Of a stretch of 64,000 nt of DNA, positions 1 through 64,000 are shown one piece after another. The stretch covers positions 844,070 to 908,069 of the forward strand of contig NW_026782006.1 in NCBI RefSeq assembly GCF_031769215.1. The letters are read 5' to 3'. Each line of letters opens with the position of its first letter. Within the stretch, counting starts at the first letter, position 1. The notes beneath the pieces were generated by a model. The model made no database searches and was not told the origin of the DNA. It saw only the letters and a list, made by a program, of their open reading frames with translations. Position numbers and translations under genes: made by a program. The DNA comes from Ylistrum balloti (lineage: Eukaryota).

Positions 1-3000
1 CAATAACGGTAAGAAATACAAACATTTCCCGAAACTATTTCACTACAAGCCGTTATAACATTTCCCCGCGAAACTATTTCACTACAAGTCGTTTCCCCAC
101 GAAACTATTTCACTACAAGCCGTTATAACATTTCCCCGTGAAACTATATCACTACAAGCCGTTATAACATTTCCCCACGAAAATATTTCACTACAAGCCG
201 TTATAACGTTTCCCCGGGAAATTATTTCACTACAAGCCGTTATAACATTTCCCCACGAAACTATTTCACTGCAAGCCGTTATAACATTTCCCAATGAAAC
301 TATTTCACTACAAGCCGTTTTAATATTTCCCAATGAAACTATTTCACTACAAGCCGTTATAACATTTCCCCGCGAAACTATTTCACTACAAGCCGTTATA
401 ACATTTCCCCGCGAAACTATTTCACTACAAGCCGTTATAACATTTCCCCGCGAAACTATTTCACTACAAGCCGTTTCCCCACGAAACTATTTCACTACAA
501 GCCGTTATAACATTTCCCCGCGAAACTATTTCACTACAAGCCGTTATAACATTTCCCCGTAAAACTATTTCACTACCAGCCGTTATAACATTTCCCCGCG
601 AAACTATTTCACTACAAGCCGTTATAACATTTCCCAATGAAACTATTTCACTACAAGCCGTTTCCCCGTGAAATTATTTTACTACAAGCCGTTTTAATAT
701 TTCCCCGTGAAACTATTTCACTACAAGCCGTTATAACATTTCCCCACGAAACTATTTCACTACAAGCCGTTATAACATTTCCCCGCGAAACTATTTCACT
801 ACAAGCCGTTATAACATTTCCCCGTGAAACTATTTCACTACCAGCCGTTATAACATTTCCCCGCGAAACTATTTCACTACAAGCCGTTATAACATTTCCC
901 AATGAAACTATTTCACTACAAGCCGTTTCCCCGTGAAATTATTTTACTACAAGCCGTTTTAATATTTCCCCGCGAAACTATTTCACTACAAGCCGTTATA
1001 ACATTTCCCCACGAAACTATTTCACTACAAGCCGTTATAACATTTCCCAATGAAACTATTTCACTACAAGCCGTTATAACATTTCCCCGCGAAACTATTT
1101 CACTACAAGCCGTTATAACATTTCCCCGTGAAATTATTTCACTACAAGCCGTGAAACTATTTCACTACAAGCCGTTATAACATTTCCCAATGAAACTATT
1201 TCACTACAAGCCGTTATAACATTTCCCCGCGAAACTATTTCACTACAAGCCGTTATAACATTTCCCCGTGAAACTATTTCACTACAAGCCGTTATAACAT
1301 TTCCCCACGAAACTATTTCACTACAAGCCGTTATAACATTTCCCCGCGAAACTATTTCACTACAAGCCGTTATAACATTTCCCCACGAAACTATTTCACT
1401 ACAAGCCGTTATAACATTTCCCCGGGAAATTATTTCACTACAAGCCGTTATAACATTTCCCCGTGAAACTATTTCACTACAAGCCGTTATAACATTTCCC
1501 CGTGAAACTATTTCACTACAAGCCGTTATAACATTTCCCAATGAAACTATTTCACTACAAGCCGAAACTATTTCACTACAAGCCGTTATAACATTTCCCC
1601 GTGAAACTATTTCACTACAAGCCGTTATAACATTTCCCAATGAAACTATTTCACTACAAGCCGTTATAACATTTCCCCGCGAAACTATTTCACTACAAGC
1701 CGTTATAACATTTCCCCACGAAACTATTTCACTACAAGCCGTTATAACATTTCCCAATGAAACTATTTCACTACAAGCCGTTATAACATTTCCCCGCGAA
1801 ACTATTTCACTACAAGCCGTTATAACATTTCCCCGTGAAACTATTTCACTACAAGCCGTTTCCCCACGAAACTATTTCACTACCAGCCGTTATAACATTT
1901 CCCCGCGAAACTATTTCACTACAAGCCGTTATAACATTTCCCAATGAAACTATTTCACTACAAGCCGTTATAACATTTCCCCGTGAAACTATTTCACTAC
2001 AAGCCGTTATAACATGAAACTATTTCACTACAAGCCGTTATACGAAACTATTTCACTACAAGCCGTTATAACATTTCCCCACGAAACTATTTCACTGCAA
2101 GCCGTTATAACATTTCCCCGTGAAACTATTTCACTACAAGCCGTTATAACATTTCCCCGTGAAACTATTTCACTACAAGCCGTTTCCCCACGAAACTATT
2201 TCACTACAAGCCGTTATAATTTTCCCAGCGAAACTATTTCACTACAAGCCGTTATAACATTTCCCCGCGAAAATATTTCACTACAAGCCGTTATAACGTT
2301 TCCCCGTGAAACTATTTCACTACAAGCCGTTATAACATTTCCCAATGAAACTATTTCACTACAAGCCGTTATAACATTTCCCCACGAAACTATTTCACTA
2401 CCAGCCGTAATAACATTTCCCCGTGAAACTATTTCACTACCAGCCGTTATGAAACTATTTCACTAACGTTATAACATTTCCCAATGAAACTATTTCACTA
2501 CAAGCCGTTATAACCCCGACGAAACTATTTCACTACAAGCCGTTATAACATTTCCCGTTATAACATTTGAAACTATTTCACTACAAGCCGTTATAACAAC
2601 GAAACTATTTCACTACAAGCCGTTATAACATTTCACTACCCGTTATAACATTTCCCCACGAAACTATTTCACTACAAGCCGTTTCCCCACGAAACTATTT
2701 CACTACAAGCCGTTATAACGTTTCCCCGGGAAATTATTTCACTACAAGCCGTTATAACATTTCCCCGGGAAATTATTTCACTACAAGCCGTTATAACATT
2801 TCCCGACGAAACTATTTCACTGCAAGCCGTTATAACATTTCCCAATGAAACTATTTCACTACAAGCCGTTATAACATTTCCCCACGAAACTATTTCACTA
2901 CAAGCCGTTATAACATTTCCCAATGAAACTATTTCACTACAAGCCGTTATAACATTTCCCTATTTCACTACAAGCCGTTATAAATTTCCCAATGAAACGC

Positions 3001-4805
3001 GAAACTATTTCACTACAAGCCGTTATAACATTTCCCAAGCCATTATAACATTTCCCCGCGAAACTATTTCACTACAAGCCGTTATAACATTTCCCCGTGA
3101 AACTATTTCACTAAAAGCCGTTATAACATTTCCCGACGAAACTATTTCACTGCAAGCCGTTATAACATTTCCCCGCGAAACTATTTCACTACAAGCCGTA
3201 ATAACATTTCCCCGTGAAACTATTTCACTACAAGCCGTTATAACATTTCCCGACGAAACTATTTCACTACAAGCCGTTATAACATTTCCCAATGAAACTA
3301 TTTCACTACAAGCCGTAATAACATTTCCCCGTGAAACTATTTCACTACAAGCCGTTATAACATTTCCCAATGAAACTATTTCACTACAAGCCGTTATAAC
3401 ATTTCCCGACGAAACTATTTCACTGCAAGCCGTTATAACATTTCCCAATGAAACTATTTCACTACAAGCCGTTATAACATTTCCCCCCCCCCAGGAAACT
3501 ATTTCACTACAAGCCGTTATAACATTTCCCGACGAAACTATTTCACTACAAGCCGTTATAACATTTCCCCCCCCAGGAAACTATTTCACTACAAGCCGTT
3601 ATAACATTTCCCAACGAAACTATTTCACTACAAGCCGTTATAACATTTCCCCGTGAAACTATTTCACTACAAGCCGTTTCCCCACGAAACTATTTCACTA
3701 CAAGCCGTTATAACGTTTCCCAGCGAAACTATTTCACTGCAAGCCGTTATAACATTTCCCAATGAAACTATTTCACTACAAGCCGTTATAACATTTCACT
3801 ACCAGCCGTTATAACATTTCCCCGCGAAACTATTTCACTACAAGCCGTTATAACATTTCCCAATGAAACTATTTCACTACAAGCCGTTATAACATTTCCC
3901 CCCCAGGAAACTATTTCACTACAAGCCGTTATAACATTTCCCAATGAAACTATTTCACTACAAGCCGTTATAACATTTCCCCCCCCCCCAGGAAACTATT
4001 TCACTACAAGCCGTTATAACATTTCCCCCAAGGAAACTATTTCACTACAAGCCGTTATAACATTTCCCAATGAAACTATTTCACTACAAGCCGTTATAAC
4101 ATTTCCCAATGAAACTATTTCACTGCAAGCCGTTATAACATTTCCCCCCCAGGAAACTATTTCACTACAAGCCGTTATAACATTTCCCAATGAAACTATT
4201 TCACTACAAGCCGTTATAACATTTCCCGACGAAACTATTTCACTACAAGCCGTTATAACATTTCCCAATGAAACTATTTCACTGCAAGCCGTTATAACAT
4301 TTCTCCACGAAACTATTTCACTACAAGCCGTTATAACATTTCCCAATGAAACTATTTCACTAAAAGCCGTTATAACGTTTCCCCGCGAAACTATTTCACT
4401 ACAAGCCGTTATAACATTTCCCAATGAAACTATATCACTACAAGCCGTTATAACATTTCCCCGCGAAACTATTTCACTGCAAGCCGTTATAACATTTCCC
4501 AATGAAACTATTTCACTACAAGCTGTTATAACATTTCCCCGCGAAACTATTTCACTACAAGCCGTTATAACATTTCCCCACGAAACTATTTCACTACAAG
4601 CCGTTATAACATTTCCCCGCGAAACTATTTCACTACAAGCCGTTATAACATTTCCCCCACGAAATTATTTCACTACAAGCCGTTATAACATTTCTCCGGG
4701 AAATTATTTCGCTACAAGCCATTATAACATTTCCCCGTGAAACTATTTCACTACAAGCCGTTATAACATTTCCACGCGAAGCTATTTCATTACAAGCCGT
4801 TTTAA
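1..4805. repeat. Satellite A: ~39-bp unit (GAAACTATTTCACTACAAGCCGTTATAACATTTCCCCGC), ~120 tandem copies; includes a ~30-bp deletion variant (lacks TTATAACA...) and poly-C variants
   Basis: Direct reading: uninterrupted head-to-tail repetition. The 13-aa periodicity in the six-frame ORFs (GNVITACSEIVSR) equals 39 bp. Array ends ~4805, 69 bp before exon acceptor at 4873. Confidence 0.97.
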
Positions 4806-4873
4806 ATTGAAAACCAAATTTTGAATTTCTTTGACGCTAGATTGAATACTGATAAACGACGTGTATAATTCAG

Positions 4874-5014
4874 GTGGACCTCGGTAATGTGACCAGAGTG
4901 TTCGGCATAGCCACACAGAGCTACAGGTCGTCATCTTACTATACACTAACCTACCAAGTCACTTACAGTCGCGATGGCAACATCTTCACGAACGCAACTG
5001 GTGCCAGCGGAAAT
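4874..5014 (+). CDS. Gene A, penultimate coding exon: discoidin (F5/8 type C, FA58C) domain, central part (VDLGNVTRVFGIATQSYRSSSYYTLTYQVTYSRDGNIFTNATGASGN)
   Basis: Acceptor ..aattcAG at 4872-4873. Single open frame of 47 codons. Donor GTGAGT at 5015-5020. Translation carries discoidin hallmarks (VDLG ... gv.TQG ... Y.V.YS.DG..W). Confidence 0.8.
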
Positions 5015-5228
5015 GTGAGTTGTTCCTTTCTTCAGCTTTGAAGTAACTTCACTGCGTTAAAATTATTTTTCTTTTTTTTCTAATTTGTTATAATCATCAT
5101 TGAGGCTTACAATAATGTTATGATCGACATACTGAAATAACTGGTTTAGAAATCCATACTTTTTGTACTAGAAATCATAAATATATAATCCAGATAAACA
5201 ATAAATTAGATTCTATTTTAAATTGCAG

Positions 5229-5375
5229 ATTTTTTCCGCGAGTGCGAGTTACGACAGCATAATTAAACATGACTTGATGACGCCAGTTGTTGCCCGATTT
5301 GTCCGCTTCTATCCAAGATTGTGGCACACAGGAGGCAAGCCTGGACTCAGAGTGGAGGTGTACGGCTGCTACTGA
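5229..5375 (+). CDS. Gene A, terminal coding exon: discoidin domain C-terminus (IFSASASYDSIIKHDLMTPVVARFVRFYPRLWHTGGKPGLRVEVYGCY*)
   Basis: Acceptor ttaaattgcAG ending 5228, phase 0 continuous with previous exon. Motif ..ARFVRF.P..W....LRVEVYGC is the canonical FA58C C-terminus. TGA at 5373-5375. Confidence 0.8.
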   Translation: MFSASASYDSIIKHDLMTPVVARFVRFYPRLWHTGGKPGLRVEVYGCY

Positions 5376-5388
5376 AAAGTCCTTTATT

Positions 5389-5394
5389 AATAAA
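5389..5394 (+). promoter_or_regulatory. AATAAA polyadenylation signal 14 nt downstream of gene A stop
   Basis: Seen in sequence (cctttattAATAAAtttc). Position is appropriate for a 3' end of gene A. Confidence 0.5.
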
Positions 5395-8276
5395 TTTCTA
5401 TAAAAACATTCAGTCACTTGTGTTCAGTCATATATCCAACAACAAATGCCAGAGGAAATGGGGACCTGTTGTCGTATATTTATTAGTTCTCATGTTCTGA
5501 ATGGTATTGATGTAAGCAGCGATTTGAAACCGTCTCCTTTATGTGCCATTGACAGCGACAATTCACTATTCGACCAGTCGACGAAACCGTGTATTCTTCT
5601 GGCAAATTGATGGGACGCATTTTCCATCTAATTTGTTTCATATTCCTCCACTCAAAAAACTGTTGTCTAGACTCTGTCTTTAAAGGAAACAGACGTTTTT
5701 AGAAAACTCACAGAAATGCAGTTTTCAAAGACTGCTTGTGCAGAAGATAAAATCTTGAATACTTTTATATTTCCATATTATCAATTTCATCATGATATCT
5801 GTTAGATCTTTGTCCCTTTTCTCTTCTCAAAATCACTGTCAGAACAATTATGCACAACCAGGGAGTAAGACATTTTTTTATAAATACTAAAAGTGACAAC
5901 AATAAGAAAAATAGGGAAAATGACACAATAATTTTTTAAAACAGACTTAACCTTTATAATCCAAATATCTGCTGGTGTCGAACATAGATAATCCATCAAG
6001 TTCACAATGTACACAGAATCGATTCTGTAGAGGTTTGTTATGTTTCTGTATTGTGAAGCTCTTTTCAGTAGTTCACCGACGTAAATGTAAGATAAGAGTA
6101 CCAGCAAATTTAAAAGTGGACAGTGGATGCCATCTGGAAACAATGAAGTTAAAATTTGGCAGGCACACCTATAATCAAGTCTGTCGTCATCCCTGTATTT
6201 TATCAGGGAGATATCTTAGAAATTCCTAGAAATGAAATAACGGTAACCTCTTTAGAGCCATTATTCAAAATGGCTACAATTGTCAGTGTAGCTGGAAATG
6301 TACCATACTCATTTAAAACACATACAGAACAGGTTCATGATCTTTAAATCAGATCCTTTCATGGTTCTCCAGAGATGAACAGAGTAAGAAAAAATACTCT
6401 GGACAGACTAAGACATATACTCACAATTACAATATACTTTGGTCAAATGAAATAAACTGAATTCGAGTGCTTGTTACCTGATTGACAATATCAATCGGCC
6501 TGATTAAGTCCTTCAATTATTTTTCTCAAATTTCAATTTATAGATCTTGTCATTATGTATATTTCCATGTGATATAAGAAGTATTTTTTTCGATGATTGT
6601 GATCTTTAACCTGTTTACCATATAGAGAGCATGGTATTGCCTTGATTGACTGAACACATAGTAACTGTTAATTTAAGAATCATCCAAAATTTTAAGCTAC
6701 GAGAGCCTTCCATGAATTGGCCTAAATATTTGAACCCGTTAGGTTCATCATTCAGAATTAACATCTTGAAATGTAAGAACTTTTTTTATTATATTTCGTG
6801 TGTACAAAAGAACTAGGATTTCTTGATTATGAGGGATTGCCTATCTATACGTTATGCAATCTTTCCTAAGAAGAAATACTGTCTAACGTGCGACAATATT
6901 GCAATAATTTAAATTGCCTTTTAATGATAAGGATACGGACCTCCACTGTTAATATTTCTCGGGAATCCGTGTAAACCCAGATTTGATAGTACATTTTGTA
7001 TTTAGAATGGCAGTTCTCAGTTTTGACAAAGGCTCGGTTTAACAGCTAAACGAGCCCACAATAAAACGTTACATGGTTCCTGTGAAGCTTTTTGACAATC
7101 TTCAGCACAACTCTAAGCATTTCTTTAATAAGAACATTTGATATCTCCACTGTACATTACCATACCCCATTCCAAACAGAAAGAATACCTTCAGCTCTTG
7201 TTACGATAGCTTTCCAAGAAAGGTGGACGGTGGTACAAATATATGGTTGTGAACTATACTATTTTTCGTGAAATCAAAGAAGAAGTAAGAAGGCGAAATC
7301 TGGTTGACAACATCAGTTGAGTTTGAAGGCAAGACCGTATAACAGACTTTTGGCAAACCTTTGAAAACTAACTGTTCCCCTCTGTTGGTTGACTTATTTT
7401 TTATTTCATACGAGGCTGAATTTATCGAGGAACTTATCAAAACAGGCAACAAATACTTTGCAAAGTCGATCAGTTTCACTTTCAGAGATATCAAAGACAT
7501 CTTGTCTTTGAATCAGAAATTTATTGACCACGTCCATCGTATCAACCCACCAGAATTGGAAATCGAGGACACAACAGACTCTTCTACAATAGCTTTCTTA
7601 TCTCGATCTTTACCTACAATGAACCAACATGGACAGTTTGACATCAAACTGTATGATAAGCGTAATGATTTCAATTTCCCTCGAGTAAAATTTCCATTTC
7701 TGGATAGAAACATTCCTGCATCTAAACTATGGTGTACACATGTCGCAGTTGATTCGGCATGTTCCCATTATCAAGACGTTCGAGCAAGACGTTTTTACTG
7801 GCGGACAAACTCTCAACACATTGTTTCAAAAGATGCAGATTGATGGAAATAATGGGAAAGTTTTACGGTCGTCATAGTGATGTCAATGACAAATATTCTA
7901 TTTCCTTGTATGATATGAAGCTGGACGTGTTTGGATTGACCAAGATTTACATGGCGTGTGTCATCGATAAAGCAAAAGACCTTTACTCTTGCGGAACACC
8001 CTGTCTTATTTTCTTGTACTTTTTCAGAATCTCCGAGTATATCTTTCTTTTGTTCATAGCTTGCCCTAGTTTCATTGAATTTAAGATTGGTTTATGGTTA
8101 TGTTGACATGTTAGTCTTGATTCTTGAAGCAAACGACATCATTCGGGAGCACAAAGCATTCATTTTCCTAAATTTTATCCAACAAAAATCTATCTTTTAA
8201 AGTTCAAGTTGCTGAGCTATATAAACAACTAAAAACGAGACTCAATGAAGCATCCTTTGTTTTAATATAGAAACGA

Positions 8277-8429
8277 TCATTCAGACCCGTACACATGGCA
8301 TCCGTAGACTTCCACTTTTAAACAAGGTCTTCTTGAATAAGAGGTGGGATGGAAACGAATAAATCTAGCAACTATGGGCGTTGGTAGATTTTGGAAGTAC
8401 GGGCTTGATGAATATCTCGCAAGAAATGT
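8277..8429 (-). CDS. Gene B, terminal coding exon: discoidin domain C-terminus (TFLARYSSSPYFQNLPTPIVARFIRFHPTSYSRRPCLKVEVYGCHVYGSE*)
   Basis: Minus-strand acceptor tttcAG (revcomp of ctgaaa 8430-8435). Phase 0. Stop TGA = 8277-8279. Paralogous to gene A last exon (PxVARFxRFxP...xVEVYGC). Confidence 0.8.
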   Translation of the reverse strand, partial: TFLARYSSSPYFQNLPTPIVARFIRFHPTSYSRRPCLKVEVYGCHVYGSE

Positions 8430-9458
8430 CTGAAAGGTAATTAAATATACATACATAGTCATTGAATAAACGGTTCTCATCATTCAGCTCTTTAATCGTT
8501 GTATGAATAGGCTATGCCAATTACACTATACTGTACCAATTAAACATTAACAAACAACTAGTCGTTTGGAAAACTTCAGTAGAAATTTCATTATGTGATA
8601 AATAACACTTGGTGTTCCAAAAGTCGCTCACTATCATATACTGCTATATATAATTATGCGATCACGACCATTAATAACAGGTAACATCGTGACAATGTTT
8701 TAACTGCTTGTTGACATTAATTTCAGCAAAGAATTTCTAGAAGATCAGAAGATTGCTGACATACACAGAGAACATGACAACTTTCCGATTTTTTAAAATT
8801 ACAAAATGAAGCTGAAATTATTGGGGTGATTTGAGAGGCAAACGGTAGCTACTCTCTAACCCATACCATGATATTTATATACATAGCTTTTTTGTGTAAA
8901 TATCATCTTTATACGATAGGATGTACATAAACATATAGGTAATGGTTAGGCTACTCTCTAACCTATTGTATTGAAATTTGTTCAGACACATATTATTGCT
9001 GCAGTACTCTCTGAACCATTAAATTCATCTCTTTTAACCACAACTTTCATTAGATAAATAAGAAGATAAAAAAGTAACGAGATTTGCACGCAGTTATAAA
9101 TCGCCTCTATGTTCCAGATTGAAAGCGAAATACAAGATAGTGCACATCGGCATCTATATCAAAAAACCATTTCACCCGATTCTAATTTTCTTAAATCTCC
9201 TAAGTTTAAATCCTTTAAGTATCACTATGAGTCATAGTCAATAGTACCTATAGATACAAATCATCAATACAAATTCAGGATTAGATACAGTAAAGACAGA
9301 AACTAACTGCATCATACAGCTGTTTTGTCCTTCTAGTCAGTGATGCTGAGAGTCCAGATTTTGGTGTAGTTTAATTCATTATTTGGCTACACTACTGTGT
9401 TTAATCTAAAACGTGTATCGAAACGTGCCATTGTTAAAGACATCTTCCCTATACATAC

Positions 9459-9592
9459 ATAATCATTTCCGTTCGTGCCGTTGATTTTCTGGAAGATGTT
9501 ACCGTCAGTGCTGCAGGCTAGGGTGTAGGCTGTCGTGTACTGGGAACGAGAATAGCCTTGGGTCATCACTCTGTAGATCCTAGTCAGGTTAC
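9459..9592 (-). CDS. Gene B exon: discoidin domain central part (G)NLTRIYRVMTQGYSRSQYTTAYTLACSTDGNIFQKINGTNGNDY
   Basis: Minus acceptor ..cgacAG (9593-9594). Phase-1 entry completes Gly of WLQIDL|G. Donor GTATGT (9458-9453). Exon break falls after 'GN', as in gene A. Confidence 0.78.
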
Positions 9593-11165
9593 CTGTCGTG
9601 GTAATCGTAAATAATTTCTCTTTTACACTTAAAGGTGTATTCTTTCGTGCCACATTTTAATTCATTCGACCAGTTTAGAATGTACACAACTACTTGAAAT
9701 CGACCTAAATGATCTCATATATGAAAATTATGGAATTTATGGAAATATGAGACTGGTGCACTTCAACATCTAGATTTTGACTTTTCTTTCGATCACTTTG
9801 GATTTTCCTCAGTCTTCAATCTTCAGTGATTAAATATGCGAGTTATAAACATCTCGGACAATGGGAGATACTGTTCGTCAATAGTAATCCTCTTTTACAA
9901 TATAATTACGAGGTGCAAGGGTATAGCATTTTACAGTCGAGGACATCTCCAATTCTGACCTGTAGTCAAAAGTATGAGTCTTGATTTTCACCCTCAAGAT
10001 ATAGTTTAGCTGCAAATCAATATATCTGTTTCATTTTTTTTAAACTGAGTCAATCATTGAATTTAACTTTGATAAAAGCAATTTGAACTTAAATATCAAG
10101 TTTATGTTATTAACAAAAAAACATATTTAATTGAGTGTTTCGCACTAATCATCAGACTTCGTTCGCATTATCCACAGGGAAACTAAGTCCAGAAAGGTTT
10201 TATGAAATGCTGCTAGAGTTCCTACACAAACACGTCTAGTATTGATATTAATAATCAAATACAGATATAACATATCAATTATTGCAAAGTCGAATACAGT
10301 AAATACAATGGAAATATAAACCACTTTGGATAAGAGGAAACGCGTGTCCAATTTAGGCGAAAACAAACATTCATGTTTTCAAATGGAATCAGCGGATCAG
10401 ATCATACATCTATTGAAAAATTCAATTTACTGTGATGAAATAACCTTAAAACAATGCAACGTTTGTAAAATATTGAACTGAGTTTTTCCTCCATGTAACT
10501 TTTTAATTAATCTTATTTGAATACTGGAACGGTTCAGAAAACGTCATTGAAATAATTCAATATTAAAAAATACGAAATTGATTGAATTTTCGGGTAAGTG
10601 CACCTCCCAATCTGTTTTTGGACAGTCATCTAAAGTAGGTGTAGACTTATGTAGGAATAAGATATATTATCAACCAGATTATTTGAAGAAGGGAAACGTA
10701 CACGAGACACATAAGTGATAGTATCTTTTAAAACAAATAATAAGTCAGGTAAAGTATGCCAAAGAATGAATCATAGGAATCATATAGCTGCGAAGTCCTT
10801 CTGGGATTCGTCGGTGATGCTAAGGGCCTACATTTTGAAGCCTATGCGGCGACGGAGAAAACTACAAACTGATCGAAATATTAAAATCTAGGTCGGTGCT
10901 CCCTAATGCAATAAATTTCATAATTTCCATTGAACTGTCTGAATATTTCAGAAGAATTTTAAGTACACCTGTTAACGTCGTCAGGTGGCGCGCTGTGGTA
11001 AAACATTCGCTTCTCACTTAGCCGTCCGGGGTACGACAGGGAGTCACCAGCACGATTGTGTGGGTTTCCACACAAGACCATATCCACAGATAGAATTAGG
11101 TCAAGCCACATAAGAAAAACGTTCTTTTTTGTGTGTATACAGTACCATGTTCTTTCTCTACTTAC

Positions 11166-11333
11166 CTAAATCGATCTGGAGCCATGAGTTGGAGTCTTCT
11201 CCACACCATCCGTAGCCGCTGGCGGCGTATCTACCATTGGATGGCAAAAGCGTACTGTAGGTTTGGTAGGCAGTCATCTGAGCGTCGGGTATGGTGTACC
11301 GGTGCTGTACACCAACAGCCCGACTAGTACATG
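11166..11333 (-). CDS. Gene B exon: discoidin domain N-terminal part (A)CTSRAVGVQHRYTIPDAQMTAYQTYSTLLPSNGRYAASGYGWCGEDSNSWLQIDL
   Basis: Minus acceptor ttctAG (11334-11335). Phase 1 in, phase 1 out. Donor GTAAGT (11165-11160). Starts with Cys and ends WLQIDL, the discoidin N-terminal consensus. Confidence 0.8.
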
Positions 11334-11973
11334 CTAGAAAAAGAGGGAGAAAACGATATTTCTATCAAACATAGGAACTCTTCTTCGTTTGAAAATCTGA
11401 GTTTGAAACAGAAAAAGGATTTCTATGTCCAATTCATTGTTTTAATGATGTGACGTATCACTATGTCACTGAACAAATTTCTTGCTAAATGATATACAGT
11501 ATAATGTATCATACAACAGGATGATCAGACACCAAACCAGACATAAAAGGTAGAACAATATGAACGTAAAGAGATGTACCATACCATTCACAAAAAAAAA
11601 AAAAAAAACCCTCGGATGAAAGGATGCAGCCCAAATTGACATCTCCGCAAAAGTGGTAATTTCAGAATATTCGGTAAAATAGTCTACATTACGTTTATTA
11701 CAGACTATGCCTTTATAAGTCTGCCTCCCTAAAGTTTTGATATATACATATAATTTAAGATATTGAAAAGTTTGGTCTTGGAATGAAATCACAAAAGACA
11801 AAGTGAATACATGTAGGCGATGTCTCGTGGGAACTGATCTTTCTCGCTAAGTGTTTTATATGTAGAGTTAATTGACAAATCATCCAGCAACCCCATCCAT
11901 CCAAAGTTTCGGAAATCCGCTCCCCCTTTTTCTACAAAAATCTTGACTCCAGTACTCACGCTGTTTTACATAC

Positions 11974-12087
11974 CGTATTCACACTTTTGGCCTCCGAAGG
12001 TTATTGTACAGTTACAGGTAAACCCTGCCTTCGTATCCGTACACTCTCCGTTGTTTTGACAAGGATTCGACGTACAATGATCAAATT
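11974..12087 (-). CDS. Gene B exon: single EGF-like module (E)FDHCTSNPCQNNGECTDTKAGFTCNCTITFGGQKCEY
   Basis: Minus acceptor tttcAG (12088-12089). Donor GTATGT (11973-11968). Symmetric phase-1 exon of 114 nt. Six Cys with CxC and G(F/Y)xG spacing typical of EGF. Confidence 0.85.
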
Positions 12088-12293
12088 CTGAAATATAGAT
12101 TCAATTTACTTATCGTTGAAAAAACAGCACGTAGTAACCACATCTTTAATTAACCATATTATTATACATGTATAAATTACCAAACACATAAATTGAAGAT
12201 TTCTATTTTATCTGATAACAAAATAATTTTACAGAAATAATCATTTTCCACCACAATATATTGTCATAACAGTAAAGACAAGATACATTATAC

Positions 12294-12483
12294 CTAATGT
12301 TTCCATCCTGAAAACAGCATCGGCGTATTTATTATGCGAGTCTAATGCACGGATTGTGAATGAGTAGCTATTGGTTTCATCAGGAACCTCGCCCACCACG
12401 TGACCGGTTGTGCCGTTCAGCTTGATACCTGGTGGAAGATCTCCGGCGACAAGCGCGAAGGTGATGGTACCGCCTTCTGGATC
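12294..12483 (-). CDS. Gene B exon: dystroglycan-type cadherin-like / putative Ig (CADG, He_PIG) domain core (DPEGGTITFALVAGDLPPGIKLNGTTGHVVGEVPDETNSYSFTIRALDSHNKYADAVFRMETL)
   Basis: Only one open frame. Phase 0 in, phase 1 out (190 nt), matching the phase-1 EGF exon. Motif F.DPeG..lTF.l..G.LP.Gl.Ln..TG.l.G.P...d.gsY.f.i.A.D. Donor GTATAA is weak. Confidence 0.65.
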
Positions 12484-12767
12484 CTCAAAGCGAATTCATA
12501 TTTGTGGTATTTGTAAGTTGCTTCTAACGGTTACATTGAAAATAATACAATTCTACGACCACGGTATGGGATCGCTAAACATATATCTGTGTTTACATTG
12601 AATGCTTCACATATTCATGATAGTCGGATGTTATTTTAGTAGAAGACATAAATTTTTTAGAAATCTAGCAATAAAATCTAGTCGAGGAATTCCGACCAGC
12701 TGTAGTATCTAGTGTACTAACGTCACATTCACTTTTGTGTACTTTCAGTGTATTGTATAAGTAGTAC

Positions 12768-12869
12768 CTCTGCTTCAAGTTTCAAGTCAACCTTCTCTTC
12801 TCCTTTAAAGGTGCCGAAGAATCCAACATGAGCATGCGCAGACCAAACAGGTGGTAAACTAGTAGCAAT
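12768..12869 (-). CDS. Gene B candidate exon: N-terminal part of the CADG-like domain (IATSLPPVWSAHAHVGFFGTFKGEEKVDLKLEAE)
   Basis: Polypyrimidine tract + AG (tttttttaaatgtttaAG). Phase 0/0 of 102 nt. Donor AG|GTACTA. Joins in frame to the DPEGG exon. Acceptor choice is ambiguous (alternative AG 11 nt downstream). Confidence 0.45.
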
Positions 12870-13489
12870 CTTAAACATTTAAAAAAATCCATTTAAACAA
12901 CCACTTAAACACGGACAAAAAAAGTTTTTCTATAGACGGTTTCATCCAAATTTAGCAGTGTGTTTACTATCAAAAAGGATGTTCCTCCCATTAAGTGAAT
13001 TTTACAGTTTAACCATAACAAAATCTAGAATAATTGTCCTGTACAAGTAAACATACAAAGCAGATCGTCATTGTCGAATTACAGAACAGCATACATAACA
13101 ATGGGCCAGTCAGCGTGAACGGTCACCTGACTATAAAGATCTATAAATAACAGTAACAGTGGTAGTGGGAACAATGATTAAAGGATTAAAACAAATATCA
13201 TATTAACTATTTAGTTAATAAAAAATACCAACACTGTTCCAGTTTAGCTCCCCTTCCCCCTTCACTGCTTAATGATGCCATTGGAAATGAAGAAGCAGTT
13301 TTGTGTTTTGATTTCGGAACGCCAATAAAAATATGTAAATTTTATCAGAACTATGGCAGGATCAATCACTAAAATTTTTAGATCAATCTCACTTGTGGAA
13401 CTTGAGGATTTTAAAAAAAAATATGTGTTGTTGAAGAAATGAAAGATTTTGCAAACATGTTACAAAATGCCTCCCATTGCTTCCATGTT

Positions 13490-13720
13490 GAACACCCTCT
13501 CATTATTCCTACCAATTTTCAGCTGAATAGTATCAGTGGAACAGGAGAAGAAGTAAACAATTTTCAGACGGTGACTGACCCTTAAAATTAGACCAGTGGT
13601 TACATCTAAGGATCAATCCTGGCAAGTTCCAACTGAATACTGCCGGTAGAACTGGACAGGAAGTTTAATATGTGAAGACTGGGAATCACCACCACTTAAC
13701 TCACTTCATTTCTTGTTGGA
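13490..13720. mobile_element. SINE/MITE-like dispersed element: two ~90-bp related half-units (..CCAACTGAATA...GTGGAACAGGAGAAGAAGT..CAGACGGTGACTGACC)
   Basis: Same motif architecture recurs at 28850-29230 (TGGTACTGGAGAAGAAGTTTAAG...GGATTTCAGACTGACC; CCAACTCAATAGCAGCAGTGGGACTGGAGAA). Confidence 0.4.
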
Positions 13721-13870
13721 TATAGAGAATATTCCGCAAAGTTACTAGACTCAGGTCAGTTGTGTGGTATGGTTGAGACCATCGATCTCGCGTACCACAA
13801 GTATGATACAGAGAAGATATATGAGCTCTGAGTACAATATATCACCTGGGAATGGATAAAGTAATATTAC

Positions 13871-13954
13871 CTGGATAATGTGACGTAGGTCTACGTCCTC
13901 CAAGTACACAGAACCTCCATTTGGTCCGGGCAGTACGTGCAAGTCCTGGGTCAT
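13871..13954 (-). CDS. Gene B candidate 5' coding exon (MTQDLHVLPGPNGGSVYLEDVDLRHIIQ) immediately abutting the 33-bp satellite
   Basis: Strong donor CAG|GTAATA at 13870. Phase 0 compatible with 12869 exon. Start may be the ATG at 13954 or an acceptor inside the satellite (ttggcAG|gctgg). Confidence 0.35.
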
Positions 13955-13956
13955 AC

Positions 13957-16565
13957 GACCAGCCTGCCAACAAAGGATAGATTTAAAATGACCAGCCTGC
14001 CAACAAAGGATAGACTTACACTGACAAGCCTGCCAACAAAGGACAGACTTACAACGACAAGCCTGCCAACAATGGATAGACTTACAATGACCAGCCTGCC
14101 AACAAAGGATAGACTTACAACAAGCAGCCTGTCAACAAAGGATAGACTTACAACAACCAGCCTGCCAACAAAGGATAGATTTACAACAACCAGCCTGCCA
14201 ACAAAGGATAGGCTTACAATGACCAGCCTGCCAACAAAGGATAGACTTACAACAACCACCTGCCAACAAAGGATAGACTTACAACAACCAGCCTGCCAAC
14301 AAAGGATAGACTTACAACAACCAGCCTGCCAACAAAGGATAGATGTACATCAACCAGCCTGTCAACAAAGGATAGATTTACAACAACCAGCCTGCCAACA
14401 AAGGATAGACTTACAACAACCAGCCTGCCAACAAAGGATAGATGTACATCAACCAGCCTGTCAACAAAGGATAGACTTACAACAACCAGCCTGCCAACAA
14501 AGGATAGACTTACAACAACCAGCCTGCCAACAAAGGATAGATGTACATCAACCAGCCTGCCAACAAAGGATAGATGTACATCAACCAGCCTGCCAACAAA
14601 GGATAGATGTACATCAACCAGCCTGTCAACAAAGGATAGACTTACAATGACCAGCCTGCCAACAAAGGATAGACTTACAACAAGCAGCCTGTCAACAAAG
14701 GATAGACTTACAACAACAAGCCTGCCAACAAAGGATAGACTTACAACAACCAGCCTGCCAACAAAGGATAGATGTACATCAACCAGCCTGCCAACAAAGG
14801 ATAGATGTACATCAACCAGCCTGTCAACAAAGGATAGACTTACAATGACCAGCCTGCCAACAAAGGATAGACTTACAACAAGCAGCCTGTCAACAAAGGA
14901 TAGACTTACAACAACCAGCCTGCCAACAAAGGATAGATTTACAACAACCAGCCTGCCAACAAAGGATAGATTTACAACAACCAGCCTGCCAACAAAGGAT
15001 AGATTTACATCAACCAGCCTGCCAACAAAGGATAGACTTACAACAACCAGCCTGCCAACAAAGGATAGATGTACATCAACCAGCCTGTCAACAAAGGATA
15101 GATGTACATCAACCAGCCTGTCAACAAAGGATAGACTTACAATGACCAGCCTGCCAACAAAGGATAGACTTACAATGACCAGCCTGTCAACAAAGAATAG
15201 ACTTACAACAACCAGCCTGCCAACAAAGGATAGATTTACAACAACCAGCCTGCCAACAAAGGATAGGCTTACAATGACCAGCCTGCCAACAAAGGATAGA
15301 CTTACAACAACCACCTGCCAACAAAGGATAGACTTACAACAACCAGCCTGTCAACAAAGGATAGACTTACAACAACCAGCCTGCCAACAAAGGATAGATG
15401 TACATCAACCAGCCTGTCAACAAAGGATAGACTTACAATGACCAGCCTGCCAACAAAGGATAGACTTACAACAAGCAGCCTGTCAACAAAGGATAGACTT
15501 ACAACAACCAGCCTGCCAACAAAGGATAGATTTACAACAACCAGCCTGCCAACAAAGGATAGGCTTACAATGACCAGCCTGCCAACAAAGGATAGACTTA
15601 CAACAACCACCTGCCAACAAAGGATAGACTTACAACAACCAGCCTGCCAACAAAGGATAGACTTACAACAACCACCTGCCAACAAAGGATAGACTTACAA
15701 CAACCAGCCTGTCAACAAAGGATAGACTTACAACAACCAGCCTGCCAACAAAGGATAGATGTACATCAACCAGCCTGTCAACAAAGGATAGACTTACAAT
15801 GACCAGCCTGCCAACAAAGGATAGACTTACAACAAGCAGCCTGTCAACAAAGGATAGACTTACAACAACCAGCCTGCCAACAAAGGATAGATTTACAACA
15901 ACCAGCCTGCCAACAAAGGATAGGCTTACAATGACCAGCCTGCCAACAAAGGATAGACTTACAACAACCACCTGCCAACAAAGGATAGACTTACAACAAC
16001 CAGCCTGCCAACAAAGGATAGACTTACAACAACCAGCCTGCCAACAAAGGATAGATTTACAACAACCAGCCTGCCAACAAAGGATAGATGTACATCAACC
16101 AGCCTGTCAACAAAGGATAGATTTACAACAACCAGCCTGCCAACAAAGGATAGACTTACAATGACCAGCCTGCCAACAAAGAATAGATTTACCACAACCA
16201 GCCTGCCAACAAAGGATAGATTACAACAACCAGCCTACAACAACCAGCCTGCCAACAAAGGATAGACTTACAACAACCACCTGCCAACAAAGGATAGATT
16301 TACAACAACCAGCCTGTCAACAAAGGATAGACTTACAACAACCAGCCTGCCAGCAAAGGATAGACTTACAATGACCAGCCTGCCAACACAGGATAGATGT
16401 ACATCAACCAGCCTGCCTACAAAGGATAGACTTACAATGACCAGCCTGCCAACAAAGGATAGACTTACAATGACCAGCCTGCCAACAAAGGATAGACTTA
16501 CAACAACCAGCCTGCCAACAATGGATAGATTTACATCAACCAGCCTGTTAACAAAGGAAAGACTC
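13957..16565. repeat. Satellite B: 33-bp unit (CCAGCCTGCCAACAAAGGATAGACTTACAACAA), ~79 copies
   Basis: Direct reading. 11-aa periodic ORFs (TSLPTKDRLTT / VVVSLSFVGRL) on both strands are repeat artefacts. Confidence 0.97.
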
Positions 16566-17118
16566 TAGTGAGGATGTAGTTAACGTCTATATCTATACAA
16601 AGAATGTACACACACGTGAATCTTTTGTTTTTATTTAATTAGATATAAGCTTTCTTTTACCCTTTTTTATCAGAAGTATACTTGCTAGTATTCAATCCAA
16701 TTAACAATTTGGCTTCAGAGTTTTCAATGTGCTTCTATAAATAGGCAAACATGTTTCCTTGTAGAATAAACATCGTGATTTATTGTACTATCCGATGATA
16801 TCGATATAACGTAAAATATCGTAGGTCGTCAGGTTTGAGTTCAGTAACGTATTAATAAGGCACAATACACCTTGTTTATTGAATATCAAAATATTAGATG
16901 CTGACAGATACAACTAAGAAGCGTCCTGTTATCGTAGATCGTAAAGTTATCCAATAACACCTCTGGGAGTCTGCAATGATTATAAGGAAGGTATTACGTT
17001 CAAGCATGTTGTTTCTGGTTATCTCTCTCGGGAAATTTCAGACATTCAAGTTACCTGTAAGGAAACGTTACCGTCATCCTGGGCCGCTACGACGACACTC
17101 GGGTATCTGATGTCGAAA

Positions 17119-17700
17119 ACTCTGAAATGGGAAACCTTATTGTAGAACATGACAACTTGATGTCTAACATTCTGAAATGGGAAACCTTATTATAGAACAT
17201 GACAACTTGATGTCTAACATTCTGAAATGGGAAACCTTATTATAGAACATGACAACTTGATGTCTAACATTCTGAAATGGGAAACCTTATTATAGAACAT
17301 GACAACTTGATGTCTAACATTCTGAAATGGGAAACCTTATTATAGAACATGACAACTTGGTGTCTAACATTCTGAAATGGGAAACCTTATTATAGAACAT
17401 GACAACTTGATGTCTAACATTCTGAAATGGGAAACCTTATTATAGAACATGACAACTTGGTGTCTAACATTCTGAAATGGAAACCTTATTATAGAACATG
17501 ACAACTTGATGTCTAACATTCTGAAATGGAAAACCTCTGAAATAGGAAACTTTGTTGTAGAACATGACCACGTGATATCTAACATCCTGAAATGGGAAAC
17601 CTTGTTGTAGAACATGACCACGTGATATCTAACATCCTGAAATGGGAAACCTTGTTGTAGAACATGGCTACGTGATGTCAAACTCTCCGATATAGGAAAT
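17119..17700. repeat. Satellite C: 50-bp unit (TCTGAAATGGGAAACCTTATTATAGAACATGACAACTTGATGTCTAACAT), ~11 copies, decaying to ~17800
   Basis: Unit start positions 17121, 17171, 17221 ... read directly. Confidence 0.9.
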
Positions 17701-18474
17701 TTTTTTTATAAAGCATGACTACGTGGTGTCAAATACTGCGAAATGAGAAACATTGTAAATCACAAGTACGTGATGCCTAACTGTCCGAAATGGGAAACCT
17801 TAGTTCAGGGTAAAACCTTATCAAACAAACAAAAATGGGAAAGACTACTCCGATTACACAACCACCATTGTCATGGTCAGTTTATGTACATCTCACATTC
17901 AATATGGGGCTCCGTTTTAGTAATTCTTCACAATGTGAAAAATTTGTTTTCGAATTACCCCTAAATATAAGTAAAGAAAATCAGACGATTCCATTGTTTT
18001 CCTTTCGATCCGCTGTCTCTGGCCAATTTCTCTCTCTGACACTTTCACTCTCACTTAGTACATCCAGGCATAACAGATATTTTGTTTATAATTGTTCTAT
18101 TTACATAGTTTGAATTTTCGTTCTTGAAAATTTAGTTTTAGAGTATCCAGAGTAAACACTGAAAAGCATTCTGTCGAAACGTGCTCTTTGGAGTACTTTT
18201 ATCAGCTCTCGGGATGGCTTTGAGAAATACGTTGTGAAATATATCGAAAGGAGACAAAAGAAAATGAATCCGCAAATGACGTACAAGTACATTGTAGATT
18301 GTGGAGACATCTCGGTTCTTCTCTTCATTCATTATTACTACGGCTTATATTTAAAGGAAAAACGAGTAAAGAAATATAGAAATAGTAAATAAATGTGTTC
18401 CTTTCCTAACACAGGCTGTACTGTAAAGCACACGTAATAGAACAGTTTCTGATGGAAAAACTTACGTCTCTTTT

Positions 18475-18625
18475 CTATTCATAGGAGGAATACAAAGATT
18501 GTACAAAAGACACACAAGTGAATAACACCTTTTAATACAAAGTTTGTACAAAAGACACACAAGTGAATAACACCTTTAAATACAAGGATTGTACGAAAGA
18601 CACACAAGTAATTACCATTTTTCAA
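18475..18625. repeat. Short tandem repeat, ~48-bp unit x3 (..TGTACAAAAGACACACAAGTGAATAACACCTTT..)
   Basis: Direct reading. Confidence 0.8.
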
Positions 18626-18689
18626 TGGTCAAATATTAGATAGAGTAAAGAATAACAATGAATTCCACTGCATCATACTGCTGTTTCCT

Positions 18690-18850
18690 CCTTCCAGGAC
18701 TCGTCAGTGAAGCTACATCATACTGCTGTTTCCTCCTTCCAGGACTCGTCAGTGATGCTACGTCATACTGCTGTTTCCTCCTTCCAGGACTCGTCAGTGA
18801 TTCTACATCATACTGCTGTTTCCTCCTTCCAGGACTCGTCAGTGATTTTC
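18690..18850. repeat. Short tandem repeat, 42-bp unit x4 (CTACATCATACTGCTGTTTCCTCCTTCCAGGACTCGTCAGTGA)
   Basis: Direct reading. Confidence 0.85.
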
Positions 18851-18959
18851 CTGAATTTTGAAGCCTAGGAGGCGACTGAGGAAAATCTAAAGTGATTGAA
18901 TTTTTTTCAAATCTAGACGGGTGCAGCAACCCCATAATTAAATAAATTGGCAGTAGGGG

Positions 18960-21900
18960 AAAGTGAAGGCCTATTACACATGTTGTCATTAAGCCTATTA
19001 CACGACATGTTGTCAGTATGGCTACTACATGGACATGTTGTCAGTATGCCTATTACATGACACGTTGTCATTAAGCCTATTACATGACATGTTGCCATTA
19101 TGCCTATTGCATGACATGTTGCCATTATGCCTATTGCATGACATGTTGTCAGTATGCCTATTATATGACATTTGTCAATAAGCCTATTACATGATATGTT
19201 GTCAGTATGCCTATTACATGGACACGTTGTCATTAAGCCTATTACATGACACGTTGTCATTATGTCTATTACATGACACGTTGTCAGTATGCCTATTACA
19301 TGGACACGTTGTCATTAAGCCTATTACATGACATGATGTCTTTAAGCCTATTACATGACATGTTGTCAGTATGCCTATTACATGACATGTTGTCATTAAG
19401 CCTATTACATGAAATGTTGTCATTATTCATATTTCATGACACGTTATCATTATGCCTGTTTTATGACACGTTGTCAGTATGCCTATTACAGGACACGTTG
19501 TCATTAAGCCTATTACAGGACATGATGTCTTTAAGCCTATTACATGGACACGTTGTCATTAAGCCTATTACATGACACGTTGTCATTAAGCCTATTACAT
19601 GACATGTTGTCAGTATGGCTATTGCATGACACGTTGTCATTAAGCCAATTATATGATATGTTGTCATAAAGCCTATTACATGACATGTTGTCATTATGTT
19701 TAGTACATGAAACGTTGTTGTGTATTACCTGATATGTAGTCATTATGCCTATTACATGGACACGTTGTCAATAAGCCTATTACATGACACGTTGTCATTA
19801 AGCCTATTACATGACACGTTGTCATTATGTTTATTACATGACATGTTGTCAGTATGGCTATTACATGACACGTTGTCATTAAGGCTATTTCATGACATGT
19901 TGTCAGTATGGCTATTACATGACATGATGTCTTTAAGCCTATTACATGACATGTTGTCAGTATGCCTATTACATGACATGTTGTCATTAAGCCTATTACA
20001 TTACACGTTGTTATTAAGCATATTACATGACGCGTTGTCATTAAGCCTATTACATGACATGATGTCAGTATGCCTATTATATGACATTTGTCAATAAGCC
20101 TATTACATGATATGTTGTCAGTATGCCTATTACATGGACACGTTGTCATTAAGCCTATTACATGACACGTTGTCATTAAGCCTATTACATGACACGTCAT
20201 TAATCCTATTACATGACACGTTGTCATTTAGCCTAGTTCATGACATGTTGTCAGTATGCCTATTACATAACATGTTGTCATTAAGCCTATTACATGATAT
20301 GTTGTTAGTATGGCTATTACATGACATGATGTCTTTAAGCCTATTACATGACATGTTGTCATTAAGCCTATTACATGGACACGATTGTCATTAAGCCTAT
20401 TACATGACATGCCTTTAAGCCTATTACATGGACACGTTGTTATTATGTCTATTACATGACATGTTGTCAGTATGGCTATTACATGACATGATGTCTTTAA
20501 GGCTATCACATGACATGTTGTCATTAAGCCTATTACATCACACGTTGTCATTAAGCCTATTACATGAAACGTTGTTGTCTATTACATGACACGTTGTCAT
20601 TTAGTCTATTACATGACATGATGTCTTTAAGCCTATTAAATGACATGTTGTCATTATGTCTATTACATGACATGTTGTCAGTATGGCTATTACATGACAT
20701 GATGCATTTAAGCCTATTACATGATATGTTGTCATTATGCCAATTGCATGACACGTTGTCAGTATGCCTATTACATGACACGTTGTCATTAAGCCTATTA
20801 CATGACACGTTGTAAGTATGCCTATTACATGACAAGTTGTCATTAAGCCTATTACATGACATGTTGTCAGTATGCCTATTACATGACACGTTGTCATTAA
20901 GCCTATTACATGACACGTTGTTGTCCATTACATGACACGTTGTCATTAAGCCTATTATATGACATGTTGTCATTAAGTCTATTACATGACATGATGTCTT
21001 TAAGCCTATTAAATGACACGTTGTTATTAAGCCTATTACATGACGCGTTGTCATTAAGCCTATTACATGACATGTTGTCATTAAGCCTATTACATTACAC
21101 GTTGTTATTAAGCATATTACATGACGCGTTGTCATTAAGTCTATTACATGACATGATGTCTTTAAGCCTATTAAATGACACGTTGTTATTAAGCCTATTA
21201 CATGACGCGTTGTCATTAAGCCTATTACATGACATGTTGTCATTAAGCCTATTACATGGACACGTTGTTATTAAGCCTATTACATGACGCGTTGTCATTA
21301 AGTCTATTACATGACATGATGTCTTTAAGCCTATTACATGACATGATGCCTTTAAGCCTATTAATGACATGTTGTCATTAAGCCCATTAGATGACACGTT
21401 GTCATTAAGCCTATTACATGATATGTTGTCAGTATGGCTATTACATGACATGATGTCTTTAAGCCTATTACATGATATGTTGTCAGTATGGCTATTACAT
21501 GACATGATGTCTTTAAGCCTATTAAATGACACGTTGTTATTAAACCTATTACATGACGCGTTGTCATTATGTCTATTACATGATATGTTGTCAGTATGGC
21601 TATTACATGACATGATGTCTTTAAGCCTATTACATGACACGTTGTCATTAAGCCTATTACATGATATATTGTCATTATGTCTATTACATGACATGATGTC
21701 TATAAGCCTATTACATGACACGTTGTCATTAAGCCTATTACACGACACGTTGTCATTATGTCTATTACATGACATGTTGTCAGTATGGCTATTACATGAC
21801 ATGATGTCTTTAAGGCTATTACATGACATGTTGTCATTAAGCCTATTACATGACATGTTGTCAGTATGTCTATTACATGACATGTTGTCAGTATGCCTAT

Positions 21901-22110
21901 TACATGACATGTTGTCATTAAGCCTATTACATGGACACGTTGTTATTAAGCCTATTACATGACGCGTTGTCATTAAGTCTATTACATGACATGTTGTCAG
22001 TATGGCTATTACATGACTTGATGTCTTTAAGCCTATAACATGACATGATGCCTTTAAGCCTATTAATGACATGTTGTCATTAAGCCCATTACATGAAATG
22101 TTTGTCATTT
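18960..22110. repeat. Satellite F: 30-bp unit (ATTACATGACACGTTGTCATTAAGCCTATT), ~105 copies; unit contains imperfect palindrome TGACA-CGT-TGTCA
   Basis: 10-aa periodic ORFs (HVIGLMTTCH etc.). Direct reading. Confidence 0.97.
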
Positions 22111-22894
22111 TGCCTACAGGAATATTATCTGAATTGGGCATAATTACTTTAAACACTTGTCATCCGCTAATGAAAGGTTATTATAGAAACACAAGGTACT
22201 TACAAACAAACTACATAAGTACCTATAAAGAAGTTATTATTATCAACATCTCCTGTACTAATGTATTTTAAATCTATATGTTCGTTGATACACGTGTACA
22301 ATATTAGAATATGATAATAAATATTTCCCTTATTGATAAAACAAAGATCTATCAGGCCAGTCATCCTATCAATTTACAATATATAAACTTACCCATCATC
22401 TGCTGCAGTCGCTGTAACTAAAAGTAGTAAAACAATCATTCTTCTCGGCGGTCAAAACAAGCACGTCTGTAAAACTTCCGGCAATTCTCCAGACCTGTCG
22501 TTATCCCCGCGATTTTATCCTCGATTTCTCTGTTGCATAGCAGTATAAGGATTCTAGTTAATGTCTGAGATCAGACGATTTAGACTGGTTCTCGGTTACA
22601 TTGCTTGACATTAAATATACTGTGTTAGCTCAGACACAGGATTCTTAACTATGGTGTGTGACTTACGTAAACCAAACAATAGATATTTATATCAATGTTG
22701 ACAAATGTCTCCCCTCTGACTAACTAACGGTTAAATTCCCTACCACATCAACTCTGTCTATGACAAACACCGATACTATCGTTACATTAGTAACAAGAAT
22801 CCCATTTGACTCAGCTTCAGCAACATGTAAAAGTTTTTATACTGAAATGAAATATAAGAATACAAATGTCTCTAATGAATCTGAGGGTTTAACT

Positions 22895-24262
22895 ACAGAC
22901 TGATAAATAGACCTTGTAAGAAGAGGAGGGCACGGGTCACGGTATCCATGGTCTATGTACTACTGAGACCGATAAATAGACCTTGTTAGAAGAGGGGGAC
23001 ACGGGTCACGGTATCCATGGTCTATGTACTACTGAGACCGATAAATAGACCTTGTTAGAAGAGGGGGACACGGGTCACGGTATCCATGGTCTATGTACTA
23101 CTGAGACCGATAAATAGACCTTGTTAGAAGAGGAGGACACGGGTCACGGTATCCATGGTCTATGTACTACTGAGACCGATAAATAGACCTTGTTAGAAGA
23201 GGGGGACACGGGTCACGGTATCCGTGGTCTGTGTACTACTGAGACCGATAAATAGACCTTGTTAGAAGAGGAGGACACGGGTCACGGTATCCGTGGTCTA
23301 TGTACTACTGAGACCGATAAATACATCTTGTTAGAAGAGGGGGACACGGGTCACGGTATCCGTGGTCTATGTACTACTGAGACCGATAAATAGACCTTGT
23401 TAGAAGAGGGGGACACGGGTCACCGTATCTGTGGTCTATGTACTACTGAGACCGATAAATACATCTTGTTAGAAGAGGGGGACACGGGTCACCGTATCCG
23501 TGGTCTGTGTACTTATGAGATCGATAAATACATCTTGTTAGAAGAGGAGGGCACGGGTCACCGTATCCGTGGTCTGTGTACTTTTGAGACCGGTAAATAC
23601 ATCATGTTAGAAGAGGAGGGCACGGGTCACCGTATCCGTGGTCTGTGTACTTTTGAGACCGGTAAATACATCATGTTAGAAGAGGAGGGCACGGGTCACC
23701 GTATCCGTGGTCTGTGTACTTTTGAGACCGGTAAATACATCATGTTAGAAGAGGAGGGCACGGGTCACTGTATCCGTGGTCTGTGTACTACTGAGACCGA
23801 TAAATAGACCTTGTTAGAAGAGGAGGACACGGGTCACGGTATCCATGGTCTATGTACTACTGAGACCGATAAATAGACCTTGTAAGAAGAGGAGGGCACG
23901 GGTCACGGTATCCGTGGTCTATGTACTACTGAAACCGATCAATAGACCTTGTTAGAAGAGGAGGGCACGGGTCACGGTATCCGTGGTCTATGTACTACTG
24001 AAACCGATAATTGACCTTGTTAGAAGAGGAGGGCACGGGTCACGGTATCCATGGTCTATGTACTACTGAGACCGATAAATAGACCTTGTAAGAAGAGGAG
24101 GGCACGGGTCACGGTATCCGTGGTCTATGTACTACTGAAACCGATCAATAGACCTTGTTAGAAGAGGAGGGCACGGGTCACGGTATCCGTGGTCTATGTA
24201 CTACTGAAACCGATAATTGACCTTGTTAGAAGAGGAGGGCACGGGTCACGGTATCCATGATC
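22895..24262. repeat. Satellite G: 69-bp unit (..CCTTGTTAGAAGAGGGGGACACGGGTCACGGTATCCATGGTCTATGTACTACTGAGACCGATAAATAGA), ~20 copies
   Basis: Unit starts at 22912 and 22981 (period 69). 23-aa periodic ORF. Confidence 0.95.
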
Positions 24263-25040
24263 CTTAACGAGGTTTTAGTTGAAGAGAGCAATCCCTGTCG
24301 AAATTTTAGTTGATGATAGATCGCTTACAGGGTTTCAGTTGAAGAGAGAGCTCTCTACCAAAGGTTCAATTGAATGAAGGGAGATTCCTGACAAAGGATC
24401 AATTGAAGAGAGATTTCTAACGTAGTTTTAGTTGAAGAGAGATTCCTGATAAAGGATTAATTGAAGAAAGATTCCTGACAAAGGATTAATTGAATGAAGA
24501 GAGATTTATAACAAAGGTTTAATTGAAGAGATTTCTAACGTAGTTTTAGTTGAAGAGAGATTCCTGACAAAGGATTAACTGAATGAAGAGAGATTTCTAA
24601 CAAAGGTTTAATTGAAGAGATTTCTAACGTAGTTTTAGTTGAAGAGAGATTCCTGACAAAGGATTAACTGAATGAAGAGAGATTTCTAACAAAGGTTTAA
24701 TTGAAGAGATTTCTAACGTAGTTTTAGTTGAAGAGAGATTCCTGACAAAGGATTAACTGAATGAAGAGATATTTCTAACAAAGGTTTAATTGAAGAGATT
24801 TCTAACGTAGTTTTAGTTGAAGAGAGATTCCTGACAAAGGATTAATTGAATGAAGAGAGATTTCTAACAAAGGTTTAATTGAAGAGAGATTTCTAACGTA
24901 GTTTTAGTTGAAGAGAGATTCCTGACAAAGGATTAATTGAATGAAGAGAGATTCCCGACAAAGGATTAATTGAATGAAGAGAGATTCCTAACAAAGGATT
25001 AATTGAAGAGAGATTTCTATGGTAGTTTTTAGTTGAAGAG
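24262..25040. repeat. Satellite H: compound ~89-bp unit (TTTAGTTGAAGAGAGATTCCTGACAAAGGATTAACTGAATGAAGAGAGATTTCTAACAAAGGTTTAATTGAAGAGATTTCTAACGTAG), ~8 copies, with internal ~45-bp sub-repeat
   Basis: Direct reading. Period measured 24541 -> 24630. Confidence 0.85.
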
Positions 25041-25264
25041 AATGATCAACAAGACCTTAAAAATGGTTTCAGCTGTAACATGTAAACAGCATAGGTGGCT
25101 GGAGAGATGTACCTGTTGCTTTTGTTGTAAGAAACACTTGGGGTTAGCGGGTGATGTAGAAAAGTATGTCTTGTCCTTGATTTCCGATTCTGGTGGGTTT
25201 ATTCGATAGACATGGTCAATAAATGTCTTACTACTCAATGAGACATCATCAAGATGATTGGGGG

Positions 25265-28200
25265 ATCTAACATAGGTAACTATATACCAATAGTCGGTTG
25301 AAGATCTAACATAGGTAATTATATACCAATAGTGTGTTGGTAGATCTAACATAGGTAACTATATACCAATAGTGTGTTGGTAGATCTAACATAGGTAACT
25401 ATATACCAATAGTCTGTTGAAGATCTAACATAGGTAACTATATATCAATAGTGTGTTGAAGATCTTACATAGGTAACTATACACCAATAGTGTGTTGGTA
25501 GATCTAACATAGGTAACTATATACCAATAGTGTGTTGGTAGATCTAACATAGGTAACTATATACCAATAGTGTGTTGGTAGATCTAACATAGGTAACTAT
25601 ATACAAATAGTGTGTTGGTAGATCTAACATAGGTAACTATATACCAATAGTGTGTTGGTAGATCTAACATAGGTAACTATATACCAATAGTGTGTTGAAG
25701 ATCTAACATAGGTAACTATATACCAATAGTGTGTTGGTAGATCTAACATAGGTAACTATATACCAATAGTGTGTTGAAGATCTAACATAGGTAACTATAT
25801 ACCAATAGTGTGTTGAAGATCTAACATAGGTAACTATATACCAATAGTCTGTTGGTAGATCTAACATAGGTAAATATATACCAGTAGTCTGTTGGTAGAT
25901 CTAACATAGGTAACTATATACCAATAGTGTGTTGGTAGATCTAACATAGGTAACTATATACCAATAGTCTGTTGGTAGATCTAACATAGGTAAATATATA
26001 CCAGTAGTCTGTTGGTAGATCTAACATAGGTAACTATATACCAATAGTGTGTTGGTAGATCAAACATAGGTAACTATACACCAATAGTGTGTTGGAAGAT
26101 CTAACATAGGTAACTATATACCAATAGTGTGTTGGTAGATCTAACATAGGTAACTATATACCAATAGTGTGTTGGTAGATCTAACATAGGTAACTATATA
26201 CCAATAGTGTGTTGGTAGATCTAACATAGGTAACTATATACCAATAGTGTGTTGGTAGATCTAACATAGGTAACTATATACCAATAGTGTGTTGAAGATC
26301 TAACATAGGTAACTATATACCAATAGTGTGTTGGTAGATCTAACATAGGTAACTATATACCAATAGTGTGTTGAAGATCTAACATAGGTAACTATATACC
26401 AATAGTGTGTTGAAGATCTAACATAGGTAACTATATGTTGGTAGATCTAACATAGGTAACTATATACCAATAGTGTGTTGGAAGATCTAACATAGGTAAC
26501 TATATACCAATAGTGTGTTGGTTAGATCTAACATAGGTAACTATATACCAATAGTGTGTTGGTAGATCTAACATAGGTAACTATATACCAATAGTGTGTT
26601 GAAGATCTAACATAGGTAACTATATACCAATAGTGTGTTGTGTTGGAAGATCTAACATAGGTAACTATATACCAATAGTGTGTTGTGTTGGTAGATTTAA
26701 CATAGGTAACTATATACCAAAAGTGTGTTGTGTTGGTAGATCTAACATAGGTAACTATATACCAATAGTGTGTTGAAGATCTAACATAGGTAACTATACA
26801 CCAATAGTGTGTTGGAAGATCTAACATAGGTAACTATATACCAATAGTGTGTTGAAGATCTAACATAGGTAACTATATACCAATAGTGTGTTGAAGATCT
26901 AACATAGGTAACTATATACCAATAGTGTGTTGGTAGATCTAACATAGGTAACTATATACAAATAGTGTGTTGGTAGATCTAACATAGATAACTATATACC
27001 AATAGTGTGTTCGTAGATCTAACATAGGTAACTATATACCAATAGTGTGTTGAAGATCTAACATAGGTAACTATATACCAATAGTGTGTTGGTAGATCTA
27101 ACATAGGTAACTATATACCAATAGTGTGTTGAAGATCTAACATAGGTAACTATACACCAATAGTGTGTTGAAGATCTAACATAGGTAACTATATACCAAT
27201 AGTGTGTTGGAAGATCAATAGTCTGTTGAAGATCTAACATAGGTAACTATATACCAATAGTGTGTTGTAGATCTAACATAGATCTAACATAGGTAACTAT
27301 ATACCAATAGTGTGTTGGTAGATCTAACATAGGTAACTATATACCAATAGTTGTGTTGGAAGATCTAACATAGGTAACTATATACCAATAGTGTGTAACT
27401 ATATACCAATAGTGTGTTGGTAGATCTAACATAGGTAACTATATACCAATAGTGTGTTGGAAGATCTAACATAGGTAACTATATACCAATAGTGTGTTGG
27501 TAGATCTAACATAGGTAACTATATACCAATAGTGTGTTGGTAGATCTAACATAGGTAACTATATACCAATAGTGTGTTGGTAGATCAAACATAGGTAACT
27601 ATACACCAATAGTGTGTTGGAAGATCTAACATAGGTAACTATATACCAATAGTGCGTTGGAAGATCTAACATAGGTAACTATATACCAATAGTGTGTTGG
27701 TAGATCTAACATAGGTAACTATATACCAATAGTGTGTTGGTAGATCTAACATAGGTAACTATATACCAATAGTGTGTTGGTACTAACATATACCAATAGT
27801 GTGTTGAAGATCTAACATAGGTAACTATATACCAATAGTGTGTTGGTAGATCTAACATAGGTAACTATATACCAATAGTGTGTTGGTAGATCTAACATAC
27901 GTAACTATATACCAATAGTGTGTTGAAGATCTAACATAGGTAACTATATACCAATAGTGTGTTGGTAGATCTAACATACGTAACTATATACCAATAGTGT
28001 GTTGAAGATCTAACATAGGTAACTATATACCAATAGTGTGTTGGTAGATCTAACATAGGTAACTATATACCAATAGTGTGTTGGTAGATCTAACATAGGT
28101 AACTATATACCAATAGTGTGTTGAAGATCTAACATAGGTAACTATACACCAATAGTGTGTTGGTAGATCTAACATAGGTAACTATATACCAATAGTGTTT
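25265..28200. repeat. Satellite I: 40-bp unit (AGATCTAACATAGGTAACTATATACCAATAGTGTGTTGGT), ~73 copies
   Basis: Period 40 (25321 -> 25361). Contains AGATCT palindrome per unit. Confidence 0.97.
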
Positions 28201-28849
28201 TGGAATATTTAACCAGCAAACTCAACAAAGATGTCTTCAACCAAACCTTTGATCATTTTTCTTTTTTTTTTTTTTTTCTTTGCACATGTCTTCTTTGATA
28301 TGAATGTATACATTAAATATGTTTCAGTATAATGTGACAGTTATATATCTGTACTGCAGTTCACCCTTCTTTGAAAAGAGAACTCTCATAACAAGAGAAG
28401 AAGGCATTTCTTTGATTAGAATTGTGTATGGTACAATTTTAGTGAATGGAGTAGAAAACTCAGTGATATCTCATTTAGATATTGTACAGCAAAAGAACAA
28501 ATGTTATTATGATCTTTTTTTATTCATACATGGAAATGCACATCTGATCTATAAAAATAAAGATAAAAAAGATAAAAGATAAAAAGGATATCATTATATA
28601 GTACTTTTATTGCATTTTTATTTTATCAATACTATATGAGAAAATTCAAATTTAAACATCCATCTGTGAAATACAACTTTAAATTCTTATCTCAGTTTTC
28701 TAATATATTGAAAAAGTGACCTGTGGGTTTTAAATCTAATTCATCTAACCTTTAAATGATTTGGAGGAAGCAATGAAAACAATGATTAAATGATGAATTA
28801 TAAATAACAGAACAACAAATCAACAACATCTTCTTCCTATCAGTTTCAC

Positions 28850-29230
28850 AATATTCTCACAATAACGCTAATGGTACTGGAGAAGAAGTTTAAGATGTGT
28901 TTTTCAACATGATGGATTTCAGACTGACCTAAAAAAAATAGGCACTTTGTGTTTCAGGCAGGATTGAGCTGAGTCCCAGTGGTGGAGCTTCAGGTTAAAA
29001 TGTGTTTTCAACATGGTGGATTTCAGACTGACCAAGAAAACCAGAGTTGCATCATGTTACAAGATAGCTTTTTTTGTTGTCATGGCAATGAAGATAAAAC
29101 TTTGTTGGATTCCTTTAATTTACATAACATCAGGCCAACTTCCAACTCAATAGCAGCAGTGGGACTGGAGAATTTTCAAAGTGTTTTTAAAGATGGCAAT
29201 CATGGCACACATAATGGATTTAGGGACACA
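28850..29230. mobile_element. SINE/MITE-like dispersed element, second locus (related to 13490-13720), ~4 half-units
   Basis: Shared motifs ACTGGA(G/C)AAGAAGT, GGATTTCAGACTGACC, CCAACT(C/G)AATA. Confidence 0.4.
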
Positions 29231-30249
29231 TTGAAAAATATGACACTTGAAAGAAGTTTATTACAATAAGTGTTTCTCAGGGATTATGGACTGATCCCAA
29301 AATAACAGCAGTTTGTCAAGATCATTGCAGGAACATTCCAGATAATATTAAACAAGAAAGGATTCTAAAATGCAAACATTTATGCACATAAAAGACACAG
29401 CAACTATAGATGATCCTCACTATACAGAGGAGAGAGCTAATCTTAAACACCTGTGAACCTCAAATGATAAAAATTGTGATTATTTAATATCTTTATAGTA
29501 ATCAATTGTTCTTCTGCCTGATCCAGGCTCTTCTGAAAAGTTCCACTCTATCTACAGGTCAGTACAGGTATGTGTCACCAAACTAAATAACATGCGTTTC
29601 TTGTCTACTCTTTGTACAACTAAGTGAAACACTGCTTCTGGCACAATATCAATCGCTATTAAGATAAAAAATCTTGATAATCCTAGGTACATATGTATGT
29701 GTAGTAATTCAGTGTAATATATATAATGTACATTATATCTTAAACCATTATCAAATGCAGGTTTATCACAGACTGAGTAACATGCTAGAATAAATAATGA
29801 AAAAGGCAACAGCAACAATCTTTACATGACATCAGTCACAAATCTTGTGACTTCTTTCACATGACAATCTCATAAGTACATCACATGTAAAATAATATAT
29901 TAATCTTCTACAACACAACCATTGGATAGTTACAACTTACACAAAAACATCATGTCATATCATCCAAGAACAATTCAGAAATTATCATTTTGGCTGCTTT
30001 ATCACATGTGAAACAAATTTAATTTCAAGTTGGTCCTCAATCAGAGGGACATGTAAACATAGTGGTCTGTAACAAATTCTAAGTAAAGAAAACAAAATCT
30101 ACACAGTCCTTAACGTGGTTATTAGTTCAATCATCTGACCTTCTAGGACTTTGTGTAACTGTGAAAGTGTTTCATAAACTTCAGTGAAGCTATATATATA
30201 TGTATTGGTTATATAGAAATGTGTCATATAGTTTATCATATACCAATCA

Positions 30250-30650
30250 TAATATAGTTATAATTGTAACTGTATTACAATGTTATATCACTTTGTTTAA
30301 CTACATTGTAATATAGTTATAACTGTAACTGTATTACAATGTTATATCACTTTGTTTAACTACATTGTAATATAGTTATAACTGTAACTGTATTACAATG
30401 TTATATCACTTTGTTTAACTACATTGTAATATAGTTATAACTGTAACTGTATTACAATGTTTATATCTACATTGTAATATAGTTATAACTTGTTTAACTA
30501 ACTACATTGTAATATAGTTATAACTGTAATATGTTATATCACTTTGTTTAACTACATTGTAATATAGTTATAATTGTAACTGTATTACAATTTTATATCT
30601 ATCTTGTTTAACTATAAGGTAATACCGTTATGTCTGTTTTACAATGTCAT
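30250..30650. repeat. Minisatellite J: 61-bp unit (TACATTGTAATATAGTTATAACTGTAACTGTATTACAATGTTATATCACTTTGTTTAAC), ~6.5 copies; unit has inverted-repeat character (TTGTAATA...TATTACAA)
   Basis: Period 61 (30251 -> 30312). Confidence 0.85.
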
Positions 30651-31479
30651 ATCATAATGTTTAACTACATTTTAAACCTTAAAAGCAAAAAGCAAAAATC
30701 TCTCAATTTCATGAAATTATAAGCTTACATCAGTTACTTTTGTAAAGTTAAAACCTTAAAACATTGGGAAAATTGATATAATAAAAAATAACAAAACATC
30801 ACTACAAAGAATAACAATAGGCCCAAGGGGCCTTAACGGTCACCAGAGGAATATATGTCAATAATCTGGGGATTTTAAAATGTTGCAAAAATGTAACAAC
30901 ACTTGTGCAGGACCGTGTGTAAAACATCTGTACCAAGTCTGAACATGATCCACCCAGTGGTTCTTGAGAGGAAGTCCAAAATGTCTTAGCCAAACAGAGG
31001 CAAGGGTTGCACATTTATATAAAGCAAATCATGTTTTCATTTACAAGTTGAAATATATCTTAGTAGATACATGTATAGCTAAAGTATACAAAAAATCAGA
31101 TCAATTTCAAGTCTATCCACAATCTTTTCCTTGCCTAATACAATAAGGCATCCAACTAAAAAAACTCCCATAAAACAATGTGAAAAAATCTTGTGGTACT
31201 TCTGAGACAGGAATATATATGTATAAAGGCTGAGAAATGTAGTGTTACCACAGTTATTGAACCATATTATACATGTAGCTCATTTTTTTCTCGCCTATAT
31301 GGTTGTCATAAACACACAACACGTCTTTATTAAAGATTAATATGTAACAACTATCAGAAGGGCTAATTTTGGACCAGTTATTTTTATTCTCACAAACTTT
31401 GCCGTTCTTTCCCTTAAGATCATCTATATGAAGTTACACTTTTGGTTCAAGACAACAAGATTTGCTAAGATTTAACAAA

Positions 31480-32200
31480 TTCTACCCCTTTCTGCCCATT
31501 AAATATGCCCCCATTGAGGCCACACCTTTTTCTATTGTAAACTTAAAGAAGCTTACTTTACCTAATTTTACTCCTTTTTTACCCCCACCTGGGGCCCCTA
31601 TTGCAGCCATTACTTTTTTCCCCAAACTAAATGTGTCTTATTACACAGATGCTTTGTGCTTAGTGTGGTTGTAACCCAAAAACATGGTCAATGCCATTAA
31701 AACCCATTTTCAAAAAAAAATCTAATTGACCCCTTTTTGCCACCCATGTGGCCCCAGAACCCCTCAGACACTTTTTTTCAACTCAAAGTCACATGTTCTT
31801 CACGTGAGGACTCTATATACTAAATTTGGTTCAAATCCACCAACTTTGAATTTTGACTCCTTTTTAGTGCCCCCTGGAGGGCCTGTTTCTGACCCAATTT
31901 TTTTCTAATTCACAAACTTTGTAGACCTTGCTCTAAGAATCATTCATTATGAATTTTAGGAAAATCTGACCGTTGGTTCATGAGAAGAAGATTTTTAAAG
32001 ATTTACCTAATTTTACCCCCTTTTCCCCCCTCCTGGGCCCCTATTGGGGCCATGCCCTTTTTCTTCGCAAACTTGAAGCGGCTTCCCATGGGGATGCTTT
32101 GTGCCAAGTTTGGTCAAAATCCATTGACTAGTTCTTGAGAAGAAGTCGAATATGTGAAAAGTTAACAACGCACGGCTCAGGTGACCTAATAAAATGCCAA
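31480..32200. repeat. Degenerate ~175-bp tandem/dispersed repeat family (..TTACC..TTTT..CCCCC..CTGG.GCC.....TTTTC...ATGCTTTGTGC.AAGTTTGGTCAAAATCCA..), ~4 diverged units
   Basis: Recurrent blocks at 31540, 31720, 31850, 32000. Related pieces at 30830-31000 and 63720-63960 (..AAATTTGGTGGAAACACATCCAAGCATT..). Confidence 0.55.
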
Positions 32201-32570
32201 AAATAATGTACAAAAATTAGATCTTAAAAATAATATCACTGGCATGACATTTTGATGAACTCTTTGTAAATGACATTGGTAATTTTTGCCAATGTTTTGA
32301 TCAAGTTCATTATATTATGAAAATAAAAATTTGATATCCTTATGAAGAACAATAGATATCACAAATGCATTGGTAAAATCTGTGATTTCAGATATTGGCT
32401 AGATAGATCAAAGCTCAAGGTTGCAGTTGTCCAGAATATAAATACTGAATTCCAAGGTACTGTAAATGGGGATCTTTGTGGACTCAATGACAATCTGACA
32501 TCTACCAACAACAAAACAACAGACAAAAGGCAGCTGTTTTTTCTATCGATAATAAAACAGTATTTGATAA

Positions 32571-32866
32571 TTAACAACCCAACATTTTCAGTGCTACTGC
32601 AAACCAGTTAGGTCCCAGTTCTAGGATTGAAGCGACTCTAGGGTGTGCTCTCTCAATCTGATCACAATATGAAATGGCCTTGTCTAGTAAAGACTGATCA
32701 TGGTCATAGATCTCCAGCACTCCTTTGGCTATGTTGACAACACTGTCTGACCATCCCCTTGTCTCAGTATTTAGGGGGAACAGCTCTGGCACCAGTGTCT
32801 TAAGCATCCACATGACGACAAAAGCTGCTACCAAAACGTTTTCTATTTCCATAGCAACTTTGTTTC
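32571..32866 (-). CDS. Gene C, last coding exon (G)NKVAMEIENVLVAAFVVMWMLKTLVPELFPLNTETRGWSDSVVNIAKGVLEIYDHDQSLLDKAISYCDQIERAHPRVASILELGPNWFAVALKMLGC*
   Basis: Minus acceptor ttttacAG (32867-32868). Phase-1 entry matches previous exon. Open to TAA at 32571-32573. No convincing internal donor, so treated as terminal. Product not recognised. Confidence 0.55.
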
Positions 32867-33177
32867 CTGTAAAATGAATATTTTACACAATGAAACAATA
32901 AGCTATTCGTTGATTTAGCTAATTGAATTCTGATCCAAAAACTTAATCCTCAATCTTATTCACAATGTTTTATTTATGACATGAGCCTTAAACTAGAACC
33001 TACTACATGTCTTTGTTATAAAAGAAACTAATTGTTTGCATTATTTCTCTCTATCCTATCCAAAGAATCTGTCTTAAACCAACAAGGAACAGAACACCAA
33101 AAAACAATATCATAAAAAAATTATTTGTTTGTGTAATCACATTTTGTTAAATTCCAAACATTGATTGAGTAAATCAC

Positions 33178-33274
33178 CTAATGACTTGAGTCCCGCAGTG
33201 TTCAGAGTCTCCATACAGGCCGTCAAATCAATGAAGAGCTCTTTCTCCACCTGGCTTCTGGTCCAACCTCCAAG
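33178..33274 (-). CDS. Gene C exon: LGGWTRSQVEKELFIDLTACMETLNTAGLKSL
   Basis: Minus acceptor tatatcAG (33275-33276). Donor AG|GTGATT at 33177. 97 nt, phase 0 in, phase 1 out, consistent with neighbours. Confidence 0.6.
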
Positions 33275-33769
33275 CTGATATACAAACAAGTTGTTTTTAT
33301 CTGTGTTACAATACTTCACTGGCTGTATCTTCTATAATATTAGTGGTATTTCAGCCACATCTCAGGTTTTTGGACATGGAGAAGATAAATGTTTCCTACG
33401 TGTGGAGTAACACTTCACATACCTGTAGTATGCTGCTAGGCTACAGAAAACTTCTCTAGGACAATTGAGCCTAGTAAACCAGAGGCCCAATGTGATGCAT
33501 TGAAATCAATAATGACATCTGTTACATACATAAATGGCATCGAATTATTCTGGAAATATCATCACTTGCAATAAAATTGTCTCATTACCACAATAGTATA
33601 CCTAGATCTCAATCAGATATTCTTTTTATCACACAATGTGCCCAATTCATTTTTGTGATTCTTCACACAACAATGATCAGTATCCAATGAAACTTACCAG
33701 CATCTACCAACTACAACAATGTCAAGTGCTTGTACACTATTTCTATATTTACTAGCTATAAATTTCTTC

Positions 33770-34875
33770 AGCTTCTAATAACTACAAACTACGTCAGCTT
33801 CTAATAACTACAAACTACGTCAGCTTCTAATAACAACAAACTACGTCAACTACAAACTACGTCAGCTTCTAATAACAACAAACTACGTCAACTACAAACT
33901 ACGTCAGCTTCTAATAACAACAAACTACGTCAACTACAAACTACGTCAGCTTCTTATAACAACAAACTACTTCAGCTTCTAATAACAACAAACTACGTCA
34001 ACTACAAACTACGTCAGCTTCTAATAACTACAAACTACTCAACCTCTATCAGGTACAGAGTACTTCAATTTCTTCAAACTACAAACCATTCCAGCCTTTT
34101 CAGGCTAGAATCTACTCCAACCTCTTCCAACTACAAACTACTCCAACCTCCTCCAACTACAAACTACTCAAACCTCTTCCAACTACAAACTACTCAAACC
34201 TCCCCAACTACAAACTACTCAAACCTTCCCAACTACAATCTAGTCAAACCACTTCCAACTACAAACTACTCAAACCACTTCCAACTACAAACTAGTCAAA
34301 CCACTTCCAACTACAAACTACTCAAACCACTTCCAACTACAAACTAGTCAAACCACTTCCAACTACAAACTACTCAAACCTTCCCAACTACAAACTACTC
34401 AAACCTTCCCAACTACAAACTACTCAAACCACTTCCAACTACAAACTACTCCAACCTCCCCAACTACAAACTACTCCAACCTCTTCCAACTACAAACTAC
34501 TCAAACCTCCCCAACTACAAACTACTCCAACCTCCCCAACTACAAACTACTCCAACCTCCCCAACTACAAACTACTCCAACCTCCCCAACTACAAACTAG
34601 TCAAACCACTTCCAACTACAAACTACTCAAACCTTCCCAACTACAAACTAGTCAAACCTCTTCCAACTACAAACTGGTCAAACCACTTCCAACTACAAAC
34701 TACTCAAACCACTTCCAACTACAAACTACTCAAACCACTTCCAACTACAAACTAGTCAAACCACTTCCAACTACAAACTACTCAAACCTTCCCAACTACA
34801 AACTAGTCAAACCTTCCCAACTACAAACTAGTCAAACCTCCCCAGTTCTTCAACCTCTTCCACCTGCCAACTACT
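33770..34875. repeat. Satellite K: compound 26-bp unit (CTACAAACTACTCAAACCACTTCCAA; 5' part ACTACGTCAGCTTCTAATAACAACAA), ~40 copies, + strand almost devoid of G
   Basis: Direct reading. Period 26 (34276 -> 34302). Confidence 0.9.
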
Positions 34876-35572
34876 TTTCAGTATTCACTAGCTAAATAGA
34901 GAATACATGGTCAGTGTCTTAAAATATCAGCTGTGTTTCAGCGAGGATGAAGTAATACAAGAGTAGCAAGCCTCTGGCGAGCAACTTTTGTCTTTCAGTC
35001 TTGAGCCAAAATGTGGATTATATTTAAAGACAATGATCATGTATTCTATTTATCCTGAAACACTGAATGAAAATCAGACAATCTAAACTTAAGAAGTTTT
35101 GTTGTTCTATCTTTGTTTATCTGTCCTTGATGTTACGCTGAATTTTGTCTGATGGCGTACACCAAAATAATTGCTCTACATAGAAATGTTGTTCAAAACT
35201 TTTATGAATTTTTGTAAATAAACGTATTCATAACAACATGTTAAATAGCTTATTTCAACACTTATTTATATCATCAAATGTAATTTTAAAATAAATTCAT
35301 AAAGTAATTCTATTGAATTATGGTATGTGCTAAAATAAAGCTGTTTTCCGTCACTGCCGAATGCAACACAAATATAAGTGGCAGGTGTATTCTGACAAAA
35401 GGAGTGCCAGTTGTAGGCTAAATACCATTACAGCATCTAATCATATTCATATCAACAAATTGCATTTATATGGCATGGATATACAAGGGTGTAAAAAAAA
35501 TACTCCATAATCGTTCCTGTATGTGTCATAGTTGTCTGGACACCAGGTGTGTTCTGAGGGGCATGTACTTAC

Positions 35573-35664
35573 TCTATTTTGAAGTGCTTTAAGAGTGTCA
35601 AGGTCTTTTTTACTCAGGTTTTTCAATGCTGCCTTAGCAACTGTTGGCATTATTGTCCCAACAT
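35573..35664 (-). CDS. Gene C exon: (D)VGTIMPTVAKAALKNLSKKDLDTLKALQNR
   Basis: Minus acceptor tatttcAG (35665-35666). Perfect donor GTAAGT (35572-35567). 92 nt, phase 1 in, phase 0 out. Confidence 0.7.
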
Positions 35665-35804
35665 CTGAAATATCTATGAAAAAGAACAAACAACATTTTT
35701 ATTGGCATCATTCTTACAAAATCACATCTGATTGGTCATAGATCAATGTTACAGGGCCAAAGGTCACACATCACAACTTTCGAAATGAATATTTGTGTCA
35801 TAAT

Positions 35805-37415
35805 TCCACCCTGTAACATGTCAGTTTCCAATCCTTGTCAAACTCACCCTGTAACATGTCAGTTTCCAATCCTTGTCAAACTCGACCTGTAACATGTCAG
35901 TTTCCAATCCTTGTCAAACTCACCCTGTAACATGTCAGTTTCCAATCCTTGTCAAACTCGACCTGTAACTTGTCAGTGTCCAATCCTTGTCAAACTCGAC
36001 CTGTAACTTGTCAGTGTCCAATCCTTGTCAAACTCACCCTGTAACATGTCAGTTTCCAATCCTTGTCAAACTCACCCTGTAATTGGTCAGTTTCAAACCC
36101 TGATCAAACTCAACCTGTAATAGGTCAGTTTCAAACCCTGATCAAACTCACCCTGTAATTGGTCAGTTTCAAACCCTAATCAAACTCACCCTGTAATATA
36201 TCAGTTTCAAACCCTGATCAAACTCACCCTGTAATAGGTCAGTTTCAAACCCTGATCAAACTCACCCTGTAATAGGTCAGTTTCAAACCCTGATCAAACT
36301 CACCCTCTCATATGTCAGTTTCCAATCCTTGTCAAACTCACCCTGTAACATGTCAGTTTCCAATCCTTGTCAAACACCCTGTAACATGTCAGTTTCCAAT
36401 CCTTGTCAAACTCACCCTGTAACATGTCAGTGTCCAATCCTTGTCAAACACCCTGTAACATGTCAGTGTCCAATCCTTGTCAAACACCCTGTAACATGTC
36501 AGTGTCCAATCCTTGTCAAACTCACCCTGTAACATGTCAGTTTCAAACCCTGATCAAACTCACCCTGTAATAGGTCATTTTCAAACCCTGATCAAACTCA
36601 CCCTGTAATATGTCAGTTTCCAATCTTTGTCAAACTCACCCTGTAATGTGTCAGTTTCCAATCCTTGTCAAACTCACATTGTAATTGGTCAGTTTCAAAC
36701 CCTTATCAAACTCACCCTGTAATATGTCAGTTTCACACCCTGATCAAACTCACCCTGTAATATGTCAGTTTCCAATCCTTGTCAAACCCACCCTGTAATA
36801 TGTCAGTTTCACACCCTGATCAAACTCACCCTGTAATAGGTCATTTTCAAACCCTGATCAAACTCACCCTGTAATTGGTCATTTTCAAACCCTGATCAAA
36901 CTCACCCTGTAATTGGTCATTTTCAAACCCTGATCAAACTCACCCTGTAATTGGTCATTTTCAAACCCTGATCAAACTCACCCTGTAATTGGTCATTTTC
37001 AAACCCTGATCAAACTCACCCTGTAATAGGTCATTTTCAAACCCTGATCAAACTCACCCTGTAATATGTCAGTTTCCAATCTTTGTCAAACTCACCCTGT
37101 AATGTGTCAGTTTCCAATCCTTGTCAAACTCACATTGTAATTGGTCAGTTTCAAACCCTTATCAAACTCACCCTGTAATATGTCAGTTTCACACCCTGAT
37201 CAAACTCACCCTGTAATATGTCAGTTTCACACCCTGATCAAACTCACCCTGTAATATGTCAGTTTCAAACCCTGATCAAACTCACCCTGTGATATGTCAG
37301 TTTCCAATCCTTGTCAAACCCACCCTGTAATATGTCAGTTTCACACCCTGATCAAATTCACCCTGTTATATGTCAGTTTCACAACCTGATCAAACTCACC
37401 CTGTAATATGTCAGT
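35805..37415. repeat. Satellite L: 38-bp unit, two interleaved subfamilies (TCAGTTTCCAATCCTTGTCAAACTCACCCTGTAACATG / TCAGTTTCAAACCCTGATCAAACTCACCCTGTAATAGG), ~42 copies
   Basis: Period 38 (35821 -> 35859). Every unit carries GTGAGT on the minus strand. Confidence 0.95.
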
Positions 37416-37522
37416 CTCAATGCCTGCTCGTCTTCGAAGTTTCTGAAACCTATCATCATCTACATGAAGACCTCTACTACGCTCCGCGGACCCATACCCA
37501 TAAGTCTGTTTTGAACCAGCAT
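37400..37522 (-). CDS. Gene C exon: (D)AGSKQTYGYGSAERSRGLHVDDDRFQKLRRRAGIETDILQ(G)
   Basis: Minus acceptor tttttccttAG (37523-37524). Donor GTGAGT is the first satellite-L unit (37399-37394). 123 nt, phase 1/1. Joins in frame to 40681-40759 and 35573-35664. Confidence 0.65.
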
Positions 37523-37599
37523 CTAAGGAAAAACAAAACAACAGAAATACTCAAAAGGTTGTTTACCCAATCATAATTAGTGAATGTCACAGATAAAAA

Positions 37600-38400
37600 A
37601 AAAGACATATCCTCACTGCCAACTTGTGACAATGTCATCCATGCCAATGATTTCTGTATTTTACAACTCGGCACCAATTGTTAGGGCCAATTATCTAACT
37701 CCACTTCAGACTCCAGATATAAATAACCTAATGATAATAATAATGGGCCAATCTCTGTTTTACCCATTTTATCTAAGATACTGGAAAGGCATGTACATAC
37801 CCATTTTATCTAAGATACTGGAAAGGCATGTACATACCCATTTTATCTAAGATACTGGAAAGGCATGTACAAACACAAGCTCATTGTCTCATCAAAGGCT
37901 TATACATTCCTATCTTCCCATTCAAGGTAGAATGAAGTTTTACAACTCATGTATTTTTCCCCATTTTATTTATTGCTGTACTGTATGGTCTGGATGTGAT
38001 GCAAATCATATGGGTAAATTATATAAAGCCCAGAAACAGGCAGAAAGAGTTATACTTAATGTGCCATATGATACACCTTCCTCTGATATGTCTTCTGTTT
38101 TAAAATGGATTCCAACTGAAAAATATTTTAAATTCAAGAGAATATGTTTGTTTTACAAATGTATTCATGGATTGGTGCCAGATTACTTAAGCCACAATAT
38201 CAAACTTGCTAATGATGAACACAGAAGATGTATCAGGTTCTCCGTGGCAAATAATGTTATTGTTCCTAAGCACAGAACTACATTTTACTCAAAACAATTT
38301 TTTATATCTGGTGCTCAGGACTGGAATAGTCTATCCAGTCTGTTAAAAGACATTCAAAATTTTAATTCTTTTAGAGACCAACTAGTTCATTACTTTTGAA
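37600..38400 (+). mobile_element. Non-LTR (LINE) retrotransposon remnant: N-proximal RT fragment (..PILSKILERHV..) fused to the conserved ORF2 C-terminal domain; 5'-truncated and internally deleted
   Basis: 171-aa ORF 37884-38399 shows the widespread LINE ORF2 C-terminal pattern (FPHFIYCCTVWSGC........L..AQKQAERVI.......S..M...LKWIP.EKYFKFKRICLFYKCIHGLVPDYL......A.....R.........PK.RT.FYSKQFFISGAQDWNSL). Upstream ..NYLTPL..PILSKILERHV matches the RT 'NYRPISLL...SKIlEk' region. (ATT)n microsatellite follows at 38745-38790. Confidence 0.7.
37740..37870. repeat. 37-bp tandem triplication (CCCATTTTATCTAAGATACTGGAAAGGCATGTACATA) inside the LINE RT fragment
   Basis: Direct reading. Duplicates the PILSKILERHVH coding segment. 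Confidence 0.85.
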
Positions 38401-39130
38401 ATTCTTAACTGTTCTTTTTCATGCAAAATTTTCCTTCTTTAATCTATGCTATATTAGCGTATATCCTGGTAATTTTTACTTTTTGCTATGTTAGCATATA
38501 TGTATCTATGGCTTAAAGCCATTAATTGACAAATCAAATTAGCACAAATATGTGTTTGTGCTATCTGTGATAACCTTAATTAATATTTACTGTGATATGT
38601 TATAATGTCTTTCACTATGATATTTTGTATGTATTTTAGTATCTGATTGTGATATCATGTTTTACTAACGAAGTAATATTTAACTAACTTGAGGACCATG
38701 TGGTAGATTAGCCTTTGGATAAACATGTATTATCCTCTTTAAAAAAAGTCTATTATTATTATTATTATCATTATTATTAAAAAACAAAGTAAACAGCAGT
38801 TCATATAGCTGTAACCCCAACATCCTTGTTCAACAGTGTAATTACTATTTTAAACACCTTCTATAACCCTCACCACAACAACCGTATTCTTAGATTAATG
38901 TAAACTAAATATACTGATCAAGTGATCAAGTGTGACATTTGACCCTTCAACTCTGACTGAATACCATTAAATATGATGTAGATCTCAAGCGCTCTGATAT
39001 AATATTGAGAATAGTGTACTAATATGGGATACCTTAATGAACACTTGTTTATGCTACATTACATGGATGAATGATTATACACAGAATGTTGTGGTTATAC
39101 TTCCCGTCCATCAGGCAAACCCCAATGTGA

Positions 39131-40320
39131 CCGTGAGATATCTCATACACAAGGGACCATGAGATATCTCATACATAAGGGACCATGAGATATCTCATAC
39201 ACAAGGGACCATAAGTATCTCATACACAAGGGACCATGAAATATCTCATACACAAGGGACCATAAGTATCTCATACATAAGGGACCATGAGATATCTCAT
39301 ACACAAGGGACCATGAAATATCTCATACACAAGGGACCATAAGTATCTCATACATAGGGACCATGAGATATCTCATACACAGGGGACCATGAGATATCTC
39401 ATACACAATGGACCATGAGATATCTCATACACAAAGGATGGTGAGATGTCTCATACACAAGGGACCATGAGATATCTCATACACAAGGGACCATGAGATA
39501 TCTCATACACAATGGACCATGAGATATCTCATACACAAAGGATGGTGAGATGTCTCATACATAAGGGACCATGTAATATCTCATACACAAGGGACCATGA
39601 GATATCTCATACACAGGGGACCATGAGATATCTCATACACAAGGGACTGTGAGACATCTCATACACAAGGGACCATGAGATATCTCATACACAGGGGACC
39701 ATGAGATATCTCATACACAAGGGACTGTGAGACATCTCATACACAAGGGACCATGAGATTTCTCATACACAGGGGACCATGAGATATCTCATACACAAGG
39801 GACTGTGAGATGTCTCATACACAAGGGACCATGAGATATCTCATACACAAGGGACCATGAGATATCTCATACACAATGGACCATGAGATATCTCATACAC
39901 AAAGGATGGTGAGATGTCTCATACATAAGGGACCATGTAATATCTCATACACAAGGGACCATGAGATATCTCATACACAGGGGACCATGAGATATCTCAT
40001 ACACAAGGGACTGTGAGACATCTCATACACAAGGGACCATGAGATATCTCATACACAGGGGACCATGAGATATCTCATACACAAGGGACTGTGAGACATC
40101 TCATACACAAGGGACCATGAGATTTCTCATACACAGGGGACCATGAGATATCTCATACACAAGGGACTGTGAGACATCTCATACACAAGGGACCGTGAGA
40201 TATCTCATACACAAGGGACCGTGAGATATCTCATACACAAGGGACTGTGAGATATCTCATACACAGGGGACCATGAGATATCTCATACACAAGGGACCGT
40301 GAGATATCTCAGATAAGGGA
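39131..40320. repeat. Satellite N: 26-bp unit (TCTCATACACAAGGGACCATGAGATA), ~46 copies
   Basis: Period 26 (39181 -> 39207). Confidence 0.95.
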
Positions 40321-40680
40321 CCATTCAGGTGCCGAATTAAAATGTTCCACCATATCCGAGAGATAGAACTGTGTTAGTTTACAGTGTGTGTGACATTTTG
40401 ACTCTGTGAAAATTTGACAATTAATATGTTGAACCGTAATTTACAATTTAGCTCTCCTTTTCTCGATGTAAAATTGTTCTGAAGATGGTAGACCTAACCA
40501 ACCGAAGCATGTCAAGGAATACTATAAAGTTAGGGAATCCCTGGTGTTAATGCTCCATCCTTTATCTACTTGTCCTTGGTATGAAGTTTCAATACATCAG
40601 ATTGTCTGGAAAATCAGTCTACGATTAAATCTTTATCAAACATATTTACTTTAACATGATTACATTGATGTAAAACTTAC

Positions 40681-40759
40681 CTTCCATACAAAAAGTACGG
40701 ACATCTGTTAAATCAGGTCTTTCTCTAGCCACAGCCGTCCTAAGTCTGCGTGGTAAATC
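40681..40759 (-). CDS. Gene C exon (most 5' one seen): DLPRRLRTAVARERPDLTDVRTFCME
   Basis: Minus acceptor ccatgaAG (40760-40761). Perfect donor GTAAGT (40680-40675). Only one of three frames is open. 79 nt, phase 0 in, phase 1 out. Confidence 0.6.
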
Positions 40760-41164
40760 CTTCATGGAAACAAAACACATAATGGATTGAGAATCACCTT
40801 CAGTATATGTATAATATGGTTATTATGATTTCTATGTTGTAATTACAGTCAGATTTCCATTATTTGTTATTATAGAAAACACTGTTAAATATTTTATTTA
40901 TCGCTTGTTTTGTGTGATGTTCTATCAGGCTTTTAAATTGGCCAATCTTACAAAATAGAATGGGTACCCTGTTCCAATTTGATGAAATTTTTTGTGTGTT
41001 ATTTTCATTGCAATGAAAATATGTTTTAATGATTTGAAATTTCTCCACATGTCATGGGAGTGATCTTCATTAATAACAATTATAACATTATTCTATATTC
41101 AAAAGCCAAACTCGCAATGAATAAATTCATCTCAAGTCTGTACAGCTATTACATCTCTTAACAT

Positions 41165-44100
41165 GTATATCTAGTTAACATGATGTCCTCCAGTCGATAT
41201 ATCTCTGTATCTAGTTCATCTGATGTCTGTCTAGAGCTGATATATCTCTATATCTAGGTAAAATGATGTCTGTCTACAGCTGATATATCTGTATCTAGTT
41301 CATCTGATGTCTGTCTACAGCCGATATAGCTCTGTATCTAGTTCATCTGATGTCTGTCTACAGCTGATATATCTATATATCTAGGTAAAATGATGTCTGT
41401 CTACAGCTGATATATCTGTATCTTGTTCATCTGGTGTCTGTCTACAGCCGATATATCTCTGTATCTAGTTCATCTGATGTCTGTTTACAGCTGACATATC
41501 TCTATATCTAGTTCATCTGATGTCTGTCTACAGCTGATATATCTCTGTATCTAGTTCATCTGATGTCTGTCTACAGCTGACATATCTCTATATCTAATTC
41601 ATCTGATGTCTGTCTACAGCCGATATATCTCTGTATCTAGTTCATCTGATGTCTGTTTACAGCTGATATATCTCTGTATCTAGTTCATCTGATGTCTGTC
41701 TATAGCCGATATATCTGTGTATCTAGTTCATCTGATGTCTGTCTACAGCCGATATATCTCTGTATCTAGTTCATCTGATGTTTGTCTAGAGCTGATATCT
41801 CTGTATCTAGTTCATCTGATGTCTGTCTACAGCTGATATATCTCTGTATCTAGTTCATCTGATGTCTGTCTACAGCCGATATATCTCTGTATCTAGTTCA
41901 TCTGATGTCTGTCTACAGCCGATATATCTCTGTATCTAGTTCATCTGATGTCTGTCTATAGCAGATATATCTCTGTATCTAGTTCATCTGATGTCTGTCT
42001 ATAGCCGATATATCTGTGTATCTAGTTCATCTGATGTCTGTCTATAGCCGATATAGCTCTGTATCTAGTTCATCTGATGTCTGTCTATAGCAGATATAGC
42101 TCTGTATCTAGTTCATCTGATGTCTGTCTATAGCAGATATATCTCTGTATCTAGTTCATCTGATGTCTGTCTATAGCAGATATATCTCTGTATCTAGTTC
42201 ATCTGATGTCTGTCTACAGCCGATATATCTCTGTATCTAGTTCATCTGATGTCTGTCTACAGCCGATATATCTCTGTATCTAGTTCATCTGATGTCTGTC
42301 TACAGCCGATATATCTCTGTATCTAGTTCATCTGATGTCTGTCTATAGCAGATATATCTCTGTATCTAGTTCATCTGATGTCTGTCTATAGCCGATATAT
42401 CTGTGTATCTAGTTCATCTGATGTCTGTCTACAGCTGATATATCTCTGTATCTAGTTCATCTGATGTCTGTCTACAGCTGATATATCTCTGTATCTAGTT
42501 CATCTGATGTCTGTTTACAGCTGACATATCTCTATATCTAGTTCATCTGATGTCTGTCTAGAGCTGATATATCTCTGTATCTAGTTCATCTGATGTCTGT
42601 TTACAGCTGACATATCTCTATATCTAGTTCATCTGATGTCTGTCTAGAGCTGATATATCTCTGTATCTAGTTCATCTGATGTCTGTCTACAGCTGATATA
42701 TCTCTATATCTAGTTCATCTGATGTCTGTCTACAGCCGATATAGCTCTGTATCTAGTTCATCTAATGTCTGTCTACAGCCGATATATCTCTGTATCTAGT
42801 TCATCTGATGTCTGTTTACAGCTGATATATCTCTGTATCTAGTTCATCTGATGTCTGTCTACAGCTGATATATCTCTGTATCTAGTTCATCTCATGTCTG
42901 TCTACAGCTGATATATCTCTGTATCTAGTTCATCTGATGTCTGTCTACAGCTGATATATCTGTATCTAGTTCATCTGATGTCTGTCTACAGCCGATATAT
43001 CTCTGTATCTAGTTCATCTGATGTCTGTCTAGAGCTGATATATCTTCTGTATCTAGTTCATCTGATGTCTGTCTACAGCCGATATATCTCTGTATCTAGT
43101 TCATCTGATGTCTGTCTACAGCCGATATATCTCTGTATCTAGTTCATCTGATGTCTGTCTAGAGCTGATATATCTTCTGTATCTAGTTCATCTGATGTCT
43201 GTCTACAGCTGATATATCTCTGTATCTAGTTCATCTGATGTCTGTTTACAGCTGATATATCTCTGTATCTAGTTCATCTGATGTCTGTCTAGAGCTGATA
43301 TATCTCTGTATCTAGTTCATTTGATGTCTGTCTACAGCTGATATATCTCTGTATCTAGTTCATCTGATGTCTGTCTACAGCTGATATATCTCTGTATCTA
43401 GTTCATCTGATGTCTGTCTAGAGCTGATATAGCTCTGTATCTAGTTCATCTGATGTCTGTCTACAGCCGATATATCTCTGTATCTAGTTCATCTGATGTC
43501 TGTCTACAGCCGATATATCTCTGTATCTAGTTCATCTGATGTCTGTCTACAGCTGATATATCTCTGTATCTAGTTCATCTGATGTCTGTCTACAGCCGAT
43601 ATATCTCTGTATCTAGTTCATCTGATGTCTGTCTACAGCCGATATATCTCTGTATCTAGTTCATCTGATGTCTGTCTACAGCTGATATATCTCTGTATCT
43701 AGTTCATCTGATGTCTGTCTAGAGCTGATATATCTCTGTATCTAGTTCATTTGATGTCTGTCTACAGCTGATATATCTCTGTATCTAGTTCATCTGATGT
43801 CTGTCTACAGCTGATATATCTCTGTATCTAGTTCATCTGATGTCTGTCTACAGCTGATATATCTCTGTATCTAGTTCATCTGATGTCTGTCTAGAGCTGA
43901 TATATCTCTGTATCTAGTTCATCTGATGTCTGTTTACAGCTGATATATCTCTGTATCTAGTTCATCTGATGTCTGTCTAGAGCTGATATATCTCTGTATC
44001 TAGTTCATCTGATGTCTGTCTACAGCTGATATATCTCTGTATCTAGTTCATCTGATGTCTGTCTACAGCTGATATATCTCTGTATCTAGTTCATCTGATG

Positions 44101-45010
44101 TCTGTCTAGAGCTGATATATCTCTGTATCTAGTTCATCTGATGTCTGTCTAGAGCTGATATATCTCTGTATCTAGTTCATCTGATGTCTGTCTACAGCTG
44201 ATATATCTCTGTATCTAGTTCATCTGATGTCTGTCTACAGCTGATATATCTCTGTATCTAGTTCATCTGATGTCTGTCTAGAGCTGATATATCTCTGTAT
44301 CTAGTTCATCTGATGTCTGTCTACAGCTGATATATCTCTGTATCTAGTTCATTTGATGTCTGTCTACAGCTGATATATCTCTGTATCTAGTTCATCTGAT
44401 GTCTGTCTACAGCTGATATATCTCTGTATCTAGTTCATCTGATGTCTGTCTAGAGCTGATATATCTCTGTATCTAGTTCATCTGATGTCTGTCTAGAGCT
44501 GATATATCTCTGTATCTAGTTCATCTGATGTCTGTCTAGAGCTGATATATCTCTGTATCTAGTTCATTTGATGTCTGTCTACAGCTGATATATCTGTGTA
44601 TCTAGTTCATCTGATGTCTGTCTACAGCTGATATATCTCTGTATCTAGTTCATCTGATGTCTGTCTACAGCTGATATATCTCTGTATCTAGTTCATCTGA
44701 TGTCTGTCTACAGCTGATATATCTCTGTATCTAGTTCATCTGATGTCTGTCTGATATAGCTGATATATCTCTGTATCTAGTTCATCTGATGTCTGTCTAG
44801 AGCTGATATATCTCTGTATCTAGTTCATTTGATGTCTGTCTACAGCCGATATATCTCTGTATCTAGTTCATCTGATGTCTGTCTAGAGCTGATATATCTC
44901 TGTATCTAGTTCATCTGATGTCTGTCTACAGCCGATATATCTGTGTATCTAGTTCATCTGATGTCTGTCTAGAGCTGATATATCTCTGTATCTAGTTCAT
45001 CTGATGACTT
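41165..45010. repeat. Satellite O: 43-bp unit (TCTGTATCTAGTTCATCTGATGTCTGTCTACAGCTGATATATC), ~89 copies
   Basis: Period 43 (41521 -> 41564). Very high inter-unit identity. Confidence 0.97.
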
Positions 45011-45244
45011 TCTCAGGTGGATCTAGATTATCATATCAATAAAAGTGTTTTGATAAACAAGGTAAACATTCAACTGAGCATGTGATAGATAGGGTAACTA
45101 CTCACCACTGACTCATCTTTAAACACTGCAGACATTTTTTTCTTTCTGAATTTCTTGTTCTCATCCTGTATTAGTCAAATAAACCATAGTGATTATACCT
45201 TTACAATTACACCACAGGTAATGTATTTCTTTCTTTTAGTACAT

Positions 45245-47800
45245 AAAATGCTGTTTTCTTATAGACCAGCAATGGGTGTTTTCTTATCGAAGCAACAATG
45301 GGAGTTTTCTTACAGTCATACAGAACAAGCAATGGGTGTTTTCTTACAATACCAGCAATGGGTGTTTTCTTACAGTACCAGCAATGGGTGTTTTCTTACA
45401 GTACCAGCAATGGGTGTTTTCTTATCGAAGCAACAATGGGTGTTTTCTTACAGTACCAACAATGGGTGTTGTCTTACAGTACCAGCAATGGGTGTTTTCT
45501 TATCGAAGCAACAATGGGTGTTTTCTTACAGTACCAGCAATGGGTGTTTTCTTACAGTACCAGCAATGGGTGTTTTCTTATCGAAGCAACAATGGGTGTT
45601 TTCTTACAGTACCAACAATGGGTGTTGTCTTACAGTACCAGCAATGGGTGTTTTCTTATCGAAGCAACAATGGGTGTTTTCTTACAGTACTAACAATGAG
45701 TGTTTTCTTACAGTACCAGCAATGGGTGTTTTCTTACAGTACCAGCAATGGGTGTTTTCTTACAGTACCAGCAATGGGTGTTTTCTTAAAGTACCAGCAA
45801 CGGTGTTTTCTTACAGTACCAGCAATGGGTGTTTTCTTACAGTACAAACAATCAGTGTTTTCGTACAGTACCAACAATGGGTGTTTTCTTACAGTACCAA
45901 CAATGGGTGTTTTCTTACAGTACCAACAATGGGTGTTTATTTACAGTACCAACAATGGGTGTTTACTTACAGTACCAACAATGAGTGTTTTCTTACAGTA
46001 CCAACAATGGGTGTTTACTTACAGTACCAACAATGAGTGTTTTCTTACAGTACCAACAATGGGTGTTTACTTACAGTACCAACAATCAGTGTTTACTTAC
46101 AGTACCAACAATGGGTGTTTACTTACAGTACCAACAATGAGTGTTTTCTTACAGTACCAACAATGGGTGTTTTCTTACAGTACCAACAATGGGTGTTTAT
46201 TTACAGTACCAGCAATGGGTTTTTTTCATACAGAACCAGCAATGGGTGTTTTCTTATCGAAGCAACAATGGGCGTTTTCTTACAGTACCAACAATGGGTG
46301 TTTTCTTACAGTACCAACAATGAGTGTTTTCTTACAGTACCAACAATGAGTGTTTTCTTACAGTACCAGCAATGGGTGTTTTCTTACAGTACCAACAATG
46401 AGTGTTTTCTTACAGTACCAACAATGAGTGTTTTCTTACAGTACCAGCAATGGGTGTTTTCTTACAGTACCAACAATGAGTGTTTTCTTACAGTACCAAC
46501 AATGAGTGTTTTCTTACAGTACCAGCAATGGGTGTTTTCTTACAGTACCAGCAACGGGTGTTCTCTTACAGTACCAGCAATGGGTGTTTTCTTACAGTAC
46601 CAACAATGGGTGTTTTCTTATCGAAGCTACAATGGGTGTTTTCTTACAGTACCAGCAACGGGTGTTTTCTTACAGTACCAGCAATGGGTGTTTTCTTACA
46701 GTACCAGCAATGGGTGTTTTCTTATTGCAGCAACAATGGGTGTTTTCTTACAGTACCAACAATGGGTGTTTTCTTACAGTACCAACAATGGGTGTACCAA
46801 CAATGGGTGTCTCTAACAGTACCAACAATGAGTGTTTTCTTACAGTACCAGCAATGGGTGTTTTCTTACAGTACCAGCAATGGGTGTTTTCTTACAGTGC
46901 CAGCAATGGGTGTTTTCTTACAGTACCAGCAATTGGTGTTTTCTTATCGAAGCTACAATGGGTGTTTTCTTACAGTACCAACAATGGGTGTTTTCTTACA
47001 GTACCAACAATGAGTGTTTTCTTACAGTACCAACAATGAGTGTTTTCTTACAGTACCAACAATGAGTGTTTTCTTACAGTACCAGCAATGGGTGTTTTCT
47101 TAAAGTACCAGCAATGGGTGTTTTCTTAAAGTACCAGCAACGGGTGTTTTCATACAGTACCAGCAATGGGTGTTTTCTTACAGTACCAACAATGAGTGTT
47201 TACTTACAGTACCAGCAATGGGTGTTTTCTTATCGAAGCAACAATGGGCGTTTTCTTACAGTACCAGCAATGGGTGTTTTCTTATCGAAGCAACAATGGG
47301 CGTTTTCTTACAGTACCAACAATGGGTGTTTTCTTACAGTACCAACAATGGGTGTTTTCTTACAGTACCAACAATGAGTGTTTTCTTACAGTGCCAGCAA
47401 TGAGCGTTTTCTTACAGTACCAACAATGGGTGTTTTCTTAAAGTACCAGCAATGAGCGTTTTCTTACAGTACCAGCAACAGGTGTTTTCTTACAGTACCA
47501 GCAATGGGTGTTTTCTTACAGTACCAACAATGAGTGTTTTCGTACAGTACCAACAATGGGTGTTTTCTTACAGTACCAACAATGGGTGTTTACTTACAGT
47601 ACCAACAATGGGTGTTTACTTACAGTAACAACAATGAGTGTTTTCTTACAGTACCAACAATGGGTGTTTTCTTACAGTACCAACAATGGGTGTTTACTTA
47701 TAGTACCAACAATGGGTGTTTACTTACAGTACCAACAACAATATATAGTACCAGCAATGAGTATTTTCTTACGGTGCCAATACTGGGTGTTTTTCTTCAA
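45245..47800. repeat. Satellite P: 26-bp unit (CAGTACCAGCAATGGGTGTTTTCTTA), ~98 copies
   Basis: Period 26 (45361 -> 45387). The many overlapping + strand ORFs here (up to 357 aa) are repeat artefacts. Confidence 0.97.
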
Positions 47801-48059
47801 ATGAAATACTTTCTGATTCCAAAATCTGAAATTTATAAACTTAAACAAAGGAACTATTTATTATGATATCCTCTTTGAATGCAGAAATTAAATTGTAACA
47901 TAAGATAAGGATCTTGGCACCCATTATATTATCTTTTATCAATTGGGTTTATATTAAAAGTCTCTTTTGCCCTTCTTTCCTCTAATTTGCCCTTTAGTCA
48001 GTTATTTTGTTTTCCCAATCTAATCTAAAATTGATCATACACAACCAGGGACCAATGGT

Positions 48060-49475
48060 AGCCTATGTATGAAATTGAAATTTGTCAAATCCAACATGGC
48101 AACCTTAAGTCATTTTGTTATTCAATCAGTCTTTCAATTAATGATGCATAACCAGTATGTATATGAGAGGCCTCTATCAAACAAGGTATTCTCAAGAAAT
48201 AGCGATAATAAACTTTTTCAGATCTGTAGTAACATTGAAATTGTTTACAACATTAGGACCCCAGGGAATCTTAATGTAAAATCTTAGTAAAATCCGACAA
48301 TAACACACAAAAACTGTCAAAATTCAAGACTGATGCATGTTGGCAATTTATTTGCATTAGTTCCCAAATTTGCCCTGCCCAATGAAAGATTCAGGGTAGT
48401 TCATCTATGAAATATCAGAAAAATCCATTCATTGTTTCTCAAGAAATAGGATGGTTTAAAGACAAGCAAATGAACCACAGACCCCAGATGAAGGACTCTT
48501 TGAACAGCTGTCCAATTGATGATAAGAAGCTAACAAGAGATCCCAGAGGGATCTTGGCGCCCACCATTTGAGGATCTGTTTTCAGTTCTTGAAGATTTGT
48601 TTTTTTTTTTTGTTTGTTTGTTACAGGTGTTGTAAATGTTCATGAACTGGTCTTCACTGAATGTACTCAATGATGGCACAAGATATTTTTATTAAGCACC
48701 TATTAGCAAATATCATTTGAAAAAGATCCTAAAGTATTATTAGATAGCAGTCAGTTACAGGTGGATAATGGACAATATGCTTGTGCTGTATTACTGTCGA
48801 CATCCAAGATGGCTGTCTGTGGGCCACCTTGATTTCAAATCGGTCCAAAAAAGGTACAATGCACAACTAGGGACAAAGGGAAACCAATATCTATAAAATA
48901 TCAGAAGGATCCATCCAGGACTTCCTCAGATATAGCAGTAACAAGATTTTACTCTCAAAATTCAAGATGGCTGCCTGTCAGCCATATTGATTTCGGATCA
49001 GTCCAAAAAGGTATAATGCACAACTTGGAACCAAAGGGAACCTGCATATGAAATTTGAGAAAGATCCATCCAGTACTTTCCAAGAAATAGCAGTAACAAA
49101 CTTATACTTCCAAAATCCAAGATGGCCACCTGTCGGCCATCTTGAATTCGAATCAGTCCAAAAAAGGTACAATGCACAACTAGGGACAAAGGGGAAACTG
49201 CATATGAAATTTGAGAAAGATCCATCCAGTACTTTTCCAGAAATAGCGGTAACAAACTTTTACTTCCAAAATCCAAGATGGCCACCTGTCTGCCATCTTC
49301 AATGGGAATCAGTTCAAAAAAGGTACAATGCACAACTAGGGACCAAGGGGAACCTGCATATGAAATTTGAGAAAGATCCATCCAGTACTTTTCCAGAAAT
49401 AGCGGTAACAAGAATTGTTTACGGACGGACGGACCGGACGCCTAGACGGACGGACGACGGACCACGGACGCAGGG
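48060..49475. repeat. Repeat Q: ~156-bp unit (..CAAGATGGCCACCTGTCGGCCATCTTGA..TCAGTCCAAAAAAGGTACAATGCACAACTAGGGACAAAGG..CATATGAAATTTGAGAAAGATCCATCCAGTACTTTCCAAGAAATAGCAGTAACAA..). ~4 near-identical copies (48806-49430) preceded by ~3 strongly diverged copies (48060-48560); array ends in a (GGAC)n-like tract 49418-49470
   Basis: Unit starts 48806, 48963, 49117, 49275. Diverged copies share CTCAAGAAATAG(C/G) and CATCTATGAAATATCAGAAAAATCCAT blocks. Confidence 0.8.
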
Positions 49476-49658
49476 TGATTTTAATTAACCCACCATCTAT
49501 TAGATGGTGGGCTAAAAATGTGTTAATATGACTTTTTCTCTGTGTCAGTTAAAACTGTAAACTGAGGTCAGTATACTGGAAGATTTTCCTTACATTTACA
49601 TGTCAAGTGTACAGACATGTGTACAAAGAAGAATAAATATAAACATTGTTTTACATAC

Positions 49659-50595
49659 CAATACACTTAGAGATATCAGGTCTTCTGTAGACTTTCCACC
49701 TCTATTGGCTGATGATAAAGGCCTTGCAGATTGCTGAGATTGGCCAAAACAATGCGATAATCCTTCAGTCACCGGAGAGGAGACTCTGTCCAATAAGCAT
49801 TCATCAGCTCCTGAGAATCTATTACATATGGAAGTCTGTCTTGAAGATCTCCCATGCTGTGGAGAAGGGGGAGGTGGTGCTGCGGGTGTAAAAGCCAACC
49901 TAGACTTTCGAGCACGTTGGGTACATTGTGTTGCAGGTGTAAAAGCCATGGCAGACTTTCGATGGGGGGGAGGTGGGGGAGGTGGTGTTGCGGATGTAAA
50001 AGCCACGGCAGACTTTGGAGGTGGGGGAATTGGTGTTGCAGGTGTAAAAGCCATGGCAGACTTTGGAGGTGGGGGAGGTGGGGGAGGTGGGGGAGGTGAT
50101 GTTGCGGATGTAAAAGCTACGGCAGACTTCGGAGGTGGGGGAGGTGGTGTTCCGGGTGTAAATGCCATGGCAGTCTTTGGAGGTGGGGGAGGTGGTGCTG
50201 CGGGTGTAAAAGCTAACGCAGACTTTGGAGGTGGGGGAATTGGTGTTGCAGGTGTAAAAGCCATGGCAGACTTTCGATGGGGGGGAATGGGTGGTCCGGA
50301 TGTAAAAGTCTTGGCAGATTTTGGAGGTGGGGGAATTGGTGTTGCAGGTGTAAAAGCCATGGCAGACTTTGGAGGTGGGGGAGGTGGTGTTGCGGATGTA
50401 AAAGCCACGGCAGACTTTGGAGGTGGGGGAGGTGGTGCTGCTGATGTAAAAGCCATGGCAGACTTCGGAGGTGGGGGAGGTGGTGCTGTGGGTGTAAAAG
50501 CCATGGCAGACTTTTGACGGGGGGAAATTGGTGGTCCGGATGTAAAATCCTTGGCAGACTTTGGAGGTGGGGAAATTGGTGTTGCAGATAAATAC
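49659..50595 (-). CDS. Candidate large exon of a proline-rich protein: ~12 x 60-bp coding repeats ([K/R]SA[M/V]AFT[P/S]A[T/A]PPPPPP) followed by unique tail ..SPQHGRSSRQTSICNRFSGADECLLDRVSSPVTEGLSHCFGQSQQSARPLSSANRGGKSTEDLISLSVL
   Basis: One continuous open frame of 937 nt on minus strand. Bounded by acceptor ctattgcAG (50596-50597) and donor GTATGT (49658-49653). GC-rich relative to flanks. Repeat varies at synonymous/conservative positions. Confidence 0.5.
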
Positions 50596-50639
50596 CTGCA
50601 ATAGAGAAACAACAATATATTTCTAAAAATACATACAGG

Positions 50640-53600
50640 AGTTTTCATTTCCAAATGCTGTATCTGGTCTGATCTAGTTTGACTGTTCCAATGCTGTATC
50701 TGATCTGATCTAGTTTGACTGTCCCAATGCTGTCCCAATGCTGTATCTGATCTGATCTAGTTTGACTGTTCCAATGCTGTATCTGATCTGATCTAGTTTG
50801 ACTGTCCCAATGCTGTATCTGATCTGATCTAGTTTGACTGTCCCAATGCTGTATCTGATCTGATCTAATTTGACTGTTCCAATGCTGTATCTGATCTGAT
50901 CTAGTTTCACTGTTCCAATGCTGTATCTGATCTAGTTTCACTGTTCCAATGCTGTATCTGATCTGATCTAGTTTCACTGTTCCAATGCTGTATCTGATCT
51001 GATCTAGTTTGACTGTTCCAATGCTGTATCTGATCTGATCTAGTTTGACTGTTCCAATGCTGTATCTGATCTAGTTTGACTGTTCCAATGTTGTATCTGA
51101 TCTAGTTTGACTGTTCCAATACTGTATCTGATCTGATCTAGTTTCACTATTTCAATGCTGTATCTGATCTGATCTAGTTTGACTGTTCCAATGCTGTATC
51201 TGTTCTGATCTAGTTTTACTGTTCCAATGCTGTATCTGATCTGATCTAGTTTGACTGTACCAATGTTGTATCAGATTTAATGTAGTTTGACTGTTCCAAT
51301 GCTGTATCTGATCTGATCTAGTTTGACTTTTCCAATGCTGTATCTGATCTGATCTAGTTTGACTTTTCCAATGCTGTATCTGATCTGATTTAGTTTGACT
51401 GTTCCAATACTGTATCTGATCTTATTTAGATTCACTGTTCCAATGCTGTATCTGTTCTGATCTAGTTTGACTGTTCCAATGTTGTATCTGATCTAGTTTG
51501 ACTGTCCCAATGCTGTATCTGTTCTGATCTAGTTTGACTGTTCCAACGTTGTATCTGATCTAGTTTGACTGTCCCAATGCTGTATCTGATCTGATCTAGT
51601 TTGACTGTTCCAATGCTGTATCTGATCTGATCTAGTTTGACTGTTCCAATGCTGTATCTGATCTGATCTAGTTTGACTGTTCCAATGCTGTATCTGATCT
51701 GATCTAGTTTGACTGTTCCAATGCTGTATCTGATCTAGTTTGACTGTTCCAATGCTGTATCTGATCTGATCTAGTTTGACTGTTCCAATGCTGTATCTGA
51801 TCTAGTTTGACTGTTCCAATGCTGTATCTGATCTGATCTAGTTTGACTGTTCCAATGCTGTATCTGATCTGATCTAGTTTGACTGTTCCAAATCTGATTG
51901 TATCTGTTCTGATCTAGTTTGACTGTTCCAATGCTGTATTTGATCTGATCTAGTTTGTTCCAATGCTGTATCTGATCTGATCTAGTTTGACTGTTCCAAC
52001 ATTGTATCTGATCTAGTTTGACTGTCCCATTGCTGTATCTGATCTGATCTAGTTTGACTGTCCAAATGCTGTATCTGATCTGATCTAGTTTGACTGTTCC
52101 AATGCTGTATCTGATCTGATCTAGTTTGACTGTTCCAATGCTGTATCTGATCTGATCTAGTTTGACTGTTCAAACGTTGTATCTGATCTAGTTTGACTGT
52201 TCCAATGTTGTATCAGATCTAGTTTGACTGTTCCAATGTTGTATCTGATCTAGTTTGACTGTACCAATGTTGTATCAGATTTGATCTAGTTTGACTGTTC
52301 CAATGCTGTATCTGTTCTGATCTAGTTTGACTGTTCCAATGTTGTATCAGATCTAGTTTGACTGTCCCAATGCTGTATCTGTTCTAGTTTGACTGTTCCA
52401 ATGCTGTATCTGTTTGACTGTTCCAATGTATGCTGTATCTGTATCTAGTTTGACTGTTCCAATGCTGCATCTGTTCTGATCTATGCTGTATCTGATCTGA
52501 TCTAGTTTGACTGTACCAATGTTGTATCAGATTTGATCTAGTTTGACTGTTCCAATGCTGTATCTGTTCTGATCTAGTTTGAGTGTTCCAATGCTGTATC
52601 TGATCTAGTTTGACTGTTCCAATGCTGTATCTGATCTGATCTAGTTTGACTGTTCCAATGCTGTATCTGTTCTGATCTAGTTTGACTGTTCCAATGCTGT
52701 ATCTGATCTAGTTTGACTGTACCAATGTTGTATCAGATTTGATCTAGTTTGACTGTTCCAATGCTGTATCTGATCTAGTTTGATTGTCCCAATGCTGTAT
52801 CTGATCTGATCTAGTTTGACTCCAATGCTGTATCTGATCTAGTTTGACTGTTCCAATGCTGTATCTGATCTGATCTAGTTTGACTGTTCCCAATCTGATC
52901 TAGTTTCACTGTCCCAATGCTGTATCTGATCTAGTTTGACTGTCCCAATGCTGTATCTGATCTGATCTAGTTTAACTGTTCCAATGTTGTATCTGATCTG
53001 ATCTAGTTTGACTGTCCCAATGCTGTATCTGATCTAGTTTAACTGTTCCAATGTTGTATCTGATCTGATCTAGTTTGACTGTCCCAATGCTGTATCTGAT
53101 CTAGTTTGACTGTTCCAATGCTGTATCTGATCTGATCTGTATCTGATCTGATCTAGTGTATCTGATCTAGTTTGACTTTTCCAATGCTGTATCTGATCTG
53201 ATTTAGTTTGACTGTTCCAATACTGTATCTGATCTTATTTAGATTCACTGTTCCAATGCTGTATCTGTTCTGATCTAGTTTGACTGTTCCAATGCTGTAT
53301 TTGATCTGATCTAGTTTGTTCCAATGCTGTATCTGATCTGATCTAGTTTGACTGTTCCAACATTGTATCTGATCTGATGTAGTTTGACTGTTCCAATGCT
53401 GTATCTGATCTAGTTTGACTGTTCCAATGTTGTATCTGATCTAGTTTGACTGTTCCAATACTGTATCTGATCTAGTTTGACTGTTCCAATGCTGTATCTG
53501 ATCTAGTTTCACTGTTCCAAAGCTGTATCTGATCTGATCTAGTTTGACTGTTCCAATGCTGTATCTGATCTGATCTAGTTTGACTGTTCCAATGCTGTAT

Positions 53601-55520
53601 CTGTTCTGATCTAGTTTTACTGTTCCAATGCTGTATCTGATCTAGTTTGACTGTTCCAATGCTGTTCCAATGCTGTATCTGATCTAGTTTGACTGTTCCA
53701 ATGCTGTATCTGATCTGATCTAGTTTAACTGTTCCAATGCTGTATCTGATCTGATCTAGTTTGACTGTACCAATGTTGTATCAGATTTAATGTAGTTTGA
53801 CTGTTCCAAAGCTGTATCTGATCTGATCTAGTTTCACTGTCCCAATACTGTATCTGATCTGATCTAGTTTGACTTTTCCAATGCTGTATCTGATCTGATC
53901 TAGTTTGACTTTTCCAATGCTGTATCTGATCTGATCTAGTTTGACTGTTCCAATACTGTATCTGATCTGATCTAGTTTCACTATTTCAATGCTGTATCTG
54001 ATCTGATCTAGTTTGACTGTTCCAACTATTTCAATGCTGTATCTGATCTGATCTAGTTTGACTGTTCCAATGCTGTATCTGTTCTGATCTAGTTTGACTG
54101 TCCCAATGCTGTATCTGATCTGATCTAGTTTCACTGTCCCAATACTGTATCTGATCTGATCTAGTTTGACTTTTCCAATGCTGTATCTGATCTGATCTAA
54201 TTTGACTGTTCCAATGCTGTATCTGATCTGATCTGATCTAGTTTCACTGTTTCAAAGCTGTATCTGATCTCATCTAGTTTGACTATTTCAATGCTGTATC
54301 TGATCTGATCTAGTTTGACTGTTCCAATGCTGTATCTGTTCTGATCTAGTTTGACTGTTCCAATGCTGTATCTGATCTAGTGAACTGTTCCAATGCTGTA
54401 TCTGATCTGATCTAGTTTGACTGTTCCAATGCTGTATCTGATCTAGTTTGACTGTTCCAATGCTGTATCTGATCTAGTTTGACTGTTCCAATGCTGTATC
54501 TGATCTGATCTAGTTTGACTGTTCCAATGCTGTATCTGATCTGATCTAGTTTGACTGTTCCAATGCTGTATCTGATCTAGTTTGACTGTTCCAATGTTGT
54601 ATCTGATCTGATCTAGTTTGACTGTCCCAATGCTGTATCTGATCTAGTTTGACTGTTCCAATGCTGTATCTGATCTGATCTAGTTTCACTGTTCCAATGC
54701 TGTATCTGATCTAGTTTGACTGTTCCAATACTGTATCTGATCTGATCTAGTTTGACTGTTCCAATGCTGTATCTGATCTGATCTAGTTTCACTGTTCCAA
54801 TGCTGTATCTGATCTAGTTTGAGTGTTCCAATGCTGTATCTGATCTGATCTAGTTTCACTGTTCCAATGCTGTATCTGATCTGATCTAGTTTCACTGTTC
54901 CAATGCTGTATCTGATCTAGTTTGACTGTTCCAATACTGTATCTGATCTGATCTAGTTTCACTGTTCCAACGTTGTATCTGATCTAGTTTGATTGTCCCA
55001 ATGCTGTATCTAATCTGATCTAGTTTCACTGTCCCAATGCTGTATTTGATCTGATCTAGTTTGACTTTTCCAATGCTGTATCTGATCTGATCTAGTTTGA
55101 CTTTTCCAATGCTGTATCTGATCCAACATTGTATCTGATCTAGTTTGACTGTTCCAATGCTGTATCTGATCTAGTTTGACTGTTCCAATGCTGTATCTGT
55201 TCTGATCTATATTCACTGTTCCACCGTTGTATCTGATCTAGTTTGACTGTCCCAATGCTGTATCTGATCTGATCTAGTTTTGACTTCTTCAACCAAACAC
55301 ATTAACTGTATCTGATCTAGTTTGACTGTTCCAATGAACTCTGAATATCATTTTTCCAATGTCTGTCATCTGATCTAGTTTAACACACTGTCCAATGCTG
55401 TATCTGATCTGATCTAGTTTCACTGTCCCAATGCTGTATTTGATCTGATCTAGTTTGACTTTTCCAATGCTGTATCTGATCTGATCTAGTTCAACTGTTC
55501 CAATGCTGTATCTGATCAAG
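50640..55520. repeat. Satellite S: 36-bp unit (CTGATCTGATCTAGTTTGACTGTTCCAATGCTGTAT) intermixed with a 29-bp variant lacking one CTGATCT, ~140 copies
   Basis: 12-aa periodic ORFs (DQIQHWNSQTRS / KLDQIRYSIGTV). Direct reading. Confidence 0.97.
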
Positions 55521-55859
55521 TATATATCTAGATACAGATTGTTGCCATAATTGTATCTATCTAGGCTTCTTCAGCAGAATTTTTTAATATTAGAAATACT
55601 AAAAGCAATAACAATTATTCCTGTAATTTTGTACGATGAGGAGGTGTTTTGACTTATGCTGTTGCTATAACTGTGTTCCTATAGAACATTGCACTGTCTT
55701 CACTGAAATCTCTTCCAAAAAGTCTATAATACTTTGGCTGCACTTTGATAAGGTTTCACAAGTGGCTAATCTGAAACTATATTTACTAACATATTTTGGT
55801 TATTTGAGTCATTCCTTTAAGACCACATGTATCTGACAATGGTTATATACTGATACAGA

Positions 55860-58800
55860 TTAACTATACACCTGTTTCACATCCATATGCTGTAACAGAT
55901 TAACATAATGCTAGATCCCTAGACAGTAATCCAAATTATATCTTTGGTAATAATACACTAGTTAATACAGATTAACAAGCTGTATAACTGGTACATCCTG
56001 TTATTTTGTAACACAGATTAATACTAGGATCCCTAGGGGTAATAATGCTGTGGTTATATCTGTAAACAGATTAACATACTGGTTATATCATTAACATACT
56101 AGATCCCTAGGGGTAATAATACACTCCTGGTTATATCTGTAACAGATTAACATACTAGATCCCTAGGGGTAATAATACACTCCAGGTTATATCTGTAAAC
56201 AGATTAACATACTAGATCCCTAGGGGTAATAATACACTCCTGGTTATATCTGTAACCAGTAATAATAACACTCCTGGTTATATCTAAACAGAACATACTA
56301 GACAATAACACTCCTGGTTAACTGTGTACAACTAGATCCCTAGGGGTAATAATACACTCCTGGTTATATCTGTAAACAGATTAACATACTAGATCCCTAG
56401 GGGTAATAATACACTCCTGGTTATATCTGTAACAGATTAACATACTAGATCCCTAGGGGTAATAATACACTCCTGGTTATATCTGTAACAGATTAACATA
56501 CTAGATCCCTAGGGGTAATAATACACTCCTGGTTATATCTGTAAACAGATTAACATACTAGATCCCTAGGGGTAATAATACACTCCTGGTTATATCTGTA
56601 ACAGATAGATACTAGATCCCTAGGGGTAATAATACACTCCTGGTTATATCTGTAAACAGATTAACATACTAGATCCCTAGGGGTAATAATACACTCCTGG
56701 TTATATCTGTAACAGATTAACATACTAGATCCCTAGGGGTAATAATACACTCCTGGTTATATCTGTAAACAGATTAAATATTACTGGTTATACTAGTAAA
56801 CAGATCCCTAGAGGGGTAATAATACACTCCTGGTTATATCTGTAAACAGATTAACATATAGATCCCTAGGGGTAATAATACACTCCTGGTTATATCTGTA
56901 ACAGATAGATACTAGATCCCTAGGGGTAATAATACACTCCTGGTTATATCTGTAACAGATAGATACTAGATCCCTAGGGGTAATAATACACTCCTGGTTA
57001 TATCTGTAACAGATTAACATACTAGATCCCTAGGGGTAATAATACACTCCTGGTTATATCTGTAAACAGATTAACATACTAGATCCCTAGGGGTAATAAT
57101 ACACTCCTGGTTATATCTGTAAACAGATTAACATACTAGATCCCTAGGGGTAATAATACACTCCTGGTTATATCTGTAAACAGATTAACATACTAGATCC
57201 CTAGGGGTAATAATACACTCCTGGTTATATCTGTAAACAGATTAACATACTAGATCCCTAGGGGTAATAATACACTCCTGGTTATATCTGTAACAGATAG
57301 ATACTAGATCCCTAGGGGTAATAATACACTCCTGGTTATATCTGTAACAGATTAACATACTAGATCCCTAGGGGTAATAATACACTCCTGGTTATATCTG
57401 TAACAGATTAACATACTAGATCCCTAGGGGTAATAATACACTCCTGGTTATATCTGTAAACAGATTAACATAGATACTAGATCCCTAGGGGTAATAATAC
57501 ACTCCTGGTTATATCTGTAAACAGATTAACATACTAGATCCCTAGGGGTAATAATACACTCCTGGTTATATCTGTAAACAGATTAACATACTAGATCCCT
57601 AGGGGTAATAATACACTCCTGGTTATATCTGTAACAGATTAACATACTAGATCCCTAGGGGTAATAATACACTCCTGGTTATATCTGGAACAGTAGGATA
57701 CTAGATCCCTAGGGGTAATAATACACTCCTGGTTATATCTGTAAACAGATTAACATACTAGATCCCTAGGGGTAATAATACACTCCTGGTTATATCTGTA
57801 AACAGATTAACATACTAGATCCCTAGGGGTAATAATACACTCCTGGTTATATCTGTAACAGATTAACATACTAGATCCCTAGGGGTAATAATACACTCCA
57901 GGTTATATCTGTAAACAGATTAACATACTAGATCCCTAGGGGTAATAATACACTCCAGATTATATCTGTAACAGATTAACATACTAGATCCCTAGGGGTA
58001 ATAATACACTCCTGGTTATATCTGTAACAATAGGATACTAGATCCCTAGGGGTAATAATACACTCCTGGTTATATCTGTAAACAGATTAACATACTAGAT
58101 CCCTAGGGGTAATAATACACTCCTGGTTATATCTGTAACAGATTAACATACTAGATCCCTAGGGGTAATAATACACTCCTGGTTATATCTGTAAACAGAT
58201 TAACATACTAGATCCCTAGGGGTAATAATACACTCCTGGTTATATCTGTAACAGATTAACATACTAGATCCCTAGGGGTAATAATACACTCCTGGTTATA
58301 TCTGTAAACAGATTAACATACTAGATCCCTAGGGGTAATAATACACTCCTGGTTATATCTGTAAACAGATTAACATACTAGATCCCTAGGGGTAATAATA
58401 CACTCCTGGTTATATCTGGAACAATAGGATACTAGATCCCTAGGGGTAATAATACACTCCTGGTTATATCTGTAAACAGATTAACATAATAGATCCCTAG
58501 GGGTAATAATACACTCCTGGTTATATCTGTAACAGATTAACATACTAGATCCCTAGGGGTAATAATACACTCCTGTTATATATAACATACTAGATCCCTA
58601 GGGGTAATAATACACTCCTGGTTATATCTGTAACAGATTAACATACTAGATCCCTAGGGGTAATAATACACTCCTGGTTATATCTGTAAACAGATTAACA
58701 TACTAGATCCCTAGGGGTAATAATACACTCCTGGTTATATCTGTAAACAGATTAACATACTAGATCCCTAGGGGTAATAATACACTCCTGGTTATATCTG

Positions 58801-60090
58801 TAAACAGATTAACATACTAGATCCCTAGGGGTAATAATACACTCCTGGTTATATCTGTAACAGATTAACATACTAGATCCCTAGGGGTAATAATACACTC
58901 CTGGTTATATCTGTAAACAGATTAACATACTAGATCCCTAGGGGTAATAATACACTCCTGGTTATATCTGTAACAGATTAACATACTAGATCCCTAGGGG
59001 TAATAATACACTCCTGGTTATATCTGTAAACAGATTAACATACTAGATCCCTAGGGGTAATAATACACTCCTGGTTATATCTGTAAACAGATTAACATAC
59101 TAGATCCCTAGGGGTAATAATACACTCCTGGTTATATCTGTAAACAGATTAACATACTAGATCCCTAGGGGTAATAATACACTCCTGGTTATATCTGTAA
59201 ACAGATTAACATACTAGATCCCTAGGGGTAATAATACACTCCTGGTTATATCTGTAACAGATTAACATACTAGATCCCTAGGGGTAATAATACACTCCTG
59301 GTTATATCTGTAAACAGATTAACATACTAGATCCCTAGGGGTAATAATACACTCCTGGTTATATCTGTAAACAGATTAACATAATAGATCCCTAGGGGTA
59401 ATAATACACTCCTGGTTATATCTGTAAACAGATCTGTAATAAACACTCCTGGTTATATCTGTAACAGATTAACATACTAGATCCCTAGGGGTAATAATAC
59501 ACTCCTGGTTATATCTGTAACAGATAGATACTAGATCCCTAGGGGTAATAATACACTCCTGGTTATATCTGTAAACAGATTAACATACTAGATCCCTAGG
59601 GGTAATAATACACTCCTGGTTATATCTGTAAACAGATTAACATACTAGATCCCTAGGGGTAATAATACACTCCTGGTTATATCTGTAAACAGATTAACAT
59701 ACTAGATCCCTAGGGGTAATAATACACTCCTGGTTATATCTGTAAACAGATTAACATACTAGATCCCTAGGGGTAATAATACACTCCTGGTTATATCTGT
59801 AAACAGATTAACATACTAGATCCCTAGGGGTAATAATACACTCCTGGTTATATCTGTAACAGATTAACATACTAGATCCCTAGGGGTAATAATACACTCC
59901 TGGTTATATCTGTAACAGATTAACATACTAGATCCCTAGGGGTAATAATACACTCCTGGTTATATCTGTAACAGATAGATACTAGATCCCTAGGGGTAAT
60001 AATACACTCCTGGTTATATCTGTGACAGATAGATACTAGATCCCTAGGGGTAATAATACACTCCTGGTTATATCTGTGACAGATAAACAT
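55860..60090. repeat. Satellite T: 57-bp unit (CAGATTAACATACTAGATCCCTAGGGGTAATAATACACTCCTGGTTATATCTGTAAA), ~73 copies; 54-bp variant with ACAGATAGATACTAG; degenerate copies 55860-56090
   Basis: Period 57 (56341 -> 56398). Unit contains CCCTAGGG palindrome. Confidence 0.97.
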
Positions 60091-60239
60091 AATCCTAGAG
60101 AGTAATTATTCAATTTACATTATACCAAGATTAGTTACAGCACCTATCATTTTACCCTCATTAAGAAAAAGTATGGAAGAGAGGAAATGAATGACACATA
60201 TAAGAGAGATTTCGAATCTGTATCATTAGTCCATCATTT

Positions 60240-62485
60240 TTATACATTGATGTGAACTTACCCTGCTATACAGTGTTCCTGCTGATACATTGATGTGATT
60301 CCTGCTGATACATCCTGGTTATATCTGTGAATTACCCTGCTATACAGTGTTCCTGCTGATACATTGATGTGAACTTACCCTGCTATACAGTGTTCCTGCT
60401 GATACATGGATGTGAACTTACCCTGCTATACAGTGTTCCTGCTGATACATTGATGTGAACTTACCCTGCTATACAGTGTTCCTGCTGATACATTGATGTG
60501 AACTTACCCTGCTATACAGTGTTCCTGCTGATACATTGATGTGAACTTACCCTGCTATACAGTGTTCCTGCTGATACATTGATGTGAACTTACCCTGCTA
60601 TACAGTGTTCCTGCTGATACATTGATGTGAACTTACCCTGCTATACAGTGTTCCTGCTGATACATGGATGTGAACTTACCCTGCTATACAGTGTTCCTGC
60701 TGATACATGGATGTGAACTTACCCTGCTATACAGTGTTCCTGCTGATACATGGATGTGAACTTACCCTGCTATACAGTGTTCCTGCTGATACATTGATGT
60801 GAACTTACCCTGCTATACAGTGTTCCTGCTGATACATTGATGTGAACTTACCCTGCTATACAGTGTTCCTGCTGATACATGGATGTGAACTTACCCTGCT
60901 ATACAGTGTTCCTGCTGATACATGGATGTGAACTTACCCTGCTATACAGTGTTCCTGCTGATACATTGATGTGAACTTACCCTGCTATACAGTGTTCCTG
61001 CTGATACTGATGTGAACTTACCCTGCTATACAGTGTTCCTGCTGATACATTGATGTGAACTTACCCTGCTATACAGTGTTCCTGCTGATACATTGATGTG
61101 AACTTACCCTGCTATACAGTGTTCCTGCTGATACATGGATGTGAACTTACCCTGCTATACAGTGTTCCTGCTGATACATGGATGTGAACTTACCCTGCTA
61201 TACAGTGTTCCTGCTGATACATGGATGTGAACTTACCCTGCTATACAGTGTTCCTGCTGATACATGGATGTGACTTACCCTGCTATACAGTGTTCCTGCT
61301 GATACATGGATGTGAACTTACCCTGCTATACAGTGTTCCTGCTGATACATGGATGTGAACTTACCCTGCTATACAGTGTTCCTGCTGATACATGGATGTG
61401 AACTTACCCTGCTATACAGTGTTCCTGCTGATACATGGATGTGAACTTACCCTGCTATACAGTGTTCCTGCTGATACATGGATGTGAACTTACCCTGCTA
61501 TACAGTGTTCCTGCTGATACATTGATGTGAACTTACCCTGCTATACAGTGTTCCTGCTGATACATTGATGTGAACTTACCCTGCTATACAGTGTTCCTGC
61601 TGATACATTGATGTGAACTTACCCTGCTATACAGTGTTCCTGCTGATACATTGATGTGAACTTACCCTGCTATACAGTGTTCCTGCTGATACATTGATGT
61701 GAACTTACCCTGCTATACAGTGTTCCTGCTGATACATGGATGTGAACTTACCCTGCTATACAGTGTTCCTGCTGATACATTGATGTGAACTTACCCTGCT
61801 ATACAGTGTTCCTGCTGATACATGGATGTGAACTTACCCTGCTATACAGTGTTCCTGCTGATACATTGATGTGAACTTACCCTGCTATACAGTGTTCCTG
61901 CTGATACATGGATGTGAACTTACCCTGCTATACAGTGTTCCTGCTGATACATTGATGTGAACTTACCCTGCTATACAGTGTTCCTGCTGATACATTGATG
62001 TGAACTTACCCTGCTATACAGTGTTCCTGCTGATACATGGATGTGAACTTACCCTGCTATACAGTGTTCCTGCTGATACATGGATGTGAACTTACCCTGC
62101 TATACAGTGTTCCTGCTGATACATTGATGTGAACTTACCCTGCTATACAGTGTTCCTGCTGATACATTGATGTGAACTTACCCTGCTATACAGTGTTCCT
62201 GCTGATACATGGATGTGAACTTACCCTGCTATACAGTGTTCCTGCTGATACATGGATGTGAACTTACCCTGCTATACAGTGTTCCTGCTGATACATGGAT
62301 GTGAACTTACCCTGCTATACAGTGTTCCTGCTGATACATGGATGTGAACTTACCCTGCTATACAGTGTTCCTGCTGATACATGGATGTGAACTTACCCTG
62401 CTATACAGTGTTCCTGCTGATACATTGATGTGAACTTACCCTGCTATACAGTGTTCCTGCTGATACATGGATGTGAACTTACCAT
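60240..62485. repeat. Satellite U: 43-bp unit (CCTGCTATACAGTGTTCCTGCTGATACATTGATGTGAACTTAC; ATTGATG/ATGGATG variants), ~52 copies
   Basis: Period 43 (60371 -> 60414). Confidence 0.97.
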
Positions 62486-62944
62486 TTTAGACATTGTTTT
62501 CTTTGCTATGACATCCTCATTTCTGAATCAAAATAAAGCTCAGCATTAAACATGATAAATTATCCTGTTTGACCACTCATTTAAACTCTTGTGTTTGTTG
62601 TATATAGCACATAATCTGGTTCATTTTCTTTCAGCAATACAAGGGTTAAGCATAACTTTGACCTTTGAATTAAAATGACTTTGATATAGTCATACAACCA
62701 TGTGACTCCAGAATCAAGTATCTACTTTCACAGACTTAGTTTGACATTTGACCTCAATAAAACCTTTGGGAGGAACTTTTGATCTCAGTGTTACATGCCT
62801 ATACTGTTCAGTAGACAACACAGGCTATTATATTGTTCTGTATTATGCTCATCCTTCAAACTAGAATAACTAAAACCAATAAATACACAATACGCATTAC
62901 TTGTAACTTCAGTATGAATGTATTTTAACATTAAGTACCCATAC

Positions 62945-63027
62945 CTTTGCTGATATTTAATTGTACTGTCAAAGTACGTGTCTTGATCCGATTCCGACTC
63001 CGAAGTCTTCCCTGAGTTCATTAAAAC
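62945..63027 (-). CDS. Candidate small exon: VLMNSGKTSESESDQDTYFDSTIKYQQ(R)
   Basis: Minus acceptor tgtgttacAG (63028-63029). Donor AG|GTATGG at 62944. Only one of three frames open. Confidence 0.35.
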
Positions 63028-63289
63028 CTGTAACACAAGATCAATAATAGATTTCAAAGTAGGTAAACATATACCCTAGTTATGAACTAGATCTTATGAT
63101 CTTATGATAACAGATTTAACAAGAGGCCCATGGGCCTTTACAGTCATCCAACTATAAAGACCTATATATGAAAGAGGCAAAAAAGGTCTAAAATAAATTA
63201 CTCAGCTACTCTAAATACAGCTTACATAGAAGACATTGGTTGGATATGAAAGACACTTTCTGCAAACTTGAAATTATATTTTTTTATAC

Positions 63290-63960
63290 ATGCACTACAT
63301 AATTGCCACTATTCCAGATGTATTACTTGTTGAAAAAGCAAGCTACAGGCCAAGTATCAAGACCCTTGGCCTTTCGGTTATTGAAAAGAAGTTGCTTAAG
63401 CATTTTATTATATTTTACCCCTGTGACCATGAAAGATGGCCCTATATCAGCTCCCTGGGCCTTTTGGTTATTGAGCAGTCATTTAAACATTTTAACATAT
63501 TTGAAATCTGTGACATTGAAAGTGGGTCAATGTCATTCATATTAACAAAGTTGGTAGCTCTCCATCCTAACATGCTACAGGACTAATATCATTATCCTGA
63601 GCCTTTTGGTTATTGAGATGAAGTTGCTTAAGCATTTCAATATATTTGATTCCTATGACCTTTCAAGCAGATAAAGGTCATTCCTATTAACTAGGGGTTG
63701 ATCCAACTTTTTGAATTTAAGAAATCATTCCCCACTCACCATGATGTTTGAAACAAAATTTGGTGGAAACACATCCAAGCATTAAGAAAGCGTAGTATTT
63801 TGAAGCAAAACATCGCTTAACTTCCCCTTTTGGAGCCCTGCCCAAAAGTCCTTTGGGGATGAATCAAATCATGAATTTATCAAAACAATTCCTACATTCA
63901 ATGATGTTTCAGGCCAAATTTGGTTGAAATTAATTCAAGCATTCTATATCTCCCTCCACC
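63290..63960. repeat. ~110-120-bp tandem repeat x3 (CTGGGCCTTTTGGTTATTGA..AAGTTGCTTAAGCATTT..ATATTT.A..C..TGACC..) followed by units related to the 31480-32200 family
   Basis: Direct reading; units at ~63350, 63460, 63590; 63720-63960 contains two ATGATGTTT(G/C)A..CAAATTTGGT(G/T)GAAA..TCCAAGCATT copies. Confidence 0.55.
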
Positions 63961-64000
63961 CCCTCTATCAAGTAGGGGTGTGGGGACACTATGATAACAG

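Follow-up and report, generated by a model that had tools for sequence, protein, structure and literature searches.

Tandem duplication across an AG|GT site is said to create or change introns, as proposed in the Rogers-type model. A different kind of tandem repeat is found inside non-autonomous Helentron-type elements (HINEs), in which central repeats of 140–180 bp, mostly in five or fewer copies, lie between characteristic termini: at one end, a 5' subTIR of 11–12 bp with an adjacent complementary IR and then a short GTCY-type microsatellite, and at the other, a complementary 3' subTIR with a palindrome behind it (PMC7492417). In the Pacific oyster satellitome, the arrays are mostly short, with monomers of ~140–180 bp, and transposon-linked (PMC8268682). 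Here, we describe a 64,000-base stretch of scallop DNA (hereafter, the window), in which the introns of three genes and the spacers between them very probably house locally born minisatellites, together with one transposon-derived array (Q) and one coding repeat (R).

Genes and exon structure of the window

The window is an ordinary piece of the nuclear genome of the saucer scallop Ylistrum balloti rather than a microbial system, as its exons give two Y. balloti RefSeq proteins exactly through GT-AG introns. The earlier note on this DNA had correctly taken it for a eukaryotic locus, had likened it to satellite-rich euchromatin of some molluscs and other invertebrates, and had considered a prokaryotic defence premise inapplicable, in agreement with the presence of intron-split animal genes only. 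The window sits in a 1.73-Mb RefSeq scaffold. The 64 kb yielded no tRNA, no Rfam family and no long ORF outside the repeats.

Gene 1 (EDIL3-like, XP_060065434.1; minus strand, 8277–22439) consists of nine exons, at 22439–22393, 17121–17055, 13963–13871, 12869–12768, 12483–12294, 12087–11974, 11333–11166, 9592–9459 and 8429–8277, and all 355 residues of the protein were recovered from the spliced exons with an exact match. Gene 2 (LOC132545763, XP_060065435.1; minus strand, 32571–63027) was reconstructed exactly for residues 92–701, from exons at 63027–62945 and 62522–62483, a 17-nt micro-exon that any unit of array U can supply, and exons at 50595–49659, 45165–45106, 40759–40681, 37522–37400, 35673–35573, 33274–33178 and 32866–32571, the last three being conserved in Argopecten. 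A third gene, an EDIL3/lactadherin-like paralog on the plus strand, is represented by its 3' end, for which splice sites were read at the last two exons (4874–5014 and 5229–5375, with the stop codon in the second). These exons encode an F5/8 type C domain (Pfam F5_F8_type_C, E = 1e-7) and exhibit 72–79% amino-acid identity (tblastx) to the paralog that lies tail-to-tail in Pecten and Argopecten. One F5/8 type C domain is divided over three exons. The base-by-base reconstruction comprises 19 exons of genes 1 and 2 within the window and, for the third gene, its two 3' exons.

Twenty-one tandem-repeat arrays

Tandem Repeats Finder (TRF) detected 21 array blocks, labelled A to U, which cover 39,414 bases (61.6%) of the window, with units of 26–156 bp and 3–140 copies per array; the lengths and copy numbers are those of the single Y. 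balloti assembly. The count bears out the earlier claim of at least 19 dense families, which had overlooked M and R. Fifteen of the 19 unit sizes given at that time were exact, and the other four were off by 2–3 bp (48, 42, 30 and 61 bp, corrected to 45, 45, 27 and 59 bp). The arrays had also been called very homogeneous, which holds for some, but others are only moderately so, since TRF match levels range from 75 to 98%; variant units occur within arrays, and the copies are not all identical. Consensus trimers of all families were compared all-against-all on both strands, and no similarity between families was detected by this comparison, except for 14 nt common to the adjacent K1 and K2. The arrays are therefore mutually unrelated, as had been proposed, and are not diverged copies of one another; a suspected similarity between T and U was not borne out.

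Sixteen of the 21 arrays lie in introns, four are intergenic and one (R) is coding, so that the placement between and inside genes described before agrees with the exon reconstructions. The GT-AG exons noticed in the unique segments are likewise real, but these segments are not all short, ranging from 59 bp to 9.2 kb.

Array A (30–4805; 39-bp unit, ~122 copies), which is cut by the window start, is probably intronic, given its position 5' of the two final exons of the plus-strand paralog. Introns 1 and 2 of gene 1 house five arrays. Array B (13958–16564, minus strand; 33-bp unit, 79 copies) occupies intron 2, and array C (17108–17699, minus strand; 50-bp unit, ~12 copies) the 3' end of intron 1, which also contains D (18489–18609; 45-bp unit, 2.7 copies), E (18671–18846; 45-bp unit, 3.9 copies) and F (18978–22116; 27-bp unit, ~117 copies). 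Despite their common unit length, D and E are unrelated sequences by consensus comparison. Between the start of gene 1 (22439) and the stop of gene 2 (32571) lie the intergenic arrays G (22897–24256; 69 bp × 20), H (24375–25041; 89 bp × 6.7), I (25264–28203; 40 bp × 74) and J (30250–30675; 59 bp × 3.8).

The introns of gene 2 house ten arrays. Array K (33768–34840) passes gradually from a 42-bp to a 26-bp unit, both of which contain the 14 common nucleotides mentioned above. It is followed by L (35807–37420, minus strand; 38-bp unit, 42 copies) and by M (37761–37871; three identical copies of a 37-bp unit), which adjoins a 5'-truncated non-LTR retrotransposon fragment (37884–38779, plus strand) composed of a 171-aa ORF tail and a 3' region ending in (TAT)n. 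Over 866 bp, this fragment shares 92.8% identity with ENA contig L001, in which the ORF directly upstream matches the RVT_1 C-terminus (E = 5e-6). The unit of array N (39129–40311; 26 bp, 46 copies) holds a 14-nt palindrome, ATGAGATATCTCAT, with a DNA fold z of -5.4. The remaining arrays in these introns are O (41196–45013; 43-bp unit, 89 copies, 94% matches), P (45252–47738; 26-bp unit, ~96 copies), Q (48802–49411, minus strand; 156 bp × 3.9), S (50649–55517; 36-bp unit, ~140 copies), which stops 53 nt before the big exon's acceptor, T (56090–60091; 57-bp unit, ~70 copies) and U (60326–62483, minus strand; 43-bp unit, 50 copies, 98% matches).

Contrary to what had been supposed, one of the arrays is not a satellite. 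Array R (49966–50589, minus strand; 48-bp unit, ~13 copies) is coding sequence: within the 937-nt exon of gene 2, it encodes a proline-rich repeat of 16 residues (PPPPPPKSAMAFT...). A similar proline-rich repeat (...AMAFT/...MAFT) was seen by eye in the sequence of Argopecten P0022. Apart from R and Q, the arrays (19 of 21) are non-coding minisatellites, located in introns and one intergenic spacer: they have units within ~10–100 bp, arranged head to tail without spacers, over hundreds of base pairs to several kilobases. Classical satellite DNA, which forms long heterochromatic or centromeric arrays of a monomer abundant throughout the genome, was rejected as a class, as the arrays lie in introns and a spacer of syntenic genes and each family was seen once. 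A CRISPR array or other prokaryotic repeat system, with unique spacers between short repeats and cas or other prokaryotic genes nearby, was rejected as well, since the units abut without spacers and the only genes are intron-split animal genes.

Array Q is part of a Helentron-type element

Array Q makes up the central repeats of a non-autonomous Helentron element that has inserted here (HINE/pearl-like; 48534–49515, minus strand). Judged by the HINE features of PMC7492417, it has the expected monomer length and copy number, both sets of terminal structures and dispersed copies. At the 5' end, the subTIR and its complementary IR form a hairpin, GCCCACCATCTA / TAGATGGTGGGC, at 49485–49515, and the microsatellite is an (ACGG)n run at 49419–49465, which reads (GTCC)n on the element strand and is the only such run within the window. 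At the other end, the 3' subTIR GCCCACCAT (48563–48572) is the reverse complement of ATGGTGGGC (49503–49511) and is followed by the palindrome GATCCCAGAGGGATC at 48540–48554. Q-like copies were found on nine NSIT01 contigs, which come from a bivalve-like source other than Y. balloti. Five of these copies conserve the left (3') flank (81–94% identical) and four the right (5') flank; homology to the element stops sharply at each terminus (alignments A1 and A2).

The other 19 non-coding arrays did not exhibit the HINE features; their flank features were within chance, and they have units of 26–89 bp in up to 140 copies.

Splice-junction footprints in arrays B, C, L and U

Four arrays span exon-intron junctions of the genes that house them. 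Array B reaches 6 nt into exon 3 of gene 1, and its unit contains a 3' splice site followed by GCTGGT, plus a GTAAGT, with YAG|GCTGG present in 66 units and GTAAGT in 46. Array C reaches 14 nt into exon 2 of the same gene, and its unit contains the acceptor and a diverged copy of the exon start. In gene 2, array L covers the last 21 nt of exon 37522–37400, its unit combining the exon end with a GTGAGT donor that is present in 32 units. Array U starts exactly at the donor of exon 62522–62483; its unit consists of GTAAGT plus 20 nt ending in CAG, and then a 17-nt micro-exon-like piece, GAACACTGTATAGCAGG, and this complete donor-to-micro-exon motif occurs in 49 units. In-register identity between the unit and the exon end was 11/24 for B, 14/24 for C (p = 0.002), 21/24 for L (p = 2e-9) and 13/24 for U. 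Consensus GTRAGT donors were found on the sense strand in 46 units of B, 32 of L and 50 of U, and in none on the antisense strand. The exon starts involved are conserved in Pecten and Argopecten. Because the splice site and the adjoining exon end recur within the units of B, C, L and U, these arrays were born on the spot through tandem duplication. Their number gives no clear sign of enrichment at junctions, with four observed against ~1.8 expected for random placement in short ancestral introns (Poisson p ~0.1 by our own estimate). A direct footprint of local origin is seen at only four non-coding arrays, and for the other 15 local birth is suggested by the absence of carrier features.

A competing explanation is that most or all of the arrays were brought in by Helitron/Helentron-type or MITE carriers, like the oyster Cg_HINE, and then expanded. 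Such elements are known to disperse tandem repeats in bivalve genomes (PMC7492417), and array Q is exactly such an element with dispersed copies; to this extent, the Helitron/Helentron seeding suggested in the earlier note was correct. For the other arrays, we consider it very unlikely. The arrays have no conserved flanks in common, and the microsatellite stands beside Q only. Inverted repeats of at least 10 nt from flank to flank were found at three arrays (M, N and T), where ~1.8 of 21 are expected by chance according to our estimate. The unit lengths and copy numbers of the 19 arrays do not match the HINE range, B, C, L and U repeat the neighbouring exon end and splice site in their units, and 62 kb of NSIT01 loci contained only Q-like sequence, bar a few short matches to H at one locus.

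Comparison with other scallops

The gene order and orientation are the same in Argopecten, and both Pecten and Argopecten show the tail-to-tail arrangement of paralog and ortholog. Tandem-repeat coverage of the orthologous locus was 2.8% in Pecten and 5.3% in Argopecten, in contrast to 61.6% in the Y. balloti window. Intron 1 of gene 1 measures 5.27 kb here versus ~1.7 kb in Pecten, and intron 2 measures 3.09 kb versus ~0.64 kb, the excess length being the arrays. The loci of Pecten, Argopecten and Mizuhopecten yielded no match to any of the array consensus units. In Mizuhopecten, the introns of the paralog cluster contain kilobase-scale arrays of their own (23% coverage), indicating that array-rich introns are not confined to the Y. 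balloti lineage.

These comparisons also bear on whether the array density is an assembly artefact, due to mis-joined or inflated repeats or a chimeric scaffold. Arrays A and S have ~10% indels between units, as noisy long reads can give. We regard an artefact as highly improbable, because the 19 exons of the two genes are collinear, intact and correctly ordered, the units vary within arrays rather than being identical copies, and kilobase-scale intronic arrays are also present in the independent assembly of another scallop. A chimera, in particular, is argued against by the gene order and orientation matching Argopecten and the tail-to-tail paralogs matching both Pecten and Argopecten.

Local birth of the minisatellites would have proceeded as follows. 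Each minisatellite would have started when a few tens of bases were duplicated in tandem at the site, and may have grown to 0.1–4.9 kb by replication slippage and unequal exchange. The expansions would have been independent at each site and, judging from the two outgroup loci, would have followed the split from Pecten and Argopecten. At B, C, L and U, the initial duplication straddled an exon-intron junction, which explains why every unit carries a copy of the splice site; the gene can still be read through because one junction copy beside the true exon can be used. The least probable reading is that the arrays, rather than having expanded neutrally, were selected for a function, for example as decoy or stepwise splice sites, regulatory repeats or sources of small RNA: the GTRAGT donors of B, L and U do occur on the sense strand only, and the RefSeq model requires one 17-nt array U micro-exon for the conserved proline-rich frame, but splice motifs on the sense strand are what an origin at the junction would leave in any case, the arrays are not conserved in other scallops, and no sequence or fold is common to them. 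We infer that the arrays are without function.

Comparison with known repeat systems

Taken together, the window is a striking new case of an already known kind of animal repeat DNA. It resembles the intronic and intergenic minisatellites of animals (VNTR-type) in its 26–89-bp units, head-to-tail arrays of 0.1–5 kb, locus-specific sequences, variant units within arrays and euchromatic intronic setting, and differs in its extreme density, with 19 such arrays and 61.6% of 64 kb covered when Q and R are counted. As in the Rogers-type model, a splice site caught in a tandem duplication becomes available in more than one usable copy, and the gene tolerates this because splicing removes the extra copies; here, however, existing junctions were amplified 12–79 times within existing introns, and no new intron is shown. 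The Pacific oyster satellitome similarly has many unrelated tandem-repeat families in gene-rich bivalve DNA and not in heterochromatin blocks (PMC8268682), whereas in Y. balloti short units make up long arrays, of which at least four derive from the host gene's own splice junctions. Array Q shares satellite-like central repeats, the layout of the termini and dispersed copies with conserved flanks with the bivalve non-autonomous Helentrons Cg_HINE, pearl, DTC84 and MgE (PMC7492417), a resemblance limited to one of the 21 arrays and judged by architecture and not by sequence.

Gene Content of the Window

Pfam searches identified an F5/8 type C domain split over successive exon-like ORF pieces on the minus strand, with profile positions 13–43 at 11161–11361, 42–90 at 9390–9656 and 92–126 at 8280–8483, and a He_PIG domain upstream of them. 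The edges of the F5/8 type C pieces carry consensus acceptor and donor sites, and a search with the spliced query returned the NCBI entry [quoted passage not shown] (XP_060065434.1), with Argopecten, Mizuhopecten and Pecten proteins as runners-up at 58–60% identity. The next gene matched the neighboring accession XP_060065435.1 (LOC132545763), both accessions being recorded on the same 1,729,599-bp contig; protein searches with three exon pieces of this second gene gave no match, and one with a single exon did. Y. balloti is a pectinid bivalve, so the earlier note's guess of a mollusc was right, and its statement that no prokaryotic feature is present also holds: the window is animal DNA without bearing on prokaryotic or viral systems, and with this settled there is no microbial system to pursue in it.

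Exon maps were built so that every boundary is GT-AG and the translation matches the protein exactly. Gene 1, the EDIL3-like gene, runs on the minus strand from 22439 to 8277 in nine exons that reproduce all 355 residues, and gene 2 (LOC132545763) runs on the same strand from 63027 to 32571 in ten exons, including a 17-nt micro-exon, that reproduce residues 92–701. The last two exons of a lactadherin/EDIL3-like paralog (4874–5014 and 5229–5375, plus strand) lie tail-to-tail with gene 1. The same tail-to-tail arrangement of paralog and ortholog was found in both Pecten maximus and Argopecten irradians, and in Argopecten gene 2 is likewise upstream of the ortholog. Exon order, orientation and synteny thus argue against a chimeric assembly. 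GC content is 31–44%, and no tRNA, Rfam family, telomeric repeat or long ORF outside the repeats was found in the window; Pfam searches of repeat-derived and spacer ORFs gave nothing beyond the real exons. The RefSeq model of gene 2 opens with an exact duplication of its first 38 residues (MSCEVEDQYEV...PIPSK), the two copies being separated by a 15-residue stretch and residues 1–91 being encoded beyond position 64000, which suggests either a further exon-including tandem duplication just outside the window or a model artefact.

Tandem-Repeat Arrays and Their Location

Tandem Repeats Finder (TRF) reported 109 rows for the whole window, which merge into 21 array blocks, lettered A to U from left to right, covering 39,414 of the 64,000 bases (61.6%). 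Their units measure 26–156 bp and are present in ~3 to ~140 copies with TRF matches of 75–98%, and array lengths as assembled range from 0.1 to 4.9 kb. The earlier note had counted at least 19 arrays, overlooking M (37 bp × 3) and R (48 bp); 15 of its 19 unit sizes were exact, and the other four were off by 2–3 bp. TRF scored several arrays higher at periods of two or more units (A 117, B 99, P 52 and 78, T 113, I 119), which fits block-wise duplication.

An all-against-all comparison of trimerised consensus units on both strands revealed no similarity between families other than 14 nt common to the adjacent K1 and K2. The arrays are therefore mutually unrelated, as had been proposed, and this includes T and U, for which a possible similarity had been suggested. 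The masked unique segments are also mutually dissimilar, barring a 74-nt transposon fragment that occurs twice and two weak, diverged local repeats. No match was obtained in viral contigs with the array U consensus or in metagenome contigs with that of array O. A hairpin or fold common to all units was considered and rejected, as most units fold no better than shuffles, the only clear outliers being arrays N (z = -5.4) and J (z = -2.9). Array N (39129–40311) has a 26-bp unit containing a perfect 14-nt palindrome, ATGAGATATCTCAT, and by far the strongest unit hairpin.

Most arrays occupy introns. Intron 1 of gene 1 contains arrays C, D, E and F, and intron 2 contains B. Ten more (K, L, M, N, O, P, Q, S, T and U) are found in the introns of gene 2, and G, H, I and J fill part of the 10-kb spacer between the two genes. 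Array A is probably intronic too, because it precedes the two final exons of the paralog and continues past the window edge. The share of array sequence is 47% in gene 1, 72% in gene 2 as far as it lies within the window, and 53% in the spacer. Array R is coding sequence and not a satellite: it belongs to a 937-nt exon of gene 2 (49659–50595, minus strand), where it encodes a proline-rich repeat of 16 residues (PPPPPPKSAMAFT...) in ~13 copies. By eye, the printed sequence of the Argopecten homolog shows a comparable proline-rich ...AMAFT/...MAFT repeat that is spaced differently. A second frame of the 937-nt exon is likewise open, for 233 residues.

Comparison with Other Scallops

Tandem repeats cover only 2.8% and 5.3% of the orthologous loci of Pecten and Argopecten, respectively. 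Intron 1 of gene 1 measures 5.27 kb in Y. balloti versus ~1.7 kb in Pecten, and intron 2 measures 3.09 kb versus ~0.64 kb; removal of the arrays leaves 1.24 and 0.48 kb. Both introns are thus 3–5 times their Pecten length, and the surplus consists wholly of private minisatellites, which makes the window a tidy small-scale case of rapid intron growth. In gene 2, the intron housing array K is 2.3 kb long here versus ~0.28 kb in Argopecten. None of the array consensus sequences was found in the Pecten, Argopecten or Mizuhopecten loci.

In a paralog cluster of Mizuhopecten yessoensis (locus L005), tandem repeats amount to 23%, with arrays of 1.4 kb (10811–12256) and 1.9 kb (14796–16740) in introns of a paralogous EDIL3-like gene. 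Their units are 47 and 51 bp (the latter 99% matched), and both the introns and the sequences differ from those in Y. balloti. This shows intron bloating of the same kind in another scallop lineage, at other introns; kilobase-scale intronic minisatellites are therefore a recurring scallop trait, of which the window is an extreme case. The motif TGTAAGTC, seemingly common to array B and a Mizuhopecten array, was rejected as homology because the two arrays occupy different introns. A ~142-bp unit in ~2.5 diverged copies at 63336–63691, unreported by TRF, is 70–78% identical to an Argopecten 145-bp × 4.7 tandem repeat (L004, 4485–5167), which lies just downstream of the gene 2 ortholog and so at a different place within the locus. 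It is the only repeat here common to two scallop genera.

Arrays Containing Splice Junctions

In four cases, B, C, L and U, the array itself takes in a splice junction. Array B ends 6 nt into exon 3 of gene 1, and its sense unit, GCTGGTCATTGTAAGTCTATCCTTTGTTGGCAG, is the real acceptor followed by the opening codons of that exon. Array C ends 14 nt into exon 2, the start of which is conserved in Pecten and Argopecten; the unit of C combines the acceptor CCCATTTCAG with a diverged version of this start. Array L covers the final 21 nt of a gene 2 exon together with its GTGAGT donor, and array U sets in precisely at the GTAAGT donor of exon 62522–62483, which is 40 nt long. In-register identity between unit and exon end was 11/24 for B (p = 0.05), 14/24 for C (p = 0.002), 21/24 for L (p = 2e-9) and 13/24 for U (p = 0.006). 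The units of these four arrays can only derive from tandem duplication of the junction itself. Because the units are duplicated junctions, the consensus GTRAGT is found on the sense strand in 46 units of B, 32 of L and 50 of U, and on the antisense strand in none of them. Minisatellites in general grow by replication slippage and unequal exchange, and each array would have grown in this manner.

We also considered whether arrays are enriched at junctions. Assuming ancestral introns of a few hundred bases and units of 26–57 bp, ~1.8 junction-spanning arrays would be expected versus the four observed (Poisson p ~0.1); we therefore claim a local origin and not a junction hotspot.

Splice Sites within Arrays

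In arrays B, L and U, the 5' splice sites are accompanied by matching acceptor-like sites in tandem. Junction-born arrays place tens of perfect splice sites in a row within working genes, where splice-site choice can be tested. The RefSeq model of gene 2 includes six residues, EHCIAG, whose only possible coding source in the window is the 17-nt piece GAACACTGTATAGCAGG of array U (60262–62483, minus strand), the array that adjoins exon 62522–62483. This piece occurs in ~50 equivalent copies, one per unit, each preceded by CAG and followed by GTAAGT, and one piece (or 1 + 3n) is required for the proline-rich frame of the Argopecten homolog. EHCIAG may reflect either real splicing or a fix made during model building. 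In array B (13958–16564, minus strand), most units carry both the acceptor and GTAAGT, and the 33-bp unit reads without a stop in the exon 3 frame over at least the last five exon-adjacent units (AGHCKSILCWQ...). Were an upstream B acceptor used there, the secreted EDIL3-like protein would gain 11-residue repeats in frame. It seems improbable that the spliceosome uses the in-tandem sites of B, L and U, be it to excise bloated introns step by step or to supply new micro-exons; if it did, the scallop would offer a natural test of splicing among dozens of identical competing sites. No evidence was found for a function of the arrays.

Other Dispersed Repeats

A 5'-truncated non-LTR retrotransposon (37884–38779, plus strand) terminates in (TAT)n and directly adjoins array M. 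Over 866 bp it shares 92.8% identity with ENA contig ERZ27315697 k141_107589, in which the C-terminus of an RVT_1 domain lies just upstream of the matching stretch; a Logan contig from SRR19746222 matches the retrotransposon at 71% identity. A 166-residue ORF (7343–7840, plus strand), without a Pfam or PDB match, contains the motif YDKRNDFNFP, known from a repeat that is widely distributed among the genomes of molluscs and cnidarians; 74 nt of this region recur at 25155–25228 on the minus strand, beside array I, with 85% identity. A PDB sequence search with the two transposon-like ORFs gave no match. At 31432–32135 (plus strand), a diverged repeat is present in 2–3 copies of ~75% identity at 445-bp spacing, and its open frames have a high content of Pro, Phe and Gly (e.g., PPFPPSWAPIGAMPFFFANLKRLP); presumably it resembles a dispersed bivalve repeat.

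Array Q and Comparison with Helentron-Type Elements

Directly beyond the last repeat of array Q is an (ACGG)n run followed by a 15-nt hairpin, GCCCACCATCTA/TAGATGGTGGGC, and on the opposite side are the reverse-complementary GCCCACCAT and the palindrome GATCCCAGAGGGATC. Read on the element strand, the order is 5' subTIR and IR, (GTCC)n microsatellite, central repeats, 3' subTIR and palindrome. A scan of metagenome contigs with the palindrome yielded ten loci, nine of them on contigs of the set NSIT01 (L006 and L008–L015). These nine share the 155-bp repeats at 72–80% identity, with the left (3') flank in five and the right (5') flank in four, and homology ends abruptly at the termini. The other twenty families are absent from them, save for a few short H matches in one locus. 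The NSIT01 contigs are filed as metagenomes, have 32–44% GC and carry bivalve-type Helentron elements; they are probably host (bivalve) DNA rather than microbial.

Array Q is thus Helentron-borne, and the earlier note's idea that such elements seeded the arrays holds, by architecture and by dispersed copies with flanks, for this one of the 21. The remaining arrays lack shared flanks, subTIR pairs, the microsatellite and the HINE size range. Helentron-like flank features around every array were considered and rejected, since inverted repeats are at chance level only: those of at least 10 nt flank three arrays (M, N and T), which is near chance by estimate.

Taken together, the window is a very dense assemblage of minisatellites, in introns and between genes, that arose independently and locally, joined by a single Helentron-borne array and a single coding repeat. 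Bivalve tandem repeats of two origins are seen side by side: Helentron-type delivery for one array and birth at a splice junction for at least four. The architecture of Q matches that of the oyster Cg_HINE/pearl-type elements, whose monomers of 140–180 bp are mostly present in five or fewer copies (PMC7492417). Repeats of these kinds are already known, and the window is a fresh example of them, the junction-derived arrays being a neat detail.

Follow-up and report, generated by a model that had tools for sequence, protein, structure and literature searches.

The repeats most similar to those reported here are the "mirages" of amphioxus, described in Adh3, the globins BflGb6 and BflGb9, troponin C and PGBD5 (PMC3087553, PMC3902484). 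They are minisatellite-like duplications in which the unit spans a 5' or 3' intron/exon boundary and carries AG/GT signals; splicing is reported to be undisturbed, and the authors proposed that a genuine exon can develop from the exonic portion of a unit (PMC3087553, PMC3902484). In human genes the 37-bp VNTR of F7 IVS7 and the minisatellites of IFI6 (6-16), CBS IVS13, LMNB2 and PDGFA are donor-side arrays only (PMC1557585). The first F7 monomer spans the exon-intron boundary, and it was shown experimentally that the most upstream of the identical 5' sites is used, a result from which 5'-to-3' scanning has been argued for this array of 5-9 copies; in the same assays perfect-consensus pseudo-sites (CV 100) shifted splicing toward themselves (PMC1557585). 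A related process is described for the potato RdRp gene, where introns are reported to have been gained when an exon segment containing AGGT was duplicated in tandem (PMC4974935).

The junction-spanning arrays of the scallop Ylistrum balloti described below are a further case of this kind of repeat, which is already known from amphioxus and from a handful of human genes, including F7. A literature search found no Y. balloti nuclear genome paper.

Gene content and repeat arrays of the window

The window, by which we mean the whole stretch of 64,000 nt that was analysed, is from Y. balloti and contains two convergent EDIL3-like genes, A (plus strand) and B (minus strand), together with a PARP4-like gene C on the minus strand (LOC132545763, protein XP_060065435.1). 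Gene B matches a Y. balloti EDIL3-like protein, and the proteins matched by genes B and C come from one 1.73-Mb contig. Exact protein-to-DNA mapping gave a unique GT-AG solution at every junction and reproduced the proteins of genes B and C. An initial model in which exon Z of gene C was given an upstream acceptor was discarded and replaced by the annotated start at 33274. A Pfam search with the C-terminus of gene C and a retrotransposon-like ORF gave no match.

Arrays were called by TRF. About 21 unrelated minisatellite arrays make up 61% of the window, and array-against-array comparison within it found no shared homology, units or flanks. The arrays display the graded divergence, variant subfamilies and higher-order periods that are typical of real minisatellites. 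Four of them overlap annotated splice junctions, L and T at donors and B and C at acceptors, compared with 1.1-1.3 expected under random seeding (P about 0.02-0.04). All four carry copies of the splice signal in sense orientation; outside the arrays the density of GTRAGT is 4e-4 per nt per strand. The amount of adjacent-exon sequence in each unit is 9-30 nt in B, C and L and 1 nt only in T. The preliminary description had proposed that arrays in this DNA adjoin or supply splice signals, and all three of its examples survive comparison with the RefSeq protein models and the orthologous loci. Array P (156 bp, 48802-49411) has a counterpart in Argopecten: a 155-bp satellite, located in another intron of the orthologous gene, matches it with 75-79% identity, so that at least one dispersed satellite family is present.

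Satellite A beside the gene A acceptor

Satellite A (22-4805, plus strand; 39-bp unit, about 123 copies by TRF, with the array start at about 22 or 30) contains no exon sequence and fills the visible part of a gene A intron. The intron closes with 68 nt of unique sequence (4806-4873, plus strand), in which CTGAT at 4849-4853 resembles a branch point and the acceptor AG lies at 4872-4873 in the context tataattcAG|GTGGAC; the exon thus starts 69 nt past the end of the array. The position of the acceptor is fixed, since there is an in-frame TAA at 4853-4855 and no other AG between 4856 and 4873. The penultimate coding exon (4874-5014, plus strand, VDLGNVTRV...GASGN, donor GTGAGT at 5015-5020) and the last coding exon (5229-5375, plus strand, stop TGA at 5373-5375) together encode the C-terminal two thirds of an F5/8 type C domain (PF00754, F5_F8_type_C, E=5.7e-15, profile positions 39-127), with 73% identity to the Argopecten orthologue. 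The Argopecten irradians orthologue shares the phase-0 intron position, ..SFLQ|VDLG. A matching acceptor precedes VDLG in Pecten maximus, the upstream exon lying outside the locus examined. Orthology therefore supports the acceptor at 4873 as a site in use. The end of satellite A near 4805 and the acceptor AG at 4872-4873 had both been given in the preliminary description, with which TRF, the sequence, the PF00754 match and the Argopecten and Pecten position agree.

Satellite A is an ordinary intron-filling array and not of the mirage type: it ends 68 nt from the exon, and splice motifs are nearly lacking on its sense strand (0 GTRAGT and 13 YAG in 4.8 kb). It gave no blastn match to the orthologous loci. 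The 68-nt gap is unremarkable, because the array would have been seeded inside an ancestral intron of about 336 nt, leaving the branch point, pyrimidine tract and AG intact. When the 68-nt tail and the exon after it were aligned across genera, the exon alone aligned and the tail was without detectable conservation. The sequence CAATAACG|GTAAGA at window positions 1-14 was considered as the end and donor of the upstream exon (8.7 bits; all splice-site bit scores are from a crude approximate PWM) and was rejected: the orthologues close this exon with ..SFLQ or ..SWLQ, which "..IT" does not fit. The gene A intron extends beyond the window.

Arrays that span splice junctions

B, C and L are mirage-type arrays, in which the unit holds an intron end plus the adjacent exon sequence and the terminal unit is the real junction. 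Satellite B (13958-16564, minus strand) consists of 79 copies of a 33-bp unit, made up of about 24 nt of intron 3' end (GTAAGTCTATCCTTTGTTGGCAG) and about 9 nt of exon start (GCTGGTYGT) with 8/9 identity to the exon itself. The terminal unit supplies the acceptor of gene B exon 3 (13871-13963, minus strand, AGRMTQDL...HIIQ), as this exon directly follows the TTGGCAG of the last unit; it was placed by exact protein mapping, and the same exon is found in Pecten and Argopecten. An acceptor-like TTGGCAG adjoining an exon had been noted earlier and is confirmed, but not in every unit, as then stated: on the minus strand TTGGCAG occurs in 58 and TTGNCAG in 77 of the 79 units, with none on the plus strand. 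Nor does the exon start at 13954, the annotated start being 13963. A first coding exon opening with an ATG at 13954 was rejected; the RefSeq protein and the orthologues extend upstream (..NVSLQ|AGR). The pseudo-acceptors of the last five B units would add in-frame, stop-free blocks of 11 amino acids, so that nonsense-mediated decay would not police their use.

The second acceptor array, satellite C (17108-17699, minus strand), has about 12 copies of a 50-bp unit, the terminal one supplying the acceptor of gene B exon 2 (17055-17121, minus strand, (G)VFDIRYP...SLQ), which is placed by exact protein mapping and by the orthologues. About 36 nt of intron 3' end (...GGTTTCCCATTTCAG) and about 14 nt of exon start, with 11/14 identity to the exon, form the unit, and CATTTCAG is carried by 11 of the 12 units on the sense strand only. 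In the oldest units the sequence is TTTGACATCA, as in the Pecten and Argopecten exons, which show the ancestral state.

Satellite L (35807-37429, minus strand; about 42.5 copies of a 38-bp unit) has the authentic donor of gene C exon X in its first unit. Exon X (37400-37522, minus strand, DAGSKQ...ETDILQ) was placed by exact mapping of XP_060065435.1, and its donor, GTGAGT at 37399-37394, is exactly as previously proposed: the protein requires it and the GT-AG solution is unique. The proposal that the array begins at this donor does not hold, since the unit comprises the last 21-30 nt of exon X (20/21 to 25/30 identity) plus the donor GTGAGTTT; the array starts at least 21 nt inside the exon, with homology extending to 30 nt (25/30). 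Likewise GTGAGT, which had been attributed to every unit, is kept in 32 of about 42, on the sense strand of the gene only. The intron between exon X and exon Y (35573-35673, minus strand, exact protein mapping) is 1726 nt long, of which satellite L accounts for 92% and a unique 3' end for 133 nt. The copies at +38 and +76 from the true donor are weakened (GTGAAT and GTGGGT), and identical AGG|GTGAGT copies occur from +114 nt on. Use of any L pseudo-donor leads to a frameshift or an included stop codon.

The second donor array, satellite T (60326-62483, minus strand), contains 50 (50.2) copies of a 43-bp unit that are 98% identical, with CAGG|GTAAGT in every unit; GTAAGT (50/50) lies on the sense strand of the gene only. 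Its first copy (62482-62477) is the annotated donor of a 40-nt exon of gene C (62483-62522, minus strand, (R)NEDVIAKKTMSKM, exact protein mapping), and 49 further CAGG|GTAAGT copies follow. The junction differs in phase from the Argopecten intron, so that orthology is not clear. Since T in addition shares 1 nt with the exon, its origin from a junction is weaker and its seed less certain, and only weakly does its unit appear to combine intron and exon. Within T, RefSeq annotates a predicted 17-nt coding micro-exon (62397-62413, minus strand, GAACACTGTATAGCAGG, EHCIAG); as the same AG|...|GT segment recurs unchanged in 51 units, its placement is arbitrary. Between the 40-nt exon and exon 50595, included T sequence preserves the frame only at a length of 3n+2 nt. 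This micro-exon illustrates how gene prediction can lead exons through arrays of this kind.

A recursive splice site is a 3' site directly abutting a 5' site, (Y)nCAG|GTRAGT. The L and T units are similar in that an AG closely precedes a strong GTRAGT, but their sequence is CAG|G|GTRAGT, in which an additional G separates the two motifs, and their pyrimidine tracts are poor; in a sense-strand acceptor scan of L and T with the crude PWM no site scored 6 bits or more.

The resemblance to the amphioxus mirages extends to the junction-spanning unit, its occurrence at either boundary, the AG/GT signals and the proposed passage from unit to exon, which is what is annotated for array T. Here, however, the host is a mollusc and not a cephalochordate, the copies number 12-79 compared with 3-6 units in the quoted BflGb6 globin haplotypes, the units are 33-50 bp compared with about 150 bp in the globins, and four cases lie within 64 kb. 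With F7, L and T share an authentic 5' site followed by sequence-identical pseudo-sites at unit spacing, the units being 37 bp in F7 and 38 bp in L. In all three the splice site in use is the most upstream one, according to experiment for F7 and to annotation only for L and T. F7 differs in having 5-9 repeats with 4 nt of exon per unit, whereas L has about 42 with 21-30 nt and T has 50, and its donor is weak (UGG/gugggu), whereas those of L (AGG|GTGAGT) and T (AGG|GTAAGT) are near consensus. The human examples are donor-side only, and Ylistrum also has acceptor arrays. In AGGT-mediated intron gain, as reported for potato, duplication likewise creates extra splice sites and the mRNA is preserved by splicing between copies; the Ylistrum introns, by contrast, pre-exist in three genera and duplication lengthens them. 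The short intron between the exon at 62483 and the predicted T micro-exon is a possible exception and may represent intron gain.

Origin of the arrays and choice of splice site

Gene B has the same nine coding exons, with identical intron positions, in Pecten and Argopecten. Introns 1 and 2 are 1714 and 643 nt in Pecten and 525 and 405 nt in Argopecten, compared with 5271 and 3091 nt in Ylistrum. TRF found no large arrays in the Pecten and Argopecten gene B introns, Pecten intron 1 having only a 41-bp x 3.9 repeat; the Argopecten exon X junction (...CTGACTGACAGAGAGCCTG|GTGAGTT) is single copy; and searches of the Pecten and Argopecten orthologous loci with the Ylistrum unit sequences found them to be absent. 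The junctions at B, C and L thus predate the arrays, being found at the same positions, with conserved exon ends, as single-copy and array-free junctions in both genera. As the orthologous introns are short or array-free, B, C and L would have originated within the Ylistrum lineage, through tandem duplications spanning junctions that already existed. Two Argopecten arrays (47-bp and 38-bp units, 47 and 98 nt past exons of the orthologous gene) were considered as junction-derived but are not supported as such, their flank-to-unit alignment scores being those of shuffled sequence.

In our view, the data are probably best explained by short introns that grew through local minisatellites, some of which (B, C and L) were seeded across splice junctions. 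Minisatellites that originated in place, each with its own unrelated unit, would have enlarged ancestral introns of a few hundred nucleotides. For B, C and L the seed would be a 33-50-bp segment comprising the splice site and 9-30 nt of exon, and its tandem duplication and subsequent expansion would give about 12-79 sense-oriented splice-site copies. These arrays would therefore carry splice sites because the unit was copied from a real junction, a cause that the preliminary description did not recognize. The region shows that its introns grew by local minisatellite birth and not by transposons.

The reverse history, in which the arrays already existed and a terminal repeat unit subsequently furnished the genes with exon ends and splice sites, could accommodate the non-integer unit numbers of L and T (42.5 and 50.2), the single nucleotide that T has in common with its exon and the fact that the 17-nt exon annotated by RefSeq is pure T repeat. 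Yet where units match exon starts and ends, the corresponding sequence in the array-free Pecten and Argopecten loci is orthologous coding sequence, the gene B intron positions are identical across three genera and the oldest C units retain the ancestral exon codon state. Given these loci, recruitment from arrays appears largely refuted for B, C and L, and we consider this history as a whole very unlikely. Nor do we favour the view that the arrays were carried in by mobile elements, as Helentron- or MITE-borne bivalve satellites inserted beside splice sites. The array P family is shared with Argopecten, as such cargo might be, but no two arrays of the window have common flanks or units, host exon sequence lies inside the units of B, C and L, and searches of the orthologous loci gave no unit match; the shared termini and dispersed copies that characterize such satellites were not found for the window arrays and the orthologous loci. 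The chance that mobile elements are responsible seems to us very slim. An artefact of assembly or of gene-prediction choices is the least probable explanation of all: the gene models are predictions, and the T micro-exon could be a frame fix by the predictor, arbitrarily positioned among 51 identical copies, but the divergence within the arrays is graded, with subfamilies and higher-order periods as in real minisatellites, and the exon boundaries are independently fixed by the orthologous genes in two other genera.

The repeated sites might instead be functional, as regulated alternative sites, U1/U2AF-binding platforms or recursive-splicing ratchets for long introns. Such a role would be consistent with the in-frame, stop-free pseudo-acceptors of five B units (11-aa insertions), with the acceptor-like and donor-like motifs that are both present in sense orientation within the B and T units, with the annotated, though predicted, T micro-exon and with the weakening, to GTGAAT and GTGGGT, of the L copies at +38 and +76. 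Related scallops that have the same genes lack the arrays, however, so that function is not conserved. In L and T the unit is AG|G|GTRAGT, 1 nt off a zero-length recursive site, so that recursion would add a G in each round; the donor-acceptor intervals within a unit are 23-26 nt, which is too short for an intron; and normal splicing is reported in the amphioxus and human precedents. A function for the repeated sites is, in our estimation, distinctly unlikely.

Returning to arrays seeded across existing junctions, the annotated site is in every case the exon-proximal copy, the first of the donor arrays (L and T) and the last of the acceptor arrays (B and C). The mRNA would be unchanged only if the copy beside the intact exon is used. 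RefSeq predictions and orthology both place the sites there, which suggests that the exon-proximal copies are those in use, and we infer that the other copies stay silent. For the donor arrays the most upstream of the identical 5' sites would win, as in the human F7 IVS7 VNTR; exon definition probably helps to silence the pseudo-sites, and nonsense-mediated decay would remove the frame-shifted or stop-containing products of the L pseudo-donors. Since CV 100 pseudo-sites shifted F7 splicing, the silence of the L and T copies cannot simply be assumed. In the literature we found no experimental precedent for choosing the last of about 79 acceptor copies, and no relevant acceptor-side VNTR case outside amphioxus. 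It is plausible that the arrays affect splicing fidelity or are constrained by it, a question to which the human F7 VNTR experiments are relevant.

A stronger proposal, that splice junctions are preferred birthplaces of minisatellites in Ylistrum and that the 17-nt segment in T is at the same time a genuine coding micro-exon needed for the frame, seems to us rather doubtful as a whole.

Where identical near-consensus sites lie directly behind a real one, nature has set up a competition experiment in splice-site choice. To the known cases the region adds, from a mollusc, donor arrays of 42-50 strong copies and mirror-image acceptor arrays of about 12 and 79 copies, with the ancestral single-copy state kept in related species for three of the four arrays (B, C and L). 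If such arrays are common genome-wide, they would offer a cheap test of the reach of the exon-proximal-site rule. Should the birthplace preference and the T micro-exon both prove true, a satellite would now be part of coding gene structure in Y. balloti, and its genome would provide an extensive natural collection of identical splice sites in competition.

Gene models and arrays

TRF detected about 21 different minisatellite arrays in the window, with units of 26–156 bp and lengths of 0.1–4.9 kb, which cover 61% of the 64 kb. In an exhaustive protein search the C-terminus of gene C (minus strand) was a 100% match to XP_060065435.1 (LOC132545763) of Ylistrum balloti, the saucer scallop, on a 1.73-Mb contig; the closest relative of this protein is a PARP4-like protein of Argopecten irradians. 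A second protein search identified gene B (minus strand) as the Y. balloti 'EGF-like repeat and discoidin I-like domain-containing protein 3', with orthologues in Argopecten, Pecten and Mizuhopecten. Exact mapping of both proteins onto the window gave a single GT–AG solution for each intron. The coding exons of gene B are 22439–22393, 17121–17055, 13963–13871, 12869–12768, 12483–12294, 12087–11974, 11333–11166, 9592–9459 and 8429–8277. Those of gene C are 63027–62945, 62522–62483, a 17-nt micro-exon within array T, 50595–49659, 45165–45106, 40759–40681, 37522–37400, 35673–35573, 33274–33178 and 32866–32571. Gene A (plus strand) is a convergent EDIL3-like paralogue, of which the window holds the last two coding exons only.

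Several further features were noted. The 48-bp array Q (49969–50589, minus strand) is coding and lies inside the large exon 50595–49659 of gene C, where it yields 16-residue proline-rich repeats (PPPPKSAMAFTPA...); at the corresponding position of the Argopecten orthologue lies a coding repeat of 81 bp (locus L003, 29453–30000). A 182-residue ORF (37851–38396, plus strand), antisense to gene C in the intron upstream of exon 37400–37522, resembles the C-terminal region of non-LTR retrotransposons and gave no Pfam match. Two 85%-identical copies of a dispersed repeat, at 7515–7588 downstream of gene B and at 25155–25228 in the B–C intergenic region, have related ORF fragments (..FIDHVHRINPPE..; ORFs 7343–7840, plus strand, and 25032–25358, minus strand) and are probably a transposon remnant. 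In the RefSeq model of gene C (P0001), residues 1–91, past the window end, contain a 38-residue block (MSCEVEDQYEVLDCLQLEQYKAPVVQFSKDRILPIPSK) that occurs twice at the N-terminus, which points to a tandem duplication of exons lying upstream of the window.

Satellite A (39-bp unit, ~123 copies) extends from ~22 to 4805 and is followed by 68 unique nucleotides ending ...tataattcAG/GTGGAC, with the AG at 4872–4873, as the preliminary description had reported. An in-frame TAA at 4853–4855, with no other AG ahead of the exon, fixes this acceptor by logic alone. The exons 4874–5014 and 5229–5375 match positions 39–127 of the F5/8 type C domain (E = 5.7e-15), and their peptide shows gap-free 73% identity to Argopecten, whose orthologue has a ~336-nt intron at the identical phase-0 position (..SFLQ/VDLG); Pecten has a matching acceptor. 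Sequence logic and independent orthology thus both indicate that the acceptor is real, and orthology suggests that it is probably used. The preliminary description had also proposed the satellites as sources of cryptic splice sites. L and B do carry splice motifs in many units, but satellite A, with no GTRAGT and only 13 YAG on its sense strand in 4.8 kb, has practically no cryptic sites to offer. Wherever in a 336-nt ancestral intron an array is seeded, it would often stop about this near to the exon, and the satellite A case alone is ordinary intron inflation.

Arrays at splice junctions

Four arrays span annotated junctions of genes B and C: B and C at acceptors and L and T at donors. Array B (13958–16564, minus strand) carries the acceptor-like TTGGCAG on the minus strand only, in 58 of 79 units (TTGNCAG in 77) and not in every unit as had been described. 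The neighbouring annotated exon directly follows the TTGGCAG of the last unit, but starts at 13963 (GCTGGTCGTATG..., AGRMTQ) and not at 13954. Past TTGGCAG the unit reads GCTGGTYGT, a copy of the exon start (8/9 identity). The 33-nt step between pseudo-acceptors is in frame and stop-free across five units, and leaky use is predicted to insert 11-residue blocks. GTAAGT is present in 46 of the 79 units, 10 nt downstream of the pseudo-acceptor, so that the unit reads like a 23-nt mini-intron and a 10-nt mini-exon; the layout of T is alike (26 and 17 nt). Array C (17108–17699, 50 bp × ~12), absent from the preliminary description, overlaps the first 14 nt of exon 17121–17055. Its last unit supplies the acceptor ...GGTTTCCCATTTCAG/A and then copies the exon start with 11/14 identity.

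Protein mapping placed exon 37400–37522 of gene C and its donor GTGAGT (37399–37394) exactly as first described. The 38-bp array L, however, does not start at the donor but inside this exon: of the 21 nt at the exon end, 20 agree with the unit, with likeness extending to 25/30, and the unit therefore consists of the exon end plus GTGAGTTT. GTGAGT, thought to be in every unit, is found in 32 of ~42, on the minus strand only (0 on the plus). The first two copies beyond the true donor have weaker sequences (GTGAAT, GTGGGT), and identical copies begin at +114. Use of a pseudo-donor would either shift the frame, through the 38-nt step, or extend the exon into a TGA ~56 nt past its end, and the transcripts are predicted to be decay-prone.

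Array T (60326–62483, 43 bp × 50, 98% identical), likewise newly listed, begins on the final nucleotide of the 40-nt exon 62522–62483. Unit 1 provides, as its first six intronic bases, the annotated donor GTAAGT (62482–62477), and 49 more copies of CAGG/GTAAGT lie beyond. A junction-duplication origin is less clear for T than for B, C and L, because the exon and unit share only 1 nt and the nearby Argopecten intron has a different phase. The stretch 62523–62944, split in Ylistrum into exons 63027–62945 and 62522–62483, aligns to one Argopecten exon (L003 28169–28273), and neighbouring intron positions of the two genes lie a few codons apart; the split could reflect gain or sliding of an intron, misalignment of low-complexity sequence or an error in the model. 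The RefSeq peptide EHCIAG is encoded by GAACACTGTATAGCAGG (17 nt, placed by RefSeq at 62397–62413), which is found inside the T unit only, in 51 identical AG/GT-flanked copies, among which the position of the micro-exon is arbitrary. It gives the 3n+2 nt that join exon 62483 (phase-0 end) to exon 50595 in the frame homologous to Argopecten. The micro-exon may be a genuine repeat-derived exon, as the amphioxus model predicts, or may equally be the gene predictor's frame-fixing choice.

A crude splice-site PWM, indicative only, gave three arrays much higher scores than the remaining array-strands, with 34 donors (L), 50 donors (T) and 76 acceptors (B) of at least 8 bits, all on the minus strand.

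Origin of the arrays

Gene B has the same nine coding exons and the same intron positions in Pecten maximus, A. irradians and Ylistrum. Intron 1, with arrays C–F, measures 5271 nt in Ylistrum, 1714 nt in Pecten and 525 nt in Argopecten; intron 2, with array B, measures 3091, 643 and 405 nt, respectively. TRF found no large arrays in these introns of Pecten and Argopecten, only a 41-bp × 3.9 repeat in Pecten intron 1. Units A, B, C, F, K, L, M, N, O, R, S and T gave no matches at the orthologous loci, and no two window arrays share units or flanks. The arrays were therefore born locally, within the Ylistrum lineage. In the syntenic Argopecten gene the L junction occurs in single copy (...CTGACTGACAGAGAGCCTG/GTGAGTT), followed by a 2.2-kb intron that yielded no array with a score of 150 or more. 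The B and C units hold copies of exon starts that are conserved coding sequence (GCTGGTCGT versus TCTGGCCGT and TCTGGCCCT; GTTTTCGACATCA versus GTGTTTGACATCA), and the oldest, most distal C units retain the ancestral exon state TTTGACATCA, unlike the present Ylistrum exon. As the orthologous loci have the same junctions without arrays, the order of events is settled, and on this comparative evidence B, C and L go back to tandem duplications, each of a segment spanning an existing junction.

The 156-bp satellite P (48802–49411) shows 75–79% identity with a 155-bp satellite of the Argopecten orthologue (L003 1808–3259), which lies in a different intron there. P is the only window array in a family common to scallop genera and for this reason may be mobile-element-borne.

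The structural features place the scallop arrays in an already known type of repeat, the amphioxus 'mirages' of Adh3, globins, troponin C and PGBD5, which occur at both 5' and 3' boundaries, carry the AG/GT signals and lie in genes with normal reported mRNAs (PMC3087553, PMC3902484). Their authors proposed that real exons may develop from the exonic portion of a unit (PMC3087553, PMC3902484). Donor-side versions are known in human F7, IFI6, CBS, LMNB2 and PDGFA (PMC1557585). The scallop arrays share the junction-spanning unit, the sense-oriented signal copies and a junction that is older than the array; they differ from known cases in phylum, copy number (up to 79), strength of the copied sites and local density.

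Splice-site choice and frequency

The annotated site is the exon-proximal copy in each of the four arrays. The mRNA would remain unchanged only if the upstream copy were used after a donor-spanning duplication, or the downstream copy after an acceptor-spanning one. We infer, rather than observe, what makes the exon-proximal copy win. In experiments on the human F7 IVS7 VNTR the pseudo-sites were functional and the most upstream site was chosen, except where downstream copies matched the consensus perfectly (PMC1557585). Since the L and T copies are near-consensus, some leakage to their pseudo-donors is conceivable by analogy. For acceptor arrays we found no experimental precedent in the literature. 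A reasonable guess is that exon definition would favour the acceptor that has a real exon (67 or 93 nt) and the donor of that exon as partners, and the GTAAGT just 10 nt past each B pseudo-acceptor may block recognition of those copies. Non-spanning array ends lie 53–133 nt before acceptors (A, 68; R, 53; O, 86; L, 133), and the branch point and pyrimidine tract are therefore intact.

With each array collapsed to one unit and 21 arrays seeded randomly in 25.6 kb containing 36 annotated junctions, a mean of 1.1–1.3 junction-spanning arrays is expected against four observed (P(≥4) = 0.02–0.04), in a window chosen for its odd look; any excess is mild at most. Introns of the orthologous Argopecten gene (46 kb) hold several arrays, none of them junction-derived. 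Among them are arrays of 38 bp × 183 (7 kb; L003 32278–39303) and 47 bp × 66 in two blocks (L003 9706–14638), in which no junction-derived sequence was found; inflation of introns by private minisatellites thus extends beyond Ylistrum. What can safely be concluded is that duplications across junctions are not avoided, and with short ancestral introns they are to be expected now and then.

Follow-up and report, generated by a model that had tools for sequence, protein, structure and literature searches.

EDIL3 (Del-1) and MFGE8 (lactadherin) of vertebrates are secreted proteins which join EGF and F5/8 type C (discoidin) domains, and both carry an RGD integrin-binding motif in an EGF domain. Their architecture consists of two or three EGF domains followed by two discoidin domains (C1 and C2). 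EDIL3, for example, has three domains of the EGF type and two of the discoidin type (PMC9290575). Molluscs have proteins of approximately 350–365 amino acids with He_PIG, EGF, and discoidin domains, the genes of which are clustered in the genome; literature searches for a functional study of this mollusc family found none. With regard to genomic arrangement, a comparable situation is seen in the tandem or alternating-orientation gene-family clusters of animal genomes, in which paralogs are also located side by side.

The DNA analyzed here is a window (the whole stretch) of 64,000 nt from the scallop Ylistrum balloti, in which two such genes face each other: gene A on the plus strand (RefSeq XP_060065433.1, P0171, 352 amino acids) and gene B on the minus strand (RefSeq XP_060065434.1, P0001, 355 amino acids). 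Unlike EDIL3 and MFGE8, neither protein has the arrangement of several EGF domains followed by two discoidin domains; each contains a single EGF and a single discoidin domain, plus He_PIG and an extra N-terminal region. The RGD motif is absent from P0171, P0001, and eight relatives. Matches outside molluscs reach 33–34% identity and cover only 38–54% of the query, and are thus partial rather than full-length. The RefSeq name "EDIL3-like" mirrors domain content, not orthology. On the other hand, the mollusc He_PIG-EGF-discoidin proteins share length, domain order, nine exons, and genomic clustering with the scallop pair, and include clear orthologs of A and B (73–81% identity). Compared with these relatives, the introns of Y. 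balloti are much longer and filled with minisatellites, but nothing essential differs. We consider it very likely (probability about 0.9) that the locus contains two intact convergent genes which belong to two ancient subfamilies of a mollusc-wide cluster.

Structure and arrangement of the two genes

Exons 8 and 9 of gene A are located at positions 4874–5014 and 5229–5375 (plus strand), and their translation matches residues 258–352 of XP_060065433.1 exactly. Exon 8 encodes the middle of the discoidin domain (residues 258–304), whereas exon 9, the last one, encodes residues 305–352 and the stop codon TGA (5373–5375). The splice signals are AG at 4872–4873, a GT donor at 5015–5016, and AG at 5227–5228. 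The acceptor of exon 8 has an identical position in Pecten maximus, Argopecten irradians, and Mizuhopecten yessoensis, and exon 9 shows approximately 80% amino-acid identity to the orthologous exon of P. maximus. A motif scan of the sequence found a candidate polyadenylation signal (AATAAA, 5389–5394, plus strand) 14 nt past the stop.

No coding sequence for residues 1–257 of gene A was found anywhere within the window; therefore, exons 1–7 lie beyond a satellite with a 39-bp unit, which Tandem Repeats Finder placed at approximately 30–4805. This agrees with the earlier reading made from the sequence alone (hereafter the sequence-only reading), which had located the 5′ part of gene A beyond the satellite: the C-terminus of XP_060065433.1 is exactly these 95 residues, and the first 257 are encoded outside the window. 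The satellite is simply intronic. It lies inside intron 7, the 3′ part of which occupies positions 1–4873 (plus strand; acceptor ttcag/GTGGAC at 4873/4874) and which has a length of at least 4.87 kb, compared with approximately 1.1 kb for the homologous intron of P. maximus.

With only two exons in view and at least 4.8 kb of satellite DNA beginning 68 nt upstream of exon 8, the plus-strand exons might also be the remnant of a truncated pseudogene whose 5′ part was destroyed or displaced by the satellite. A direct word-index search with the 95 residues, which returned nothing, appeared to point in the same direction; however, the search had missed a true match, as P0171, in which exactly these residues occur, is present in the database searched. 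A HMMER search with the 95 residues yielded 973 matches, mostly multi-discoidin proteins, among which the orthologs did not surface. Several observations argue against a pseudogene. The reading frame is intact, the splice sites are canonical and conserved in position in three other genera, and the exons correspond exactly to the C-terminal end of a RefSeq model of 352 amino acids, itself colinear with its orthologs. The dN/dS values against orthologs were 0.07–0.19 for exons 8–9 of gene A and 0.13 for gene B, indicating that both genes are under purifying selection. In addition, gene B, which is exact to its own RefSeq model, likewise has introns of 3–5 kb filled with minisatellites, and long introns of this kind are not by themselves a sign of broken genes in this genome. 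The frame of gene A stops six codons upstream of 4874, which could be taken as truncation by the satellite; this was rejected since the orthologs have an intron exactly there. Overall, a pseudogene origin of these exons appears quite unlikely. In P. maximus, nucleotide alignment revealed a 1-nt insertion in exon 8 of the gene A ortholog of that assembly, which could be an assembly error or could mean that the gene is dispensable there. Such alignment also resolved the structure of this ortholog, for which brute-force exon assembly had given 432 models.

Spliced mapping of XP_060065434.1 was exact and placed the nine exons of gene B between 22439 and 8277 on the minus strand, with all eight introns of the GT-AG type. 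Exon 1 (22393–22439) contains the ATG and a hydrophobic, signal-like peptide (MIVLLLLVTATAADD), and is followed by exons 2 (17055–17121), 3 (13871–13963), and 4 (12768–12869). Arrays of 33-bp and 50-bp units in the exon 1–3 part of the gene contain repeated decoy acceptors. Based on Pfam and spliced mapping, exon 5 (12294–12483) encodes the He_PIG (dystroglycan-type cadherin-like Ig) domain and exon 6 (11974–12087) the EGF domain. The discoidin domain is distributed over exon 7 (11166–11333, N-terminal part, ending ...WLQIDL/G in phase 1), exon 8 (9459–9592, middle), and exon 9 (8277–8429, C-terminal part), the last of which encodes the C-terminus ...LKVEVYGCHVYGSE and the stop codon (8279–8277). 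The sequence-only reading had given the 3′ end of gene B correctly as 8277, but its 5′ limit of 12483 has to be moved to 22439. A candidate polyadenylation signal (ATTAAA, 8261–8266, minus strand) was noticed by motif scan 11 nt past the stop, and additional AATAAA motifs occur 752 and 872 nt downstream.

The stop codons of the two genes face each other across a spacer of 2,901 nt (5376–8276), as expected from the proposed tail-to-tail order with stops approximately 2.9 kb apart. The two protein accessions are consecutive and come from the same 1.73-Mb contig. The same convergent pair was found in P. maximus (stops 1.35 kb apart), M. yessoensis (3.8 kb), and A. irradians (0.77 kb); together with Y. 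balloti, at least four scallop genera keep A and B as tail-to-tail neighbors. Pfam scans of four other open reading frames (7361–7843, 7759–8106, 37884–38399, and 49596–50738) gave no domain match. The region is predicted to contain the 3′ portions of two Y. balloti genes, both of them complete, functional, and transcribed convergently.

Domains and predicted function of the proteins

The joined 95 residues of gene A match F5_F8_type_C with an E-value of 5.7e-15 (56 bits), and gene B matches it with an E-value of 2.3e-18 (67 bits; cut-off 28.2 in both cases). Both genes are above the gathering score of Pfam PF00754, in support of the discoidin identity suggested for them. Apart from the short length of the exons, nothing favors the view that these are random open reading frames with a superficial likeness to discoidin motifs; in view of these E-values and the 100% identity of the exons to database proteins, we dismiss this explanation entirely. 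In the full-length proteins, He_PIG, EGF, and F5_F8_type_C were each found in both A and B, the last with scores of 70.5 and 66 bits. Each protein, approximately 355 amino acids in length, begins with a signal-like N-terminus, continues with an N-terminal region that is poorly modelled, and then contains the Ig-like He_PIG domain and single EGF and F5/8 type C domains.

The AlphaFold model of gene B has a mean pLDDT of 84. Its discoidin domain shows the expected beta-sandwich fold and can be overlaid on those of factor VIII C2, lactadherin C2, and neuropilin b1 (TM 0.83–0.87, rmsd 1.5–2.1 Å). Two cysteines at the start and end of this domain (C206 and C349) are invariant across 36 family members. 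Judging from their hydrophobic N-termini, A and B are probably secreted, and the modelled discoidin fold suggests ligand binding. Considering the domain content, the most likely function is extracellular binding or adhesion via the discoidin loops.

Two ancient subfamilies and their intron positions

A and B are 46% identical in an alignment of 96 columns (E = 3e-25) and 43% identical along their full length, and are paralogous as whole genes. Synonymous differences between the two have reached saturation (pS = 0.82), which is consistent with the view that the duplication was not recent. To the sequence-only reading, the pair had looked like an inverted duplication, either of a whole gene or of a 3′ segment encoding the discoidin domain; such a local, lineage-specific event would explain why A and B adjoin in inverted orientation with the same domain order and seven of eight intron positions in common. 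However, the idea of a duplicated 3′ segment is rejected, both proteins are full length, and no inverted nucleotide repeat linking A and B was found, only chance-looking inverted matches of 20–34 nt. Furthermore, A and B each have their own orthologs in three other scallop genera (73–81% identity), and deeper orthologs of both are present in other molluscs.

The phylogenetic relationships were examined with a neighbor-joining tree of 40 family members (molluscs only, midpoint rooting, bootstrap via a numpy implementation). The A-type and B-type proteins were separated by a bipartition with 96% bootstrap support, and the scallop A clade received 100%. Members from chiton, Haliotis, Solemya, and other bivalves fall on both sides of this bipartition. 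A and B never appeared as sisters (0% bootstrap). Gene A is closer to A-type proteins of chiton, clam, and mussel (50–60% identity) than to B (46%), and its nearest scallop paralog is the P0011 lineage with 53% identity, whereas B shows only 43%. With separate subfamilies, saturated synonymous sites, and no inverted DNA repeat, a local inverted duplication is very improbable. We propose instead that A and B are members of two ancient subfamilies (A-type and B-type) of a tandem gene cluster across molluscs, and that the A/B split would be older than the chiton-conchiferan divergence.

The exon structure provides further information on these subfamilies. Identical intron positions had been reported for the two genes, and this is correct in position and phase for seven of the eight introns; intron 7 is offset by 10 nt. 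It interrupts gene A as LQ/VDLG in phase 0 and gene B as VDL/G in phase 1, and its position divides A-type from B-type genes in scallops, mussel, abalone, and chiton. The acceptor of gene A at 4873/4874 precedes VDLG as in Pecten, Argopecten, Mizuhopecten, and the chiton protein P0006, whereas the phase 1 position in gene B represents the B-type state, and gene B groups with B-type proteins. P0005 of Mizuhopecten, which shares the motif IFSAS with gene A, was considered as its ortholog and rejected, being B-type by both tree and intron 7. Similarly, the suggestion that both genes are split after GN in phase 0 holds with regard to phase and homology, as the introns between exons 8 and 9 precede the same column of the family alignment, but only exon 8 of gene A ends directly after GN (AAT/gtgagt). 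In gene B it ends two codons later, after GNDY (TAT/gtatgt); relative to gene B, gene A lacks two codons at this exon end. Both subfamilies have the same nine-exon structure, apart from intron 7, whose displacement by 10 nt distinguishes A from B.

Gene cluster in molluscs and its meaning

Compared with ordinary gene-family clusters, in which the orientation of paralogs alternates, the scallop arrangement has no special feature. In Argopecten, for instance, the order is A-type (+), B-type (−), A (+), B (−). The two subfamilies are unusually old and still adjoin in chiton, mussel, and scallops. A-type and B-type genes are arranged head-to-head in chiton and mussel, as well as in scallops, where the P0189-type gene is paired with gene A in this way. 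They would have remained neighbors from before the chiton-conchiferan divergence. This lasting adjacency could mean that they form a co-regulated or co-functioning module, such as a secreted heteromeric complex with an adhesion or lectin role, instead of a tandem array that was retained passively, a speculative idea to which we assign a low probability. If it were true, the founding duplication would be cleanly marked by a rare genomic change, namely the 10-nt slide of intron 7.

The observation holds true but is unremarkable: the genes are already RefSeq models, their arrangement is that of an ordinary gene-family cluster, and its importance beyond annotation is slight. For the biology of the family, it means that the cluster formed by these genes extends across molluscs, that its A/B split is old, and that its nine-exon structure has changed very little, with the slide of intron 7 serving as a simple marker of the two subfamilies.

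Two convergent discoidin genes

Gene A, on the plus strand, is represented in the window by exon 8 (4874–5014; borders ttcag/GTG and AAT/gtgagt) and exon 9 (5229–5375; acceptor ttgcag/ATT, TGA at 5373–5375). Both are open and together encode 95 aa that match Pfam F5_F8_type_C (E = 5.7e-15, profile positions 39–127 of 127). Using the assembled Pecten maximus ortholog as a query, protein search reached a 352-aa Ylistrum balloti protein (P0171, XP_060065433.1) from the same contig, whose final 95 residues are identical to these two exons. Coding sequence for its residues 1–257 was not found anywhere within the 64 kb, indicating that exons 1–7 lie upstream of position 1 and, hence, that the 39-bp satellite at 30–4805 is inside intron 7. 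The sequence-only reading had already placed the 5′ part of gene A beyond this satellite.

Read upstream from 4874, the gene A frame stays open for only six codons, which could suggest truncation at that point. This possibility was rejected, because an intron occupies exactly this point in the orthologs of Pecten, Argopecten, and Mizuhopecten: their exon 7 ends with ...YLQ/gt and exon 8 begins with ag/GTG GAT CTT GGT (VDLG). The exon 8 donor, GGAAAT/gt(a/g)agt, is likewise kept among orthologs. A satellite-filled intron is normal here, since gene B, which is exact to its own RefSeq model, has arrays in introns 1 (3.1 kb) and 2 (2.6 kb). The dN/dS values of the two gene A exons are 0.07 and 0.19 (vs. 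Argopecten and Mizuhopecten). Judging from the sequence, gene A is taken to be a working gene.

Exon 8 of the Pecten maximus ortholog carries a 1-nt insertion compared with Y. balloti (approximately 18300–18330 of locus L001), which puts it out of frame; in place of the conserved ...NTF.DAAGVVGN, RefSeq protein P0169 has ...NTFLGRRRSCRN. Either the assembly is wrong at this point or the lesion is genuine.

Gene B lies on the minus strand and its C-terminus, ...LKVEVYGCHVYGSE, ends with a stop codon at 8277. Its last five exons match He_PIG (E = 7.3e-9), EGF (1e-5), and F5_F8_type_C (2.3e-18), and the protein query returned a 100% database match (P0001, XP_060065434.1; the accession directly follows that of gene A). 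Exact spliced mapping of the matched protein placed nine exons (22439–22393, 17121–17055, 13963–13871, 12869–12768, 12483–12294, 12087–11974, 11333–11166, 9592–9459, and 8429–8277), with all introns GT-AG; thus, gene B is almost twice the length of the interval first read. Its dN/dS is 0.13 (vs. Pecten and Argopecten).

The discoidin C-terminal parts of the two proteins share 46% identity (E = 3e-25), and their facing stop codons are separated by 2,901 nt. Together with the Pfam matches of both, this upholds the original observation of a convergent pair of paralogous discoidin genes; with P0171 and P0001 both full-length proteins, the paralogs are whole genes. The spacer contains a 160-aa ORF (7361–7843, plus strand; motif LYDKRNDFNFPRVKFPFLDRNIP) that continues in another frame to 8106 and has no Pfam match. 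It resembles a repeated ORF that occurs widely in invertebrate genomes, and is probably a transposon remnant, frameshifted here.

Minisatellites and other ORFs

Minisatellites fill approximately 61% of the window (~39 kb), as some twenty different arrays with units of 26–156 bp; individual arrays measure between ~0.1 kb and 4.9 kb, and several are inside introns of genes A and B. Gene B intron 2 carries about 79 tandem copies of a 33-bp unit (13958–16564, minus-strand view), which consists of the true exon-3 acceptor and first exon nucleotides (tcctttgttggcag/GCTGGT) and also has a GTAAGT donor-like hexamer. The real exon-3 splice site (13963/13964) is the last unit of this array, so dozens of decoy 3′ splice sites lie directly upstream of the used one. 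In a 50-bp array of intron 1 (17108–17699), the repeated sequence is the exon-2 acceptor together with a divergent version of the initial ~14 exon nucleotides (ggtttcccatttcag/A..GTT..GACATCA), and the array ends at the real acceptor (17121/17122).

Two further ORFs have no Pfam match: a 380-aa, possibly coding ORF with proline-rich units (PPPPPPKSAMAFTPA...) that runs through a 48-bp repeat (49596–50738, minus strand), and a 171-aa ORF (37884–38399, plus strand) that resembles the C-terminal portion of ORF2 from a non-LTR retrotransposon.

Domain organization and possible role

In both full-length proteins, the N-terminus is hydrophobic and ~60 residues are poorly modelled and lack a Pfam match; then come He_PIG, a single EGF, and a single discoidin domain. 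For gene B, the mean pLDDT of the AlphaFold model is 84 (>90 from residue ~100 on), and the modelled discoidin domain can be superposed on factor VIII C2, lactadherin C2, and neuropilin b1 (TM 0.83–0.87). Orthology to EDIL3 or MFGE8 was considered and rejected: EDIL3 contains three EGF and two discoidin domains (PMC9290575), whereas the scallop proteins have one of each, and no RGD motif was found in them. Based on their domains, they are most likely secreted extracellular binding or adhesion proteins. No published study of this mollusc family was found in the literature searched.

The discoidin domains of scallop B-type proteins (P0001, P0002, P0004, and P0005) have an extra cysteine pair, located in gene B at residues 248 (WCG) and 341 (PCLKVE), which may form a second disulfide. 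Neither A-type proteins nor the chiton B-type protein have these two cysteines.

Conservation, introns, and age of the pair

The tail-to-tail arrangement was also observed in three other scallops: Pecten maximus (A ortholog 17843–21907, minus strand, and B ortholog 10001–16495, plus strand, of L001; stops 1.35 kb apart), Mizuhopecten yessoensis (P0172, plus, and the B ortholog, minus; 3.8 kb), and Argopecten irradians (P0170, plus, and P0002, minus; 0.77 kb). The full Argopecten order is P0178 (an A-type gene, plus), a 362-aa gene (minus), A (plus), and B (minus). A-type and B-type genes also adjoin in Mytilus and in chiton, where P0010 (minus) is head-to-head with P0006 (plus); the Haliotis locus sampled has three B-type genes.

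Ten family genes, each mapped to its locus, share a constant nine-exon structure. Introns 1–6 occupy the same alignment columns and phases (2, 0, 0, 0, 1, 1), and intron 8 always directly precedes the column beginning [T/I/V]F..., in phase 0. Exon 8 is two codons shorter at its end in the Ylistrum and Argopecten A genes than in Mizuhopecten A, the chiton A-type genes, and most genes of the B-type; Pecten A has the same GN/gt donor as the former two. All A-type genes examined (scallop A, Argopecten P0178, chiton P0006 and its neighbor, and one Mytilus gene) have intron 7 at LQ/VDLG (phase 0). In the B-type genes examined (scallop B, P0005, a P0189-type gene, Mytilus P0188, Haliotis P0016, and chiton P0010), it always lies 10 nt further on, at VDL/G (phase 1), a small intron slide tracking the tree. 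Identical intron positions, as first proposed from intron 8, therefore hold for that intron and introns 1–6 but not for intron 7.

A local inverted duplication had been proposed as the origin of the pair. In a neighbor-joining tree of 40 family members (300 bootstrap replicates), the scallop A and scallop B clades each had 100% support, and a single bipartition (96%) separated A-type from B-type sequences, with chiton (P0006/P0010), Haliotis, Solemya, and other bivalve members on both sides. A and B were sisters in none of the 300 replicates. Between the 95 aa of gene A and A-type proteins from other molluscs, identity is 50–60%, against 46% with gene B. Synonymous sites compared between A and B have reached saturation (pS = 0.82), and no inverted nucleotide repeat joining them was found. 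Thus, the pair did not arise by local inverted duplication in scallops. The split is indeed old, as had been suggested.

Genes A and B derive from a split older than crown molluscs, after which further duplications produced A and P0011 within the A-type and B and P0189/P0191 within the B-type subfamily. We infer that the alternating Argopecten order fits duplication of a two-gene unit. Both genes were previously annotated, and, as conserved gene clusters go, their arrangement is ordinary.

What the first reader, a model, noticed from the sequence alone, without database searches (positions are those of the whole stretch)
8277..13954. Gene B is a modular CADG - EGF - discoidin protein built from phase-1 exons
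Reading the minus strand gives three modules. The first is a ~97-aa dystroglycan-type cadherin-like / He_PIG module (exons 12768-12869 and 12294-12483). The second is one EGF module on a symmetric phase-1 exon (11974-12087). The third is a discoidin domain on three exons. Every junction I traced keeps phase. The g|aa junction gives Glu before the EGF, the g|ca junction gives Ala before the discoidin Cys, and the g|gt junction gives Gly of WLQIDLG. Phase-1 symmetric exons are the classic exon-shuffling signature for EGF modules. I do not recognise this domain combination as matching any named protein, but that rests on memory, not a database search.
Basis: partly seen in the sequence, partly recalled or inferred. 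Interest (0 to 1): 0.55.

Follow-up and report, generated by a model that had tools for sequence, protein, structure and literature searches.

The report
Annotated scallop He_PIG–EGF–discoidin secreted protein

Summary
The spliced translation is 100% identical to RefSeq XP_060065434.1 of the scallop Ylistrum balloti (355 aa). All three domain calls pass Pfam's curated cut-offs: F5_F8_type_C 66.3 bits, He_PIG 38.8, EGF 25.7. Predicted structures agree: the discoidin part matches factor VIII C2 and neuropilin b1, and the He_PIG part matches cadherin repeats, dystroglycan and alpha-sarcoglycan.

Two corrections:
- The gene is longer than reported. ATG 13954 is internal Met42. Two more exons (22439-22393, signal peptide; 17121-17055) lie upstream, behind introns filled with minisatellites.
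- Only three of the eight introns are phase 1, namely those flanking the EGF exon and the one after WLQIDLG. The He_PIG module is phase 0 to 1, so "built from phase-1 exons" is overstated.

Intron positions and phases are identical in Pecten and Mya. An oyster-like homologue is encoded by an uninterrupted ORF on a short contig that is probably a transcript.

The family was found only in bivalves and usually sits in small paralogue clusters. It has one EGF, one discoidin domain and no RGD, so it is not an EDIL3/MFGE8 orthologue. Function is untested; a secreted bridging or adhesion protein is the best inference. Interest is low.

The parts
22393..22439 (-). Coding exon 1 (47 nt, ends in phase 2): start codon and signal peptide MIVLLLLVTATAADDG. 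An in-frame TGA lies five codons upstream of the ATG.
   Evidence: tblastn with P0001; exact GT-AG solution; upstream stop
17055..17121 (-). Coding exon 2 (67 nt, phase 2 to 0): VFDIRYPSVVVAAQDDGNVSLQ, first part of the N-terminal region seen only in bivalves.
   Evidence: same exon in Pecten and Mya
13871..13963 (-). Coding exon 3 (93 nt, phase 0-0): AGRMTQDL...HIIQ. The acceptor and first 6 nt of the exon (13958-13963) fall inside the last copy of the 33-nt minisatellite.
12768..12869 (-). Coding exon 4 (102 nt, phase 0-0): first third of the He_PIG / cadherin-like Ig module (IATSLPPVW...KLEAE).
12294..12483 (-). Coding exon 5 (190 nt, phase 0 to 1): core of the He_PIG module (DPEGGTITFALVAGDLPPGIKLNGTTGHVVGEVP...).
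   Evidence: Pfam He_PIG 1.3e-9, 38.8 bits against cut-off 24
11974..12087 (-). Coding exon 6 (114 nt, symmetric phase 1-1): one EGF domain with six invariant Cys. It carries an Asp/Asn-hydroxylation-type motif (CTDTKAGFTCNC) and a C-x-S-x-P-C motif.
   Evidence: Pfam EGF 25.7 bits against cut-off 21.5; invariant Cys; motifs
11166..11333 (-). Coding exon 7 (168 nt, phase 1-1): first part of the discoidin (F5/8 type C) domain, Cys206 to WLQIDLG.
9459..9592 (-). Coding exon 8 (134 nt, phase 1 to 0): middle part of the discoidin domain.
8277..8429 (-). Coding exon 9 (153 nt, phase 0, stop TGA at 8279-8277): last part of the discoidin domain, including closing Cys349.
   Evidence: the phase-0 intron before this exon is shared with coral discoidin cassettes
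18978..22116 (.). 27-nt minisatellite (~117 copies) that fills most of intron 1. The intron is 5271 nt here, against 1714 nt in Pecten and 315 nt in Mya.
13958..16564 (.). 33-nt minisatellite (~79 copies) that fills intron 2 and runs into exon 3. Most copies carry an acceptor-like TTGGCAG|G.

Best explanation
The region is the 3' seven exons of a nine-exon protein-coding gene on the minus strand (CDS 22439-8277) of the scallop Ylistrum balloti. The gene is already annotated as XP_060065434.1. It encodes a 355-aa secreted protein with this layout: a signal peptide (aa 1-13), a conserved region of about 55 aa found only in bivalve orthologues (aa ~14-66), one He_PIG / cadherin-like Ig domain (aa ~67-166), one EGF domain (aa 167-205) and one C-terminal discoidin (F5/8 type C) domain (aa 206-350). 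These steps are shown: the gene model, the domain identities, the folds, the conserved exon structure, and the fact that every identifiable family member found is a bivalve protein. This step is inferred: the protein acts outside the cell as a bridging or adhesion molecule. On that reading the discoidin domain attaches to a surface ligand (membrane lipid, glycan or collagen, as discoidin domains do in lactadherin, factor V/VIII, neuropilins and DDRs). The He_PIG domain, together with the N-terminal region, would then hold a second partner. The architecture fits an older N-terminal/He_PIG part that gained an EGF-plus-discoidin cassette across a phase-1 intron. It does not fit a protein built wholly from phase-1 modules.
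Against: No expression data from this species were available, so the junctions rest on the RefSeq model, on conservation and on a probable transcript from a relative. The function is wholly inferred from domain content. Alignment to factor VIII C2 places the membrane-inserting residues (M2199/F2200, L2251/L2252; residue identities from established knowledge) in or beside loops that are shorter in the scallop protein, so lipid binding of the factor VIII or lactadherin type is uncertain. The N-terminal 60 residues are modelled with pLDDT below 50 and match no family. The homologue searches have limited sensitivity, so restriction to bivalves is not proven.
Confidence: 0.85

Rival explanations
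1. It is a true orthologue of vertebrate EDIL3 (Del-1) or MFGE8 (lactadherin), as the database name says. In that case it would work as an opsonin that links phosphatidylserine on membranes to integrins through an RGD motif in an EGF domain.
For: Automated names are 'EDIL3', 'lactadherin', 'MFGE8' or 'coagulation factor VIII-like'. The EGF-then-discoidin order is the same. The best solved-structure relatives of the discoidin domain include factor VIII, neuropilins and lactadherin C2.
Against: The protein has one EGF instead of two or three and one discoidin domain instead of two. No RGD occurs in any of 14 family members. It also has a He_PIG domain and an N-terminal region, neither of which I know of in EDIL3 or MFGE8. 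Scores fall sharply from bivalve family members (at least 364 bits) to the nearest outside protein, a coral 'EDIL3-like' that matches over EGF and discoidin only (262 bits). The loops corresponding to the lipid-inserting spikes are shorter.
Confidence: 0.08
2. The whole protein was assembled by exon shuffling of symmetric phase-1 modules.
For: The EGF exon is 1-1. The discoidin domain enters in phase 1. Coral discoidin cassettes are 1-1 units.
Against: The He_PIG module starts in phase 0 and ends in phase 1, and exons 1-4 have phases 2,0,0,0. The phase-1 intron after WLQIDLG lies inside the domain and is absent from the complete coral cassettes, so it is not a module border. At most the EGF-plus-discoidin part behaves as a phase-1 cassette.
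Confidence: 0.3
3. The reading frame is a pseudogene, or a chance concatenation of ORFs with no expressed product.
For: There are no transcript data from this species. The introns are swollen with minisatellites, and one array supplies about 76 decoy acceptors upstream of exon 3.
Against: The frame is intact across nine exons and all splice sites are canonical. Orthologues are 41-74% identical and have identical intron positions in bivalve families as far apart as Pectinidae and Myidae. All domain Cys residues are conserved. A homologue is encoded by an uninterrupted ORF on a short contig that is probably a transcript.
Confidence: 0.02

Closest known systems
EDIL3 (Del-1) and MFGE8 (lactadherin): secreted EGF-discoidin bridging proteins of vertebrates
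   Same: Both are secreted. A Notch-type EGF domain on a phase 1-1 exon is followed directly by an F5/8 type C domain that enters in phase 1. The discoidin fold is very close (TM ~0.8 to lactadherin C2).
   Different: The scallop protein has one EGF rather than 2-3, one discoidin domain rather than two, and no RGD. It also has an N-terminal region and a He_PIG domain, and shorter spike loops. It is not an orthologue, and the database name is borrowed.
Dystroglycan and alpha/epsilon-sarcoglycan cadherin-like (CADG) domains, and the wider He_PIG family (PF05345)
Cnidarian multi-discoidin 'EDIL3-like' proteins (Stylophora P0010, Oculina P0183)
   Same: They are the nearest proteins found outside bivalves. 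They share the EGF/discoidin part, the phase-1 entry into the discoidin cassette and the phase-0 intron before the last discoidin exon.
   Different: They have several discoidin repeats and no He_PIG or bivalve N-terminal region. Their complete cassettes have no intron after WLQIDLG.
Retinoschisin and other small secreted proteins with a single discoidin domain
   Same: It is a small secreted protein whose C-terminal half is one discoidin domain (retinoschisin scores 43 bits). Extra cysteines outside the canonical pair are present.
   Different: The N-terminal modules differ. Nothing here shows oligomerisation.

Membership tests
F5/8 type C (discoidin) domain, PF00754 | Profile match above the curated threshold | tested here: met
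   66.3 bits against cut-off 28.2, E 3.8e-18, covering profile positions 15-126 of 127
F5/8 type C (discoidin) domain, PF00754 | Cysteines at the start and end of the domain that close the barrel | tested here: met
   Cys206 and Cys349 are invariant in both 9-sequence family alignments
F5/8 type C (discoidin) domain, PF00754 | Distorted beta-barrel fold of factor V/VIII C domains | tested here: met
   Foldseek TM 0.79-0.83 and rmsd 2.3-2.8 A to factor VIII C2, neuropilin b1, lactadherin C2 and DDR2 DS
EGF-like domain, PF00008 | Six-cysteine pattern and profile match above threshold | tested here: met
   25.7 bits against cut-off 21.5. Cys171, 176, 182, 191, 193 and 202 are invariant. The best solved relatives are Notch EGF repeats.
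EGF-like domain, PF00008 | Calcium-binding EGF consensus (PROSITE EGF_CA) | tested here: not met
   The full pattern does not match because His stands where D/E/Q/N is required before the first Cys. Only the hydroxylation-type motif C-x-D-x4-F-x-C-x-C matches.
He_PIG, PF05345 (putative Ig / cadherin-like domain) | Profile match above the curated threshold | tested here: met
   38.8 bits against cut-off 24, E 1.3e-9. The phmmer search found 8569 hits at E<=0.001, and the four top-ranking large hits that were scanned are multi-He_PIG proteins.
He_PIG, PF05345 (putative Ig / cadherin-like domain) | Cadherin-like beta-sandwich fold | tested here: met
Dystroglycan-type cadherin-like domain (SMART CADG, SM00736) | Match to the SMART CADG profile | not testable with these tools
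EDIL3 / MFGE8 orthologue | Two or three N-terminal EGF repeats | tested here: not met
   Only one EGF domain, on one exon
EDIL3 / MFGE8 orthologue | RGD integrin-binding motif in an EGF repeat | tested here: not met
   No RGD in this protein or in 13 other family members
EDIL3 / MFGE8 orthologue | Tandem C1-C2 discoidin domains | tested here: not met
   A single F5_F8_type_C match, with the stop codon directly after it
Classical cadherin repeat, PF00028 | Profile match and the calcium-binding linker motifs | tested here: not met
   No PF00028 hit at E<=1. A profile of the N-terminal half gave only sub-threshold matches to CELSR1 (E 0.02) and protocadherin-15 (E 0.33).

The most novel reading that the evidence does not exclude
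The most novel reading not excluded is this. The gene belongs to a bivalve-restricted, tandemly duplicated family of secreted proteins whose ~55-aa N-terminal region is an undescribed module. The family is not related by descent to EDIL3/MFGE8 and has a lineage-specific extracellular role, for example in matrix or shell-associated adhesion, or in recognition of particles or cells. Databases currently hide the family under borrowed vertebrate names.
Probability: 0.5. Interest if true: 0.25.

Novelty: already known. Interest (0 to 1): 0.12.

Why it matters
It matters little beyond annotation hygiene. The exact protein, its exon structure and its three Pfam domains are already in public databases. 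The useful outcomes are modest. The 'EDIL3 / lactadherin / factor VIII-like' names given to this family in bivalve genomes are misleading and should not be used to infer integrin or phosphatidylserine bridging. The family has a conserved N-terminal region of unknown fold that could be worth a structural or expression study. The locus also shows correct splice-site choice next to a minisatellite that supplies dozens of decoy acceptors.

Tried and rejected
- A profile search with only the N-terminal 89 residues (alignment A3) returned just short unnamed fragments, so it added nothing on distribution.
- A profile of the N-terminal half against PDB sequences gave only sub-threshold cadherin matches.
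- AlphaFold did not fold aa 1-60 in either run (pLDDT below 50), so the N-terminal region remains undefined.
- Literature searches for the Mizuhopecten accessions and for He_PIG + discoidin + EGF found nothing. A cadmium-binding-protein paper that mentions Ylistrum balloti concerns meprin and is irrelevant. An EGF/ZP shell-matrix paper mentions EDIL3 only for chicken eggshell.
- The coral protein P0010 is not on record by exact sequence, so Oculina P0183 was used instead for the exon comparison.
- I checked whether the Peptidase_C78 N-terminus of the oyster models (P0006, P0007) is part of the family. It is absent from the window, and an oyster-like, probably transcript-derived contig carries a normal signal peptide instead. 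I therefore treat it as a model artefact or an alternative 5' end.
- I rejected the pseudogene and chance-ORF readings and EDIL3 orthology; the reasons are under the rival explanations.
Full report
**Source and gene model**

Exact coordinates were fixed by pattern search. Joining 13954-13871, 12869-12768, 12483-12294, 12087-11974, 11333-11166, 9592-9459 and 8429-8277 gives one open frame of 314 codons that ends in TGA. All internal borders are AG...GT.

- G|AA gives Glu before the EGF domain.
- G|CA gives Ala before the first discoidin Cys.
- G|GT gives the Gly of WLQIDLG.

A search of public proteins returned a 355-aa protein that is 100% identical over the whole query. [quoted passage not shown] The window therefore comes from that genome, and the gene is already annotated.

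**The 5' end is incomplete in the finding**

The RefSeq protein has 41 more residues at its N-terminus. tblastn places them at 22439-22392 and about 17120-17055. Only one GT-AG solution reproduces the protein exactly:

| Exon | Coordinates | Phase in, out | Content |
|---|---|---|---|
| 1 | 22439-22393 | 0, 2 | start codon, signal peptide |
| 2 | 17121-17055 | 2, 0 | N-terminal region |
| 3 | 13963-13871 | 0, 0 | N-terminal region |
| 4 | 12869-12768 | 0, 0 | He_PIG, first third |
| 5 | 12483-12294 | 0, 1 | He_PIG core |
| 6 | 12087-11974 | 1, 1 | EGF |
| 7 | 11333-11166 | 1, 1 | discoidin, first part |
| 8 | 9592-9459 | 1, 0 | discoidin, middle |
| 9 | 8429-8277 | 0, stop | discoidin, last part |

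An in-frame stop lies five codons upstream of ATG 22439. Exon 1 encodes a hydrophobic signal-peptide-like segment, MIVLLLLVTATAA|DDG; the cleavage site is inferred from the sequence and was not predicted with a dedicated tool.

The eight intron phases are 2,0,0,0,1,1,1,0. Only exons 6 (EGF) and 7 (first discoidin exon) are symmetric phase-1 exons. The He_PIG module on exons 4+5 runs from phase 0 to phase 1.

**Domain calls**

Pfam results on the 314-aa model:

| Family | Bits | Cut-off | E-value |
|---|---|---|---|
| F5_F8_type_C | 66.3 | 28.2 | 3.8e-18 |
| He_PIG | 38.8 | 24 | 1.3e-9 |
| EGF | 25.7 | 21.5 | 1.4e-5 |

The He_PIG call was tested three further ways.
- A phmmer search with residues 16-167 against 1.84 billion representative proteins found 8569 proteins at E<=0.001. 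The best stretches cover query positions ~52-150, which are protein residues ~67-165, that is exons 4+5.
- Four large top-ranking hits were scanned against Pfam; each carries 7-16 He_PIG repeats.

The SMART CADG profile itself could not be run.

The full-length model has pLDDT 80-92 over residues 90-350. Its discoidin part superposes on factor VIII C2, neuropilin b1, lactadherin C2 and the DDR2 DS domain at TM about 0.8. The six EGF cysteines and the two cysteines that close the discoidin domain are invariant in the family.

Residues 14-66 match no Pfam family. They are not folded with confidence. Among the 150 best hits listed, only two bivalve proteins aligned over this region: a Mizuhopecten paralogue and a Solemya velum protein.

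**Independent support for the junctions**

No RNA-seq from this species was available. I mapped the orthologous proteins onto their own genomes with an exact spliced-match script. Pecten maximus and Mya arenaria both have nine coding exons, with introns at the same residues and the same phases 2,0,0,0,1,1,1,0.

An oyster-like family member (P0170, 354 aa) has its own signal peptide. It is encoded by an uninterrupted 1065-nt ORF on a 2193-nt contig assembled from sequencing run SRR27190594. An intron-free coding sequence on so short a contig is what a transcript would give; the library type of that run was not checked.

**Family and naming**

A profile of nine family members recovered 26 proteins at E<=1e-20.
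- Every named protein covering 69-100% of the query, at 364 bits or more, is from a bivalve. The genera are Ylistrum, Pecten, Argopecten, Mizuhopecten, Crassostrea, Saccostrea, Mytilus, Mactra, Mya and Solemya.
- The next hit, at 262 bits, is a coral protein whose precomputed Pfam domains are discoidin only.
- Sources name the family variously as EDIL3, lactadherin, MFGE8, 'coagulation factor VIII-like' or uncharacterised.
- The genes sit in small clusters of paralogues in Pecten and Mya.

The family has one EGF and one discoidin domain, and none of 14 members has an RGD. It also carries a He_PIG domain and an N-terminal region; to my knowledge EDIL3 and MFGE8 have neither. The three defining features of EDIL3/MFGE8 that I tested are all unmet, so I do not file it as an orthologue. 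Full-text searches found no paper on these proteins.

**Exon shuffling**

The EGF exon is a classic 1-1 exon. In the coral Oculina, each complete discoidin repeat is a 1-1 cassette of two exons. Its internal phase-0 intron lies at the position of the scallop intron between exons 8 and 9. The scallop's phase-1 intron after WLQIDLG is absent from the complete coral repeats. The evidence therefore fits an EGF-plus-discoidin cassette joined across a phase-1 intron to an older N-terminal/He_PIG part. It does not fit a protein made entirely of phase-1 modules.

**Likely function (inference)**

The protein has a signal peptide, no membrane anchor and three extracellular-type domains. The best reading is a secreted bridging or adhesion protein. 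The discoidin domain would bind a surface ligand, and the He_PIG and N-terminal part would bind a second partner.

Alignment to factor VIII C2 shows that the loops corresponding to the hydrophobic membrane-inserting spikes are shorter in the scallop protein. The identity of those spike residues comes from established knowledge of factor VIII. Lipid binding of the factor VIII type is therefore uncertain, and the ligand class cannot be named from sequence.

**Verdict**

The object is an ordinary gene that is already annotated, made of three well-known domains. The corrections concern the missing 5' exons, the overstated phase-1 claim and the misleading database name. Interest is low.

Noticed in passing
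window 1-64000: About 61% of the window (39,227 nt in 21 arrays) is minisatellite DNA. There are many unrelated units of 26-156 nt, each in up to ~140 copies. This density around and inside genes is striking.
   Followed up: partly
window 13958-16564 (minus strand, intron 2 / exon 3 border): The 33-nt minisatellite ends inside exon 3, so the real acceptor and the first 6 nt of the exon are the last repeat copy. The array holds 76 acceptor-like TTGGCAGG sites and 46 GTAAGT donor-like sites. The same intron is 643 nt in Pecten and 398 nt in Mya and has no such repeat at its 3' end. How the correct acceptor is chosen is unexplained.
   Followed up: partly
window 4856-5375, + strand: These are the last two exons of a convergent neighbouring gene that ends in a discoidin domain (...VRFYPRLWHTGGKPGLRVEVYGCY*). 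It is 40-49% identical to the family. It lies directly after a 39-nt minisatellite (30-4805), and its upstream exons are outside the window. Its intron before 'IQVDLG' seems to sit at a different place from the one in gene B.
   Followed up: partly
P0006 (Saccostrea) and P0007 (Crassostrea virginica); L003: The oyster gene models replace the signal peptide and first exons with a Peptidase_C78 (UFSP-like) N-terminus. An oyster-like contig that is probably a transcript instead encodes the normal signal-peptide form. The fusions are probably annotation artefacts or alternative 5' exons. No Peptidase_C78 sequence lies next to the gene in this window.
   Followed up: partly
protein residues Cys248, Cys341 and Cys286 (window about 11206-11204, 8324-8322 and 9517-9515, minus strand): Cys248 (GWCG) and Cys341 (PCLKV) are present together or absent together across 14 family members, which suggests an extra disulfide in the discoidin domain. 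Cys286 of the Ylistrum protein lacks the partner Cys that other members have at the ARF position, so the mature protein has an odd number of cysteines.
   Followed up: no
L001 (Pecten maximus) 10001-26495; L002 (Mya arenaria): Family members lie in small clusters with convergent and tandem paralogues. In L001 the 354-aa orthologue lies tail to tail with a 351-aa He_PIG-EGF-discoidin gene, followed by a 363-aa discoidin-family gene. Mya has neighbouring paralogues of 353/411 aa. The tail-to-tail arrangement mirrors gene B and its neighbour in the window.
   Followed up: partly
window 49969-50589: A G-rich 48/96/144-nt tandem repeat (GGAGGTGGGGGAGGTGGTG...) whose period is a multiple of three. 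It could encode a Gly-rich repeat protein or simply be another satellite.
   Followed up: no

Follow-up and report, generated by a model that had tools for sequence, protein, structure and literature searches.

The 3'-terminal exons of LOC132545763 of the scallop Ylistrum balloti encode the MINT domain of what is very probably a PARP4 family member

In human PARP4 (vault PARP), the MINT or MVP-ID domain comprises residues 1562-1724 (PDB 9bw6, 9bw7, 11jf; Pfam PF26156). The double mutation of S1614 and K1618 to alanine abolishes MVP binding, and Q1682 and R1689 are structural MVP contacts (PMC12280208). Full-length invertebrate PARP4 proteins carry BRCT, PARP_reg, PARP, VIT and VWA in one polypeptide; in those of Potamilus streckersoni (KAK3593675, 2363 aa) and Liolophura (XP_064611003, 2150 aa), a long low-complexity Pro/FG-rich region precedes the C-terminal domain. 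MVP is among the proteins discussed in bivalve proteome studies (PMC5302490, PMC10345040).

We analysed a stretch of 64,000 nucleotides of the Ylistrum balloti genome (the window), in which an earlier note had proposed a gene of five phase-consistent minus-strand exons with GT-AG introns, encoding about 170 aa of no recognised family. The exon chain itself was borne out: all five 3' exons of LOC132545763 lie on the minus strand at the positions first given, the joined frame of 687 nt is open throughout and ends with TAA at 32571-32573, and the splice signals are intact. As first placed, the exons measure 79, 123, 92, 97 and 296 nt from 5' to 3', with phases 0/1, 1/1, 1/0, 0/1 and 1/stop; the donors are, in order, GTAAGT, GTGAGT, GTAAGT and GTGATT, and all acceptors are AG. 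The actual product has 228 aa, and the string first reported for it had one G too many (ILQGDVG for ILQDVG).

40681..40759, minus strand: exon 1, 79 nt, phase 0 to 1, encoding DLPRRLRTAVARERPDLTDVRTFCME(D)
37400..37522, minus strand: exon 2 (linker), 123 nt, phase 1 to 1, matching XP_060065435.1
35573..35673, minus strand: exon 3, 101 nt with the upstream acceptor, first MINT-domain exon
33178..33274, minus strand: exon 4, 97 nt, second MINT-domain exon (LGGWTRSQ...AGLKSLG)
32571..32866, minus strand: exon 5 (terminal), 293 nt coding plus TAA, third MINT-domain exon

LOC132545763 is an ordinary, already annotated gene, the product of which can now be named. The five exons correspond to residues 471-701 of the 701-aa RefSeq protein XP_060065435.1 ("uncharacterized protein LOC132545763", Ylistrum balloti), exactly except for a 9-nt acceptor difference. 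What had been taken for a whole gene is the last five of at least 10 coding exons, and the gene spans the window to 63027 and runs past position 64000. The search for further 5' exons, which had been suggested, gave the following by match to the RefSeq model:

45106..45165, minus strand: upstream exon encoding DENKKFRKKKMSAVFKDESV, identical to XP_060065435.1 residues 451-470
49659..50595, minus strand: large proline-rich exon, 937 nt, identical to residues 138/139-450
62483..62522, minus strand: upstream exon encoding NEDVIAKKTMSKM, matching XP_060065435.1
62945..63027, minus strand: upstream exon encoding VLMNSGKTSESESDQDTYFDSTIKYQQ-, matching XP_060065435.1

The exon at 45106..45165 has an acceptor ending in aatacag and a donor starting with gtgagt, and it is flanked by satellite on either side. 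In the proline-rich exon, a coding minisatellite, a 16-aa unit, PPPPPPKSAMAFT.A, is repeated about 14 times with a period of 48 nt (TRF: period 48 over 49969-50589); its AMAFT/polyproline repeats are found likewise in the Argopecten and Pinctada homologues. The RefSeq model also uses a micro-exon coding EHCIAG, a 17-nt piece of a 43-bp satellite unit (GAACACTGTATAGCAGG) that may come from any of the 49 copies. Residues 1-91 are encoded outside the window. An in-frame ATG at 40763-40765 was rejected as a start, as exon 1 is spliced at the AG acceptor at 40760 and in the RefSeq model comes after 470 residues.

Exons 3 to 5 encode the PARP4 MINT, or MVP-interaction, domain, which is about 160 aa long, all-helical, and located at the extreme C-terminus, ending one residue short of the stop codon. 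Using a profile built from non-scallop homologues only, we obtained 114.9 bits for the protein encoded in the window (E=2e-37, for one target), and the same profile against PDB matched human PARP4 1572-1706 (E=1.9e-21; entries 9bw6, 9bw7 and 11jf) as its sole match at E<=0.01. Profiles were needed for this, since the window protein alone did not match human PARP4 by phmmer against PDB. It also gave no match in our local Pfam copy, which is without the PF26156 model and in which human MINT and the PF26156-bearing homologue P0024 likewise give no match; P0024 and a second homologue, P0003, carry the precomputed annotation PF26156 (PARP4_MVP-ID). The same C-terminal domain is found in the full-length proteins of Potamilus (E=4.6e-7 to the window protein) and Liolophura (E=4.1e-5), the other domains of which are not encoded in the window. 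The fold is compact and all-alpha over about 150 residues, and matches that of the MINT chain in the vault-PARP4 cryo-EM structure on superposition. By comparison, the C-terminal helical domain of VIT-vWA (VWA5A-like) proteins, for example the T. brucei flagellar VWFA domain-containing protein (PDB 9e5c chain 4t), shows 13% identity and no sequence-level signal to the scallop domain, and belongs to an axonemal doublet context, not to the vault.

Human S1614 and K1618 align to scallop S602, encoded by exon 4, and K606, encoded by exon 5 together with the invariant LELG..W motif, and both are conserved. Q1682 is replaced by A and R1689 by I in the scallop; these two positions vary in full-length invertebrate PARP4s too. 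The scallop sequences have LGGWT-R in place of the otherwise conserved DG.WEF motif.

The best non-self match was a PARP4-like protein of Argopecten irradians (XP_069141930 and isoforms; locus L001), with E=1e-70 and 73% identity over 165 aa of the MINT domain (75% over 97 aa for exon 5). The 3' architecture of the two genes is orthologous, both having an acidic region and a large Pro-rich exon of AMAFT repeats, followed by small linker exons and the three MINT exons. Exons 3 to 5 align to Argopecten without gaps over 164 codons, the intron positions and phases are the same in both species, and the differences number 35, 23 and 81 by codon position, giving a dN/dS of 0.125. This ratio, together with the conserved intron positions, indicates that for most of the time since the two lineages diverged the MINT exons have been under purifying selection. 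The other two frames of exons 3 to 5 contain 14 stops each.

The same comparison bears on the only exon border that did not stand. In both the RefSeq model and the Argopecten orthologue the acceptor of exon 3 is at 35673 (AG at 35673/35674) and not at 35664 as first placed, which adds 9 nt, or I-S-D, and gives DISDVG versus DLADVG in Argopecten; the exon starts G/AT ATT TCA GAT GTT (DISDV) in Ylistrum and G/AT CTT GCC GAT GTC (DLADV) in Argopecten. Judging from these sequences, 35673 is most likely the acceptor. Since both acceptors are in frame, they may nevertheless be used alternatively.

Exon 1 (acceptor ending in ccatgaag, donor starting with gtaagt) equals XP_060065435.1 residues 471-496 exactly, and its product is a stretch of the probably disordered linker N-terminal to the MINT domain. 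Protein conservation across species was not significant for exons 1 and 2: the linker exons of Argopecten and Ylistrum do not align, exon 2 giving a weak colinear match (QTYGYGSAERSRGLHVD / RTATYENTRNGRALHVD). The support for these two exons consists of splice signals, frame and the RefSeq model, whose 100% match is not independent evidence because it is a computational model from the same genome. Exons 1 and 2 encode this linker, which is fast-evolving. Taken together, the five exons are very probably genuine 3'-terminal coding exons of LOC132545763, as a member of the PARP4 family.

The introns had been described as mostly satellite, which is true of intron 2 (92% tandem repeat) and roughly of intron 1 (41%, plus a LINE remnant), while only about half of intron 3 (47%) and none of the 0.3-kb intron (0%) is repeat. 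The elements in the introns are as follows:

39129..40311, no strand assigned: 26-bp satellite of about 46 copies in intron 1
37745..38400, plus strand: putative non-LTR retrotransposon remnant, on the strand opposite to the gene, in intron 1, with RT-like motif PISVLPILSKILERHV
35807..37420, no strand assigned: 38-bp satellite of about 43 copies that occupies 92% of intron 2
33768..34840, no strand assigned: adjoining satellites of 42/68-bp and of 26/51-bp units, both in intron 3
60326-62483: 43-bp satellite, 49 copies, its first base being the donor of exon 62483..62522

The repeat-rich introns (40-93% tandem repeat) break up the gene and leave the coding frame unaffected. The 38-bp satellite behind exon 2 has as its first unit the last 19-21 nt or so of the exon together with its donor, and a perfect AGG/GTGAGT donor is retained in 30 units; this satellite is seeded from the exon 2/intron 2 junction. 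Two intronic satellites begin at splice donors. The introns of the Argopecten orthologue are packed with satellites as well, but the families differ, and the two arrays examined there (47-bp and 38-bp) do not begin at splice donors. The retrotransposon remnant has an RT-like motif that is partly triplicated (37-bp x3 repeat) and a 171-codon ORF, the translation of which gave no Pfam match; motif recognition makes the element a putative LINE, the ORF being similar to the C-terminal tail region of ORF2 in LINEs.

Concerning the rest of the protein, we incline slightly to the reading that the exons are the tail of a full-length PARP4, whose BRCT, PARP, VIT and vWA exons would lie beyond position 64000 on the same strand, the 701-aa model being 5'-truncated or split. 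The Ylistrum and Argopecten proteins are colinear over the acidic region, the Pro-rich exon and MINT. The Argopecten model additionally has the C-terminal half of a vWA domain, in the middle of which it begins, and we found an unannotated exon encoding the N-terminal half at L001 1699-1788, 8 kb upstream of the annotated start. In Branchiostoma lanceolatum, a PARP-VIT-VWA model is followed on its strand, after 3.9 kb, by a 281-aa model with MINT only, apparently one gene annotated in two pieces; in B. belcheri (P0014) the two parts, PARP-VIT-VWA and MINT, are joined, and the bivalve Potamilus (P0010) has the complete architecture in one protein. However, tblastn with full-length PARP4s detected the MINT exons only and no PARP, VIT or vWA exon over the 31 kb that the window contains upstream of the stop, a word-index-limited search found no N-terminal half of a Ylistrum PARP4, and a start codon (MSCEVEDQ...) is present in the RefSeq model itself, along with a duplicated N-terminal segment. 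Alternatively, the gene could be an independent derivative free of catalytic domains (acidic region, AMAFT repeat and MINT) and encode a non-enzymatic vault-lumen resident or adaptor, which appears doubtful to us. RefSeq does annotate a complete 701-aa CDS in which Pfam annotation gave no domain, PARP, VIT and VWA included, and in several mollusc models MINT is preceded by an unrelated or low-complexity N-terminus (Haliotis 281 aa, Aplysia 903 aa, Pinctada 742 aa); the 10 kb upstream of the Haliotis model contain no PARP4 exons. All of these are computational models, however, the amphioxus case appears to be a split annotation, and the closest orthologue, in Argopecten, is attached to vWA. We consider unlikely a combined proposal: that the gene is transcribed as annotated and molluscs possess free-standing MINT-tagged proteins in which the docking module is a natural vault-targeting signal, and that the donor-seeded satellites are functional, one of 49 identical 17-nt pieces serving as a frame-restoring micro-exon and copy number possibly tuning splicing. 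Vault engineers use the INT tag artificially in the way that MINT-tagged proteins would naturally.

Tandem repeat makes up 74% of the LOC132545763 span within the window, and the RefSeq model requires a satellite micro-exon and a duplicated N-terminus, as could be expected of a decaying PARP4 pseudogene fragment stranded in satellite DNA, with the model as an artefact. We regard this as highly improbable: the 228 codons are without stop or frameshift, all splice sites are intact, the dN/dS and intron positions are as described above, and the Argopecten orthologue has equally repeat-rich introns. It is hardly credible that the phase consistency is coincidental, arising from chance ORFs in AT-rich DNA chained by free choice of splice sites; homology, dN/dS and fold evidence exclude it for exons 3 to 5. 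Exons 1 and 2, of 26 and 41 codons, are short and not conserved across species, such open frames are not rare at 36% GC, and non-genic ORFs of at least 90 aa occur elsewhere in the window, but for these two exons the RefSeq model arrived independently at the same borders.

By homology with human PARP4, the MINT domain would dock the protein on the inner vault wall, via MVP repeat domains 3-5 and an electrostatic contact in which the conserved Ser and Lys of GLKSLGNK take part; the proline-rich segment and anything N-terminal to it would hang into the vault lumen. From this homology we infer MVP binding and vault localisation of the scallop protein.

The main value of these results is in annotation, as an "uncharacterized protein" of Ylistrum balloti in RefSeq can be named as a PARP4-family protein with a vault-docking domain; the domain was recognised in the last three exons, and the closest orthologue is already annotated as PARP4-like. 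If true, a catalytic-domain-free form, which the present data do not favour, would mean natural non-enzymatic vault residents and would bear on the long-open question of vault cargo. The MINT domain, characterised mainly in vertebrates, is conserved in bivalves by purifying selection, and with it the Ser/Lys pair required for MVP binding.

The earlier note had described five minus-strand exons in one reading frame as a gene of unrecognised product, about 170 aa long, with satellite-laden introns. We read these exons in 32400-41300 and then joined them. They are listed here together with the upstream exons obtained by exact mapping of the RefSeq protein XP_060065435.1 (P0001, "uncharacterized protein LOC132545763", Ylistrum balloti) and with an element of intron 1.

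Features of the locus (positions in the window)
62945-63027, minus strand: upstream exon, exact mapping of P0001
62483-62522, minus strand: upstream exon, exact mapping of P0001
49659-50595, minus strand: upstream proline-rich exon, 312 aa, exact mapping of P0001
45106-45165, minus strand: upstream exon, exact mapping of P0001
40681-40759, minus strand: exon 1, 79 nt
37745-38400, plus strand: truncated LINE-like element, antisense in intron 1, with RT motif PISVLPILSKILERHV and a 171-codon C-terminal ORF
37400-37522, minus strand: exon 2, 123 nt
35573-35664, minus strand: exon 3, 92 nt with the border as first read
33178-33274, minus strand: exon 4, 97 nt
32571-32866, minus strand: exon 5, 296 nt

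On inspection of the sequence, all five acceptors end in AG after a pyrimidine-rich tract, and the donors of exons 1-4 are, in order, GTAAGT, GTGAGT, GTAAGT and GTGATT. Once joined, the exons form a single open frame of 687 nt that ends at a TAA stop (32571-32573). Upstream of each acceptor the frame stays open for only 18-57 nt, and beyond the donors of exons 1-4 for 32-123 nt. The exons are genuine coding sequence, and the five-exon chain with its listed phases is borne out by the joined frame and the splice signals. The product is 228 aa long, not ~170, and the string first written for it had one G too many. The nearest canonical AATAAA signals are found ~1.2 kb past the stop codon (31331-31388, minus strand); either the 3′ UTR is long or the polyadenylation signal is non-canonical.

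The five exons are not a separate gene. Their product is 100% identical to residues 471-701 of P0001 (701 residues) and is only the tail of this larger model. The search for further 5′ exons that the earlier note had proposed yielded four more, from 45106 to 63027; residues 1-91 have no coding sequence within the window. The ATG at 40763-40765, in frame and shortly ahead of exon 1, was considered as start codon and ruled out, because the RefSeq protein continues for 470 residues upstream. All exon borders are as in P0001 except that exon 3 starts at 35673 and not at 35664; this acceptor, 9 nt further upstream, gives an extra I-S-D. The proline-rich exon is a coding minisatellite of ~14 units of the 16-aa PPPPPPKSAMAFT.A (TRF period 48).

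With the 230-aa product as query, a word-indexed search for homologues gave no match. The phmmer program, run exhaustively on 1.84 billion representatives, gave 16 matches, the best being P0001 and the second Argopecten irradians "PARP4-like" (P0002 and isoforms), with 73% identity over 165 aa. The other matches all share, at their C-terminus, a ~160-aa domain (alignment A1), with the motifs Q..DG.WEF, GL.SLG, ATLLVL, PELFP, HP.VYS.LELG.SW and LG, and homologues bear the precomputed annotation PF26156, PARP4_MVP-ID. This is MINT, the PARP4 domain that binds the major vault protein (MVP). Two of the matches are complete PARP4 proteins, from Potamilus (P0010; BRCT, PARP_reg, PARP, VIT and VWA domains) and Liolophura (P0016; annotated as PARP4-like). 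A Pfam scan of the window protein gave no match in our local copy, which is without PF26156; this result is uninformative because the human MINT sequence was also unmatched there. With the window protein as query, phmmer matched no PDB sequence.

The A1 profile matches human PARP4 at 1572-1706 (PDB 9bw6, 9bw7 and 11jf; E=1.1e-19). Against circularity, we rebuilt the profile without both scallop sequences (A3). It matches human PARP4 with E=1.9e-21, with no further PDB sequence at E<=0.01, and the window protein with 114.9 bits over residues 69-227, which are exactly exons 3-5. AlphaFold gave a confident, all-helical model when the alignment was supplied (pLDDT 83.7, pTM 0.82) and no usable model from the single sequence (pLDDT 36). 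By its phmmer homologues and the profile matches to human PARP4, the product is recognisable: it adds a new member, unnamed until now, to a known domain family, and its gene was annotated before. Ahead of MINT, polyproline and (S)AMAF(T/S) repeats of a type similar to the proline-rich exon are found in Argopecten and Pinctada, and FG-like repeats in Aplysia (annotated 'POM121'), Liolophura and amphioxus.

Since P0001 and the window share one genome, P0001 is no independent evidence; the Argopecten protein is. In exon mapping of the Argopecten locus (L001), the three terminal exons have intron positions and phases identical to those of exons 3-5. Exon 3 starts with G/AT ATT TCA GAT GTT (DISDV; the slash marks the splice junction) in the window and with G/AT CTT GCC GAT GTC (DLADV) in Argopecten, a match that supports the acceptor at 35673. 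Over 164 aligned codons we counted 35, 23 and 81 differences at codon positions 1, 2 and 3. For exons 3-5, pN is 0.173, pS 0.658 and dN/dS 0.125, and the two alternative frames contain 14 stops apiece; these exons hence code for protein and evolve under purifying selection. Exons 1-2 had no significant conservation with the Argopecten protein, and when the Argopecten linker was compared with the window by tblastn at relaxed settings, all matches were at noise level. They look like a fast-evolving linker, their basis being the splice signals, the continuous frame and the RefSeq model.

Of the window, 61% is tandem repeat, with at least 15 distinct satellite families of 26-156 bp units; for the part of the gene that lies in the window the share is 74%. 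The description of the introns as satellite-laden holds for introns 1, 2 and 3 (41%, 92% and 47% of their length); for intron 4 the share is 0%. The introns of the Argopecten orthologue (L001 1-64579) are also packed with satellites, one of them a 38-bp unit in an array of 7 kb, although its repeat families are unrelated to those of the window. A heavy intronic satellite load seems to be a trait of the locus or lineage, not of one assembly.

The 38-bp satellite of intron 2 (35807-37522, minus strand) starts within exon 2. Its first unit consists of the last ~19-21 coding nt of the exon (..ACTGACATATTACAGG) and the donor GTGAGTTTGATCAGG, and a perfect AGG/GTGAGT 5′ splice site is kept in 30 of the ~43 units. 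Since the residues at the end of exon 2 (E.D.L.D) are conserved in Argopecten, this suggests that the satellite grew out of the exon 2/intron 2 junction and not the reverse. Further upstream, a 43-bp satellite (60326-62522, minus strand) begins exactly at the donor of the exon at 62483-62522 (AAAATG/GTAAGTTCACATCC...). In 49 of its units we found CAGCAG/GAACACTGTATAGCAGG/GTAAGT, in which 17 nt stand between an acceptor and a donor. One such 17-nt piece serves in the RefSeq model as a micro-exon (EHCIAG), which is required for the frame into the proline-rich exon; it is either real or a modelling device. The two arrays examined in Argopecten are not donor-seeded and start 47-100 nt off donors. 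An Rfam scan of 28000-64000 gave nothing.

Judged by motif, the RT-like motif and 171-codon ORF of intron 1 are a putative truncated non-LTR retrotransposon. The DNA coding for the RT motif is partly triplicated (37-bp x3 repeat, 37761-37871), and an (ATT)n-type microsatellite follows the ORF near 38750-38780. Two other ORFs, at 7361-8106 (plus strand) and 25029-25352 (minus strand), hold the motif 'FIDHVHRINPPELEIEDTTDS' / 'FIDHVYRINPPESEIKDKT' and appear to be diverged copies of a repeated coding fragment, which is probably transposon-derived. A Pfam scan of the LINE-like ORF and the other window ORFs returned nothing usable, and no match for these two.

We detected no PARP, VIT or vWA exons in the 31 kb of the window upstream of the stop, and P0001 is without these domains. 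We lean slightly towards the exons being the tail of a full-length PARP4, since the Ylistrum protein and Argopecten PARP4-like are colinear from the acidic region on and the Argopecten model itself begins mid-vWA; 8 kb upstream of its annotated start lies an exon, absent from the annotation, that encodes the N-terminal half of vWA. In Branchiostoma lanceolatum, moreover, a PARP-VIT-VWA model is followed on the same strand, after 3.9 kb, by a MINT-only model of 281 aa, which indicates that short MINT models can be split annotations. A genuine short form seems rather unlikely to us; it is favoured by Haliotis, where the 10 kb ahead of the MINT gene contain no PARP4 exons. When the Argopecten N-terminus was used as query for the N-terminal half of a Ylistrum PARP4, there was no Ylistrum match among the best 8000 candidates.

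At the Argopecten locus, homology to full-length PARP4 runs upstream of the annotated ATG (L001 1699-1788 and 9950-10000, plus strand), every RefSeq isoform (X1-X8) starts mid-vWA and the further vWA exon adjoins a satellite; these models appear to be 5′-truncated. The two adjacent Branchiostoma lanceolatum models (L003 1-14057, plus strand; the PARP-VIT-VWA model has 1363 aa) are probably a single PARP4 gene split by annotation.

The human PARP4 domain, also named MVPID (PMC10450202), is the anchor to MVP repeat domains 3-5 at the inner vault wall; MVP binding requires S1614 and K1618, and Q1682 and R1689 make extra contacts (PMC12280208). In the profile-based alignment, the scallop counterparts of S1614 and K1618 are S602 and K606, in the motif GLKSLGNK. 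Q1682 and R1689 are replaced by A and I in the scallop protein, at positions that are variable in full-length invertebrate PARP4s too (A1). The exons encode a MINT-family domain under selection, and by analogy with the human protein this domain would dock the scallop protein inside vaults through the conserved Ser/Lys patch. MVP is reportedly among the proteins discussed in bivalve proteome studies. In human PARP4, a disordered part extends into the vault lumen; likewise, the proline-rich repeat region of the scallop protein, and anything N-terminal to it, may reach into the lumen of the vault.

Follow-up and report, generated by a model that had tools for sequence, protein, structure and literature searches.

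A probable templated insertion of neighbouring satellite sequence in the edge unit of a tandem array

The first full unit of a 43-bp tandem array, array U, carries an insert of which one half is copied from array U itself and the other half from the neighbouring array T. Both arrays lie in a stretch of 64,000 nucleotides (the window), and the whole analysis was carried out on one haplotype from one assembly. We attribute the chimeric unit to a single composite, microhomology-mediated templated insertion into the first full U monomer, and we estimate the probability of this explanation at roughly 0.6. The chimeric unit is most likely an ordinary scar of error-prone repair or of replication template switching, and most likely has no function. 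Judged from their sequences, the two arrays between which the fragment passed are not homologous.

The chimeric unit and the arrays around it

The string CATCCTGGTTATATCTGTGA was found once in the window, at 60311-60330. Within it, the 18-mer TCCTGGTTATATCTGTGA (60313-60330) has its only other exact matches at 60008 and 60062, in the last two units of T. The chance expectation for exact matches to any T 18-mer outside T is about 0.0012. The T match inside U is therefore not due to chance, and the T core fragment that the original prediction had seen embedded in U at 60311-60330 is confirmed, with its last 18 nt identical to T. The core of array T, the 16-mer TCCTGGTTATATCTGT, is present in 64 to about 67 copies in T and once in U. 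The base that defines the variant is the G at the 17th position of TCCTGGTTATATCTGTGA; in T, the string TGTGA is confined to the two units nearest to U, every other T unit reading TGTAA. As U itself, and not T, may be the source of this G, the patch is not assignable to one particular donor T unit.

Table 1 Positions of the arrays, of their edges and of the parts of the chimeric unit, counted from the first nucleotide of the window.
Feature	Position	Strand	Description and basis
Decayed T-like copies, graded left edge of T	55840-56089	+	Direct reading
Array T	56090-60079	+	Units of 54/56/57 bp; TRF, core counts and unit slicing
Candidate donor TCCTGGTTATATCTGTGA, penultimate T unit, G variant	60008-60025	+	Exact 18-mer match to 60313-60330
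Candidate donor TCCTGGTTATATCTGTGA, last T unit	60062-60079	+	251 bp upstream of the patch
Decayed partial T unit, right edge	60080-60112	+	In register with the T consensus, CAGATAAACATA..CCTAGAGAGTAATTATTCA
Unique spacer	60113-60241	.	Alignment with T and U at chance level on both strands
Array U	60242-62483	+	43-bp unit, 51 units, register TTACCC..GTGAAC; TRF
Single aberrant U monomer, 74 bp	60258-60331	+	Canonical 43 bp + 32-nt insert - 1 nt
Insert segment 1, TTCCTGCTGATACAT, 15 nt	60299-60313	+	Identical to U 60276-60290, 23 nt upstream
Insert segment 2, CCTGGTTATATCTGTGA, 17 nt	60314-60330	+	T sequence, direct orientation, 235-305 bp upstream

It had been proposed that the second U unit is interrupted by the T fragment. 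The disruption is real, and it is described more simply as an insert within the first full unit of U (60258-60331), the only unit of its kind among the 51. This unit could be reconstructed exactly as canonical U sequence up to GATGTGA (60258-60298), followed by the 32-nt insert and by an A, the C of GTGAAC being missing. All of the insert is U or T sequence, and TGTGA flanks it on either side. When the U-compatible ATACAT is counted, the T-like stretch reads ATACA-TCCTGGTTATATCTGTGA and agrees with the terminal unit of T at 23 of 24 nt. The net effect is that ATACA-TTGA-TGTGA of U has been exchanged for ATACA-(C)TCCTGGTTATATC-TGTGA of T. The final TGTGA of the second segment also belongs to the U consensus and thus constitutes a junction microhomology. 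The three joins differ in this respect, with TGTGA (5 nt) at the passage from T to U, a single T (1 nt) or an imperfect ATACA(C)T at the passage from U to T, and none at GATGTGA/TTCC. At the two T/U junctions, the sequence shared by the arrays amounts to 5-6 nt only (ATACA/T and TGTGA). Other parsings of the aberrant unit are a truncated unit of 23 bp plus one of 51 bp, or a 20-bp deletion, a 12-for-3-nt replacement and a 1-nt deletion, the latter amounting to three events.

The insert is absent from the U units that follow (50 of 50). The chimeric unit is thus single copy and was never amplified in tandem, which rules out a new composite or higher-order repeat unit. A scan of 16 arrays for foreign k-mers returned it as the sole clear patch derived from an unrelated array; between the other arrays no patch was found, save in the related pair K/L and for a 15-mer in array S2 that resembles array P and derives from slippage. 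The chimeric string has no match in metagenome contigs, and the unit strings of T and U have none in metagenome or prokaryotic genome contigs. Exact-protein look-ups with open reading frames from T and U, from their vicinity and from other parts of the window returned no independent copy of the junction, and a literature search with the repeat strings gave nothing relevant.

The edges of the two arrays are of different kinds. On the left side of T, 13-mers of the array start at 55890, and the first 16 units agree with the consensus at a mean of 82-90%, compared to 95-99% inside the array. On the right side, canonical T stops at about 60079-60085 and TRF ends the array at 60091, in agreement with the end at about 60090 given by the original prediction. 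The copy of the string said to close T at 60061-60075 exists as well, one base away, at 60062-60079. Beyond it, the decayed partial unit (60080-60112) scores 23 against the T consensus, a value reached by 13 of 1000 shuffles. Since this partial unit extends to about 60112, the truly unique sequence between the arrays measures about 128 bp (60113-60241) and not about 150 bp as had been stated. No T-like or U-like sequence was detected in this spacer on either strand, and it matches none of the other spacers. Inside T, the unit at 59395-59487 measures 93 bp because of an internal partial duplication (…CTGTAAACAGATCTGTAATAAACACTCCTGG…); it represents a further small scar of slippage or template switching, confined in this case to one array.

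Canonical U begins at 60242-60243, a small correction to the start at 60240 proposed earlier. Almost all of its units (48 of 51) correspond to one of two single-base variants, ACATGGATG in 25 units and ACATTGATG in 23, and two units carry deletions of 1-2 nt. In contrast to the graded edges of T, those of U are abrupt on both sides, and a search of the flanks for decayed U copies found none above chance. The array is bracketed by ATTTT and by TTTTATACATTG / TTTTAGACATTG (TTTTA(T/G)ACATTG), at 60233-60250 and 62484-62498. This similarity of the flanks is weak, as 89 of 2000 shuffles score as well, and the bracketing might represent a target-site-like duplication, an integration microhomology or chance.

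Similarity between arrays T and U

The relation between the two arrays was examined by local alignment of consensus dimers on both strands, in comparison with shuffled sequences and with all 210 array pairs, under three scoring schemes; the terminal T variant was also used in one of the two softer schemes. T and U gave a local score of 12, which ranks 143 of the 210 pairs and is equalled by 761 of 1000 shuffles. Under the two softer schemes, 47-59% of the shuffles were as good and the T/U pair ranked 78 and 57 of 210. The loose motif CCTG(C/G)T(A/T)TA(C/T)A, which had been described as common to both arrays, matches 51 times in U and not once in T. The U unit goes back to an old internal duplication, CCTGCT(G)ATACA(G/T)TG (6 of 5000 shuffles), and for this reason CCTG...ATA motifs catch the eye everywhere. 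With a similarity at chance level under the three schemes and a motif absent from T, the common origin that had been suggested for T and U is not supported. The original prediction had itself named the alignment of the two consensus units as the comparison by which a common origin would fall if the similarity were no better than chance, and this is the result obtained.

A common origin of this sort is real for another pair in the window. Arrays K (26/42-bp units) and L (26-bp unit), at 33768-34840, are the sole truly related neighbouring arrays and merge via a transition zone at about 33999-34043. Their alignment score is 39, compared to a mean of 12.9 and to 12 for T/U.

Origin of the insert

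Both parts of the insert have an identical template close by, of 17-18 nt in T (60008 and 60062) and of 15 nt in U. A composite insert with templates within about 300 bp, microhomology at the T/U joins, a 1-nt deletion and a position at the array edge together point to a footprint of microhomology-primed synthesis. Templated insertions attributed to POLQ measure 2-35 bp, are copied from adjacent or distant templates, and begin and end at microhomology (PMC7454005). The two segments described here (15 and 17 nt, with 1 nt, a C, deleted) lie inside this size range (PMC7454005). Templated insertions of the MMBIR type measure at least 10 bp and are copied from nearby templates flanked by microhomology, several templates being possible (PMC8421209). 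What stands against a templated insertion is the first join, GATGTGA/TTCC, which is without microhomology, the join into T, with its single nucleotide or imperfect match, and the alternative parsing as three events.

The insert could have arisen by polymerase-theta-type end joining of a break in U, or by an MMBIR/FoSTeS-like replication template switch; TMEJ and a replicative template switch would leave the same footprint when only the sequence is considered. The events may be pictured as a break in the first U monomer, the ends of which would be resected so that the end of T is exposed on the left 3' tail. The right 3' end (...TTCACA-3') would then find TGTGA in the last T unit and anneal there; after copying about a dozen bases of T, it would dissociate and rejoin. 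The join into T would lie at ATACA/T and the join back to U within TGTGA, and the 15-nt re-copy of U would represent a second round of the same synthesis process. The repair pathway, the direction of synthesis and the donor T unit are those that we infer. The event would have taken place at the edge of the array, where homogenisation should be weakest, and its product would never have been amplified. Monomers at array edges are known to be more variable and are often truncated (PMC11610590, PMC11663013), and their escape from homogenisation (PMC11610590, PMC11663013) would allow such a scar to persist, yet without amplification.

The copied tract ends at the centre of a near-palindrome of T, TATCTGTGACAGATA (60071-60085). 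Dyad symmetry was not enriched as a general property of the repeat units, nor hairpins as a cause of breakage, with array O alone giving P=0.01, and the folding of 60230-60375 gave z = -0.06.

A variant of the main explanation, which we consider unlikely, is that the U/U/T filler is the end-joining scar left at the integration junction of a pre-formed U array that arrived as a block, for instance by eccDNA reintegration or by another microhomology-mediated insertion. The abrupt edges of U and its flanks free of decayed copies, unlike the graded T, indicate that U may have come in this way. The extreme homogeneity of the array and its bracketing by ATTTT and TTTTA(T/G)ACATTG go in the same direction, and reintegration of eccDNA through microhomology has been proposed for the spread of satellites (PMC11610590, PMC11663013). 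However, the flank similarity is equalled by 89 of 2000 shuffles, and the exact boundary between U and the spacer is not the site of the patch, which lies 57 bp inside U. An allele or a sister species with an empty site reading CATCATTTTAGACATTG would fit a block integration of U. A homologous exchange, by gene conversion or unequal crossing-over between two arrays that descend from a common ancestral repeat, appears quite improbable to us. The strings TCCTG.T.ATA and TGTGA-like strings are present in both units (9 of 11 in the alignment), and the patch replaces the corresponding part of the second half-unit of U. Nevertheless, the T/U similarity does not exceed chance under any of the three schemes and is of middle rank among the 210 pairs, far from the score of the truly related K/L pair (39 against 12), and the motif said to be shared is missing from T. 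The identity at the junctions, 5-6 nt, is far below what homologous recombination needs. Gene conversion between homologous repeats was rejected as a candidate since donor and acceptor are not homologous and the tract has no extended flanking identity, with 5-6 nt on each side. The exchange between neighbours that had been suggested thus holds insofar as T sequence has moved into an edge unit of U, but these 5-6 nt do not give it the look of homologous recombination or gene conversion.

Very improbable, in our estimation, is the possibility that an older T flank has decayed and left the T-like 17-mer as a relic, around which U has expanded. Decayed T copies do exist beyond both edges of T, and one of those at the left edge, TACATCCTG, is chimera-like. 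The fragment in U is nevertheless identical to present-day T at 18 of 18 positions, while the adjacent decayed unit at 60080-60112 is far more diverged; the intervening 128 bp show no T similarity, the spacing calculated from the coordinates is out of phase with the T period, and canonical U would need to have expanded on both sides of the fragment. We also attach very little probability to an artefact of assembly or polishing by which bases of T would have ended up in U. The highly repetitive nature of the region could favour such an error, but the artefact is structurally unlikely. A mis-join would be expected to give an abrupt T/U boundary, while a 17-nt patch with U on both sides is seen. 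The patch is separated from T by 128 bp of unique spacer and is accompanied by a clean 15-nt re-copy of U and by a 1-nt deletion, and the surrounding k-mers are unique and should assemble unambiguously.

The surrounding window and known systems

In character, the window resembles animal nuclear DNA. Tandem arrays, some 22 different ones with units of 26-156 bp, make up about 39 kb of its 64 kb (62%), and between the arrays lie unique spacers and a few exon-like fragments. The arrays measure 0.1-4.9 kb each, and mutually unrelated arrays are crowded side by side within the 64-kb window in a dense cluster. A comparison of the inter-array spacers revealed no common sequence among them, which rules out that the arrays are the cargo of copies of one mobile element or transposon family. 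Rfam and tRNA scans of the window returned zero matches.

Several other features of the window were observed. An exon-like open frame at 12244-12495(-) matches the He_PIG putative Ig domain with an E value of 5.7e-10, and another at 9390-9656(-) gives a weak F5/8 type C (discoidin) match (E 4.6e-4) that lies below the Pfam cut-off; the two frames point to a genuine gene on the minus strand, between arrays A and B. Array S (49966-50589, with an ORF at 49596-50738 on the minus strand) has a 48-bp unit of 16 codons and long open frames in either direction; the plus-strand frame reads GGGGG..VKAMADF, and the minus-strand frame, of 380 aa, reads PPPPPPKSAMAFTPA. These frames could belong to a coding minisatellite or could be an effect of composition. 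The 156-bp unit of array R (48802-49411) contains the palindrome-like GATGGCCACCTGTCGGCCATC and is also open on both strands; its plus-strand frame has no Pfam match above the curated cut-offs. In array S2, the 15-mer TATCTGTATCTAGTT at 52436-52450 is the core of array P, located 7 kb away. As it lies within a TGTATC slippage run, it looks like a convergence by deletion or slippage and not like a transfer. A stretch of 74 bp occurs twice in inverted orientation, at 7515-7588 and 25155-25228, with 85% identity, one copy sitting in a decayed ORF with a KLYDKRNDFNFP motif; the pair is probably a fragment of a dispersed mobile element. Adjoining array N, an ORF of 171 aa at 37884-38399(+) has its sole relatives in two short contigs (88% and 68% identity) and no Pfam match, and presumably resembles the C-terminal tail of a non-LTR retrotransposon protein.

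As a mutational scar, the feature is ordinary and belongs to a known kind. It provides one case, resolved to the base, of a templated and microhomology-associated insertion between two unrelated neighbouring arrays, and taken alone it matters little. It illustrates that scars of this kind are retained at the edges of arrays, the interiors remaining homogeneous. Should many such patches turn up in a genome-wide census, they could serve to date array expansions, to reveal the repair pathway that shapes satellite DNA in this organism, and to test whether chimeric junction units seed new satellites. The string ACATCCTGGTTATATCTGTGAATTACCC could be searched genome-wide in the same manner; a single occurrence would indicate a private scar, and many occurrences at U edges a transition element or a mobile U cassette. 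There is a small chance that the patch is a snapshot of the seeding of a satellite monomer, the locus acting as a satellite 'nursery', or in a variant of this idea the integration scar of a mobile pre-formed U. If the nursery were real, repeated break repair or template switching between neighbouring arrays would produce chimeric units, some of which would be amplified into new families.

The chimeric unit shares with the insertions described for POLQ/TMEJ a short insert (15 + 17 nt), a nearby template, more than one templated segment and a small deletion (PMC7454005). The microhomology that marks the beginning and end of copying in those insertions (PMC7454005) is seen here in part, with TGTGA at one join, a single T or an imperfect match at another and none at the third. 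The template, about 250 bp away, falls into the 'distant' class (>100 bp) of that study (PMC7454005). The unit likewise resembles MMB-TI in the length of the insertion (at least 10 bp), the nearby template, the use of several templates and, in part, the flanking microhomology (PMC8421209). The signature searched in that work was an inverted copy within 100 bp, unlike the direct copy at 235-305 bp found here (PMC8421209). In its position as first full unit of the array, the aberrant monomer recalls the degeneration of array edges (PMC11610590, PMC11663013). Unlike in plain edge degeneration, this edge unit is not merely diverged, since it carries identifiable foreign sequence.

By analogy, the closest described objects appear to be chimeric transition elements between neighbouring satellites. 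Chimeric junctions of this type were reportedly described by Mravinac and Plohl in 2007. In Tribolium madens, TRANS_2 is a 124-bp element in which truncated subunits from two satellites are combined and a 6-nt motif is duplicated at the break (PMC13081366). Like TRANS_2, the unit described here contains pieces of two adjacent satellites only and a short duplicated motif, TTCAAT in the former and TGTGA in the latter (PMC13081366). TRANS_2 is a conserved and recurrent boundary element found at direct contacts between satellites (PMC13081366), whereas in our case the T piece is embedded in U, is separated from its donor by unique spacer and was seen once in this 64-kb window.
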